Assembly (NCBI GenBank): GCA_965285935.1
Contig: OZ260665.1
Coordinates: forward strand, 24,118,001 to 24,182,000
Reading direction: 5' to 3'
DNA: 64,000 nucleotides
Source: Ophelia neglecta
Lineage: Eukaryota
In this document: positions 1-64,000 of the stretch, one piece after another
Numbering within the stretch: position 1 is the first letter of the stretch
Layout: the number at the start of each line of letters is the position of its first letter
Program-made: the position numbers and the translations under genes
The notes under the pieces: generated by a model
Seen by the model: only the letters and a program-made list of their open reading frames with translations
The model's database searches: none
Told to the model about the DNA's origin: nothing

Positions 1-940
1 TTCTTCCGATCTTTCTTTTTATTTTTTCGGTGCTTCCTTCGACGTCGTTTTCTATTATGGCTCAATTCCTCTCCTTCGATGTTGCTTGACTGGTGACGTG
101 ATTGTAGCCGGTCATGAAGGATGGTTGGGTGCGTTTCGGGCATGTTATAACGAGCGGACGTCACAACGTGAAGGTACGGATCTTCCGGTATCCTATTATC
201 GTGAATCGAGCGCTTTGTTCGGGCATGCTCATTGTGAACTGGATGTTCTTCTTGTTGTTCTTCATCAGAGTCTTCTGGTAACTTATCCAGAGCATTATCC
301 ATGTCCTGTGTCTCACTCGACCTATATAGTCTGTTTCCTGCGCTCAGCGGGTTGTCCTCTGCGCGAGAGTCCGAATGTCCCGTGTCGTGTTTCCGTTTAC
401 GCTGACGACCCCCTTTTTTCCGCTGGTTGAAACCCGCCCAATCAAGGTCAGAGAAATCCTCCCGTCTTCCGTTTTCTGGGTTGACGTAGGAGCCAGCGAG
501 CTCTTCCGTGTGGAAGTGTGGGTCGATATGATCCAAAGTGATGTTCCTTTGTGTGTCGTTTGAAAACACCACCAAAAAAGGGCGGGAAAGAATCTGGACA
601 AACTCGCGTAAGTCCAACAGGCTATGGTTTCCAGCCTCATTCTCCAGTTGAAAACTTAACGCCAGCATGTGATTGGTCCGCTGCGGCGTTCCTAGGCAGC
701 TGCGTAGAGCGGAAGTGAGATCCAGGGCTTGCCAGCCTCTTGTTCGGCCCGGAATTCGGAGCTGATCGAGTTCCCGTATGTTTCCCGGGGCCAGCTCGTG
801 AGCGGTTATAATAATATTCCAAGACCTGTGCTTGGCTTTCATTCTCTTTTTGTAGAGGTGAATCTCGCCCTTCACGAGACTCTCGTACGGCCCGATAGAG
901 GTCAGGTTGAGGACGAACAGGTTCTCTCGGTTCACGATTC
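1..940 (-). CDS. BMP3: TGF-beta family ligand (BMP3/GDF10-like) exon 2: prodomain, furin site and basic region; runs off the window before the cystine knot
   Basis: Acceptor tctgtttcag|GA in phase 1 matches exon 1. Stop-free frame GIVNRENLFVLNLTSIGPYESLVKGEIHLY...GWQALDLTSAL...RPFLVVFSND...RTKR/SIHDNRIPED...RKRRRRKHRKNKKKDRK. The NTVRS to F-x-x-NLTS spacing, the KRS..DN.(I/L)P motif and the long basic segment resemble BMP3/GDF10. The mature domain is not visible, so the subfamily call is provisional. Confidence 0.8.
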
Positions 941-1574
941 CTGAAACAGAAGAGAGATGATAGTAAATATTTAACAACAGCCACATGCCAGCCGGTACAC
1001 ATTTCACAAACTTGATTAAGATCAACCGAATTGTAAAAACCAGTTCACATGACACGTTTTCCCTAACTAAGTATACTGGCTGGTTCTCATTGCTATCTGA
1101 TCTCAGTATCTAACTTGAATAGACGTCATTTAATGTATGATAATACCCTGAAATAAACTAGATTTACACCAGGTGACTGATTGTCAGGTTTGTACGGCGG
1201 TCGCAGGCTTTTGTCAGGTTCTTTAGAAGACTAATGAATTCAGGTGCAGGAGAAATCCGATCTGACCCGCGCAGATACACCATCTTACCGGGCTGTGCGC
1301 TGATTGTAAACTTTTTTCTAAAGAATTCCTTTAACAATAAAGCGACTGAGTGGTGAAGGAAACATATCTTGACATCTTAACAAGCGTGCTTTAATTGGAA
1401 AAGCGACAGAAACACGAAAGAGACGGAACATTGTCAAGACCGAACAGCAGTCTTCTACATGTGCCCGCTTAATCACATGATAAGTGTATCGTGGCGCATT
1501 TGGTGGAAAAGACTAACTATTCATTTGTCTTTTTACGATAACCTATGTGTGCTGATTCTCTGTCGGATTTAGAG

Positions 1575-1985
1575 GGGGCAAGGGATAGAACGAGTGGGGT
1601 GGGCAAGGGGGGGATATGGTCCCTTTTAAGAGGGAGGGGGCTCGGCGGAGTATGAGGAACTACCTTAGGGGGGGGGGGGGGGCATATGGGGGAGAATTGG
1701 GACTCTCCTTAGAGTGGGAACTACTTGGGGAATGGGAACATCTCTTAAGGGGAACGGCTGAAAGTAAGACCCTCCTTAGAGGGACCATAAATGGGAATGG
1801 GGATTCTCCTTAGAGGGGCACGGAGGGGAATGGGGACATCCCTTAAGGGGGCCCGGATGAGAATGTGGACTCTCCTTAGAGTTGGCAAGCGGGAGAATGG
1901 GGAGCCTCCTTAGAGAGAGCACGGAGCAGAATGTTGACATCTTTTAAGGAGCCACGTATGAGCCCCACCCTATAGAGAAGGGGCG
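1575..1985. repeat. Degenerate G-rich ~33-bp tandem repeat
   Basis: Recurring GGAGAATGGGGAC..CTCCTTAGAGGG at about 33 bp spacing (CCTTA near 1707, 1774, 1808, 1841, 1875, 1908). Confidence 0.8.
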
Positions 1986-4382
1986 TGGAGGAAATTAGCT
2001 ACCCTCCTAGTGCAGTCTAAGGCACTTTAAACAAAGATGTTAGTAAAATAATAGATTCCCTATTTGATTGTCTCGGTTGACCTATTAGTAGACAAGTATA
2101 TATATTCTTTCTCGTTCTGATAAAAACCTTTGTATACTGTGAGATAACCTTTACATTGAATCTCACACTGAATTTGTTTAAGCTGTATGTGATAATTTGT
2201 ACATATATGAAAATAATGGGCGCTAATAGGGATTGCTGGTTGAGACACAAAACCGCCTCTTAAGAAATTCTGCACGCAAACTATTTAGTGGTTTCTATAA
2301 AAGCAGGTTTTTTTGTGTAGTTAATTTGTTTGCGCTATCTTCCAAGTAAGATCGATTGATGACTACAGCTGTCACTGGGAGCGGGCAAATTGTCGCGCAA
2401 ATTGTTCAGGGCGATATGCGTTCAATCCAAAATTTCCATGCTAAGTTTTCACCCGTGACCTAGGCCTACTCGTAATTGAATTTTTACAGTAGCAAAATCC
2501 ACCCCACAATTTATTTTATTTAAAATCACTAATTGTTCGATTGGAAGCTTACCGACCTATACCTATCTGATAATGTGGGAAATTGAAAATAATGTCAACA
2601 CAACGTCATTACAGTATTCTATATTTGCACAAACGTTAAAGGGAGGAAAGTCCGGCATGTCCGGATTGTGGGAAATAAACGCCCTAATTATAATTAAAAA
2701 ATTGTTTCCTACCGAACCGTAATACCAATTATATAACTAGTGGCGCATTGGGCATGTAGGGGGCACCACATGTTCCCCGCTTTTCATGTTTAATGCTTTG
2801 CAAACTGAGTTTATTTAAAAAAAATGATTCATTTAACCAACCATTTGTAAATTATCCACATGCTCTTAAACGTTCAGATATTTGCAATTATCAAAGCCAA
2901 CATTTATGCTGCAAATTGACGCCCTACAAGCTTTTAATATGGCTTTAATTTTCGGTTAATATGTTGTCTCCGAACTTTCGGTTTACCTTCAGATATTACT
3001 GTATCGTTGTGGGTGGTTTGCTGTCTAATTGAGAGCGTGGGTGGTCGACGGACAGGTGCTCGTGTCGTTCTCCTCCGTCGACTAACCACCACTCTCTAGT
3101 TCAACAACATACCTGAACACTATCACAGTTTCCCCCACGATCACAGAAAACAACCACTCCGAAACGCATTTTACGGCAAGTTCTCTTAAATAAATTGTTT
3201 TTTTTTGGCCCCTTTGAATTTGTGGCACGCAGGACTTGAGAAATAAGACGATTAAATCTATGTGATTTGATTAATTAATATCGAATGAAACTGTGGCTAA
3301 ATTGATCAGATAGCCTATAGGGCCTAACCGATTAGTCTTGGGATGTGGGAGAATTGGGCGATGAGGGAGCTGGCTAAATGTTGATACATTTCATGTTATC
3401 AAAGGAACCAAGGAGAGAAACACACGTGCAAATCGTGCTGGGTCCTTTCAAATAGTGGCATTCTATATGTGCATGTTTGATAAGTCGACGCAGGGCAATT
3501 TTTGCAGTTTATATTCTGGGAAACTCTGAGTGGAATATATTAGTTATTGACTGTGTTTCTTAAATTCTTTTCTGAAGTGAGCTAAATATGAGTTGAGGTA
3601 AAATCTGGTCAACTTTGAGTACAAGTCAAGTGACCTGGAGTGTTTATCATTTACATCTTAAGAGGAAAATAAAACCATAGCAACGTCTCACATGAACCCC
3701 CACGACGTGGCCGGATGACGCTCAGCAGACGACAAAAACCGACTCACGCAGACATCAGTGTCTGCATCTGCGATGCTGATCTCCTCCGCAGTCAATATCC
3801 TAAATGGGTCTTAATTACCCACTAAGTGATCTTATACACATTAAACACACAACGAAAGCAATACAGATAATCTATCTAGCTACATTATCTTAGATTTATG
3901 GTAGTCCCAATGAGACTCTGAAATACATCTTAATTACGATTCTACTCTTTCGAGGAACATTATGTTAATAAATTGTGCGTGTGAAATGTTCACAGTATAT
4001 CTATGGGGACATATTATTACGCAAAAAGCGTGTTTGTCTTAAGGTTCCGAGCTTCAGAAAAGTTACGCTAACAATTTTCATCGGCACAACAGTTAAAAGT
4101 AATGTAATAGCAAGACTTTTTCCCTTCGGATGTTATAGAATGAAAAAAACTTAACTGAATCGTGATATAAATATTATGCTGGAGGGCACTAAAATGGCGT
4201 TAAGTGGTTCATTAAAATTGACCTTAGAACCTAATTCAAGGACAAATCTATCACAGGGTCACCAAACCGAACGAAAAGCTTTAACACTTAATATTGCCAA
4301 CGATAAGGCTAAGAATTAACGATGCCTTGGAAGAATGATTCTCGGTGGGGCCGCCCACTTAACCGTTTTACTGTGTCTCCCC

Positions 4383-4715
4383 GAGAAACTCGTGATTCTA
4401 TTCTGACACTGAGATACTTAGAGTCGACCCTGCTGTCCATGGATCGCACTCTTTGCCCACTTGGATTATGATCTGACACTGAGACCCTTGAAGTCGACCC
4501 TCCTGAGGGCGACTTGTGGAGACGAGGGTCAACCTCTGACTCAATGGCCAAAGATGGAGTCTCATGTAGAGGAGGGGCGACTTCAAGTGGCACAGAAGAG
4601 TCAGATTATGGTGAGACAATGAACGATTCCATCAGTGAATGTGGACAGAACCACCAAAAATGGTTCGAATCCAACAATCCGGGGACGGGGTCGAGAATAG
4701 TCACAGTCATATCTC
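4383..4715. mobile_element. Nested foldback / palindromic element (MITE-like)
   Basis: Inner arms ATCTGACACTGAGACCCTTGAAGTCGACCCTCCT (~4471-4504) and AGGAGGGGCGACTTCAAGTGGCACAGAAGAGTCAGAT (~4569-4606); direct copy of the left arm at ~4403; weaker outer arms at ~4383-4408 and ~4689-4715. Confidence 0.55.
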
Positions 4716-7700
4716 ATCATAAGTTCCACAGATACCTCAAAGTAACGTTAGTTAAGCTTAGATTATAAATGTAGCACGCTGGGTGCAGCGTTTCTGTAAT
4801 AAACTCCGTGTAATACATGGAAAGAAGAAGACCTACTCATGTAGAAGGACTTAAACCGAAACACCAATAACTTAAAGTATGTTTTAGATTAACTTTCCGA
4901 GTGGGTTTGGACTACAGTATTCTAGTAATTCCTGCAGGTGGTAAGCCTATAGTCCGACTATATCATGTCCCGCTGTAATCCGCTTGATAATATTTTCTTC
5001 GATGTCAGTTTTCGCACCCAAACGTGACCGGAACCCAATTGGGCATCAGATAATCTCCGCTGGGGGTGCTGCTTACAATTACACGATAGCGAGGCCTAAC
5101 GCCCCCTGGAGGCACAAAAACACGAGTTCGCTACGCATCATTTAACCTGTTTAATGAAACGCGGCGAAGGGAAAGGTTTGTCAGGTGTCAGCGGAATTCG
5201 GCCGTGACAGAATGGCCTGACGTGTTGAGCTGAGTCAGTTGAGTTCTGAGTCAGTTGATTAATCGATGTTGAGAGGAGAATTGAGTGGTTTAAGAGTCTG
5301 ACTAGAATGACTGTGCTGTTTTTTTTTGTGGCATTCAGCTCGTGATGGACTCGGTGAATGTTGCCAATCAATTCGAACTCGCTCGACATTGCCATTAATG
5401 TGAGCTCGATGAAAAATCAATTGAGTTACTCATTCTTGGTTAAACTCGATAAAGGAGTCACGATGAGTTGTCAATTAGATTTGCTGTTTCCTTCTATATT
5501 GCCGAAATGTAAGGCTTAGAGTAAAATAAAATCACGCAATAGGTGTCAAAACAAATCAGATCTGTGCATAGTAACTTCCCCTTCCAAGCAGCCTTTCTGA
5601 AAGTAGATAGTGTGTGGTGTTGCTCAAAGGCTTCTTAAGACGCCCCAAATTACTAAACCAGTAGAAACAACCGAGTCTTTGGATCACTAGCTCTTTAAAG
5701 ACCAACTAGACTGACTGTGGATGATCACCACGGAAGAAAAGTTCTCGTTCTCAATAATAACCACTCATTTAGATGTGTATCCTCTGTGATTCACTTGGCA
5801 CCTGGGTTATTTAGTTTTACTGGCATCTGTATCTATTTGAGGGACCACTATGGAAATAAGAATCTTTTAGAGACTCTATGGTGTCATCCTGTTTCGTATG
5901 TGATATAGTGTCCACAAAGGTATTTCCTATATGCCAGAGCTTTCTGCTGTGATATACTTGCCTCCTTTGTTATTACGCTAGTCATTTTATGTATTTTATA
6001 TGTGCGAAACAAAAAATCAATCAATCAATCAACCAATCAATAAAATCACTCCATTTGGAGATTTTATATCTAATACATTGGTCTATACATTTATACAAAA
6101 GTAACTTAAGGCGTCACTGGAGAGACATTCAGGCACTCTTTAACTCTGTAAACAAACTGTTTATTAGATAAAGAAAGCTGGGATATGTTTGCAAAATCAT
6201 ATTTGAGTGGTATCGTCCTGTGGTATACTTATCTATAAACAAATGGCTATTGATGCTGAAATCTGCCGCCTGTCGTAAGTCAAAGGGGTGTAAATGAAGG
6301 AGGTGATAGATGACAAGGGACCGCTTGACACCTGGCACACCTGGCCAAGATCAAAGCCCTGTAAATTACCTTACCGGTACACCTCGGATAGGTTCGCCAC
6401 GCCAAGTGTACAGAACAGCTTGTCGTGAGTCTGATAATGATGAGGCAGACACAAACAATGGACATTATTGTCAGGTACCGTCAGTAGCACAATATCTGCT
6501 AAAAGATTTGCCACTTGTGCAAATGCGTGAATGTATATTATATATATATATATATATGTATACAGAAACACGCACAAAGAACACGGTATTCAATTATCTT
6601 AATTATGTATTTTAAACTAGGCAGTTCCTGTCAAGGTTCTGAGCATAACCAATAAAGCTGCACAGATGAATTTAATTGGTGAATTTTTAATGCATGGCCT
6701 ACATGTATATATATTTTCTTCATTTTCCCCTGGTAAGAAGATAGAAAGAGTACAGCTCGTAGCAACGAGTGTGGTTATTAAATGTCAATTGAACAAATGA
6801 AATAACAAATTAAGTAAAATTTAGCCGCTAATCCAGTCCACAAACATTTCACGTCAAATGCGTCTACCGCTAACCCTTACCTTTTAAATGATTAAAACTG
6901 AACAGCGGGATGTCAATTGCTGTTAACAGGTTTGATTCATAGCCATATTATTAGTGTATAATTCTGAACGTTTTATCTGTAAAATATGGATTTTCCTCTA
7001 GATAAATTAATGTGTACCGGATGCGGCCACTTTGTGAAACCGAATAGCCTCACGCTGGATGTGTCAGAGGTTAAGATAGCCCAGGCGAAGATGAGGTCAT
7101 GAGGTCAACTTTAACTTCTCGTTCATCAAGAATTGTGTGACAGGTTTGGACACTAAATATACCCGCCATCTGTTTTTTATATCAGACGAGATGTTCGTCT
7201 CGAAGTACCAAACGACAGCTTAATTATGAGAGAGTGTTAACAAGATATGATAGATCACCGTTGGATCATAAAAAATATAACTTGCATTGAAAACTGTCAA
7301 TAGATACGTAAATATTTGGGTTAAATAATTGGCGTTTTGACCTTGGTGAGACAAAATAAGGGATCTGTGACAGAGAAGTGGTGTCTGAAAATCAGTAGGA
7401 CCGAATTATGTTATAAACTTAAGTTATTCTCATACTTTCAAAGTAATTGTTCTGATAGCTACAGGTTACTGTTTTGCTGTTAAGTTTAACACACACAGAG
7501 GAACATGTATTATATATTTATACACGTTTGAATATTGTATTAATGCTTTGCTGAAAGAGGTTAGGAGATTATAACTATTTATCAGTTTATGCCTACTAAA
7601 TTATATGTAGTACAAGACTTACCCATGGAATGTGTAGTATACCCTAACATTGACATGAGTACATTTAGTAACGGAGCTCCTAGATAGAGTTAAATTCTTT

Positions 7701-10380
7701 GTGTAATAATAGGCATTATATTGGACATCCGTCCGATGTGTGTAAACAGATACCAGATTGGGGTGAAGTAGACAGCATGAAGTATATTTACACGTATAAT
7801 TTACATATTTACGTTGCCCTAATTAAAACTCCATCTTTTCAGCTCATCACAGGTGCCCATTAATCTATTATTTATCTTGCTATTCTGCATTTGTAATAAA
7901 CATCCTTGCCTGGCCATATGGGAGGATTTAATTCAATCACTGCCCCGCCTTTTGAGGAAAATCCGACTAATATCCTTAGAATTATGAGCTTTTGTTTGAC
8001 CGCCCATTAGCTTTGGACATAGTCCATTCACGGCCCCGTCAAATAAAATACGAACCGTCAAATATTGGCGGAAACACTCGAGATTTCTGTTCAAACAGAG
8101 AAGGTAACTTTACCCTAATCTTGGACATACGGAGCTGTATACAAGAGGAGGGACGTTCCTAAGTTGCTAACCGGTGGATTGAAGTAGAGAGGTTATTTAG
8201 AGAGAATACATACCGGTACTTTATCATGCAGTAATCCTTTTAATACCGAAACTGGTGAAACAATGCTCATCAATATTTGACCGGGTATATTTGAAGGCTT
8301 GGTTTACGGCAAATCGTTAGGGTCAATTCAAGGTTTTGAGGTGAATATAGTTAGTGTCAACAGGTCTGTTTGGTTTAGAAGAAACACATCAAGTTACCGC
8401 GAGTCAAACAGCCGAAACAAAACAACATTAATTTTCACCAGCCTTACAGGTGATACAGGTAAACTCTAAACTCCAATTTAAAACAACCTATTAAGATCAA
8501 ATGCATTAGCATAGTACATATCCTAACTTATCTGCAGGCATTGTGGCACACCCGAGAACTTTCATGTCAGCAAAACAAAAACGGTGGAATCATTTAACGT
8601 ACTAAATTTCGCATTGAGTTAAAAGGACAATTGTTTCCAAACTGTTCAAATACATGAAGAGATCTTAGCTCATCAATTAAGTCTGCAGACATTCAAACAG
8701 GTTTTGTAAGAAATATGAAGAAAAACTGATACCCTTGTTGTTTTCATAAATATGGTCACTTTTAAGCAGTGTGACTTTTAAGGCTATCATACATTGTAAA
8801 CACCTCGTGTGACCCTGTCCACTTCGGCTACCTTTACCTGGACACAGCTAAGAACTAATGTATACATACTATCACCGGCTTATCTCGATAGCCACACCAC
8901 ACATCTGGTCTGCACGTGATTTGGTACCTAGCATGTGGCCAATACAATTATATTGCGCTGGACATATGCATCACAGTATTTAGAAATTCAAGTTGTCAAT
9001 TATTAATAACGCATGTGAAGGCCCACGCTGGTAATCTATAACCCTCCCCCCATCCCATGGTCTTTCTCGGGGGAAGGCTATATTGTTGTTTTGAAATCGG
9101 AGTGTTCTCTTATAAATCTTAATATTGCTCAGTTGGTTCTTCAGAGGCCTGGATTGAGATATGTTTTTTTTCCCAGGAAATACATACTTGTACAGTGTAT
9201 TTCCTGACTGTCAAAATATCACTCAAAAACCAAATTACCGGTAGCAAAAGGCGCGTGCACTCAGATATACTTAAACTCTTCTATTTTATAGGTCTCACAT
9301 TATTTTTGAATAGCATTTTGCAATATTGGGAATATTATATTCGGTACGATAAGTTTTAGTAATATTTTACATACATAAGTATGTAACTCACAATTTCAAT
9401 GTATATAATACTGTGTGAGTAACATGTATGTTTATATATTTGCGTCAATCGTCCAATACCTTACTATTTTTAAGAGAAAAATACTAAAAGACCAGAAACA
9501 GGCCTACATGCACCAGCCACAATCGAAGTGCATGAAGCATAGGTAGAACATGATATTTAGAGATGGCACGAGACTGCCGTGACAATGATAGTTGTTTTTT
9601 AGTTGAAAATGTCTTAAAGTTGCATTTTTCCTCTAGATCAAACCATGCAGTCGTCGTGGGGATTCTATGCAGGTATAGTTTACACAAAATAGTCGAGTTC
9701 TTTCCTCCAGCGCCAGACCACATTGGCTCGAATCGCTCAAAGTTGTCCCCAGTTAGGCTACATATACTTTTGTTACAGAAATTTGAGTATATATAGTACT
9801 ATAGCAACTACTATAGCATATATATAGTACTATAGCAAGACATATTTTGACTAATCATTTCTCGTCAGCAGTTGCAATGGACGATCGATTAGTACTTAAA
9901 TGAACTTCGCCTTTTTGTTTTAGCAGATCCATGATAATATCCCTAATCTGACTTGGCTGCCAATCGCCGAACGATTTGAAATCTCTTCTCTTTATCTTCG
10001 CCCGTGTTTCAATCCCACTCCAACATCAATTGCCGCGTATCTAAAACACGTGTCACTAAACAATTCGCAGCAGAAGACAAAAGCTTCCGGAAAGAGCCAG
10101 GAGTCCCAGATTTCCAATCAATCCCAGAATGCCCTTAACGTATCATCCGGGACTGGCGGGACATTTTCCGGGAAGAAAGGTGGAGCACGGGGATTGGAGG
10201 CGTGTGGGGTTAACGTGTGCGGGTTAGGGGGTGGGATGAGGAGGTAGGTGGGGTGAATGATGAAGTGCCAAATAAGGCAAGTGGGGCAGTTGGGGTGAAT
10301 GCTGAATGCTGACGGGGGCAAAGGGGTGCTGGGGCAGTGGTTGAGGGCTGGACTGGATCTGAGTATCGAAATGATCTATC

Positions 10381-10458
10381 TATATAGGCCTATTATATAG
10401 GCCTATTATATAGGCCTATTATATAGGCCTATTATTATGGGCCTATATAGGCCCATAC
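10381..10458. repeat. 13-bp tandem repeat (TATATAGGCCTAT)x4 plus two degenerate units
   Basis: Direct reading; TAGGCCTA at 10385, 10398, 10411 and 10424. Confidence 0.92.
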
Positions 10459-13400
10459 ACTCGCCGTTTACTGACGTAGATTTAAATCAAAGTTTGACAG
10501 AATAGGACGACATACCTATAAGTGGGCCAAGGAACAATGCCCGTCTATCGTTATTGTCAAACTCGTGAATTCGTATCCGGCTTCAAAGACAGAGGCTAGG
10601 CCAACTGTGAAAGGCCATCATCATTATTTTAAATGTTTAATTGAGTTGAGAATGTTGGCTTTTTAGACCCACGTCTCGAGGTTGCTTATCAGGCCAGTCA
10701 TCTGTGAGGCAGATTAGAAGACAGGGCGGACTAAGTCAACATGGCATTGTTTCTTAATTCTCGCCCATTTAAGTCGAATTTACATCAGTTTCGCTCCATT
10801 ACACGTGTCAACGGACTGTCGACTACAAAGAGGGAACACCCTGCTGAAAGACGTAATCACTATTAGTCTATGCCCCAAATGGGTTCCTGCCCAAGGGCTC
10901 TTGAACTTTAACCTCGTTTCAGCCCCAATCAGGTCCCGTCTCTTTGGAGTCTAAGCAGAAGACTCCGATGGAATGCCAGAGCCAAACAAAACAAAACAAG
11001 AGGTCACCCCCGCTATCAGGTCATTTAATCAAACACCAAATCAAAACTTACAGTTCATATGCAAAACACCGTTCGTTTCATTCTTGTCTATAAACCATTT
11101 AAGAACAATGGTATAAATTTCCCAGACCATTATTTAGCAAGTTAGGAGAATAATTTACACATTTTGTTGTACGCTGTAACCAATCAATGACTGCCAAGGA
11201 CGAAGGTTATAAAACTTCAATAGAGGTACCTTTTAGGCAAGACGCGAGAATGGGTACTGCGTCAGATGAAGAGTATTCTTGAAAGGGGGAGGTGAGAAGG
11301 TCGCGCGATTAGCGCGCTTGAAGCTCGTTTAAATGACGACAATATAGCACACCTGCATGGTACACAAATCTCTCAGCGACCATTTTCCCATTTTATCTTC
11401 TAAACTGTTTTTCCCTGTTAAGGTTATTTAGTAAACACCTTCTGGTCTTGCCGTAGCACTGGCATTAATCAGAAAAGTCTGTTTTATGTCTTGTTGATCT
11501 CTAGGATGTAAATTCATCATATTCCGAACTCAATTGATGCTTATTTGTGGACTTGTCGGTAAACAATAACATCTGTCGGACTTTGGAAGCCGGCCACTCT
11601 TCTGAGAGAAAGCCGATGTCATAAAAAAGTGTTTTATTGTTGAAATAATAGTTAATTTTGCGAACTGAGCATTGTTAAGTTAGCTTTTAAAAGGCGCGCA
11701 CTCAGCTAATGATGCCTTCCGGGCATTTGGCGCGATATGAGCTGTTAACCGTCTGGTTCGGTTTGATTTGATATTATAAATTTGTATACTTTCATCAGAC
11801 TGATGCATCATTGCCACAAACTAACCTTGATCAAAATAGCGGGCTATTAAGGTCAAATGGTTCTCACAGATCAAAGGCTTGATAAATTATATAAAATCTA
11901 TATATTATAACAAAAAAATCTTGTATGTATAGCGCTAATTATTATAATTGACATATTTGCCATAAATATATAATGCCGAAAAGTATATAGTTTAATATGG
12001 TGTCCATTTAGTGAATGTTTTAAGAGTTAGGCCTACCCATATATGCACTACTAGTAACAGATATTTTCAGCATTCTTGGTATTGGTAAAGGTGAACATTT
12101 TTTCGTCATCTTCTGTAGTTTCCTTAAAACAATTAATAATTTAAGAATTGAAATAATAAGCTTATTTCTTGCACAACATATTTTCTTTCTTCAGTAGGGC
12201 TACGAGCTAACACCAAGACAACTGTTTAACCTAAAACTATCCACATATATAATTTATTAGAATGTTTTACCGCTAATCTAGTGACTGGTAAATTATGAGT
12301 CTTTATCTTTATGCTTTCAGTAAGTTTAGGATACTAAACTAAAACCAATAATAATAGATTGTGCCAATAAAGCAACACTTTTAGGCATACTTTATAGGCC
12401 GTTACTAAATCATAGGCCTACTTCTTAAGATTGTTAAGTAGGCCCAGCTCTCTCATTCTTTACGTTTAGAAAACAACTAGGGCTATAGGTAATAAAGGAC
12501 AGGACACCGCCTTTCAATTTCCGTATAACATGTTTTCACAAGAGACTATAGGCATATAGGAACCCTCAAAGAAGCTGAAATTAACTTAGGTGGCCCTCCT
12601 TGGTTGAAGCTCCTGTAGCCGACAGCAGCTTCCCCTGATATCAGCTGGTACTCGAACTACACGACATTGGGCCGTAAAAGTGGCGTTTGAACTCAGAGAG
12701 TTCTAAGCAGCCCGGCCAGTAGAATCCCAATCTCAAGTACACCCTTCATACTTATCAACATGCCTCCAAGCATGCGCCGTGCTTGACCTTCGTGACCCGC
12801 GAGAGCATTTTGACATAAAATTCAATAGACAACTGTCGAAAACTGGCCGAATTGTTGTCGTAAATGTCGCTCGTTAGGCAATTCACTGCCAAACGAGTCT
12901 TGTATTGTGGGAAACGGGCCTTAGATGCTCAATCATCTGAATGAAGAGCACTTCGACTTACATTTTTGTCAATATTTACTAACAAAGCTGAGTCATATCA
13001 GATAGAATCCTCTAGAACCCATCTTACACTGATGGCTCCACTACTACAACTCTTACAGACGTCTAAATATCTAGTGATTTTATTTTCAATCAGAAGCAGT
13101 ATAATTTCATTGTCGCCATACTTCAGCACACGGACTAAACGGCCAGGCGACTTTTTTTCCTTTCGGTCCCTAACTCCGAGTCCCTGACCTCGACCCCTCT
13201 TAGATAGCATTATTTTCAAAATTTACTGTTAGGCTCGCATTACCAAGTTTCTCGTCTTGGTCTTGTATAAGGCGTAGACTCTTACGGCGGGAGTTTAAAG
13301 GTTTCTAAAGACAAGCACGTGGCAGCACATAAATATTCCCAGAATCCAATCATGAAGCTGTGACCCTAAGGCAAGATGGGTAAAAGACAATATCATATGA

Positions 13401-16400
13401 TAGGTATTCATTTCTGAAAAATACAATTTTCTTGATATCGGTTGTCAAAAGCAGAAATGACCAGAAGCTATGGTGCGACCTAAATGTATTGAATTGTCCG
13501 TCGAAAAGATAACTCAGAGAGTGCCTGGGCAAGGAACCTGGATATTAACGCTGAAAATGTGTGCTGTGAACCATTCGACAGGACGACCAGCCGATCTTCC
13601 CGCCTAAATATTGACTAGGCCAGATTCTGCTGCTATGACGTTATATAGTATGATGGGTTATTAACGTTAGTATAGGGTTAAGTCCAGAGCTAAGGGGTTT
13701 TGATCTAAAAATTCTAATATCTGGAAGCGGTCTTACGTGCTGCGATTAGATGAGCTCATTAGCATACCTATTGGCTGAGATTGGCTTTATCGGTGTCTCC
13801 ATTGACCAGGTTTAAGTTTAAGGCCAAAATTGCTAGGTTAAAGACCAAATCCTGAATTTAATCTGAATTGAGACCTAAGACTGATTTCAGAAGCCGGGTA
13901 CAGCATATATACACGTGCATACGGTCCATAACAAGGCAGTTTACTGCACGTTCAAGAGACAAGAGACAGACTGCCCCCGTTAAGAAGTGAGTCAGAAGTG
14001 AGATCTAGACTCCAAGCTTTATTGTTGCTGTGCATTTGGGGAAGTAGCTATGGATCAGTGATGCTGCTAAGATTATCTTTGATGCTTCTTGCAGCATTTT
14101 GATTTCTTCTCTTTCGATTTAGGAAAAAGTGTCGATAAAATAAATAATATCCTGTATTCTCGTTCTCCAGATCACCTGTCCCCACGGCGAGCATCTACCG
14201 AACCACTTAAACACACACACCGGGTTTACGTACGTCAGCCTGTCACGTGTTTTGGTAACCGTACCCCCCCCCCCGCCGCCACACGTACCATCACAGACAC
14301 CGGGTTTTTACATCAGCCTGTCACGTATTTCGGTGACATATGTTTCCATCTCTGGTATTGGCAAGCAAACTCTTCACCGGAGAACAAATACGAGATGACA
14401 TGTTCAATATGGCAGGCTATTTGAAGATATTTAACTCTAATAGATTGTCAATTGTTAGCCAGAAACTCAGTTACCTTTGAAATTTCCCGTTATAGTTGGC
14501 AGACGCTGCTTTTTTTGATTTTTTTTGCGGTTTTTTACCTTGTTGCTATTCCAAACGTCGCATTGGTGTATGATAAGGAGAAACAAACATACATTCAGAT
14601 GAAAATAGGAGACATCTTTACTGGTATATATAAACATACTTGATAGTTTTGCAGGCTTTGTCGGCAGCTGAGAGACGATGGTAGATGTAACTGAGAGGTT
14701 CTCTAGATTGACTTTGTTTACATTGAGGTCAGACGACAAATTGAATTCTCATTCAATCAGCGTTCTGCGATGTCAGTGCGATTGAAGCGACGTCAGTATT
14801 AATAAATGTTTAGAGCCCGGTCCAGCGAAGCTATACACCTAAAAAAACACCTGAAAACAGTTTTTAAAGAAAAAAAACAAGGGTGGCATTGTAATGTTAA
14901 AACTTATGTTTCGGGCTAAAAATAATGATTGTGGTGAAAGTGGTATCTTTCATGGCGAAACCGGCTCGTGGAGCGAAGAATTGTTCTGCACGGTTATATC
15001 AACTTGTTGCATACAAAAAAGAAAGTTTTACCCAAAGTTCCAAATTGTTTTAATTACTATTTATTAAACTCAATCTGTAATTGCTGACTCTCTTTATCTT
15101 GAAAAGTGTATCTAAAGATCTCAGGTAGTTTGAGAGGAGTTTAAAGGGTTAATGCACGGTTTCTCGTTTTACTAATTGGATAATTCATGTCCCTCTGAGC
15201 AGCCTCGAAATCGTGCATTAGATTCTAATACTTATATAATTAATGTTATGAACTGTTTAATAAATATCTTATTGCTGCAGTATATTCTTCTCGGAACTTT
15301 GTCCATGTTTAATAGCTAGAGCGTATATCAACAACTCTGTATAAGGCTACTAATCGACGTTCACACAGATACGTGGCTGTGTTATATATAACTGTTTATT
15401 AAAGGGGCCTGCCTCTAGAATTTTCAAATGGGGAGGAGCGCTTCAGCGGCAATACACATGTATCAAAAACCCAATGGCGGATCCAGATTTGAAGAATAAA
15501 AAGATCAGCTGATAGAGAGAGAGCGTTTGAAGGGTGTCCCCGCCCAAAGAGTTCGATGACCCCGTGACCCCTGCAATCCGCCCCGGACATACCTGTAAAT
15601 AGTTCAGGTACCACAGAACATTGGCGACACACGACTCTTCCAATATTTACCCGCCGTTTTAAAGTACCGCATGTCAACGGCGCAGCGGGTTGAAGAGGCA
15701 CTGATCATTAGCCGCACAATTTGCTTTAAACAAACACAACCTATCTGGTCCGGCGATTCACCTCCACTCGTTTGGTTAAAATGGTCACATACTCATGTGA
15801 TGGGGCTGGCAATAGCGTGGTATCCCTCCGCACGTGTGTTGTACTGGTCTCGACCGGTACAGGTGGGGCTAGTAAAAAACCATCTACAATTTGATGATTT
15901 TCCCAAAACACCATGATCCATAGATACAGTCAAGACTGATTCACGAGTTCATTGCCTTTTGCGTGTAGCAATGTCGTGGTAGACTTCCAGATGCACGCGG
16001 ATAAAGTTGTGTTCACTTAAGCATAGGAGCATATCTGTAGTCACTGATAAACCTTGGCCATGCATGTAATCAAATTTAAGTAGATATGTATGAAGGTCAA
16101 ATTGACAACCGTTTGGTGGCTGCCACAATACGCCGTAAAGGCTGTTTAGTTTTATTAAATGGGTGAAATTTAATACAGGTTTCCTTTTTGCTACTCGCAT
16201 CGTTCTTTTTGTTGAGAACGTTCTACATAGTTTAATGGAAAGTCAGTCTATAGAAAAAAACAGTGATACAGTTGTAGTACCAACCTACTACAAGCCTTCA
16301 ATACGTCAGTTGAATTTGGCTTTCCGAACATTTGCCAAGAGTTATCCTATATGCTATGAAATCGGAAAAACGTGTGATCTGAGCTAGCCAACAGTTAAAA

Positions 16401-16689
16401 ACTATCGTATAGTACTGGAATAAAAGTATTGACTATACTTTTCGGCTAGCGAGACAAAAAACAACTGCCATAAAGTTATCAAATGTTAAATATAGTTATT
16501 GTCCTTATCATAATATTACTTTTACGACTAATTACGCAGCGACTAATTGCGAAACTATTTGGAGTTTCTTGTCTATGTGCCTACACGCAGCGTCAAAACT
16601 GCACCGATTTTAAAGGTTATCGGTCATCTAAAGGTGGGGTGACCTTTAATCAATTGGTGGCAGACGTTAGTTAATGTTGTAATTCTTAC

Positions 16690-16990
16690 CTATATCTGAT
16701 TGGATGCTTCTGACCGTGTTGGCAGTTAGACTACCTGTTCGTATCCGCCCATCCTTGTACTTCTGGTACAGGTCAAGCATGAATTTAGGGGCCACTTTGC
16801 TGGTGAAGGGGTTTTGCCCTACCCCGACTTCCCGGCGAGATAGGTCATCAAAACCCAACAGAGATTTCACAGCATGTTGTAATAACACATTCTGGTCGTC
16901 TGCTTCCTCCGTCGTCCTTTTCGGATGGCGGCAAACTGCGGGCCGCAAAATGGCAAGAAACATAAAACACAATCCAAGAAATCGCCACAT
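16690..16990 (-). CDS. BMP3: TGF-beta family ligand (BMP3/GDF10-like) exon 1: signal peptide and prodomain start
   Basis: MWRFLGLCFMFLAILRPAVC signal peptide; APKFMLDLYQKY and ANTVRS prodomain motifs; donor ATA G|gtaaga in phase 1; 301 nt. Confidence 0.8.
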
Positions 16991-16999
16991 ATTAAATCT

Positions 17000-17440
17000 G
17001 ATTCTATTTCGTATACAAGATATAGGTCCTAAGGAAGTTATCCCAGTAGGTGTCCGTGGGTTGGTTCGGCCGCACAGTTCTCCAAATGACTAGCGCACTT
17101 CTCCAGGGGTTCTAAGTAGTGAGCTTGAAGTGGTGGAAATGTGAACTGCGGTGATTAGGCCAACTAGAGGGTAAACACGGGACGCTGGCGACAGTGTGGC
17201 CCGGCCGGCAGGCGTCACCGGGGCAAAACACCAGGGAAGTATCCAAAACTATCTTAAACAGCAGCGTCAGACCTCCTCGCTTCTTAAAACTCTAATTCCT
17301 GGGTAAATGTGGAGAATGTCGGCTGGTGCGGGCGTAATGATCACTGACGTGTCTGCGGCGAGGTCCGACAGGTTATCACGGCCCAACTCTCCTATACTGA
17401 CCAGTAACACGGCAAAGACCGCGGTGAGAAGCGAAAATCT
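17000..17440 (-). promoter_or_regulatory. GC/CpG-rich region upstream of the BMP3-like ATG (probable 5' UTR and core promoter)
   Basis: Local GC and CpG enrichment immediately 5' of the start codon; no clear TATA box; TSS not determinable. Confidence 0.4.
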
Positions 17441-20274
17441 AGGCTAGGCTATTCTATATAAATTTGCCTATCTGAATCATATTTCGTATCTTCGGGTTTC
17501 GAAGCCTCATTCAATGTATACTTGTAGGTAAATAACTTACTTTTTCTTAGGAATCTTTCGTCTCAAATAAATGAATACATATTCTCTGGTAATTTTGTTA
17601 AGCAAGTTATCTACACATCGGAGTAGTTATATGTTAACGGTGCACACTATTCCGTAGCTTGTTGAGAGTGACAGAAACTGATGGCAATCTGTCGTCTGCT
17701 TATAACTAAGCCGGCTCGGCTGTCACTTCTGTGTTTCGCGGGTATCCATCATTAGTCGGCAGTATGTCTTCGAGAATCTGGTCGGCTTTTAGTCAAAGTC
17801 ACAACACAGCTTGATTACTGGTACAAAGGTGCGCACACGTTCACCTTGGTTTGATGGCTCAATACTGCCGTCGACGATGTTCACAAGGTTTGGCTGCGCG
17901 CCACCGTTTCTGTGTCCGTCTTTGCGGACGCTCCGCACCGCGCATGATTGACAGCGCCAATCCCGCGATCTGATTCGTCCATTCTACACATCCGGGCACT
18001 TGGGCCCCGAATGAGGGTGACCAAAGGCAATGGGTTCTGATCGCAATTATATACCTCCTGTTTTGTATGATAATAAACAGTCACATCAAAGTATTATATA
18101 TATATATATTTTTTACTTATACCGTAAAAAGAACACATTGATTTTCCTAGTGTCCTTTTTTCCATCTCATATTGGAACAAACGAAACACCTCTTTGAATA
18201 ATTGTACTTTCCGCTCTTGCTGGGCAAGGCTTCGAAGTTTTCCCCGAGTAGGCCTTTCATATGTATGTATTTAAGTTAAGTTTAGAATAGTCTTGGTTTA
18301 AGATTCAAGGCATTTGTACGGGTAACATTCGTTTAAAATACGAACCGCTGCTAGATGCCTTTTGTTGCAAATATTAAGTCGAAAGAAAAAGATTCCAACA
18401 TGTTTTGCCAGCAAATTAGGTCTGCTGCATTTAATTTTTGCAGGATATGTGGCAATGGTGGTAGAATTGTTTACACGTAATCTTTCGAAGTGTTTGATGT
18501 GTCAGCCGACATTTTCATCAGGAACTGACAGGGTTGTTAGAACCATTAAATCTATACGGCAGACGACAGACGACAGTGCTGCCAAGGTCACTCCTGCAGG
18601 ACAAAGATGAACGCCGCGGGATATGGCACCGGACAGGGAAACATCATTCATATTCATTGCAATAGTAATTATCGCCCCGCTCACAAGTCGAGTTGAGAAA
18701 CAATGGACAACAATAGCGTGGCTGTCTCGGACAATGATGCCTTATTATCGGATTAATCGTAACTTTGTGACGCGCAGCAGACGACAGATCGAGCAGGTGA
18801 TGATCCTTAAACACTTAACCGTGACAGACTGACCGCTGTCAGTTAAGGCACCATGAAAACAAAGAGAAAATCGTATCTCGCCTTCGTAAGTACGGAATTC
18901 TGGAAACTTTTAAAATATCAGTTAAATTTCATTTATGTCGGTCTACATGTCTAATTAACTCTGGGTATTGATCCAAAGTTTGAAAGACGGACACACTTTG
19001 GAATTGGAAACCTAATTGATAATGCAAACTTCCTACAAAGTTTAATGTTAGTGCAATCCATGTCAAAGCGGCAGTTCTGTTTTTCATACATGCACTGAGG
19101 AGGAAATGACAGGTCTTTAACCGGTTTTTATATGTCGAAACTAATTTCGGTAAGAAATGTGCGCTGTTTGCCCCTGGGGAGGCTATATCTTTGACCTCGC
19201 TAATTGCCACGACTAATGTTAAGCTAATGTTAGCATTCCTAATGATTCTGTGCCCGCAGGCGCTCGTCAGATGTCGCTTTAAGAACTCGCGTAGTGCCAT
19301 CACGTGGCCCGAGAACTTACTTCCATTTCTGCATGTCTCATTTAGGTTGGAAAACTATTCACTCTTCGGTGTTAGGAGAAGTGGAGTTTTGGGAAGATTC
19401 CTTTCTTATCAGCCGCATTGTGAATGTGTAGTTATCACTTCTCTAAGCAGTGTTTACACAACACGAAGAGAGCGCCAGCAACACTTAGCTATCATGTTAC
19501 TCTTGGTTTTCTCCCCTCGAGATACGAATTAAGTTCATCCTATTAAGCTTTAAACAATGAGATAATTACAGGTAGTGTTCCTACCAAAACAGATAATGAT
19601 ATTCTACACACTCAGAGGGGTCATTGGAATTCTATACCTTATTTACCAAAAGCAACAGGTGCATTTTCCTCTTCCCACACAAATGTTATTATCTATTAAA
19701 CGCAAGTACATGTACAAGACTTTTGTTTTGGATTAATGGTAAATGAGAGACTTGGTTGTTACAATTACGTTTTTAAGCACTATTGCGATTCACCCTTACC
19801 TGCATTGACAGTGTCATAATCAGTCTGGGGACGGTAAACTAAATGTATTCATTTTTTATGTTACCGATTTACCAGAAATTTTACGTTCATTGTCATACAA
19901 CGGCGGGGTGGTGGGAGAAGCTGTGCTCAACAGTGCTGGGTCGATTATGTGATCAAAGGGTCTCTTTGAGGTTAGTTAAATTGATATATAAGTCCAACAT
20001 TGTTCCCTCTCGGATCGAGTGACAGTAATGTTTATATTTAGTCTTGCAGTCCAATCAGTCGTGATATACATTTTATATGTTATGATATAGAATAAAGGAA
20101 ATTTATTTCACTATACAAAATCAGTGGTACAATGAAATATCATTTAGGGCTATTGTGATTATGACGAGTACCAACAGGCACGTCTAGGTCAGCTCACCGG
20201 GGTAGGATGCCAAGCCTCATATATCATCATAACAAAGGACGTCTTCCGTGTGGATAGGGCTAAATTAATAAGTA

Positions 20275-20452
20275 CATTGAAACCTGTGAATTAAGACCAC
20301 CAAAGGGACTGGAAAATGCGGGTCTCATTTTGGAGGTGGTCTGTTTAGACAGGTTAATTTCTATTCAAAGTGTGCAGTATGGTCTTCATCATAGTGATCT
20401 GAATTTGCAGGTGGTCTGATTATAGAGGTGGTCTTTAGGGCAGGTTTCATTG
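20275..20452. mobile_element. MITE copy 1 (178 bp, Tc1/mariner-pogo-like)
   Basis: TA|CATTGAAACCTG...CAGGTTTCATTG|TA; terminal inverted repeats, TA on both sides, internal AGGTGGTCT repeats; three homologues in the window. Confidence 0.85.
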
Positions 20453-21548
20453 TACTTTCTTATTTGAACATGTAAAAGGATTAATAAAATTCAACATATT
20501 TCGGTGTTTCCAATACATGAACCTCAGATTTATGTATATTGAGCTCTTTGACGTCTTTTAGCGGCTTTTATCTTAAACATAACTGACAGTATTCAGACCT
20601 ACAATTTTACATGTTTTCCATGGGTGGAAATGATCAAAATTTGTCTTTTTGTTTAGGACATAGCGTTTTATTTGAAAAGCAGTTCTGGTACTCGATTATG
20701 TTAGTGGGCAGGGAATAAATAGCCTTTGGGTCTTCACACTAGAACAACTCCGTAATGATTGTATCATCAGCAGGGTACGTACCCGTGACTGAGTTAAGAA
20801 CCTTCTAGACTTTTATCTCTCGAGAAGCGCATAAAAACGCGCGAAAACACGAGATTTGACAGATAGCCCGCTGTAAGAGATGTCGCCGGGTCACAACTTG
20901 ACACTTCACGGATTTTATGACAGTTTGAGCACCTTGAAAACCCGGAACACCTTAACGAGAATAATAGCCATGTAATGTCCTGTGCCGCCAAAAGAAGGAT
21001 CTGTCGTCTGCGGACAAATTTATGCCGGTGAGATTGCTGATATGTTTAGATTAGGTTTTATAGTCGTGCTCTTGTATACCTGGTAATTTAAAGTGTATTT
21101 CTTTCCGCTAAAATATTTGAGACTAAATAGGCCTACATGTTTTTGTGCTCAAACATAGTGTCCCGTGTTCTCTTGAGAGCAGTCCTCGAGCAACAGCACG
21201 TGCAGAAATTACTGTGAAATGAATTAGGCCTAGCCAAGCTTTAGGATAAGCTATGCATGTATACATGTAAGACAATATAATCAGAAAAGCAACTATTACG
21301 GTGCAAGTCGTGCTCACGAAACAGTTATACTTTATTTTGCGGTGTCGTAACAGTGCAAATATTAGCAAAAGAAGTATCTGTCGTCTGAGGACAAATTTAT
21401 GCTGATTCAGCTTCACAAGTATAGGCTATACAGTTATACGGTATGTACTGCTCGGAAACAGGGGGGATTTTAATAAAAGAGTTTGATTAGTGACTCAGCA
21501 CTGCTGATCTACCTCTCACTTTGGGATAGGACCCCGAACACCCTTATA

Positions 21549-21732
21549 CATTGAAACCTGTGAATTGAGACCACCCAAGGGACTGGAAAATACTGGTCTG
21601 ATTTCAGAGGTGGTCTGTTCAGACAGGTTATTTAACACTGAAAGTATACATTATGGTCTTCATATTAGTGGTCTGGACTGACAGGTGGTCTGATTATAGG
21701 CCTAGGGTTGGTGTTTAAGGCAGGTTTCACTG
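21549..21732. mobile_element. MITE copy 2 (184 bp, with a 6-bp insertion)
   Basis: TA|CATTGAAACCTG...CAGGTTTCACTG then poly-G; colinear with copy 1 apart from GGCCTA at 21699-21704. Confidence 0.85.
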
Positions 21733-24700
21733 GGGGGGGGGGGGGGGGGCGGGGAGGGGGAGGGGGAGGGAGACAAGCTCAAAGTAAAATAACCCACCTT
21801 GTTTTTGATGTATTGCCTACATATTCACACAAATACCATTGTTCTGATTTGATTTGCATCCATTCGGGTTACACCAAATCACCTTAAATATTAAAAGCAA
21901 ATCAGGGTTAATCGACAACTATAAATGTGCTGTGGGATCTAGTGGGGCGGGGTAAAGGAGCGTTAGGAGGGGGCGGTAGGGACTGCGGTTGTGGGAGGGG
22001 TCGGTGGGGTCAGAACCCTGCCTTCCTTTCCGCACGTTGCCTTAGGTGCCTTCTCCAGAGGGGGGTCTAGGGCTTCAGCCCTCTGCCCTGGTAAGGAGAC
22101 ACCCACCCACCACATTCCCACCAGGATAGCACCCCCCTCCCCCCTAGCATCCTAGGACCGCCGGTCAGGTGAGTCATCGAGGTGTGCCTAGCTCCGTCTG
22201 CCAAGTCTGCCAGCCGGAGTGTGTTGGATGTCCAGTCGAAATGCTAGGTGTGATGAACAGGAATCGCGAGTAGAATGAGCTGATATCGTCTAGTGATAAT
22301 ACACACTTAAATGATAATCTAGCAACACGCCCTTTTCGTCTAACAACATCCCAAGTTTTTAAAGAATATAAAAGTTCAAATATAACAGGGCCAAAACACA
22401 AGGAAAAAATGTTGTAACAGAGTTCTAGCATGCAAAGGCTAAGTAATAATAGCAAAATTTGATATCATCTTCTCGGTTAATTATAAGTTCCCTTCGCTTT
22501 TCATTTTGATTGACTTCTCAATGACCCATCTGTTGACCCCACGGCGTCCGTCAGCCCTCGACAATGTCGGTTCTTTCTTGTCAGACTACTTGAAATCCCA
22601 TCTCAGACGACCCGCATGCTGTTCAGCTTTGACAAGTTTCCATATACGCTAGGTAAATCTCTCCAAATTACTACCAGAGGAAACGACCCAGATTAAAAAG
22701 ACCATGGCGGCATGAGATTGGCCGGCGCAGTGGGGAGGATATAGGCCTAAAGATTATTTTTATAAGCTGGATTAAACAATTACAGCTAAACCACTTGAAG
22801 GCGAAAAGTCACGTCATTTAACTTTGTTTTTGCTGTTCACATAAGTACATGTATACGCGGTGGATGAAAGAAATGAAAGCGCATGGATGATATGCACGAA
22901 CTTATCGATTTAGACAGCGAAATTATAGTGTGCGAATTGCCTCAGAATTGCCTTGCAAAAGTATCAATTATAGGGGCATTTCCTGGTTAAATATATCTTC
23001 CCGATACATCAAGGTTATAGATTAAAATTAATATAATAATTGGTGTTTGACAATTTACCATTGTTAAGAAGTACAATGGATAATGGTTTTGGATATCTAA
23101 ATCCCAACCCATCAGTATGCCATACATTTAATCAGTTAAAAATAATCTTGCAATCTCTTATCTCTAACCCTTGTGGGATACCCCCCTCCCTTCTCCCCCG
23201 TTGAACGGTCGAGACGTTTGCATCAATATTTTGATAATTTGGGATTAAAAATGACTCCGAACAAAAGGCAGGGCGCCACCGTTCACCGATTAAGTCGGAC
23301 TAGGGCGACAACAAAAGCTCCTGTCGACGGGCTTAGTCATTCACTGACATAAAATAGAAATGATCACTTAAGACAAATAAAACGAACGTTTTAGACAAAT
23401 AGAAATGAACGTTTTATGTTGCGCGAGCGCCGCGTAGTCGGCCTGTCGTTAGCGTTCTGACATCGGAAACTTTGAAGGGGTAATTTTAATTGAGGTAGGT
23501 TATAGGGCTTGGGTTTGATGGCTGAGGTATTCAGACCAGTGTCGGTCCTGGCTAGACACTGCCGTCTACCCCCCCCCCCCCCCCCCGGTTGCTCAGAAGA
23601 TTTTAGAGGCAGATCCAGAGTTTGGTCTGGAGCATCCGGTATCACGGTAAGAATGAGGAAATGGTGTCCCCTACAAAAAGATATAAAACTTAACATATGC
23701 AGGTTGAGTGAATCCTTCACTACTTCACTAGATGAAATGGAGCATAGCTCTATGGTCTACAAGCTATGAATCTTAGGAAATTTTCATGTAATACTCAGCC
23801 AATCCCAGTCTGCCATTTTTTCATTCATTTATACTAATAATCTTGCCATGAAGTTGCACACTTGGGCTATCCATTTCACACGCTGGAAGGATGCCGCCGC
23901 ACACACGCCTGCATACAGTGAGTGTCGATTTCGATAAAATATGCAAACGTTGTTTATTTTGACAACAGATGCGGAGGAACAAATTTCTGTTACACCATCC
24001 ATTCATCTCTGATTTTCAGACTAGTCAATTATGCATAGTCCCATATTATTCAAGCTATAAATTCTTAGCCTGTTAGGCTCAAGGTGCAAATACTACACGC
24101 GTTTAAAAGCACCAAAATTGCAGACCTCTTTCGCGTTTTCTTTCCACTGCAGTGCGAACTAAAACAGTTTTCTGAACATAACCTTACCATATTTGTAGTT
24201 TACGATGATAAAAAATATCTTTTTCTCCTCCTAGGTGCATGAGGTTTTTTTCAAGACAAGTAGAATGTATATCTTTGAGAAACGCAGATACCTCTGTCCG
24301 CCTAACCGATGACAAAAAATAAAAGTAACAATTCTATGAATTTAGAGAAAAAAAGGAGGGGGCCTCTCAGCTCTCATGTGCAAGTGAGAGATGAGATCCT
24401 GTCAGCAACTCACCATCCACACGTGACCTTCACTCGATCTGTTTTACAACACAGGCGCATGCCTCTTTGTCGTAACTAAGGGTGTATCTCTATGTAAAAA
24501 GGCCTAAGCTAAGCGTCACTAAAATCATCTTTTGTAAGCCAGCTCGTCCCTTTAAGAAACTTGATTTTTATTGAAGCATGCATGTCCATTTCCAAATGCT
24601 AAATCTTAGGACGCAATAGCCTACTCACGTTACTATGTAGAACTAGTGTTACAAATACGAAGGTAGTAACCTCTTTCGGGACAGAGACAAACTACTATCT

Positions 24701-25443
24701 GAAACTGCCTTTAGCATTAATAAGCAGTAGAATAATAAGCCTATTTGACGTATATTATGTGTAAATGTTAAACAAATTCTGGAACTACTTACAGTCACAT
24801 CTCTATGCTACTAGAATCTTTTGATTATGGTTTATAGCCTAACAATCAGATCTTATTCAGGATAACAAATATATAGGCCTATTTGTATGATATCCTGAAA
24901 AATTAGGCCTTACCCTATTGTTTTTTTCTTTTAAATACAAAACGGCCTTAATTTGTGGGTAATTTGTCGAATTACAGAGCGGGCATCTCGCCGGAAGGAC
25001 ATTAACACTTGGTGTTTACTACTTATATGGTATCTATGGTGGCTTGAAATACTGCTGGAAAATCTAGATACGAGGCCAGGAAGGAATTGTGGAAAGGCAT
25101 TTATTAAATTTGCCTTATCGTACTACTGTGAGTAATTTTTCTCAAGCATCTCACATGTTTGGTAGTTCTTATATAGGGTCACCTATCACCTGCATGCGTT
25201 TTTCAAGCTGAAAAATGCCAGAAGGTGGCCCTTGGTATTCTATCACACACTTACGATAGAAGCAGGTCCTGAGGGTCGGGATGGGGGGAGGGTCAGAGGG
25301 TGCTCTGATAATTTGCACCATGTACATGCAGTCATGTTCAATACAAAAAGTCCCAAAACATTTTTTTCTTCGGCATAGTTTCTATTTAAGAAATCACGGT
25401 TTTACAGGTGTTGAAGAAGGTGGAAAATTCGTGGCATTAACTC

Positions 25444-25477
25444 TGTGTGTGTGTGTGTGTGTGTGTGGGGGGGGGGT
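25444..25477. repeat. (TG)n microsatellite running into poly-G
   Basis: Direct reading. Confidence 0.9.
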
Positions 25478-26001
25478 GCCGCGGGAAATCATCAATTTGG
25501 CAACGAGGGGGGGGGGGGGCGGGGGCGGATTAACAGAAAATATACTGGAGAAAAAAGTTTTCGCTTTACTGTCATAACTTGATACTTTCTGTAACTTATC
25601 ACGACTTAAAATGCTGTATTTTGCTGGTGAAACTAGTGTGTATGAAGTAGGATTTCCTTAGCATCTCTTTGCTGAAAATGACCAGTTCAATAGCTGACCA
25701 TGAACATCTGAACACGGGTGTAATTGAGCAAAATTTGAGTGCCGGTCATTTTGCATGATGGTAACGAATGTTACCCGCTGCCAATGAAGCACTATGTTGA
25801 TAAAGCATTGGTTTTGATGATGAATGTAACCTATGGTCTACGTTCTATTTGATCCAGTTTTATTCTCGTTGAATTCAGGAAGCTTGAGCACTGAACTATA
25901 GGTATTCTGGGTGTTTTATGTTATACCAGCGGCATAAAGTTTGGAGACCAGTTGTGCGAAAAAAAATAATCGAAGCATCAAATATGTAATCTTCGCATGT
26001 A

Positions 26002-26160
26002 TGACGCGCTCACATTGTGAACGCTGATTGGCCCAGAAAGCAAATGACGCTTGGCCTGCTTTCGGCGATGACGTCACCACAGGGCACCCAGTGCTCTGGC
26101 AAAACGCGTCACTTGCCTTCGGGTTTAAAAGGTCAAACGTGATACATAGCAAACCAATTA
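26002..26160. promoter_or_regulatory. CRE and CCAAT motif cluster (candidate enhancer/promoter)
   Basis: TGACGTCA at 26069-26076, TGACG half-sites at 26002, 26045 and 26107, CTGATTGG at 26024, CCAAT at 26154. Confidence 0.35.
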
Positions 26161-26320
26161 GAGGCAGCCTTTTTTAAAAAACACCAATTACACATAGACA
26201 ATATGTGCGTCTCCAGACTTTATATGGCTGGTATAATAAGTGTAAAATTACACTTTTTATAAATGAAAACCTAAAAAAATTCCCGGCAAGTGCTATACAC
26301 TAGTTAGAAAATTAGAAAAA

Positions 26321-26800
26321 CTGCCTGGGGTATTTCTGACAGTAGACTTTGAAAGGCATTTCATCCGAATGATTGGGATTTACTTCCGGATGAGACTGAG
26401 TTACCTCTTTCTCATTATTTATTTATACTACAAGCCTAGGTCCTGGCCCCTTGTATCAGACGAAACAGCGACATATTTAGAGGAAGGTTGATTAAGAAAA
26501 TCCCAATAAATATGTTTAAACCAGAGGAATGTAGATGCATATAGGCAAAATTGTTTCAATATGCTGATGATAATATTAGGGCGTTTGAGAAGTTAACTCC
26601 GACATAAAATTTCTATAGACAGTCGAACGCTTTGGGGAGTTTTCTGGGCTCTTATTCAATATCGATAAAACAGAAGCCATGTTGCTGGGATCATTTAAAA
26701 ATAAGGAGAACTGTCTTTTATGTTTGAAGTTGCCAGATGAAACTTGAAAGCTATCTGTAGATTTATATGTAAGGGAATGTGGAGGTCAGTTTTGAAGTTT
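26321..26800 (+). mobile_element. Decayed non-LTR retrotransposon (L1/Tx1-like) reverse transcriptase fragment
   Basis: Ordered RT motifs across frameshifts, a stop and deletions: LPGVFLTVDFE/KAF..DW (26321), PLSHYLFILQA*VLAPCIRRN (26404), KLFQYADD (26548), FGEFSGLLFNIDKTEAMLLGS (26631). Confidence 0.78.
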
Positions 26801-27457
26801 GACAACAAATAGCAACGTGTGAAACAATCTTCTGTGGGTGGAAGGGCCGAGCTTTCTAATGACCAAATTATCTGTATACTATGTCTGCTAATTACATTGC
26901 AGAAAAAACAGACCAAACTAATAACAACATGAATTTGAACTTAGTTTGGTAAAAGAAAAAAAAACTGTGTACGGATGTGTTGATAAGACAACATACAGGA
27001 GGCTGGAGGTGTTGGTGTGCCATGTATTGTAGATCACAATTTATTATAGTAAATATCTTAAAATGAATTATAGGGATTGTCTGAAAAAAAGATACCCCCC
27101 CCCCCCCCCGGCAACGAATATTATCGGCATTGATGAATAAAGGTAAATACAATAAGAATCACTGCTAGTTTCAAATTAAGATTGCAAAGGTTTAAGGTGT
27201 ACAATCAGAACAGAACATAGCCTTTTTGAAAAACGTATTTGAGGACTGGTAAAGCAACACCAGGTAGACTAATGAATCAACTTTCATATGGTATAGCAAA
27301 TGTATCAACTACTGTATATGAAAATGAATCACTGAAATGACAAAAAAAAATCACTTTTTCTGTTATGTGTTATTACATTTGTCTTCTCAATATTATATCA
27401 ATCATTTCAGGAAGTCATTTACAGATTTCAAGGCGAACTCCATGGTTTACTGACTAT

Positions 27458-29604
27458 TTTATTTAATACGTTCCGTGTGTATTCACATGTGGAATCGCAA
27501 CAAACAAGTAGTTAATCTTGCAAATACGAATAGGGCTTTTAACATTCATACAACTCTGTATAACAGGCCTTTGATGTACGAAACAAAATACAATATTTAC
27601 AAGTTCCCCACTTAAAGTAGTAATACATTCCAATAGTCTATTTGAGTTCGCATATAATTGTAACAATAATTTCATAATAAGCTATTAATCTGCATAACTA
27701 TTATTATATCTGCAGAGTTTGTGGAGGCTTTACGACAGTCTATTTCAAATGTTACAGACACACACCTGCACACACACAGAGTCACCCAATAATACTCAAT
27801 AAATTTAACGTTATAATTAAACAGTTAGTCTGATTTAAAGTTTAAAAGATTCAAACCCTTGTCTTACTTGATTTACTAGTCGTGTTAAAAAAGTTCACTG
27901 CAGTAAGTGTGTCTTACCACATTTCTATGTATTGTTTTACCTGCTTAAAACAGGTGATGTCTGAATATCGCACCAACAAATATACCTCAACCAACATATA
28001 GGCGAAATGCTAAACCATAGTTTAGCCTTAAATTTTAATCATTATGTTCTTAATTATGCCTTATAGTTTCCTTAATCATTATATCTGTATTCGTTTTTGT
28101 GTGCAAGATAAGCGAACTTGAGCAAAATTACTGACAAATTAGTTAACTCTTCAAAGCAATAAACATACCGCTATTAATCTGTTTCCGTCATAGATACCGG
28201 AACTAAGTTTTGCCTACGAAAGTTGTATCGGGCTCTCAGGTGCCTATCGAAGGCTCAAAATTAACATTAATCCCTATAACCTATTTCGGTTCGGTTATAA
28301 GGAAAGTCTGCAGGAGTCCATCACAAATATATTTATATATATATCATATTCTTGAAATTGTCCTAAGTATTTACTTACGAATGTACAAAAAGTGACTAAA
28401 GCCTTGACCCCACTTCGTATAAATCACAGACTCTAAACGACCCGGCGGTCCAACTTGCCGCCAAAGTGCATGACTGGCCACTGGGCTGAGTATTAAGTCC
28501 TATATTATCGCTCAGAATAGAAACTATAATTATTATTTACAAAATTGCACCCAGGCATGGATACATTCTAGCAAGCCTATACGTGTTCCATTTGTGCAAG
28601 GTTCAGTGTGAGCACGTACACTGTGGCAACATACATGTGCAAAAACAACTACCGAACTGTAGAAAACTTGTTTATATTAAACTAAGATTTGACAATTAAT
28701 TTACTATGTACATGTACCAATAATACTTCGATCCTGTAATGGCTATCCTTCGGACTCCTTGATAAATATGTGTCGTTCATATACCAATGCTATTGACCCC
28801 TAGCATCGACAAAAGCTCTCTCTAAATATAAGTATAGAATTATCAATTTTCTCTTAAGCGCATCATTGAAATTACCGCTATGCTTAATCCTAACTAGGGC
28901 AAGTCTTATTTCTAACAACTAACTTATACCGTGATTAATTCACAGAAAAAGTCCAAACGCAGGTTCGTCGCGTTTTGTAAACGCATCTTCTCAAATACTG
29001 CACCCAAATTGTATATCACAGATTATTGCTTTCAAAAGAGTAAGCTCCAGTGGTAAAAATATAATTTACATTGTTTCAAATGTACAGCGATTTATACAAT
29101 ATATCGTACACTATATACAAACGCTCACACCGAACGTCTGAATCTAAAACAACACCCAATAGGAACTATTTGTACATAGTACATAGCCGACATTTTTCGG
29201 ACCAATCAAGTCCGACTCAGAACTATTTGTACATAGTACATAGCCGACATTTTTCGGACCAATCAAGTCCGACTCAGACTGTGATTGGGGAGTGCATTAC
29301 GTCCTCAGAATGCTGAGTCGTATACTACTCTTGGAAAGGGCTATACTACTTACACTGGATACAACTAATCAATTTCAAAACAGAGGGGTGAGCAATTTCT
29401 AGTTTGATAGCTAAAGGCATGTTTAACAAACATACATACATTAATACATTGTAACTGTAATACACAACATGAATCGAGCAAAGTCGATGAAGTCTACTAA
29501 CATGGGATCATATTTACATAAATGCAGATAAACACAACACGATACAATGAAATTGATATTTTGAGATTGTTGAAAAGCTTCAGCTGAGCCATTTATGGCA
29601 TTTA
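27458..29604 (-). other. Putative Nav2 3' UTR
   Basis: AT-rich region downstream of the stop; AATAAA on the minus strand at 27458-27463 (another at 27040-27045); five TGTANATA elements. True end unknown. Confidence 0.5.
29163..29276. repeat. Perfect 57-bp tandem duplication
   Basis: 29163-29219 is identical to 29220-29276. Confidence 0.93.
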
Positions 29605-30854
29605 CTATACTTGTACGTCGTGGTCTGAGGGTAACCTAATATCGCTCGCGGTGGGCACCTGCAGAGTCTTAGCGCCGGAAGTCATCTTCTTCTGTTGTGC
29701 CGTTGAGCTCGCCTGAATAGTTCTTTGGCTGGAGGAGCTCCCTGGGCGCGGGCTCGCAGGCACCGTGTTAACACTCGGCCTCCTGGAAGCGGCCCCGCTG
29801 TTAACACTCGGCCTTCTAGAATTACCTAAGCTAGGTGACCTGTTTCCTGACGCCTCCATGGCCATTTGTGTAATAGCCCGGATGCTCTTCTGGGCCTTGT
29901 GCTTGCGCCAGCACCGCTGCAGAGTTTTGGCGGCGACGTCCTCCTTTTTGCGTCGCATGGTGGAACTCCTGACCTTCTGATGCGACCTTGTGGGAAACGC
30001 TTCCCTGTGTTTCTCCTCCATTTGCGACTTGAGGTCGCGGAACTCCTCTGAATCCTCCACGCCACCCAGTACATGTTTAACGAGGCTGGTTAGTATATCC
30101 AGACAATGGAGACGGTCTCCCTCGTAGATTGGCAAATCGAACGCCACCAGCGCGATCTCGTTCGGTTTGGCCATACCGAGCGGCTGATCGAGATCCGCCA
30201 CGAAGTCGCTGAGGTGCTCATATTTGATAAACTGAGTCGCGTGCGGGTCGTAGCGTTCCCAAATGACGTAAAACATCTCAAAGTCGTCTTCTGTTATCCC
30301 CACCTCCTCCTGTTCGTGAGCCTGACTAAAGTTTTCCAGGATCACGGCGATATACATGTTTATAATAATCAGGTATGTGACAATCACGAACGACACCATG
30401 TAAAACACGGCTAATCCACTGTTGCCACAGTCACCGTTCGATATGGCTTTCTTTCTGCCGTCTGGCATTGTCATATAGTTCGGATCACAATCCGGCTCAC
30501 CTAACATGAGCGGCTCAAGGATATCATTCCAGCCAGCCGCGGTGGTCAGCCGGAACAACAGTAAAATACTATTACCAAATGTCTGAAAGTTCACAACATT
30601 ATCCATCCTTCCGGTGAGTTTCACGTTACCAAAAGTGGTCATTCCAAATATGGCATAGATAAATATGAGAAGAAATAACAGCATGGCGATGTTGAATAGT
30701 GCGGGTAGCGAGATCACGAGAGCAAAGAGCAGTTTACGAATGCCCTTGGCCGCCTTGATGAGACGCAAGACGCGTCCAATACGAAAGACCCGTACAACGC
30801 GCAGCAGGCTGGGAGTGACAAACACACTCCTCAGAATGTCGTCAAGGACCACTC
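29605..30854 (-). CDS. Nav2: Nav2 last coding exon: DIV S4-S6 (filter residue A) and C-terminus
   Basis: ttccag|GA...TAG; LLRVVRVFRIGRVLRLIKAAKGIRKLLF, TTAAGWND, INMYIAVILENF, EF-hand-like region, IQ-like LQRCWRKHK, ends DHDVQV*; 1250 nt. Confidence 0.96.
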
Positions 30855-32953
30855 CTGGAAAATAGTCAACATACATGGTTAGAAGTGAGCATTGTATATC
30901 TAAAAAGGATATATCTTGCAGTATGCAAAAATAGTTGTTATTTATATTCAGTTTTGAAGAGTAGGCGTGCTCATGTATAAGAGAATGGGCAACAAAATAG
31001 CCACGCGTCGTATCATCTAAATATCTTCTTGCTTTTATTGGTTTTAATGTTCTTTGTATGCCAATACATGCGATAAAACATCACCATATAAATTTCGAAG
31101 ATTCCGATGAATAATGAAATAATGCTATCATCAATTAATTGGTTTCTGTGTGGAAGAGTAAAACAGATTAGATATACATGTATAGGGCCTATATAGACTA
31201 CAAGGTTGACTGTGCCACTCTCATACAGATACTAGGGTCGCACACGGTATATGTCGTGTTTCTTAATACTGTATTCTTATGAGAAATTTCCACATTTACT
31301 GTACATTGGTAATCCAATGAAAGGCTACGCATTCCACGGAGTGACACTGGTTATCTAACGACATAGCTCAGCAGACGACGGAATGCGTGGATGTCATGAC
31401 ATGAACGCTAGTGTCACGTGCTTGTCACCAGCCAAGAAGCGTGTAGTGAAGATGTTATCGTGTAAACGATTTCAAAAAAATTGTCATTGTTTTCCTTCGG
31501 ATTCACTGGAATTCATAAATCAGTAATATACCTTAATTTTCCTAAATAGTTTGGTCAGCTTAAAAAAATTGCCCTATAGCTTATGATGAAATAACAAATG
31601 TACCGATCGGTTTTTACGACATAACTTGCGGTAAGACTGCACGCGGCTGCGCTGATTTTGGGTAGCACTATACGTTGTGGGAAGTAGGGGTACGGTGGGG
31701 TGGGGTGGCGTGAGTGAGGGGACGAGGGTGCCTGATGTTATAAATCATCCTGAATTTAAAACAGGAGTAGGCCGGGAGGGGGGGGGGGGGTATGCGGAGG
31801 AGGGTTTGGAGGGGACTTGGGGGCAAGGACGGCGGTTATTTATTGTTGCCTGAGAATAGAAAATTACGCGCTGGTCCAGGGGTTGGACTGACGGCAGCGA
31901 ACTAGTTTTCTAATCATTAATATACGAGGAACGAGGAAATATATGAAATACTGAACTAATTATGATCTCCGTCGCCGCAGCTGTAACATAAAAAAAGTTG
32001 CACCAGACAGAAAAGATAAACTGAAGAGAAAAGCAGTATAGATAGACCTTTCCAAATATGACATTGGAGACATGAACCGAGAAATGAACCGACTGGGATT
32101 GCCCCTGTTTCCATTATAGCAATACTCGTTCACATGATTGATGGCGTAAAGAATGCCCATTTTTCCAATCAACATCTCATTTCTGTTGAAGTAAAAGAAC
32201 CTGAAGGAAATCCTGTCTACTAGACTCCCGATATAATGGACCTGCTTGCTTTAAATGGGGTGCTACATATTTCATAACACAGGCTTGAACAATAAAATAC
32301 ACTATTCTGACATCCCCAATTAATCGGTTATATAATATACGCTACTATAGAAGCTCGAAAAACAGGGTAGTATAGATCTTAGTCATTGTAACTATGTTAT
32401 TATCAATTTCAAACTAAGCACAGATAGGGGTATTTATCAGTGAAGACGTCCCCGCAGATCGGCGGTGTTAAGGGTATTACAGAGCAGACGACACAGACCA
32501 GTAAGGGTACAGCATTTGTTTCCCGAATAAATAGATCCCAATAAGGTGGCCAGCTGAAGGGAGTTTTTGACGCTAATCACAGACTTGCATACTGCATGAT
32601 TAGACGAGGACGGAAATTAGAATAACCTAATGCCTAGTTGGAAAAGGACAACCATAGATATGAAAATCTATTTTAAATGTGACTAGATCATCGCAAGACA
32701 GTCGTTATCCGTATGTTGTTACCGGCAGGCATGTTTTAACCGTGAGTCGTTACCGGTTTGGGCGATGGCGAGACGACGGCCGGTAGGCCTAATCGATAAG
32801 GCGGTGGTTTAAAACTGACGAGTCAGCACAATGACAGAGGCAACATAAAATATCTTGACTTCTATATAAATCACCTTAAACAAGATGATTCATTGTTATA
32901 TTCTACCGACTATTCCAGAAAGAAAAGTAGGCCTATTATCCGCGGAAGCTTAC

Positions 32954-33224
32954 CTACGACGGAGAGAATGACGATAATAAAATCGAAGACATTCCAAGCC
33001 CGGCGGAAGTAATGCCACCTCATGCCAATGATCTTGACAATGGCCTCCAGGGTGAAGATTGTGGTGAATATGATGTTCATGATATCCAGAGCGTCCGTGT
33101 ACGCCACGGACTGGTTGTAGTGTTCGACCGCCATGGCCGCCATGTTTAGGAAGATAAGTATCACGATGGCTAGCTCGAATTTGGTGCTCATTGACACGTC
33201 GAAGAAGAAACGCTGTACTGCGTT
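32954..33224 (-). CDS. Nav2: Nav2 exon: DIV S1-S3
   Basis: tttcag|AAC...G|gtaagc; NAVQRFFFDVSMSTKFELAIVILIFLNMAAMAVEHY...AWNVFDFIIVILSVV; 271 nt. Confidence 0.94.
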
Positions 33225-34984
33225 CTGAAAAGGAGAAGAACATATCAGTCTACTGTCGAAATAATTCATATTTGTTTAAATTACATACAAAAGTTGTAAT
33301 ATATATGACTTAAATTTGTTTGCACAAAATAAAGTTTCATATAAACTATAAAGTGGTACTCTGCCCATGGACAATGATACCAAAAGCCTTTTAATAAATG
33401 TTTAAATCGTACTTTCAGGATTTGGAGTCATTCAATTTCCAGGTGTTGATTTCATTAAAGCAGACGACATTTTTAACTTACCATGCATGGATTCTGGAAA
33501 AATCCATTTGAGAAGATGGAACAAACGTTGATTAACATATTTCAAGCGATGATTTTAACTATTTACTCTGGCGTATATGATTGCCCAATAATAATAGACC
33601 TGTCTTAATATATTAATTATTGAAACTTCTAATATTTTTTCGGTCTGCTTTATTTAATTTACGATATTGTAATGATATAATTTTCCAAAGTGGATCGAAA
33701 TTAGCTTGGATGGGATAATTCGGAGTGCAGATTCTCGTATTAAAACTCTTTACGTCTAGATTTCTGCCTCTGACAATATCTGAATTCGAAGATTATTTGA
33801 GATATTCGTACAGAAAAGACTTGGAGACCAAGAAGATTGATTGAGATCATTCGTTAAAGCATTCCTGTGACCTTGTCACATCTACACTGATACGAAGGGC
33901 GTTTCTTGATGGTGATCGAGTGACTTTTGAAATTCGTATTCCACCAACTTCATCCTATTCATGCAACAAACCCAATTTAATGTGATTCCTTCCACTGGTC
34001 AAAATAAAAAGTTGGCATAATACACTGAACATGACCATGGGACTGTTGATTTAATAGCATATCGTTCACAATAAATGATTCCGTATCCTGTCAGACATGC
34101 TCAGAACATTGATCAGTGAAACTTGATTAGCAAGCTTAAGGTACTAGTAGTCGTGATTTAGATGATAGAGAGCTTAAGATGTTTTGGGAAATGTCCGAAA
34201 GCGAACCGTGGGGTCCTGCCAACCAGGTAAAATGACACCTACGGTGGACACATACAGTCCTGACGCTGCTTGTGTGGACTATCTTGCACGGTTGGCTCAC
34301 CTTTCGTGGACAGACACGTCTATAAAATCTAGAACTCCCTAATAATGGACAGAGTGATGGAAGAGTGAACGTGACTGAGGATATTATGCCATTTTGTTCC
34401 GTAACATCAACTGATGAGCAACTTAGTCTTTTAAAAGTTGTGATTTATTTGGAGTAGACTTCGGCCATTGCAATGTTTATAATTGTGTCTGGGTTGATTA
34501 TGGTTTGAGCTATACAAGAGCACGCATGCGCCATCTACTGCCAAGCTCCATGCGAGTTTTACAAACCTCGCACTGTTGGATGGTAAAGATTATTAATCTT
34601 TAATTATAAATTAGCAAATGAAGGAGAGCCCAGGTGATAAATTTACCCAACCGTTTTTTTAATATTTGAATTTAAACAATATATCATTTTTTTAAATTTG
34701 AATTTTTATAACCATTTTTTTAAATGTAAATGTTATATACCATGAATGTATTAATAAATTAGGTATTATATCGAAGGTATTAAGGCTATGTATACATTGA
34801 AATGAGCACAAACAAAATATGCCTAATTTTGAGTCTGAAGAGATTACCGTTGAAAGGGAAGTAGTACGAGAAAGTAGTCGGTGGAACAAAAAACCGATCT
34901 AAGTCTCGTTTGTTTTCTAGTATTTGTTTTATATTGAACATATCTCGATAATCTAATTTTATAAAAAAATATTCAAGTATATAC

Positions 34985-35095
34985 CTTCGGTCGTTTGATG
35001 GTTTTCTGTGGTTTTCTCGCTCCTAGTTTTTTCATAGTGTTGTAGTAGTTTTTCTGATTCTGCGTTAGTAGCATATCTATGTAACCTCCCTCATA
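34985..35095 (-). CDS. Nav2: Nav2 exon: III-IV linker (inactivation gate)
   Basis: ctacag|TAT...AAG|gtatat; YEGGYIDMLLTQNQKNYYNTMKKLGARKPQKTIKRPK; 111 nt. Confidence 0.93.
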
Positions 35096-35284
35096 CTGTA
35101 GATAAAAACGATCATCACGGATATATCATCGATTTAAGACAACAAGAAACATCATATAATCAAAGCTCTAAATTTGGAACAGGTATACACTGTGATTTGT
35201 CAATGAAAAATAGTTATTTTATCAACAACAGAAATTGATAAATTCAATCATTTATTACAGAACAACATTCTAGAAGCTGGTCAC

Positions 35285-35422
35285 CTTTTTTTTGAGCATG
35301 TTAAAGTTATCGACTATGACACTGATGAAGAGGTTGAGGGTGAAGAACGAGCCAACAATGATGAAGGTGACGAAGAACCAGTAGGCATGGAAACTGGCTT
35401 CTTGACGTGGCTGCTCGTCCAC
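35285..35422 (-). CDS. Nav2: Nav2 exon: DIII S6
   Basis: ttttag|GTG...AAG|gtgacc; [46 protein letters not shown]; 138 nt. Confidence 0.93.
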
Positions 35423-35680
35423 CTAAAACCAAACAACCAAACAGTTAAAAGTATTTTACATTTAAACTTCGTCCCTGTCAATAGCTTTTTCTAGTGACTC
35501 CAAAATTCCGAGTTGAGCCTATCAATGGGGCCGAGATTTGCGTTTCGGCAAACAAAATCGTATTGTACATTAAAAGCCAACTCTTCAAGGCTACAAAAGG
35601 GGACCCGAAAATGAACAGATAGGTTAACGCTAATTTTATTTTCATAATATATTATATTTTTATAGTGTGTATAAACCTAC

Positions 35681-35806
35681 AGCAGTTGAGTCGACGGCGT
35701 CATCCATGACTTCCATCCAGCCCTCAAAAGTCGCCACTTGGAACAGAGCCAAGTATCCCGTGATTACATTGTCGAAATTCACTTTGGAGTTCAGCCACCG
35801 ATAGCC
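35681..35806 (-). CDS. Nav2: Nav2 exon: DIII P-loop (filter residue E)
   Basis: tttcag|GGC...GCT|gtaggt; [42 protein letters not shown]; 126 nt. Confidence 0.93.
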
Positions 35807-36121
35807 CTGAAAGGCAAATACACACGTTAGCTAATATAACTATTTTCAGCCTAGTTAATTATTCACAAGCGTGGCTTTGTGATCTTAATGGATTTGCTAT
35901 ATGCAGCACAAATCATTTTTTATTTTAAACGCTGGCCTAAAACAACTCAAACACATGTTGTATGCTTAAGAATACAAATAAGCCAGAGGGTGATTTAGCA
36001 CGCTAATTCTAGAAAAGTTGTTTCAGATTAAGGAATTCTTTATATACGAGTGAAGCTGAGCGTAGTTTGCTCCATAGATAACTCAAGTACGTACAGAAAA
36101 AGAACAGAAGGTGCACACAAT

Positions 36122-36235
36122 CAGGGGCGTAGGAAGGTATTTCAGAGTGGTCCGGCCATTAGCCGGCGGCGAGCACGAAGTGCGACGCAATGCTAGGGGG
36201 TCCCGGGGGCATGCCCCCCCCCCCCAATTCTTTAA
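36122..36235 (+). mobile_element. Probable non-autonomous DNA transposon (hAT-like) terminal fragment
   Basis: Begins CAGGGGCGTAG and contains GGGGGTCCCGGGGGCATGCCCCCCC, a pattern I associate with marine-invertebrate MITEs; no second TIR found. Confidence 0.45.
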
Positions 36236-36260
36236 AGAAAGATTACCGCTCGCTTCTTAC

Positions 36261-36461
36261 CAGATGGGTGTTATTTTCACAGGTCGCCCTGTCTGGAACG
36301 AGCGTGTGATTCACTCTTTCCCCGGTGTCGTCGACACATTTATAGAATTTTCCACCAAAAAGTTGAACGCCTGCGATTGAGAAGATAAGCCAGAAGACGA
36401 GGCAGACGAGCAGCACGTTGACAATGGCGGGAATCGCGTACACCAGGGCGTTAACAACGAT
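36261..36461 (-). CDS. Nav2: Nav2 exon: DIII S5 and extracellular loop
   Basis: tttcag|ATC...CTG|gtaaga; IVVNALVYAIPAIVNVLLVCLVFWLIFSIAGVQLFGGKFYKCVD...; 201 nt. Confidence 0.93.
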
Positions 36462-37587
36462 CTGAAAACAATAAAATTTTAAAATGTTTGGGTCACAATT
36501 AAGCATAATTCATTAAGGTCACGTCACGTGTCCTATGCAGTTTTAATAACAGTAAACAGAGAATACAATAAGGTACAATTAGGTAATAGAGCAGTCACAG
36601 TGAGTATACATAACAGTACCGGAAATGATCAAGTAATAATAAACTAGGTCACCGGTGGGTTTTACAATCAAGGTCAATTTTGTCACTGAGCCGTGAAAAT
36701 GTTTCTTGCATATACATGTTTTAAAAAGCTGGTTCAATAAATGTTGCAATAGCGCTAATGCACTTCAGAGCTAAAGGCTGATTACCTTAAATTCATACAG
36801 GCCGAACTAAAGGATAAAGCAGGCACGACTAAAACAACTGATCACAGAACCAGCATAGAGCCATAAACAGGAATACATTTACACAAATCTGTGTGTTTGT
36901 CATCCATGTAATCAAACTGATCAGCAAGTGATTGGAGTCATTCATTCCACGACGAGGGAAGGCAAAGTCGAAAGATGGGTTTTAGAGATGAATGTTTTTA
37001 TGATAGAAATGCCAAATACATGTGAAATAAACAGGCCTGATATATGAGACATACAACAATCGAACGGAGGTTTCTAAAAGTGAACTCTGACGATATCAAA
37101 CGACAAAGAGACTGGATTGGACAACGAAGGTTGATTTAATATTGGAGCTTTGAAATAAGCAAACATACTAATTCCTGAAGCGATTCCAAACAGTAATTGA
37201 CAAAACGTTGATTATTTTGGTCAATTAAGCAAAATTAAAAGTTATATGCTTCACTGGCAATCAGTCATAAGTGGTATCCATAGTCAGCAAATAAAATGTT
37301 TCGGGTGCAAAAGCGTTACTAAGCATTTATGTATGCACACTATAAACTCTCTATCGGAAACTGAAATTGAATATAGGCCCTATAGTCCTCTGGTTTGTGC
37401 CCCTAGCTATTGGCCAAGAAATAATACTAGATCTATCATAAGGTCATATACATCCCTGACCATTTTAACTAATACTAATTAATTATAAATTAAACTTTAA
37501 TAAGTATCATACTATATTACACCATATGGCATGATAGTTTGCTTGGACATTGATTGGATGATAATTCAGGAGGCGTGGCCTACTTAC

Positions 37588-37710
37588 CCTCATGCCTTGC
37601 CACCGAGAGATGGCGCGTAGAGGTCGTAGGGCTCTCAGCGTCCGCAGGGCTCGAAATGATGATATTTGCTCCGACCCAGAGGAGGCAGCAGCAAGACTAA
37701 CCAAACTTAT
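37588..37710 (-). CDS. Nav2: Nav2 exon: DIII S3-S4
   Basis: tttcag|ATA...AGG|gtaagt; ISLVSLAAASSGSEQISSFRALRTLRALRPLRAISRWQGMR; 123 nt. Confidence 0.94.
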
Positions 37711-37869
37711 CTGAAATCATAAGATAACTTGGACATCTGTTCGTCGGGTGGGAAACTCTTTTTGGTGTAGCCTACGCAAGTGAGCGTTATTTCGGAATCG
37801 GCGAAATAGGCCTAAACCTGTATTAATAAATATATACTATACTTATATCATAACTGGAAGGAAACTTAC

Positions 37870-38043
37870 GATAACGATACAAAAGTCTAGAATGGTCCAA
37901 AAACTAGTGAAATACTTCTTGAAGCCGATAGCGATCCATTTCATGAGCATCTCTATCACAAACACCACCACAAAGACGATATCCAGGTACTGAAGGACCT
38001 GTTTGGTCCCGGGTTTATCGTCCAGGTAAATGTCTTCAAAACA
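37870..38043 (-). CDS. Nav2: Nav2 exon: DIII S2-S3
   Basis: aaccag|TGT...ATC|gtaagt; CFEDIYLDDKPG...EMLMKWIAIGFKKYFTSFWTILDFCIVI; 174 nt. Confidence 0.93.
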
Positions 38044-38306
38044 CTGGTTACAACGAAATGGACAAAATCAAAAATAGTACTATACGTTAATACATACCCA
38101 TAAACATGCCACAGTGATTATTGAATTCAAATTTTGATTTATTGAAGAAACAAACTAACGTTAGTAGAATAGGCATACATTGACTGGACTTTAAATTATG
38201 TCTAATTTTATTGCAAAAACAAGGAATAAACAGATATATCCCTAAGGAATAAGAGGTATGCGTGATATTATTACTTCCGGTGTAAATAGAACTCATATCA
38301 ACCTAC

Positions 38307-38451
38307 CAAACATAAACTACTCGCGAAGATGACAAAAAGAATGGTGTACTCGAACACTTTGTGTTCTGTGATCTTGTGGATTTTCTTGCGGAACATTATC
38401 CATTTCCTTCCCCACTCTTTCTCTTCGATGGTCAACCACGAAGTGCAACAC
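38307..38451 (-). CDS. Nav2: Nav2 exon: DIII S1
   Basis: cggcag|G...TTG|gtaggt; CCTSWLTIEEKEWGRKWIMFRKKIHKITEHKVFEYTILFVIFASSLCL; 145 nt. Confidence 0.92.
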
Positions 38452-38702
38452 CTGCCGGGGAATGAGTGTATTCATAACACGATTAACAGCTGCTGACACA
38501 AGAGATTTAAATTTCACATCACATGCGGTCAATATACATTGCTTCCAGCATATACATCCGATGTAATAAAGAGATTAACTTCGTTAGTAGTATCGAGTTT
38601 TAACATATGTCTCATATTGGCGTATCTTTCATGCGATGCCACTACTGGGAATAAAAAAGGAACTATACAATGGATACGGTTTTGTGTAGTTGAAGCTTTC
38701 AC

Positions 38703-38812
38703 CTTTTCATACAGAACATTGGAAAGCAATCTTCGATGTCCCCAGGCTTCTTGGTGGGAACTTCATCTTCGTCTTCTACAACCTTGTCGTTTACTTGGAT
38801 CGAGGGCGTCTC
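38703..38812 (-). CDS. Nav2: Nav2 exon: end of II-III linker
   Basis: tatcag|GAG...AG|gtgaaa; ETPSIQVNDKVVEDEDEVPTKKPGDIEDCFPMFCMK; contains the EDCF motif seen in Nav II-III linkers; 110 nt. Confidence 0.87.
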
Positions 38813-39158
38813 CTGATAAAAGGTTAAGTGGGTTTACATGGCAAGCAAAACTTCAAATTCCCGGAGAAATGAAGAGAGTGCTTCTATTACTAGCATTTAG
38901 AGTAAACATTGCATAGACCAGTATGAATGTCTTAACTGGCTTTTTAACTAACCAAACAGGTCTGAGATGAGATAAATATTGCACGCAAAGATGAATAATA
39001 ACAATAATATAGTGGATAAATGGACGATTGTCCAAAGATGATATCTATGGTGACCTTATCTGACTGAATATCTGTGGCTTGAGGCGAACATTAACCTCAT
39101 TCGTGGGAACCGTCTCCACACTGTTACTTTTCCTTGACAACAGTATCACGATCATTAC

Positions 39159-39311
39159 CTTCTTTTTGGAGTCTGTCTTCTGGTCGTCTGCCTTGCTGTC
39201 ACTATCTTCTTTGGCTTCTTTGTCTTTTTCTTCCTCGCCTCCTTTTTTGCCTAAAGCGCTGGAGAACTTGGAGAACTGGCTCCTCTCTGTCTTGAAAGCG
39301 GCGTCCATACC
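39159..39311 (-). CDS. Nav2: Nav2 exon: II-III linker
   Basis: tggtag|GGT...AAG|gtaatg; GMDAAFKTERSQFSKFSSALGKKGGEEEKDK...DSKKK; 153 nt, phase 0-0. Confidence 0.83.
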
Positions 39312-40341
39312 CTACCAGAAAACTTTCAGGGTTATTATCTTTGACAAATAGTGTGTCTACATAGAACATGTTTATTGTTCAATCCAGAAAATTACTAGGG
39401 ACCCAATGACTCCTACCAGGCAAATAGCTTTGGACATCAGAACAATACATGGGACCAAATAATATCAAAGGGGATGAATGAGAAAAACTGTATCTTGATT
39501 CTTTCCACAGCTGCCAGTCCAAAACCATACAGACATACATAAGATCTCCGTGTAAAACTCAATGGAGAATTGAAACCCAACTCAAGAATGTTTCACCCGA
39601 TTCCCCTGACATGCATAACAGCTTATACTTATGGGTAATTTTAGTTTCTTATGCGTCCGAAAGGGGCGCTTCGGTAAATTATTTGCGACCAAATGGATAG
39701 ACATTCGCTGATAGCGAAGTGGAGAGCTCCAGATTGAACAAGTTGTTTATGAATCACTCAACAGAATTTCTGGGAGTAATATTTCATTCATTAGTAGAAT
39801 ATACATAGCATTATTAATGTCAAAGTTATGGGCAATTTAGAAATCCTAATAAATATGCATGCTAGTAGAGAACGACGTGAAATAAAGGCGGAATTACTGT
39901 AATAGGTGTACTTATACTTATATAGAGAACAGTAAAACATGCCTTATAACCGGAGAAACACAATTAACCGAAAATTACCAAAGTCTACTTTGTTTAAAAA
40001 AAGAATTTGAAGCCATGCATATTTGTGTTAGGCCCTTTGATCAGGTACTTCCTTCGAAACTGACCGGCTGGGTTCTCGTGTGACTATAGCATACAATTAC
40101 ATCATAATAATAAAAATAATAATCTTCAGCAGAAGATTTTGGGTGTGGAGCTAAATATACATTTTGGTGCAAATGAGGGAAAAATGTGCTAATGTAATCA
40201 ATAATATATACAATGGAAACAATGACTGATAAAAATCAGGAGACGTCCACATGGGTAATTAATTGACCTGGAAAGAATACTAAATTATATACACAATACA
40301 CATAGGTGACCCATTATGTGTCGCTTGGCTGACAATCTAAC

Positions 40342-40416
40342 CTCGGAAATCTCCGGCTCCATCTCGAGAGGGTCTAGTTCAAAGACTTCATCGGCCAGGG
40401 AAATCACGTCTACATC
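40342..40416 (-). CDS. Nav2: Nav2 candidate small acidic exon in the II-III linker
   Basis: Pyrimidine-rich upstream tract, acatag|GAT...GAG|gttaga; DVDVISLADEVFELDPLEMEPEISE; 75 nt, phase 0-0; not required for frame. Confidence 0.65.
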
Positions 40417-41381
40417 CTATGTATGTGAGGGCAAGCGAAGAAGAAAGGAGGAAAGATATGCAGATAGAGATAAAGATTTATCAGCAACAGAAGCGGCCCT
40501 CTCTGGGGCCAAACGAGTAAGGAAAGAGAATACTAACTCTGGGAAATTCAAGAGGTGTCCACTTTGAACAATATTACGGACTATAAAGGTATATGTATTA
40601 GGTGCAAAAAAAAACATAGGTTAACAGAGGCTGCACAAATCCAGACATCGAGGTTCAATATAATTTCAAAACAATTTTTTGTTCAAAAAACGCTTGAAAT
40701 TTGGTGAATTGCGGAGAATACTTTAAATGGAATCTATTTTTATAATGGCTTGGCTTTGGAAAAATAAGTCTAGGTCATATGTGACAACTTCAGGAAGTAG
40801 GACTTAATAACTTCCAATATGCTCCCCATCTATTTTGAAAAGCTTACTGCTCAAAGACTGAAGTTATATTGGGTCTGAAATAGCGCTCCATTTGGTTTGA
40901 TGTTGCTGTGTCAACTAAATATATTCCGATGTATATCCGACCGTTACTGAGGGCACAATATATTCTGTTTTGTTCATAAAACCCATTGTTATGTTGGTGA
41001 AAAGGCAGTGACAATAATATTGATTTATTACAAACCTTGTGTTGTTATACATCAGAAATACAAGCCTAAAGAGAAACGCTTTCTTACTACAGGAATAGCC
41101 AACATGGATATTCCATCGCTGCATGACCTACACTTAGTACGACGAGTATCACTTGTGGTTCCCTGGGGTCAGGGAGATATGATCACCCTGAGTGTATTCC
41201 AAGGGAAAGCGGGTCCACCAGAACATGATTACCCTGATACCCTGAGTGTATTCGAAAGCGTCCCCACCAAAAACGAGTTTTCTTTTGGCAGTACTTATAT
41301 AAATACTGCTTTTAACTTGGATGAAGTAACCAAAGGGGAGTATACAGTGAAACTTTAGTAATATCACTTCCTATGGCTTAC

Positions 41382-41612
41382 CTGTGACGTATTTTTGCCC
41401 TTTGTCGCCGCGCCATCGGGAGATTTGTCGTCTGCTTCCCCCGGAACGTCCCCGTTCGGTGTAGTAGGTGATTCCTTCTTGTCGTCTGCCTCATTCGCCT
41501 CTGCGCTCTCTAGTGCCTTTTTCTCCTTCAAGGCTAAAATTATATTGGCGATTGACGGTTTTTTGCTCACTTGTTCCTCCGATGGTTCTACTGCCGACCG
41601 TTTGAATATCCC
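41382..41612 (-). CDS. Nav2: Nav2 exon: II-III linker
   Basis: tggcag|GGG...CAG|gtaagc; GIFKRSAVEPSEEQVSKKPSIANIILALKEKK...KNTSQ; 231 nt, phase 0-0. Confidence 0.85.
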
Positions 41613-41978
41613 CTGCCAAAGACAACATCCATGAGCTTTATTATATAGGCTATATCACGAAAACGCAGCCTAACTCATATTTGACAATTGCCAAATTAAA
41701 ACTTTATTGCTTGACCCTAAACACTTTCTCTAGCAAAAGTCAGAGAGGTACACAATAAGTATTTTTCGGAGTTTTTTTGATTTACATGTGCTATTTGTTT
41801 TGATCCTGATTTGCACTGGTAAGGGAAAAAACATTAACTGGCAGTAAGCCAAGTTTTGTTCCAACCGCCAAGCGTATAATCATGATATTAGGGTGCCCTA
41901 TGTGTAAAACATTGAACGAATGCACATTCTTGAAACAACAAATACTTAATTTACAAGCCAAGTCTTTACCGACATTAC

Positions 41979-42092
41979 CTTTAGTCTTTTCCATCCTTTT
42001 TTCATCTTGTCGTCGTCTCTTGTCTCTTTATTCCGCCGTATTGAGTCACTAGCGAACGAGTTGAGCAGAAGAGCGAGGAACAAGTTCAGCAC
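41979..42092 (-). CDS. Nav2: Nav2 exon: DII S6 end
   Basis: ttttag|GTG...AAG|gtaatg; VLNLFLALLLNSFASDSIRRNKETRDDDKMKKGWKRLK; 114 nt. Confidence 0.92.
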
Positions 42093-42571
42093 CTAAAAAC
42101 ATCGGTTGAGTATAATGATTGCAAAACCGCGAAAAATGTTCTATGAAGGTCAACGTTGTCTGTCCAGTTGAATTTCATTGTTTTTTTTGAATAAAGTAAA
42201 CGTTTATTCTTTCAAACGAAGCCCATTTACTTGTGTTGTTATGTCAATTAACTGTCTTCAAACGAATGTCACTTTTCCATGGCATTTAGTTTTGCTATAG
42301 GGTGCAAGAACAAACTCGACTGTCTTAGTCGTTGATAAATGTCGTTTGGTAAATGTGAGCTTGAATGTGTTTAAGGTTTAAGGAAGAATCTGTTCGGTCA
42401 TGCCTTCGTTTTTTTTTTTTGTAATTTCCGTTTGAGTTCGAACACCTCTTTGTAGAACGGGCACTTCTCTTAGTGAGATAAAAGCGGATCCCTTTCGACC
42501 AATCCTTGGTACAGCCCCTGGATTCTATGCATACTGGTAAGGATGAACGAGGATGATTAAGCTCAACTTAC

Positions 42572-42722
42572 CATAAAGTTGCCGATGACTAGACTGGGGA
42601 GGAAGACGACCATGCATAGCTCGCCGCTGGCTCTCATACAATCCCATAACGGCTCGATCCACTCCCCGCACAGCACCCGAAATATCAGGATCAACGAGTG
42701 GAAAAACTCGCTGAAATTCCAT
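42572..42722 (-). CDS. Nav2: Nav2 exon: DII P-loop (filter residue E) and S6 start
   Basis: ttatag|A...ATG|gtaagt; WNFSEFFHSLILIFRVLCGEWIEPLWDCMRASGELCMVVFLPSLVIGNFM; 151 nt. Confidence 0.93.
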
Positions 42723-43098
42723 CTATAACAACACCAAAAAACAATAAGTCATGGAGCAAAACTGTCCAACGATCACTCAAACATGATCAATAAAATATTT
42801 TATTACCGAAGATTTTTTTTACTTCATCATCCTTTCTTACAAAATATGCATGCTTAAAGATGTAATGTAGACCTATCCCTGTATACCAATGTATTCATTA
42901 ATGTGAGCATCTTGTCAGAAAAAAGTTTTATCCTTAAACCCACTGTTTCTCTACCCTAAATAACATGGAGCCAATATGGACAATGTAGGGCTGCTACTCA
43001 CTGCGGTGTTAAAGTCGCGAAATCGGGGTCAAGTCGGATAGCAATTCGCGACTTTTTCGTGCGTTTTGACAAATTCGTATTTTGTTTTTTCATTTTAC

Positions 43099-43301
43099 CT
43101 GGGTACATCGTCTGGGTCAAATTTGTCTGCGGTGTAACTGGTGGAGAAGAGTTGCATGCCGATGACAGCGAAGATGTAGATTATGATGAGCAAGACGAGG
43201 GTCAGATTTCCTAAAGCTCCAAGCGTGCTCAAAATGATGGAGAGCAAAACCCGCATCGTGGACCAGGTCTGGGCCAGCTTGAAGATTCGTAACAGTCGCA
43301 G
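43099..43301 (-). CDS. Nav2: Nav2 exon: DII S4-S5
   Basis: poly-T tract then tttaag|CTG...AG|gtaaaa; [34 protein letters not shown]...DVPR; 203 nt; AAG acceptor. Confidence 0.85.
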
Positions 43302-43717
43302 CTTAAACAAAAAAAAAGAGATTTAACCGGATCCTTTACGCCTATTTAGGCCTATGATAGATTGTCAGAAAAAAATGCACTTCCTGCTATTTCACACATT
43401 AAATAATTGCTAATAATACAATTTCATCTATAACGTTATTTACTCAATGGTTTATCTGTGTTCGCCTGCTTGCACTCAGACGATCAAAAAAGTTCTATTG
43501 CTCAATTTTTACTTTTTTTAAAATGACTTATAATTTATTTTTAATAATGTGACCATTGCTTTTACGGGTGTTTTAACAAGTTGCTAGTTTAAAGCATCCA
43601 ATATCAAGCAATGCTTTGTTATCAATGACATATGTTTGGATAATTGAAAGGTGCAGCGGAGAGACTATATATTTTACACAGTTACAGGTTTATTTGTAAG
43701 ATGTATTGTATACTGAC

Positions 43718-43888
43718 CAGTCTGAAGCCCCTGATGACGGACAGACCGTCCACGCCCTCCAGACCCAGGTCTATCAGGCTGGCGAATACGATCACCATGT
43801 CAAAATTGTTCCAGGCACTCCGGAAGTAGTGTTTGCTAAAGGCCATAAGTTTCAGAATTGCCTCCAAGGTGAAGATAGCGGTGAAAGC
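43718..43888 (-). CDS. Nav2: Nav2 exon: DII S2-S4 start
   Basis: cgacag|GCT...CTG|gtcagt; AFTAIFTLEAILKL...AWNNFD...GLSVIRGFRL; 171 nt. Confidence 0.92.
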
Positions 43889-44203
43889 CTGTCGATAGGA
43901 AACAAACACGGTCAGCGCGGACATTTTAATATAATTCGGCTAAGTAAATGACTATTTTTGGTCCGTGGTTGTTTCTGCCAACGAACTAAATACTACACGT
44001 CCTTTTTGGTAATAATTGCTTGTGGTTAATGGACAAAGGAAATTAAAATAGTAGTATACTGTTGAGTTGTCTTTCTATTTATATATGTAGTGTTAAGTCG
44101 GATAATTTCGCATATCGTTTTATTCCGCGCAGAAACTAGTCTTAATTCGCGCAGTATGAAGTATATCATTTAGTCTAGATCCCTTATAAGCAGTACAACT
44201 CAC

Positions 44204-44430
44204 CCAGTTGGCATATTTCAGTATATTTTCAAGGGTTTGGGACATGTCGTGATGGTATATTGCCATGGAGATCACATTGAGCACTATACAAAATGTGATA
44301 AAGATCTCGAACATAAAATCTGATACAACTGCATTAAGGCCGTTTTGGAACTTCAGCCACGGAATGTAGCATTGGCAGCAACGCCCGCAACACTCGCAGT
44401 TTCGGTCAACCAACTCGTCATCATCGTCGT
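44204..44430 (-). CDS. Nav2: Nav2 exon: Cys-rich end of I-II linker and DII S1
   Basis: ttgcag|AC...TGG|gtgagt; DDDDDELVDRNCECCGRCCQCYIPWLKFQ...FEIFITFCIVLNVISMA; 227 nt. Confidence 0.92.
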
Positions 44431-47275
44431 CTGCAAAATGAAGTCACTTGTTAATAAGAAATGAAAACAAGGATTGACGCTGGCTGTGATTGGCCGCTTT
44501 TGATGAAGCGTCACGTGACATAGATATATATGCGTATTCCTTACTGCGCGCTTTTAAAGCAACTGCTACTGCAGAACATTATTTTCTAAATACATCATAC
44601 TAACTAAATAACTTTACTACTTGAAGTACTCTATAGGGACTTAAAACATATATGAACTTGTCTACCATTTAAAAATGTAATTGTCATTTCTAAGACGATG
44701 TCTAATGTGTCTAAAGCCACAAGATAATCAGCATCCTGTAACTGTTATTAGTATTCTACAGATGATCGCCAAAAAAAACATAACTAATTTACAAACTATA
44801 GCATGGCCTAAACATAATTATGAAATAGAACCGTCAAGTTATAATCCAGAATAGGCAGTCACTAGCAAAGCCAATTTATAAACTAGCATGGCCAATTCAT
44901 AAACCAGCCGAGCTACTTCTAGAAAAACCGACTTAATTTGAACTTAGCTGGTTGCATGAAGCAGGGCACTCAAGCAATATTGCAGCATTTAATAGACCGC
45001 AGACCTATGTATATTTTATCAATTGGGCTATTTTCTGGATAAACAAATTTCCACACTTAGTCTAGGTGACTTCTAAACGAACCTGTGTCATAATCTAGGC
45101 CAGGACCAATTCAAGGTTTACTCTAGCCTTACAGAGCAGGTCGGAAAATAAAACATCTATTGCCGACAAAAGGTCAGCCCTAGACAGTAAATATATATCA
45201 GGCTTTGTGCTACTCTTTGGCTAAATGGTGTCGTGAAAATAAACCGTGTCGTCTGCTCAACAACCATTCAATCTGTTCTTGGCGCCGACTTCATATTCAT
45301 CCGCCACACAAAAGAGTCCATTTTGTGCAAACAATCCTCTACACCGAAATAAAGCACCTTATCCCAAACCTCCCATATAAAAAAGACAGTCACGCTGTCT
45401 TTCTATAAACTCTTTAAGTGATTGTCGATAAATACTATCGATTCCTGGCTTCTTTAGAGTATGTGCAGGGTGTAGGACGTGCATGATCGCAAAATGAGTC
45501 ATCGTTCCTGCTGATTATATTCAGGGATTAAGGAAAGTCAAAACGTGTATCTATACGCCATAAGAGAAGCCGACATGCAGGCTTTTAAGGTTTCACCATA
45601 CAGAAATGTACTCCCACTAAAGGCCCAATTCAACACTTGATGAGAAACGCCAGAGCAAAATGTCCCTTCTTATAATTTGTGGCCTACTAAATATTGGTAT
45701 ATCTTTTGTACATTATTATTGGCAAAGCAGAATATGATCAAAACACATAATTATGGAAGGCAAATTCTACGCCTTCAAGCAAATGCACTGAAAGAATCAT
45801 GTAAACATATTGATTGTTCATTGTCATGTAAAGCGGTTAAATATCATGCAACATGCATATCATTGAGAATCATGGATAGTTCGAATCGACCATGCTGAGA
45901 ATAAGACATCAGTGACGTCATTCACTGAGATGGAAATGGAGCAAATAATATTTGGTAAAACAAATGGCTTTTTGTTCACTGTCTATAGAGTTTTCTACTC
46001 GATGATTGTAATCACTTTATGATAACACTATCGTTTCTCCTGCTTGGAACGATCTTGCCAAAAAAGAGATTACCTTGATAAGGGCGCTATGGGGGCGGTT
46101 ATAAATCAAGTCTTTAATTACACCTTTTTGGAGGGAATAAAATATTAGTTGCTCCGAAGCACATATTATATCTGGTGCAAAATGATTGGAGGGTTTGGCG
46201 CCAGCATTGGTGACGTAATATACCTCTGAAATCTTCTGAATCTGAATCTGGCCACCTCTGTACTGTAAACATTCAAGGTCAACTGTCAAGTTCAAAGCAA
46301 TGCGACTACAGACGGCATCATACCAAAATGATTGCGCATGCGTACAACAGTAGAAACAACTATCTAAAAATAGTGCATGATAAACAATAACGAAATGCAA
46401 AAAATGCTTTACACGTTTGTCACAGGTGTAGAATTGTTAGCACGTACCATTAAAATAAACAAACTAGGTTATATGACATACAATTTAGAAGAATCTGGAA
46501 CCAATGAGTCCCGTTTTTAATAAGGTCATGTCTATTTATACCCAGTCTATGAAGTCTAAATAGTCTATCATCAACCCGATAGTTCTTTTTTATCACCTTT
46601 TCAATTAGTACATCATAAACAGAGCTTAAAATAAATAAATAACAATATATCTTAATTAAATTCCGAATTGAGCATATTTCACGACAAGCTTTGAAAATAA
46701 AATACATAAATAAGTAGAATCATAGAAGTTTTCAGCTTCATAATGCCCCCCCCCCCCCCCATGGTAACTTAATTTAACGACCAATATAAATTTTTAATAT
46801 AGTTAGGCGTATTTCGTAGAGCATGAAGATAAAGGACCCCATCATATCAAAAACCCCATAAAAACACTGATTGTCAACAAAGTAGCCTATAGCTCTTTGG
46901 CGACAGAGACTTCTATATACCAAGGGTTCAATATTCATAATAAAGATTTGGCTCTGTCATCAGGCCAATTTGTCAATTAAGTTTGTGAAGGGTGGGGGAG
47001 GGTGCAATGAGTGTAGAACGGATTTCTCTCCTTCCAAACCCCTTATTGAAAAAGTCTTAGGATGGGAAGGGGTACCCTGGTAACTCGGCCTTCACATCTT
47101 ATGAACCACAGGTGAGTGCAATATATAGCTCACACCCCACCCACTCTCACCCCACCCGTCGAGGTACAACAGAATAGCGCTGAAACTGAAACCTACACTC
47201 TGCTCTGCCCTTGGACTTTGTTTTAAAAACACCAAAAAAATACAAGTAGCCTGAAAAGGGGGCTCTTTTGTTTAC

Positions 47276-47375
47276 CTTTGACCATGACCTGCGGCGGGTC
47301 CCCATCATTCGCTTCAGACGAGATGCTCTGGGTGTCGTCTGACGTTATAGTTGCCAGTGGGTTCACATAATTTCC
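47276..47375 (-). CDS. Nav2: Nav2 exon: I-II linker
   Basis: ttttcag|GGA...G|gtaaac; GNYVNPLATITSDDTQSISSEANDGDPPQVMVK; 100 nt; needed to convert phase 0 to the phase 1 of the next exon. Confidence 0.82.
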
Positions 47376-47833
47376 CTGAAAACAGAAAAGAACACGAATT
47401 ACTAGGGTGAAAATAATTCATGATGAAATGAAATTTCTGAACAATACATCCACGAGGGAGACAATATATAACGGAACTGTCCTGCGAACTTATTGAAAAC
47501 AAGCCGTATTTATATATACATGTACGATAACATTTAGAGGTCATACATAGGGGTCATACATCAAAAAAGATGAACAATTCCATATGCCTTTAAATCACTC
47601 GCGTTTATGTACACTACCTTTTACTTCAAGTTCCCTTGCTTTACACCAACAGACCTAGCTTATATTTTATTAACCTAGAATTTTCTCCAGCAGTTATATC
47701 AGTTTTCCTAGGTTTTACATAAATATAGATAAAATCTATAGGTGCATAACACTTTTGATATACTTTACGGCAATGCATAATGACATATTGACAGTATATT
47801 GATTTTACTCCATTTCCCAGATTCACATCTCAC

Positions 47834-48319
47834 CTGCTTGTCTTTTGACATAATCGAGGCAGACCCATCCTTAGCACTAGCAACACCCCCTCCTGATTCC
47901 GACACTCCTTTCAGCCCCGCCTCCACATCTAAAGTCTGCTTGCCCTTGATTCCCAAATTGGCTTTGGCATCCTGTGTCCCTTTTGGTTCTCCTTTCTGGT
48001 TTGAGCCGGAAGTCTTTGGCTGAGCCAGTTCATTTTTACTGCTCTTTTCGTCCACCATTTTAGCCGAGTCTAATGGTGTTTTACTGCTAGTTTTGAGAGC
48101 GTCCGCCAGCCGGACATCCTCTTTTTTATGATGGCCTATGCTCCCGTTTCCCACACTTTTAAGGCTGACGCTGCTGGCAGACGACCCCGAGTTGACTGCA
48201 CTCATCACAGTCAAGTGGTTCGCAGCCTCCATCTTCTCCTTTTCTTCCCTTTTCTTATTTTTCCGTTTTCGTGCCGCCTCTCTTTTTTTCTTCATTTTTT
48301 CCTTTTCTCTGTCTTTTTC
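47834..48319 (-). CDS. Nav2: Nav2 exon: I-II cytoplasmic linker (K/E/S-rich)
   Basis: ttgtag|GAA...CAG|gtgaga; EKDREKEKMKKKREAARKRK...SKDKQ; 486 nt, phase 0-0. Confidence 0.88.
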
Positions 48320-50209
48320 CTACAATCAATCATGCATGTTATAATAAGTAAGTAGATGGATAGACAAATCTATGCCCTTTCTTTATGAAGGCTAATATTT
48401 CACTGCCGACACAGGTTGGACTAAATGGGGTGTTGTGAATCCAATTATCTTCAAAAAACAATATTGCAAATATATTGTGGTTATAATTGGCAAAATTAGT
48501 ATATAATGCTTAGGGTTTATGGTAGATGTGAACTTGATTCATTAATTGGATCGTCAATATTAAAGTTAACTCATTCGACATATTCTTTAGATAATCTAAA
48601 TATTATTTTACTAAAATATTTAATCACAAAATTCTATCCTTAGTTAAATAATTCACCGTTATACCCTGATCTGGATACATAATGTTGTCCTTATTGGCTA
48701 ATCAGCCAACCCGATCAGGGCACCCTTAAACATTTAAAGAAATGCTTCTTGCTCAAATACATATACAAGAGCTTCTTAATGAAATTAATGTACACCTTTA
48801 ATGAAGCTTTTGACGTTTTATTGACGCGGAACAGGCCAAGATTTGTAGCTATATTTTTTTATTTTTTTATTTATTTAGGGCAGAGTTTCTATATACATCG
48901 CACCTATTGCTAAACATTTAATCATTTGGTCGACTCAATTCTGTTTAATACGTCTTTAAAATATTAGTTCAAATATACTTTAGTTGAAGACAGCCAAAAC
49001 ACAATTCACTGTTTAGAAATGCACGGTAAAACAAGGTATATTGACCAGGCCGGTCGATCTATCAGTTTAGCTTTAAGTCAAGCTGTCAGTTCATAATTTT
49101 GTCGCTGGTTGCAATCTATTATCACACCAGACGAGACTGTGGTAGGTATATACAGACGTTCTTGGCATGCACCTTTGACATAACGAAGCCAACCACGGAC
49201 GCACTCCGAGAAATCGATGCCAGAATTAGCAGACGACAACAATGAGAGTAACTTGAATACGATGGCCGATACGGCAGGCCACCGTCGGCAACTGGTTGCC
49301 ACGGTGTCATTGATTGGCGTGGCAATGTTTGTCTCTACATCTCGTGCCACCAAGCATGAATCGAGCGGGGCAAGAAAACAACTTTGCATAATGTCACTGT
49401 ACAGTTGTAGGAGCCTATTTATTATTAATGAATACGACTTGTAGGCCATTGTGGGATCTCATACATGGTTGATGTATGTTAGTGATATAATATAGTAAGG
49501 GGAACCTTATAATATATCTAGAGCTATACACTAACCGTAATATAATTGCTACAGGACAGATGATTTATGTGGTCAGTGGCATTTTGGGTAACCCTCGGTC
49601 ACATACAAACCATTACACCTTCCCAGTCGGAAGTGGGTGATTAGGTTTGTTAATCGCCTAGCCGCACACCAGTGGACGCAAGATAGCGCAAAAACAAACG
49701 CTATGAAAATAATGACAGTGCGATGGCGACAAAATGAATTATTGGCCCCTTATGATCTCGCCAATCTATTGCTCATTTTTCAGAAAGCCAAGTTCGAAAC
49801 ATTTAATTGTGAGGACCCACACAATGTTATTAAATACTGCCACGACATTGTCTTGTGCAAACAAAACTGTGGTGCTTTTTTCGTTTTTCTAATACGCTGT
49901 TTTTTTTTATAAAAGATTTATATATATCATTTGACAATGCTTAATTGTAATTGGGGAAATATATTACAGGGAGGCAAAACGCTTTTATCGCCGTTGGGAG
50001 AGCTATATCATATTTGTGGAGATTTCCATGAATAAAAGAAGTTCATGCAGGCGAAATGATGAGCTGGTTCCTGGTATATAGTGACAGTGCGCGTGCCTTA
50101 ATGAAAGGCCCACCAGGCCCAGCTCAACCAGTAAGCACTGAGGTCGAAATTAAAACCAGGGTTTGCGGAAACAGGCTGTCAGATTCTGCCAGAATTAAAT
50201 GTCACTTGC

Positions 50210-50344
50210 CTTTCTTGTGTTGGTTGCCTCCTCTTCATAAGACATGCTGACAACGGCTAACATTAAGTTGATTAGGTAGAATGAACCAAAGAACACTATA
50301 ACTGAAAAAAATATCATGTTCCACGGCCCGTTTGAAAGCAGTAC
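50210..50344 (-). CDS. Nav2: Nav2 exon: DI S6 (ends at a GC donor)
   Basis: ttgtag|GTA...AAG|gcaagt; [45 protein letters not shown]; 135 nt. Confidence 0.9.
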
Positions 50345-50711
50345 CTACAAAAGGAAGCAAACTAATTAGTTATGTTATCAGTTTATTGGCGATGCATATT
50401 GCCCTCATTTTCTTATATAGGTAGTGGTGGGTAAAGTTTTCATGTCATAACAAAGGAAAGGCGACTGACGCCTTGGGCATGGACAAGAAGTACCATGGAC
50501 TACAAGATGTCTCCCTCCTCAGGGGTCAACTTGTTGGAGTGTGTGTTTTCTTTTACAATATTTAGTCTCACCGTGCTGGAGAGAAAATGAATCAAAAAAG
50601 AGTTTTGCTAAACTGATAAAGTTGCAGTTCTAGTTGTTTCAGTTTGTTGAATAAGTGGGTTTCAGTGGCTTTAAGTGTGGACGTTATTGAGGAGTGCCAC
50701 CTGTGACCTAC

Positions 50712-50856
50712 CTTCGCGTAGGGATCTTCCCAAAAGTCTAGTGTGATCAGTTGGAAGGAGTTGAGCATGGACCAACCAATATGGTCAAAGTTTGTGTAGC
50801 CGAAGTTTGGATTGTCCCCTATATGCGGCAAACAGGTGTAATTTCCCGGGCATACC
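50712..50856 (-). CDS. Nav2: Nav2 exon: DI P-loop (filter residue D)
   Basis: ttgtag|G...AAG|gtaggt; VCPGNYTCLPHIGDNPNFGYTNFDHIGWSMLNSFQLITLDFWEDPYAK; 145 nt. Confidence 0.93.
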
Positions 50857-50967
50857 CTACAAGCAAAAGTGGTTACATTTATATAGAGTTACAACCATTA
50901 TCCTGGAGTTATTTGATAGAGAGAAATAACAAAAGGACTGAATTGTCGTTAAGTATGTTTAACCTAC

Positions 50968-51229
50968 CCGGCTCCTGATGCGTTGCCGCAGATGACATAC
51001 CCGAAGTCGTCTGCATACCAATTTTCCGGGTTTTTGATATGTTCATTGTAGTACGTAGGGGTCACGGTCACATTGGGCGGGATGTCCGCCACGCACTTCT
51101 GACGTAGAACGCCGACGTACACTTGGAGAGCGAACAGCGCGAACACCATCATACAGAACAGCGTCAGTAGTATTACTTCGCCAAGCATCTTCAGGGACTT
51201 GAGCAAGGCGCTTATAATGGTCTTTAGAC
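50968..51229 (-). CDS. Nav2: Nav2 exon: DI S4-S5 linker, S5 and extracellular loop
   Basis: cggcag|GT...GG|gtaggt; LKTIISALLKSLKMLGEVILLTLFCMMVFALFALQVYVGVLRQKCV...CGNASGAG; 262 nt. Confidence 0.93.
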
Positions 51230-51647
51230 CTGCCGAAAGAAAAAGAAAAGTTTCCATGAACTCAAATCACTTTGATAAATCAATATGTTTTAGCCAACAA
51301 AAACTCCTTTAGCAATCGACAAGATGCCGAAGAATGAGATTATATATATATAGCCACTGGCATTTCAAAAAAGCTACATGATCTCATTGCCCCAAGTAAA
51401 GCAGAGAATAGAAATCAGAGAACGCTGACAACAGTTGGCAGGTAGAGCATTAATAAAGCTTGATAGCCATACAATGATGTATGGAAGCAGTTTTTGCTCT
51501 TAGAAAAGGAAGCCCGAGTCTCTCACTGTCGCTGCGGAGCAACCTAACTCATCTTTCGGTAAGGCCAATTGTGTTGGACTTTGTATTGATAGCAATACAC
51601 ACCAAACCTTTTAGCCACCATTTCGTGACAACATGCTGATATATATA

Positions 51648-51827
51648 TAGTGAAACGTGTAAATTAAGACCAATGGACTTAACTTAAATAACTGCATGGT
51701 CTTCTTATGAAGGTGGCCTGTTTAGACAGATTGTTCTTACATGCAAAGTGTCCACTGTATGGTTGTCATAATATCAGAATTGACAGGGGGATAAATATAG
51801 AGGTAATCTTTAAGGCAGATTTGGCTG
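51648..51827. mobile_element. MITE copy 3 (diverged)
   Basis: TAGTGAAACGTGTAAATTAAGACCA...AGGTAATCTTTAAGGCAGATTTGGCTG|TA; aligns by eye with copies 1 and 2. Confidence 0.7.
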
Positions 51828-54438
51828 TACCCCATAAGCGCCAAAGCTTGGATGGAGGTTGTAGCTGTACTGCATGGGGTATACTATGAATATTTCAAGA
51901 GAAAATCTAATTCCTGCAGAATTTATGGCAATGACAGGCATTTTTCTGCCTTTAAAACTTAAAGATAATCCACACCAAGTCGGTGATCCCCTTCAAGGCT
52001 AGTTATTTATATTACGAATGCAAACGTTTTCAGGCCCAACTCTTTAAAGTTCATATAGGGCCCTGTACCCAATAACTATCTATAATCAATCACCGAAAGG
52101 GAAACCAACTCTGTTAAACGTGGCATGCGATTAAGGCACGGGGCGGAAACGGCACCATAAAGCGGAACCAGTTGGAAGGCCCGGTTAGGCAAAATTTCTC
52201 CATTTGCAGTAAATATAAGAACGCTTGAAACATCCCAGCACTAAATATATTTTGCATTCAGTAAATAGCGTGATATTTGCCCGGTCACAGAGTTGAAGTA
52301 ATATATATTTAGTTATATGTTATTTAGACTATCATAGAGTATTAGAGTATTGAGTAATAGACCCAAAACTTGCTTTTTTTGTACACAAGTAGACTATGTA
52401 ATGGCTACAGCCTGCATTCGCTGACCGACGTAAAACTAATGTCATAGACTTGAATAAAACGCGTTGTGCCCGGACAATGTATAAAACAATATAAATGATG
52501 TTGTATTTGTTTGTGGGCTTTTGGGACCAGTTTGTTTTGAATTCCACCTGGTTGTAAGCCACCACTTGGGCCCAAGTAGAGGTGTCCTGAACCACGGTAC
52601 CAAGATGCAACGAGCCATCGCCATACGAGTCTGGCCGACCTAGACACCCAGACCCGCCGGTGTATGCTTTCTTTTTCAGCTTAGGTAAAGCCGGCCCCAT
52701 GGCACAGGACATACGATTTCGTTAATGTGTCTGCCATCGTACCTGTGCGTTCAATCTTTTAGAGGAAGTCAGGACATTTGATAGCTTAATGCCCAAGACT
52801 CTTGTGTTACTCTTTCAACCTAAATGCACTTGCTCGTCTCTTAAACTGATGAAAAAAAATCCCATGGAAAAAGGGTGTCAGTGAGTCACCAAGACCCAAG
52901 CTTCTTTGACCAAGGCCTATATATATCGGAGAGGAGCGGCAATAGATCTCTGTCTCCATCCGCGTGGTACTCAAGATCATTTTCGTTTACTTAACGATGT
53001 TGAGAACATAAACCGGCCCCTGTTGTCCTTTTTAGTGAAACGTGGTTGAACCCTCGCTCATGAAACGTTCATATAATGGTTTAAGCCTTAATCACGGTAT
53101 CTGTTGACACGATTAAAGGGCATACTGCTTTTGTATGAAATTGGACCGGATACTGAGAAGGGTAAACATGGCTACATTAAACCCTTATGTCCACGGAGGC
53201 GCCACGATCTTCTGGTGAGAGCGTTTTCGTAGGCGAATGTTCTTCAGTTTTTTAAATTACATGTCTGCTATACGTGCACGTATGGCTTTTAAATAAAATT
53301 AGGCATAATAAGCATTATTAACATAGTTAACAAACAAAAGTAAGTTTATCAAAATAGATGTATCATCTTTGGCAGGAATTAATCACATTTTGTTGAAGCT
53401 CTTTGATTTCCCATGGGAAGGACTGAAGAGCCACACAAAAAAGAAGACGCAAAAAGGAACACGATGTCTTAATTTCTCTGGACATTTATGGCAAAATATA
53501 GTTAAATTACCTCAGAAATGTGAAAGAAATATTTTTCAGCCACTGTTTAGCTCATTGGTTAATGTTATGATGAAAAAGCCTGAATTAGTAAAAATACCAA
53601 GGACCTCGGTTGATTGTGTGTAAGCTTTACATCTTTAAAAGGTTCACGTATATAAGTTGCAATAAAGACGAGCAATATGAAAGTAGAAGGTCAGAGCCAG
53701 AAGCAGCCGATTTCCCCTGTGTTGGTTAAGGCCAGCAGTGTTCCCCTAATCAATTGTGACTTGAGAGAATTCCTTCCCTGTGCAGGTTATAGCGCGGATG
53801 AACCAAGCACAGTAATACATCATCAATGAAAAACGCGAAAAAGTGGTCTCAAAAATGCTCACGTCTGCTTATAGGTATGGCAACATGATTATACACTGTC
53901 GGGAAGGATGAATCAGCTTCCGGTCGGGGCCATTTGTCAAAATGAACGAGGAAGATAAACCGCTTACATAAGGTTAGTCCACAATGGATAATAAATGTTT
54001 AACCATGTCTCTGATGAGCATTTGTGAGATAAGTTGCCTTCTCAAACCAATATCATTCGCAGATTTGGGCTTTCAAACTTCGCACTGGATATTTTAGTAT
54101 AATTAGTCTCCCCTAATTTAAAGTAATAATGTGCACGGTATTTACCGATACTGGCGCAAAGCAGGGGAAATTCTGACCAACACCTTAATAAGCGTTCACA
54201 TGGTCACATGGGACATGATAATCACGCGGAGACCACGTGAGAAGACTACCACGAGAAGATAATGAGAGACCCAGGTGATCATGATCGTCTGGAGAATAAC
54301 TAGAGGCTTCCGGCCTTGTTACTTATTAAGAATGTATCACTTCGCATCAACTAACAGTTGATGAATGGGCGCGGGGGAATACAAGAGGGCAAACATTACG
54401 ATGTAGTCCGCTTAAAAAGAGTCAAATGTACCACCTAC

Positions 54439-54551
54439 CTGGCACAATGGATACAGTCTTTAGGGCACGTAGCACACGAAATGTCCGCAAACTGGATATG
54501 TTGCCTAAACTGTTGCTACCGCTTGTGTGTTCTAGGATAAGGGTTACATAA
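54439..54551 (-). CDS. Nav2: Nav2 exon: DI S3-S4
   Basis: tttcag|T...G|gtaggt; [38 protein letters not shown]; 113 nt; not in the ORF track. Confidence 0.93.
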
Positions 54552-54748
54552 CTGAAAAGAACATAAGTTTTATAATTCTTAGCCTTAAACGTATTTTATA
54601 ATCTTTTGCTTGTTGAGTACCGACAATTCTGAGGTGATATTATAACCATTCCATCATAGATCGATTTAAGAAAGTGTGAAACATAATCAGTTACCCGCCT
54701 TTACCTCTACTAAAAGGGGGCATAAAATGGCGATAAATGACAACTTAC

Positions 54749-54877
54749 GCTGATATTATGACGATTATGTCTAATATATTCCACGAGTCTCTAAGATATG
54801 TATATTTGTAGATGATGAGGCCTCGTGCTACGAGCTTGATTAGACATTCCACGGTGTAAATGCCAGTGAATACATAC
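54749..54877 (-). CDS. Nav2: Nav2 exon: DI S2-S3
   Basis: ttacag|G...GC|gtaagt; [20 protein letters not shown]...[17 protein letters not shown]; 129 nt. Confidence 0.93.
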
Positions 54878-57231
54878 CTGTAATTAATGAAATATAAAAA
54901 CATAAGATAAAAATGATCCAAACCAGCACTGGGGAGGAACTTTTTTTTTGGTGTGCGCATCTACTGACAAAAATAGGTCTATGGCACTTTTCGACATATG
55001 AAGGTGATTAAATACGACCTGTCTGTTCTGGCTAAGCTACCAAGGCAATATGAGCGCAAATATATCAAATAAAAAACTACTTCCGCTATGGATGTTCTGG
55101 AATGTCATCCAACTTTCAGGTGTAAAAATTAAATAGGTGCAAGTAGGGCAAGGGCAGAAATGTGTAAATCTCCCATGGGTAACATTCAAGGACGAAATAA
55201 ATACGACGAGCAAAATTGATCAAATAATGAACTTCGGTTGACCTAAATGTGACTTGCGGTTAATAGCGTGACATATGCCCATTGGCTAATGGTTTATAAC
55301 TCCCCCATCGCACTTCTATTTCAAATCCTCCTAAGTTTGATCACCGTACTCTCTTAATAGCAAATAATACCCTTTCTCCATCACAACAAAGAGTTGAGAT
55401 GCAATAACTTTACATATTGGAAACTATAAAAATTTGGCGATCAGGAAAATTTTCGGGTAATCGCGGATTTCGCCAAAATTTCTTGTGAACAATTTCGCTA
55501 CGTAAAGCTTAACTTTCTATAGAATCCCATTGTCTATAATGATTCGGCTATGCATTTTCGAGTCCGACATAGGCCTATATGATGAAATATAGTTCGTGAG
55601 TGTCCTGCACGCGCAAATGTCTTGATTTACAGCAAACTTGCTTTCAAGGGAACAGCTAAAAGTGCACTCATCCGGGCATCTACCTTCATTTGCCACAGAA
55701 TCTCTTGCCGTGCTCAGAGACCATTAGACACAAGCGCCTTTTATTGTTGGCCACTGATCAATGCTTCTAGCAATGACAACAAAAATGTGATGGATGGCTT
55801 TGTTATTGTGCTCAAACTTTAGTCGGATAAATGGACAGAAAGAGGCATGCCGATAGAAGGCTGCCTGATACACAGTCATTATATTGAAGGATAAAAAGCT
55901 AAGACATTTTGCTAAAATCGAGGGACATATACAATAGTTCATTATCCGTCATTGAAAAGCTCACTTAAGTTTGTGGTATATTGAAAAAGTGCGCTTGGAT
56001 ACCGTATGGAAAATCGATGCCAACGCACCCTTTTGGGACAATCACAGTGATGTAGGTGGTCTCGTGAACAGTGGAGCTACTGCAAGACTGCGACATAAGT
56101 TTGATGCATGGGGAATTTGAAAAAAAACTACAGGCCCTTTGACAAAGATACCATGCAAAGATGGGTTCACAGGAAAAAGCAAAGGTGTAAAGATGGCGTT
56201 CAACACACCAGGCACATTTAAACTTTCGGTGGCTAATGTACATTAAACATCCGGTGTTCTAAAAAGGAGTGTCCGCTTTTAATATATGTCACGTGGCACG
56301 ATTATTGGGGCTATACAACTAGAATAGGCCTAACGTTCAGGGTATATCGACCGATACTTCGTTAATAGGCCTATATTCTATAATACATTTTAGCGACGAA
56401 CTTATTCATTGGTTGAAAACTGCCACATTCATCAAAAAAAATCTAGATTTCATTCCATGTTTTGCAAAAAGCTATAAAAATGAGGAATAAGCCAGAGATA
56501 TTCATTGATACCGATTTTAGGACTACCGATGTTGGCATTACCATTGCCATATCACGTGGGCCAGACGTCGGATCTATGGATTTCCATATAGCCTAGTTGT
56601 TGTCATTCCCAGAACATGTATACATGTACATGTCTATTTATGAAGTGCTGGGTATTTCACACAGGCTTCTCATGGCATTCCGTTTCAGTTGATAAATAAA
56701 TTAGTCGGAGAATAAACGATGGATTGATTTAAAAAGTAAAGATTTTTCTTTATCAGAGTCAAATCAGTGTATTAAGGGGGCTGCGGTATAATAAAATAAA
56801 GATTTGTTTGGCAAGAAACATTTTCAAGGGGGAAAACACTGCTGTTTTCTCTCGACGTTGCCGTTTTCATTCTCAGCATGCATTTATTTGTTATTTCGAA
56901 ATTTGGCGATTCGTTGAGCTTTTACTTGATTACACCGTGGCGTAACTCCTTCAAAATATTTCCATCAGCACCCGAGTGAGTGGCCAGAGAGAGAGAGAGC
57001 AAGGGTGTCAGTCGGCGATAGAGGATTATTGTTGCAAGTGGATGCAAAAGGTGCAGTTCATATATAGTATGATTGGAAAGGAAGCAGATAATAAATTGTC
57101 ATTCCTGTCTGAGAGGGAGGAGGGGTAAGGAAGATGGAGGCAAAGGAATTATTATTTTTATTATCAATCTCGGACAATGTTTACGCAAAGAAAAGCCTGT
57201 TAATGTATAATAATTGATGGTTTTAACTTAC

Positions 57232-57446
57232 TCGGCTACGTCTGTGAATGTTGACTGCGGAAGTGCTAAACACACGCAGTTGAAGAGAATGGTGAAAATG
57301 ATGAAGTAGTCGAAGAACTGATTGGTCGCCAGCCAGACGGCGAATCGTCGTATCGGGTTCCATGGCGTCAGGAGAAAGAAAGCCCGCGTCGCCGAGAACC
57401 GATGAATATATTTCTTCTTGAACCTTGACGTGATTACCACGAAGCT
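57232..57446 (-). CDS. Nav2: Nav2 exon: N-terminal domain and DI S1
   Basis: tttcag|AGC...GA|gtaagt; SFVVITSRFKKKYIHRFSATRAFFLLTPWNPIRR...FDYFIIFTILFNCVCLAL; 215 nt. Confidence 0.93.
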
Positions 57447-59309
57447 CTGAAACAAACATTTCAATTCGTTTTAAATCACATAACCCGTTCGATTCACATG
57501 AAAAATGATTCAAAGTTTCGAAATGAAAAAGATAAGGTATTTTATCTTATAAAGACGTGTGATGGAATATTTTGTCATGAAATTGTTAAAACTAAACGAT
57601 AGATTATTTATGCACGAAGGGGTTTTATATTTGAAAAGGATATCCACAGGAGCTTGTATTATGCATATAAATAATATCTATATATGCAATCATTATCATT
57701 TATGTATATCACACATAATTGCATAGGTATATGAAAAGAGTGATGTAATGAATATGCACGAAGAAAAGTAAAATCCGCATGGCCAGTCCTTAAAAAACTG
57801 CAATTTGTCACAAATAGTCGTCGATGCAGAAAGCTGGCATTTGTGAGAACACGTCACCCTCAGAAAACCAATACTCAGAATAATCAACGCATTGCATGCC
57901 GGGAACAACAAAAGTTAAACAAGCGATACTGCAAGGCCGGCATCCAGTAGTATTTGTAAACGATTGTACTCTTAACGGTGATTACGTAGCGTTATTCATA
58001 GTCTGTCAATTCATGGGGCTTATCTGCATTAGTGAACGATAATAGGAGGTACTTCGCAATATCGCTCGGGGTAGTCCTCCGCTAAAAGTATTAACCGGAT
58101 AAAGGAGCTGCCAATCGTTTATAATGATCGAGTCGCTCATCGTCATTATAAATCAAAGAGGAGGGGGGATTCATCATGTTCATATTCAGTGAAAGGAAAA
58201 CAATCTGAAAATTAATTGACGAAATGACCTTGCCGTGCCATCCTATTTACGAGTCGTTCCAGGGTTGTGCGCGCGCAGAACGCTGGGCGGACTGATAAGA
58301 CACTTTGCCAGTTTGATGTAGAATAATAACAGAAAAACTGTCTATCGTGTGCCCAACGATGATATCACTCGGGGAGTTGTCCCAAAGAAACCTGCTGACC
58401 CACTACCAGACGACAATGAAATCTCCTATCGGGTCATTTCACAAATTAAAAAAACTGTGTACTTTTTTCCCGCGTATAGGCCTAAATTATCTCTTTCTAA
58501 AATATGGCTGCGAAGTATCGTAATACATCTTAAGAATGTTTTATTTTCATTTCGCATTTGCATTATGCCTATTTCCATTTCTTTTAAAAGAATATCATAT
58601 CTGTATAAATATAGGGCCTAGTGTAAAATACGAGTAGCCCTGGAAGGCTGCAGTGTCCCACTGATATATAACCCGGATAACTCGCGCTAAAAGGAAGTCA
58701 TTAGAATGAATATTCTAGCAAGTTCGTGTCCGTATATACATATAGTGCCATGACTTTGTTGTATCTCTACGCCAAGTGAGATTACCCCCGTTGTTTCCAT
58801 CCAGCTGCAGGCGTGCCTCCTCCGTAGTAAGGCAATGTTTCTAAAAAAGAGTGATTTGACAGGACGATGACCTTTAAGCTAAGTAAAATAGTTTCAGCTG
58901 GCGTGATATTCTGCCAGAACCCGGATGTTGGCCATGAACATCTATCACATTCTCTACCGGGGAAGCAGAATCTCTACAGTTATTTTCATATTTACTATCA
59001 TGTTAATGTTAGCAAGACACAAATCATACTGAGTGTATAGTGAAAATATAAAGATCCTTTACGATCGCCAGAGCTATTGAGATATGAATAATTGACCTCG
59101 GAAAATGTGTTAGGCCTTACTGCGGTACGGTATTAACTCAAAATAGACCGATGCAGTAAGGATATTTTAAAAGCGAGGAAATTCCTTATAGATAAAACAT
59201 AGGCTTGTATCGAGTACACCTATATATAACTGTAGGTCAGAATGATGATCTTCTGGGGGGGGGGGGTTACGCCCTTTTCTCAGGATCAAAAGACTTGTCA
59301 AATCAACGA

Positions 59310-59483
59310 CAGTGAAACCATCCAAGACCATCCAAGAGACTGGGAAATTCTGGTCTGATTACAGAGGTGGTCTGTTTAAACGGGTTATCTCACATTGCTA
59401 AGGTACATTTTGATCTTAATATTAGTGGCCTGAATCTACCGGCGGTCTGATTATAGAGGTGGTCTTTAAGCCAAGTTTCACTG
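59310..59483. mobile_element. MITE copy 4
   Basis: CAGTGAAACC...AGAGGTGGTCTTTAAGCCAAGTTTCACTG|TA; shares internal blocks with copies 1 and 2. Confidence 0.8.
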
Positions 59484-61400
59484 TATATGGGAAGGGTAGG
59501 TACGTTTTTGTGGTTACTCTGATGGGTTGGGTTTAGTCACATACATTTCTCCTACGTCTTATTCCACAATGGCACTTAGCTATATAGCACTGTATGGTTT
59601 TAATCCGCCATGATGCCAACACAGGGTAAACGAGAGGGACTAGATAATATGGCAAAACACCGTTGTATTAAAATGATAGGAGTCCCCTGTTTGGCGGGTA
59701 CAAACCGACTTCTTCCACTAACCCTAACCTCACCTTGGGAGCTCGCCGCTCTTGAAGCACTACCGTGGCGTTAAGTCCGCCAATCTAGACATTCTAGTGT
59801 CTAGTTTCCGGTTTCTACATCCTGGTTAATAACGTCCCCCTGTCACAAAATATACTGGTATATGTCATTTCCCGGTCGTTATTTATCCTCGGCGGTTGAG
59901 TACAGGCTGGGGGACAATACAGTCAGAGTGCTCGTATATTTCCAAAACGACCAGAAACTTATCGGCGGTAAATTATATAAGGGACACCTGGATCCTGGTC
60001 TTTTTGGCCACCCGGATGAAGCCATCACCAAGAAGCAGCCGACATTTTTACGAATCTGACTGGCCAAAAAAAGACGAGTTATGGCATTTAAATAGTCCAT
60101 TAAAGACAATCTGCGCTCACGTGCTGAGATATGTGCGGAGAATTTATAGGAGTAAGTAACTGTACGAGAGTTTGGACTGAGTGTTCATGCCCGCGGCAAA
60201 TTGCGACTCACATTGTGTAGTAGATAATGGACGCCGGATGCATTATCACATGTGGCAGACATTATTTTAAGTCTAATATCATGGGTGATAATCTACCAAA
60301 CACACTCACTCTGTGGCGAACTTCTAGACAGGACAGTGCTTTAGATGAGTGGATTTTAGCGGCTTTGTCATAACTACTAATTGTTTAGATTAGACATACA
60401 CATAACACAGGAAGCACAAATTTAGTAGGCCAGTTGTGGTTATGATATAAGTCCGACGCTTGCTATGCACTGAATAAAGAAGACACCATGTCTCATTGAT
60501 TACCCTCTACTGGGACATGATAATCTATAGATTCTTATTTCCCATGGAGGCCTTTTTGAGTGCCCAATTCATGAAACATCTAGTGCATTTACAGGGCAGG
60601 GTCCTTACCCTGTGTTATCCTATTGGTAATTAGTCTCTACTAGTAATTAGTCACTCTCTACCACCTATAATTAATCACTCTCCAGATCTCGAAAGGCTTG
60701 TGTCGTAGACACCAGTAGTCAAGGTAGTCGGGGTGGAGACTAAATACAGGTAAATGCACGATTTTCGCGGCTACTCTAAAGGATTAAAAAAAGGGTCTCA
60801 TCTAGATTTCCTACCAGAGAATTGCCGTTAATGATAACCCTACCTCACTGTTTTGGTAAGTCAAGGTGGTTGACCGAATGTTAAGTTTTGAATACTCACT
60901 GGCAGACACCACCCAGTTAATGTGCTCCTCGCCCTGACGGGCTCGGGGCCAATCAACTCCGAACTCCTCTTCCAGCTGGTACTGTATACATGACGTAATT
61001 CTATTATTGACAGCGTGGAAGAAATCTACGAGTTATTATCTTGCTGGCATAGACATGGCTCCACAAAATCTGATTTCGAAGCAAAAATATACAGGAAGTT
61101 GGCAGTTTTACTCTTGCGTCTACACTTTTCTTCAATAAAGATAAAGGCGCAACAATTTCAAAAGTATAACGTCACAATTCGCCCCCACCACATATGGACA
61201 TTTTCCAGATTTCACCAATCCAATCCGCCTTATTGACTATTAAAGAGATATCGATTGTTTAGATTCTCCCATCTTGGTATTCTCTTCGAAAGAATACCCG
61301 TGACTATTTTGGTTAAAAGTAAAAAGCCAAAACACGTCGTGAGCTATATCCTGTTACATAAAAGGCGTTACGGGTTACTCTAGGTAATTGTTCGTACAAT

Positions 61401-62451
61401 GACCCTATCAGTACAGTGACCCTAACAGTACAGTGACCCTAACAGCACAGTGACCCTAACAGCACCGGGACCCTAACAGTACAGTGACCCTAACAGCACA
61501 GTGACCCTAACAGCACAGTGACCCTAACAGTACAGTGACCCTAACAGTACAGTGACCCTACCAGTACAGTGACCCTATAACAATACAGTGACCCTACCAG
61601 TACAGTGACCCTACCAGTACAGTGAGCCTACCAGTACAGTGAACCTAACAGTACAGTGACCCTAACAGCACAGTGACCCTACCAGTACAGTGACCCTATA
61701 ACAATACAGTGACCCTACCAGTACAGTGACCCTACCAGTACAGTGAGCCTACCAGTACAGTGAACCTAACAGTACAGTGACCCTAACAGCACAGTGACCC
61801 TACCAGTACAGTGACCCTATAACAATACAGTGACCCTAACAGTACAGTGAACCTAACAGTACAGTGACCCTAACAGTACAGTGACCCTACCAGTACAGTG
61901 ACCCTATAACAATACAGTGACCCTAACAGTACAGTGAGCCTACCAGTACAGTGACCCTATAACAATACAGTGACCCTACCAGTACAGTGACCCTACCAGT
62001 ACAGTGACCCTACCAGTACAGTGAACCTAACAGTACAGTGACCCTAACAGTACAGTGACCCTAACAGCACAGTGACCCTACCAGTACAGTGACCCTACCA
62101 GTACAGTGACCCTACCAGTACAGTGAGCCTACCAGTAAGTGACCCTAACAGTACAGTGACCCTAACAGCACAGTGACCCTAACAGCACAGTGACCCTAAC
62201 AGTACAGTGACCCTAACAGTACAGTGACCCTAACAGTACAGTGACCCTAACAGTACAGTGACCCTATAACAATACAGTGACCCTACAAGTACAGTGACCC
62301 TACCAGTACAGTGAGCCTACCAGTACAGTGACCCTATAACAATACAGTGACCCTACCAGCACAGTGACCCTAACAGCACAGTGACCCTAACAGCACAGTG
62401 ACCCTAAAATCACAGTGACCCTAACAGCACAGTGACCCCACCAGTACAGTG
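61401..62451. repeat. 17-bp minisatellite (GACCCTAACAGTACAGT)n, about 61 units
   Basis: Direct reading; variants ...CAGCA..., ...TACCAG..., GAGCC, GAACC and a 19-bp TATAACAATA unit. Confidence 0.97.
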
Positions 62452-62805
62452 TTGTTGTGTTTGCACACTTTTCCTATCAACATGATCGATCACTATCGAT
62501 CTAGACCAGATAAGTTTGCCAAAACGGCGCAACTGATGGCTAGTTATCATTAAATCACTAATCGAAATTTTAATTTAGTGTTTTCCAATAGGATTTTCCT
62601 TACTCCCAGCATAAAATGTGAGGATTAAAATCAGCATTATTAACTGTTGTTATTGCACGACATTATTTCTGCTAGACAAATTAATGGAGCAAGTATAAGA
62701 AAAAATAGACCTAATTCTGCGAGAACCAGGCAGTACAACTCTAAACCATTTTTATATAGTTAGGATTGCTTAAATAGTTAGAATTTTGCATGAAATGAAT
62801 ATATT

Positions 62806-62861
62806 GATTGTTCCTGATTGTTCCTGGTCCTGGTCATGTTCCTGATTGTTCCTGGTCATCT
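62806..62861. repeat. Short degenerate tandem repeat (GATTGTTCCT / GGTCCT units)
   Basis: Direct reading. Confidence 0.7.
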
Positions 62862-64000
62862 TCTGTGATATTTTCAGATGCCCAGTAATCTACTAGAATG
62901 TTATTGGCTGTGATGATCTACCACGGCTGTAGTGTATAACAATAGGAAACTATACCTAAGATATGTAATGAGACTCTACTGGGCATTTCTCCGTATACTT
63001 TTGCACCTTGGCATTGTAGGGTATTGGCAAACAGCGGATACTGTGGGGGACAATTGTCGTTTTGTGGGACACGGCTCGTTATTCATCCCTTCGAGTAGCC
63101 CCGAGAAACGTCCAGTAGTTCCTTAATTAGACTTAAATTATAGGTCTCAAGACAGTAGGAACTCGTGCAGCTAATCTGGTTCCTTGCTACATGTATAGGT
63201 GCCGTGGGGATAAACGGCCAGGCGCATGCCCGGCATTGTCGCAAAGAACAAACCCAATTATACTCAGATCATCATTAATTATCTTGATATTACTAGGCAT
63301 ATATTAAACTTGGGGAGAAGGTACCTTGTTGCCAGGAAGTCGTCTGCCGTATACACTTCCTACTGGGTTTATTTAATGCGTAAGCTCGACTGATCTATAA
63401 ACAAATCTAAAATTGGATGGTCTTAACGAGTTCCGATTGAAATGATGTGGGGATTCGAACATTGAACAATCCATTATAAATGCTTTATTCATGGGGTTCG
63501 CCCACACCCCGAAGTCAATAAAGGTATATAGGTCTCAGAATCTATGACGATTTAAACGGCATAGGCCTATCGCTGTCTTAAGAAACAGGGTTTCCACCAT
63601 TGAGAAGAGCTCAAGGAAACAAGTCCTCACCTTAGAGCTTATGTTGTATATAATTATCATTTAATGTATAATAAATAGTTGTGTTTGATGGTTAAGGTTT
63701 ATGACAAGGAAAGATCTATTGCAACTTATACCACACCATTTTACCTTACGGAAAAGTTCAATGTAAACAAGAGCTTTGGAGAAAACCAAACGTAATACTC
63801 GGGCCTAGTTCCCTGGTTGGTCAGTGGCTCCCTGAGTGTGAAGATGGATATGGGAGTGGGTGTTGGGGGCGCCCTAGACACATCCGAAATGTGAGGGGTC
63901 AACTAACTCTTTGTGACAAAACCACTACATAAATATTTTTATTTCACCATCATATGTTTTTTATACAATCAATCAAATCGAAGAAAAATTCACTATAAAA

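Follow-up and report, generated by a model that had tools for sequence, protein, structure and literature searches.

Dispersed copies of a nine-letter word in a BMP3/Nav2 domain and at homeobox genes of the annelid Ophelia neglecta

We analyzed a 64,000-nt stretch of the Ophelia neglecta genome (the window). In its left part, a BMP3-like gene occupies positions 1 to 16990 on the minus strand, with exon 1 at 16691 to 16990 and a second exon at about 1 to 953 (its 5' edge being approximate); the exons for the TGF-beta domain fall immediately outside the window, to its left. The identification as BMP3-like, made in an earlier note on this DNA, agrees with a comparison against solved structures, in which the top match was BMP3 (E = 1.6e-25) and the next scored 2.5e-16. 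Exons of a Nav2-type (NaCP60E-like) voltage-gated channel gene span 29605 to 57449 on the minus strand, and the gene extends further right. Positions 1 to 64000 form part of a CpG-rich, word-dense domain (to which no strand applies) that runs on the contig from about 24.110 to at least 24.282 Mb. Covering at least 170 kb, this domain holds BMP3, Nav2, and a GPCR, contains no homeobox gene, and gives way to CpG-poor DNA leftward from 24.108 Mb and, on its right side, by 24.34 Mb.

The word GCAGACGAC occurs in the window as 18 exact copies on both strands. By comparison, 100 dinucleotide shuffles of the window yielded a mean of 0.12 and a maximum of 1, and Markov models of orders 1 to 4 predicted 0.16 to 0.55. 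Seventeen copies had been reported previously, each at its correct position; the 18th (51006 to 51014, minus strand, coding) had been overlooked. The chance expectation of about 0.2 that accompanied the report assumed about 38% GC; the GC content is 40.1%. Near-matches claimed around 14730, 21380, 22603, and 58406 are likewise present, the first of them at 14729.

Around the BMP3-like gene, one copy lies in intron 1 (3725 to 3733, plus strand) and another encodes Ala-Asp-Asp in exon 1 (16895 to 16903, minus). Upstream of the gene are copies at 17691 to 17699 (minus, about 0.7 kb from the ATG), 18559 to 18567 (plus, with a one-mismatch copy directly after it at 18566), and 18777 to 18785 (plus). 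The copy at 21003 to 21011 (minus) falls within a 37-bp stretch duplicated at 21366 to 21402, where the duplicate carries the near-match at 21380; apart from this pair, the flanks of the window copies are unrelated. Nav2 introns hold five copies (31371 to 31379, 32484 to 32492, 33460 to 33468, and 49229 to 49237, all plus; 45248 to 45256, minus), and a further copy (63339 to 63347, minus) lies in the long first coding intron, the N-terminal exon being 35 kb outside the window. As claimed, the copy at 44426 to 44434 (minus) spans a Nav2 splice acceptor. Ala-Asp-Asp is also encoded by minus-strand copies at 39183 to 39191, in a cytoplasmic-loop exon predicted from splice sites and an open frame, and at 41427 to 41435 and 41481 to 41489, both in one predicted loop exon. 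The copy at 48177 to 48185 (plus) occupies the non-coding strand of a predicted Nav2 loop exon and is read as Ser-Ser-Ala. The coding calls among these match those of the earlier note, to which the copy at 51006, encoding Ala-Asp-Asp in the domain I pore-loop exon, is now added.

Genome wide, GCAGACGAC occurs 12,297 times, and its density in the window is 17-fold above the genome average. At the Hox cluster, other homeobox genes, and the BMP3/sodium-channel region, it is approximately 40 times over chance. A reversed-word control is useless for GCAGACGAC because it shares 7 bases with the motif; for two 14-mers, genome-wide counts were 57 versus 1 and 31 versus 12 for the reversed controls. 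Locus classes fell into three density tiers. Counts of GCAGACGA per 100 kb were 29.7 in the window, 23 in the adjoining 100 kb, 24.7 at Hox (present in 15/15 loci), and 25.0 (11/12 loci) and 13.3 (4/6 loci) in other homeobox sets. Values were 8.0 for Wnt, 6.5 for ligand-gated channels, 6.2 for TGF-beta (8 loci), 5.0 for trypsins, 5.2 for evenly spaced genome samples, 1.4 for proteasome genes, and 0 for Smad (4 loci). Even in the low-density tiers, the word remained about 9- to 10-fold over local expectation (17 versus 1.6; 3 versus 0.34). Across 172 kb of the BMP3/Nav2 domain, there were 30 exact 9-mers and 48 copies of GCAGACGA; the outermost 10 kb of its left end held six of the latter, only one of them within 3 kb of the CpG step (the border as defined by base composition).

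Simple CpG retention in unmethylated DNA was ruled out as the cause, since CpG-matched control loci and Markov expectations fall short. Indeed, CpG observed/expected ratios of the Wnt, channel, and TGF-beta controls (0.82 to 0.83) equaled or exceeded that of Hox (0.74), and GCAGACGA itself ranked first among 8-mers for distinguishing 33 homeobox loci from 58 CpG-rich controls (72 versus 36, p = 1e-10). In an unbiased genome-wide sample, 9 of 80 sites lay within 50 kb of a homeobox match (1.18 expected, p = 3e-6); near channels and trypsins, the figures were 2 (1.0 expected) and 1 (0.56 expected), respectively. "Developmental domain" is nevertheless only a partial description of word-dense regions, because 71 of the 80 sampled sites were more than 50 kb from homeobox genes, the BMP3/Nav2 domain lacks one, Fox genes displayed no clear excess (1/80 versus 0.36 expected), and Wnt and TGF-beta loci were only intermediate. 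In other lophotrochozoans, the word was not enriched (5 versus 4.6 expected in 36 Hox contigs totaling 121 kb, some redundant).

The word also enters codons and amino acids by substitution, on both strands. The window contained 6 coding copies versus 0.40 after synonymous shuffling, a test that is partly circular, as the word was picked from the same window. Independent homeobox last exons gave 5 versus 0.84 for the 8-mer (p = 0.0008) and 2 versus 0.27 for the 9-mer (p = 0.02), the coding samples being small (1994 and 3786 codons). An effect on codon choice, as had been suggested, is therefore evident in both sets, and all five Ala-Asp-Asp triplets use GCA GAC GAC. The tripeptide itself is in excess, with 4 in 1577 Nav2 residues versus 0.114 per 1000 in 120 relatives. 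Enrichment of GCAGACGAC in coding DNA (6 versus 0.045) equals or surpasses that in non-coding DNA (11 versus 0.185).

The consensus of the word is R-GCAGACGA-C/T-A. Single changes in the 7-base core, CAGACGA, drop to near background, while changes at the graded edges are tolerated, a profile consistent with the protein-binding site proposed in the earlier note. No homotypic clusters were found (close pairs match random placement at five distances), nor any rule of spacing or orientation; in these respects the word departs from typical insulators and response elements. In non-coding DNA, the 200-bp flanks of sites are richer in CpG (8.25 versus 6.16, p = 2e-9), and GC around sites is slightly raised. 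Two old homeobox paralogues share a conserved non-coding block that contains one copy. Alignable paralogue sites were intact in 4/5 cases, but 3 of these are in 94%-identical duplicates, so this constitutes weak conservation. Alleles differed at 13 positions over 3.5 kb, none of them within four copies, a small sample as regards constraint. An RNA-level signal was ruled out by equal strand use (10 versus 9 in the window; 20 versus 17 at Hox). A variant YY1 site was unsupported, as the TG form stays at background and words of the YY1 consensus do not co-occur. The words CAGATC and GGCGCG co-occur only apparently, without fixed position.

A Smad-related role had been proposed for the word, which contains the Smad core CAGAC (PMC5727232). 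A Smad-binding or BMP-response element with feedback on the BMP3-like gene would also draw on the four copies upstream of BMP3 and on the presence of GGCGCC within 150 bp of 10/130 sites (versus 3.1% expected; p = 0.008, for one word among 17 examined). We consider this reading very unlikely: CAGAC is not enriched in general (among the 16 CAGACnn words, the only ones raised are CAGACGA, at 248 versus 53, and the repeat-derived CAGACCA), and TGF-beta and Smad loci are poor in the word. GC boxes show no fixed spacing or positional peak, the word occurs in 1/5 GRCGNC-N5-GTCT composites, the palindrome GTCTAGAC is near 0/130 sites, and there are only four MH1 loci, with no family expansion as binder. 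The four copies indeed fall within about 4 kb of the BMP ATG, but the special clustering claimed for them did not hold up, because 4 of 18 copies fall in some 4.1-kb stretch in 73% of random placements; a fixed 4.1-kb stretch, chosen afterwards, gives p = 0.025. Even less credible is an origin of the copies from a single transposon family, as its remnants or excision footprints, which the earlier note had also doubted. Among 232 sampled sites, 212 have flanks without a similar counterpart in 2.06 Mb, the other 20 being gene duplicates or local or tandem repeats, and 7/198 sites fall in the repeat-masked 14%. Beyond about 1 base on either side, the flanks are uninformative, CpG-decay forms are at background (4 versus 3.6 and 1 versus 4.6 expected), and the exon holding the copy at 51006 has the length of its relatives', with no 9-bp insertion. 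On the other side stand the few copies in tandem or local repeats (7/31 matches of one 14-mer form a single array) and the described derivation of a placozoan loop motif from Mutator ends, which makes an ancient element origin conceivable (PMC12221973).

A neutral or selfish drive, in which a DNA-binding or repair step favors the word-bearing allele and the word has no regulatory job, is a stronger competitor, although we still judge it improbable. For example, breaks on the allele without the word could be repaired from the word-bearing allele, with accumulation where germline chromatin is open. Random spacing and strand fit such a process, as do the excess over expectation in every density tier, the slightly higher GC around sites, and amino acid changes at poorly conserved positions without insertions; a coding enrichment at least as strong as the non-coding one is also a feature that drive would predict equally well. 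However, channel, Wnt, and TGF-beta loci are equally CpG-rich yet have 3 to 4 times fewer copies than homeobox loci, and one-mismatch neighbors of the word are not depleted (82 versus 51). Moreover, no animal is known to us to have such a word-accumulating drive, and PRDM9, the known hotspot factor, erodes its own sites. The model resembles the uptake sequences of some bacteria, which are described as raising their tripeptides and occupying poorly conserved residues (PMC2817400). A site for an early-embryo pioneer activator (Zelda-like), opening the first zygotically expressed regulatory genes, would suit the homeobox concentration, the exon copies, and the CpG- and GC-richer flanks. The copies neither cluster near starts nor form homotypic clusters, the word is dense through a 70-kb neuronal channel gene, and in at least one annelid, Hox genes are reportedly switched on late (PMC9977687); we thus regard this explanation as doubtful, more so than drive.

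With moderate confidence, we favor GCAGACGAC as the putative binding site for a chromatin protein restricted to the lineage, which would mark CpG-rich domains through site density. The word is strongly over-represented through whole domains, both those of homeobox genes and that of BMP3/Nav2, in introns, spacers, and coding exons alike. We infer that these domains are unmethylated and that the word is bound by a protein, most plausibly a zinc-finger factor that would be methylation-sensitive at the central CpG. Every new copy in a domain would be weakly favored wherever it is placed, which would account for copies in tolerant parts of proteins. The natural logarithm of the ratio of exact to one-mismatch enrichment, 3.3 in dense domains and about 2 elsewhere, is of the size that weak selection at equilibrium would be expected to produce. 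The predicted role is to recruit Polycomb-type or looping machinery, or to exclude methylation, at developmental domains. With random spacing and orientation and a spread through entire domains, the copies look more like a mark of the domain as a whole than like discrete boundaries.

More speculatively, the word may be an animal counterpart of uptake sequences: a single nine-letter signal, recognized by a new chromatin factor or spread through biased repair, that would paint Hox and other developmental domains independently of position, at one copy per few kilobases, and strongly enough to change residues of Hox proteins, BMP3, and a sodium channel. If so, developmental (Polycomb-like) domains would be encoded in sequence in animals for which, to our knowledge, no such code is known, and how Polycomb-type or TAD domains are specified beyond flies and vertebrates is an open question in the field. 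A nine-letter word whose density singles out Hox and homeobox domains offers a bait for pull-down and a target for mutation. Because the word is found in codons and amino acids, the proteins of developmental genes may evolve under the bias of a signal that is itself non-coding. Such an effect is well documented for the uptake sequences of bacteria but would be surprising at this strength in an animal.

Among known systems, Drosophila Polycomb response element words, Zelda sites, and CLAMP sites are also short and concentrated at Hox or developmental loci or domain-painting. They form clusters or defined elements, whereas the word does not cluster; homotypic clusters in discrete elements, typical of Polycomb response elements, were not found for it. 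With Smad-binding and BMP-response elements, the word has CAGAC in common but needs four further bases, and it differs in lacking a GC-box composite and in not being concentrated at TGF-beta or Smad loci. Like architectural motifs, the word is sharp and highly over-represented and, as regards homeobox genes, lies in developmental transcription factor domains; its lineage restriction was seen against 36 lophotrochozoan Hox contigs only.

Lineage-specific loop-anchor motifs are described in ctenophores (PMC12221973) and Capitella (10.64898/2026.05.18.725834). Searches of the literature by letters and by annelid or lophotrochozoan motifs found no description of the word, and the text or supplements of PMC9977687, PMC12862220, PMC12550047 (12/49 files), and PMC12637686 gave no match, although the motif tables of PMC9977687 and the supplements of the Capitella preprint may hold it. 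The Capitella teleta-specific TAD-boundary and loop-anchor motif resembles the word in being annelid, lineage-specific, and without a known factor, and in its ties to the Hox cluster and TADs rich in developmental transcription factors (10.64898/2026.05.18.725834). GCAGACGAC may be this motif, a likeness by description. The reported positions of the Capitella motif are, however, boundaries and anchors in open chromatin; the word has an even distribution through domains and extends into codons. Other annelid motifs without an assigned factor are likewise abundant in the Hox cluster (again by description), and the passages on them mention no coding-sequence effects. The GC-rich ctenophore loop-anchor motif of CTEP1/CTEP2, also lineage-restricted and CpG-containing, lies in unmethylated regulatory DNA and is bound by zinc-finger proteins (PMC12221973). 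It is described with footprint, DAP-seq, and loop evidence and is located at anchors and promoters.

Bacterial DNA uptake sequences are similarly short and present as thousands of dispersed copies on both strands (PMC2817400). They differ in that the animal germline has no DNA uptake and that word density depends strongly on domain type. Both extend into coding sequence, where they increase the tripeptides they encode at positions of poor conservation, and the word has this uptake-like character in its random dispersal, its use of both strands, and its tripeptide excess at such positions (in 1994 + 3786 codons).

Eighteen exact copies of GCAGACGAC (the word; core CAGACGA) are found in the window, 8 on the plus and 10 on the minus strand, compared with a mean of 0.12 and a maximum of 1 in dinucleotide-shuffled versions (n = 100). 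All 17 copies claimed by the earlier note are present, together with one more at 51006; the original observation is thus confirmed and extended. Six copies are coding, 1 lies across an acceptor, 7 are intronic, and 4 are intergenic, between the two genes. The whole genome (762 Mb) holds 12,297 copies, or 1.6 per 100 kb, versus 28 per 100 kb in the window. Once tandem arrays, simple runs, and the palindrome TAGGCCTA are set aside, the word is the top over-represented 9-mer of the window. The palindrome, noticed in the window too, is the most over-represented 8-mer of the sampled genome (240 versus 49), and TACATGTA and TAACGTTA are likewise raised; all three are possibly repeat footprints.

In the window (G000:C8:24,118,001-24,182,000), the minus strand carries the 5' part of a BMP3-like gene together with most of a Nav2-type channel gene, whose N-terminal exon lies 35 kb past the right end. 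The name BMP3-like was appropriate: BMP3 is the best solved-structure match, and the propeptide is also recognised. The closest relatives are lophotrochozoan, and a quick tree groups the channel with the long-branched orthonectid Intoshia (SH-aLRT 98). The host is itself a lophotrochozoan, likely an annelid. The surrounding domain begins at a sharp CpG step near 24.110 Mb of the same contig (C8), where the adjoining CpG-poor stretch carries a tRNA synthetase gene, reaches at least 24.282 Mb, and is over by 24.34 Mb. It holds 48 copies of GCAGACGA, the 8-mer form of the word, in 172 kb; its genes are BMP3, Nav2, and a rhodopsin-type receptor, and no homeobox match was found within it. Other features of the window include an 11-base insertion allele at 17072, just upstream of the BMP3-like ATG (one run, same sample), and a tandem array at 61394-62451 (17-bp unit, 61.5 copies) within the first Nav2 coding intron. 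Upstream of BMP3, a very high-copy small repeat with inverted ends (summed contig depth of >100,000) occurs twice, at 20271-20455 and 21546-21705.

In 454 kb of word-dense loci, the exact 9-mer was observed 67 times versus 1.5 expected. Single changes at positions 2 to 8 yield 1 to 7 copies each, near background. Changes at the edges are tolerated: at position 9, T gives 26 copies, G 15, and A 8, and at position 1, T gives 11 and C 9. Each flank has one preferred base and carries no information further out. The two CpG-decay forms stay at background levels (4 versus 3.6 and 1 versus 4.6 expected), and 212 of 232 GCAGACGA sites have no similar flank elsewhere in a 2.06-Mb sample, a lower bound on repeats since the sample covers only 0.3% of the genome. 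The remaining 20 sites belong to gene duplicates and local or tandem repeats. The earlier suggestion that the copies do not derive from one transposon is therefore upheld, and the profile is that of a maintained, recognised site rather than a decaying repeat.

Close pairs among the 133 sites of dense loci were as frequent as under random placement at five distances, and no strand or relative-orientation bias was found. The proposed special cluster upstream of BMP3 is nothing unusual at such a density, as 73% of random placements yield such a group somewhere. The 200-bp flanks of non-coding sites contain more CpG than random positions in the same loci (8.25 versus 6.16) and are also higher in GC, a pattern consistent either with location in regulatory elements or with local shielding from methylation.

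Density differed markedly among locus types. GCAGACGA occurs at 29.7 per 100 kb in the window, 23 in the next 100 kb rightward, 24.7 in the Hox cluster (15/15 loci positive), and 25.0 and 13.3 in two further homeobox sets. The controls gave 8.0 (Wnt), 6.5 (ligand-gated channels), 6.2 (TGF-beta), 5.0 (trypsins), 5.2 (40 evenly spaced samples), 1.4 (proteasome), and 0 (Smad). The Hox cluster (G000:C1:60.53-61.08 Mb, on contig C1 of this genome; loci L044-L058) is intact, with ten ordered genes from labial to Post2 on the same strand; the names Lox5, Lox4, Lox2, and Post2 come from peptide signatures. CpG retention does not by itself explain word density: CpG o/e, from which methylation state was inferred, is 0.82 to 0.83 in the channel, Wnt, and TGF-beta controls and 0.74 in Hox, yet these controls are poorer in the word. 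GCAGACGA is the best 8-mer for telling 33 homeobox from 58 CpG-rich control loci. A genome-wide sample came from the complete lists for two 14-letter extensions of the word (57 and 31 matches), reduced to 80 sites by collapsing 8 matches <1 kb from another. Nine of these sites have a homeobox match no more than 50 kb away (1.18 expected; p = 3e-6), compared with 2 for channels (1.0 expected), 1 for trypsins (0.56), and 1 for Fox genes (0.36). A simple homeobox story is countered by the other 71 sites, by the lack of a clear excess at Fox genes, and by the homeobox-free domain of the window.

Several expanded loci were also noticed. A Hex-like homeobox gene is present in five diverged copies (G000:C1:123.41-123.51 Mb; L078, L261-L269) that have a few non-coding blocks in common, one of which contains the word, and the word is dense across this region (23 GCAGACGA in 90 kb). 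An inverted duplication, about 94% identical, carries five homeobox matches (G000:C1:22.86-22.99 Mb; L270-L275), and Forkhead genes form tandem expansions at G000:C12:45.19-45.28 Mb (eight matches) and C9:28.62-28.63 Mb (three). About 28 near-identical TGF-beta-domain genes, most with a 343-residue open frame, are arranged in tandem and inverted order with a period of 5.0 kb (G000:C1:128.52-128.68 Mb), either a real amplification or an assembly artefact.

Coding sequence is also affected, as the earlier note had proposed for codon choice. Across the 1994 Nav2 and BMP3 codons analysed, which include three loop exons inferred from their splice sites, every one of the five Ala-Asp-Asp tripeptides is written GCA GAC GAC, against backgrounds of 25/134 Ala codons for GCA and 72/113 Asp codons for GAC. 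The 9-mer occurs 6 times versus 0.40 in 10,000 synonymous shuffles, a partly circular test. In an independent set of 29 homeobox last exons (3786 codons), the 8-mer occurs 5 times, spread over three reading frames, versus 0.84 (p = 0.0008), and the 9-mer twice versus 0.27 (p = 0.02). The tripeptide itself is in excess, with 4 in 1577 Nav2 residues versus a rate of 0.114 per 1000 across 120 relatives, of which 97 lack it entirely. The loop at 51006 does not differ in length from those of Lineus and Owenia; thus, the word there arose by substitution. Enrichment over local expectation is 6 versus 0.045 in coding and 11 versus 0.185 in non-coding sequence.

The word is maintained, sharply defined, and strand-symmetric; its density depends on the type of domain, whatever the position or reading frame. 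A sequence-specific protein presumably reads it. We somewhat favor a lineage-restricted chromatin factor that would mark developmental domains by site density, a plausible reading of these patterns. If mutation and selection are taken to be in equilibrium at every position, the log of exact over one-mismatch enrichment comes to 3.3 in dense domains and to about 2 in other regions; thus, weak pressure per site would suffice, and no individual copy would have to be essential. The main rival, neutral drive through biased repair, makes the same predictions as a chromatin factor for the sequence patterns examined and diverges from it on transmission and reporter activity; we consider drive rather unlikely. 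The Smad-related site proposed earlier did not hold up. Among 16 CAGACnn words, only CAGACGA and CAGACCA are raised, the latter because of the small repeat upstream of BMP3; composites with GC boxes are absent, and the genome has four MH1 loci, without expansion. A Smad/BMP reading is thus unlikely.

For other animals, metagenome contigs scanned with Lox4 of this genome provided 80 Hox loci. Thirty-six of these bear lophotrochozoan signatures (121 kb, with some redundancy and perhaps a narrow range of hosts) and contain GCAGACGA 5 times versus 4.6 expected; the other 44 contain it once versus 3.6, compared with 37 versus 2.3 in the Hox loci of this genome; thus, the word is not general to lophotrochozoans. 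A literature search by its letters found no description. Annelid promoter motifs named in PMC11292947 and PMC7854359 are ETS, YY1, NRF, and CTCF. A 2026 preprint describes a Capitella-specific motif without a known match, present in 57.6% of the TAD boundaries and in 68.8% of the loop anchors, and finds the TADs enriched in developmental genes (10.64898/2026.05.18.725834). An earlier preprint counts two annelid-specific motifs without an assigned factor among those most bound within the Hox cluster (10.1101/2022.02.05.479245). The available text of both gives no motif letters, so the word may have been published already in the form of a logo, and there is a chance that it is the Capitella motif. 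The ctenophore proteins CTEP1/2 are described as binding a CpG-containing loop-anchor motif if it is unmethylated (PMC12221973), and bacterial uptake sequences, as presented in PMC2817400, leave the same signature in coding sequence as the word does.
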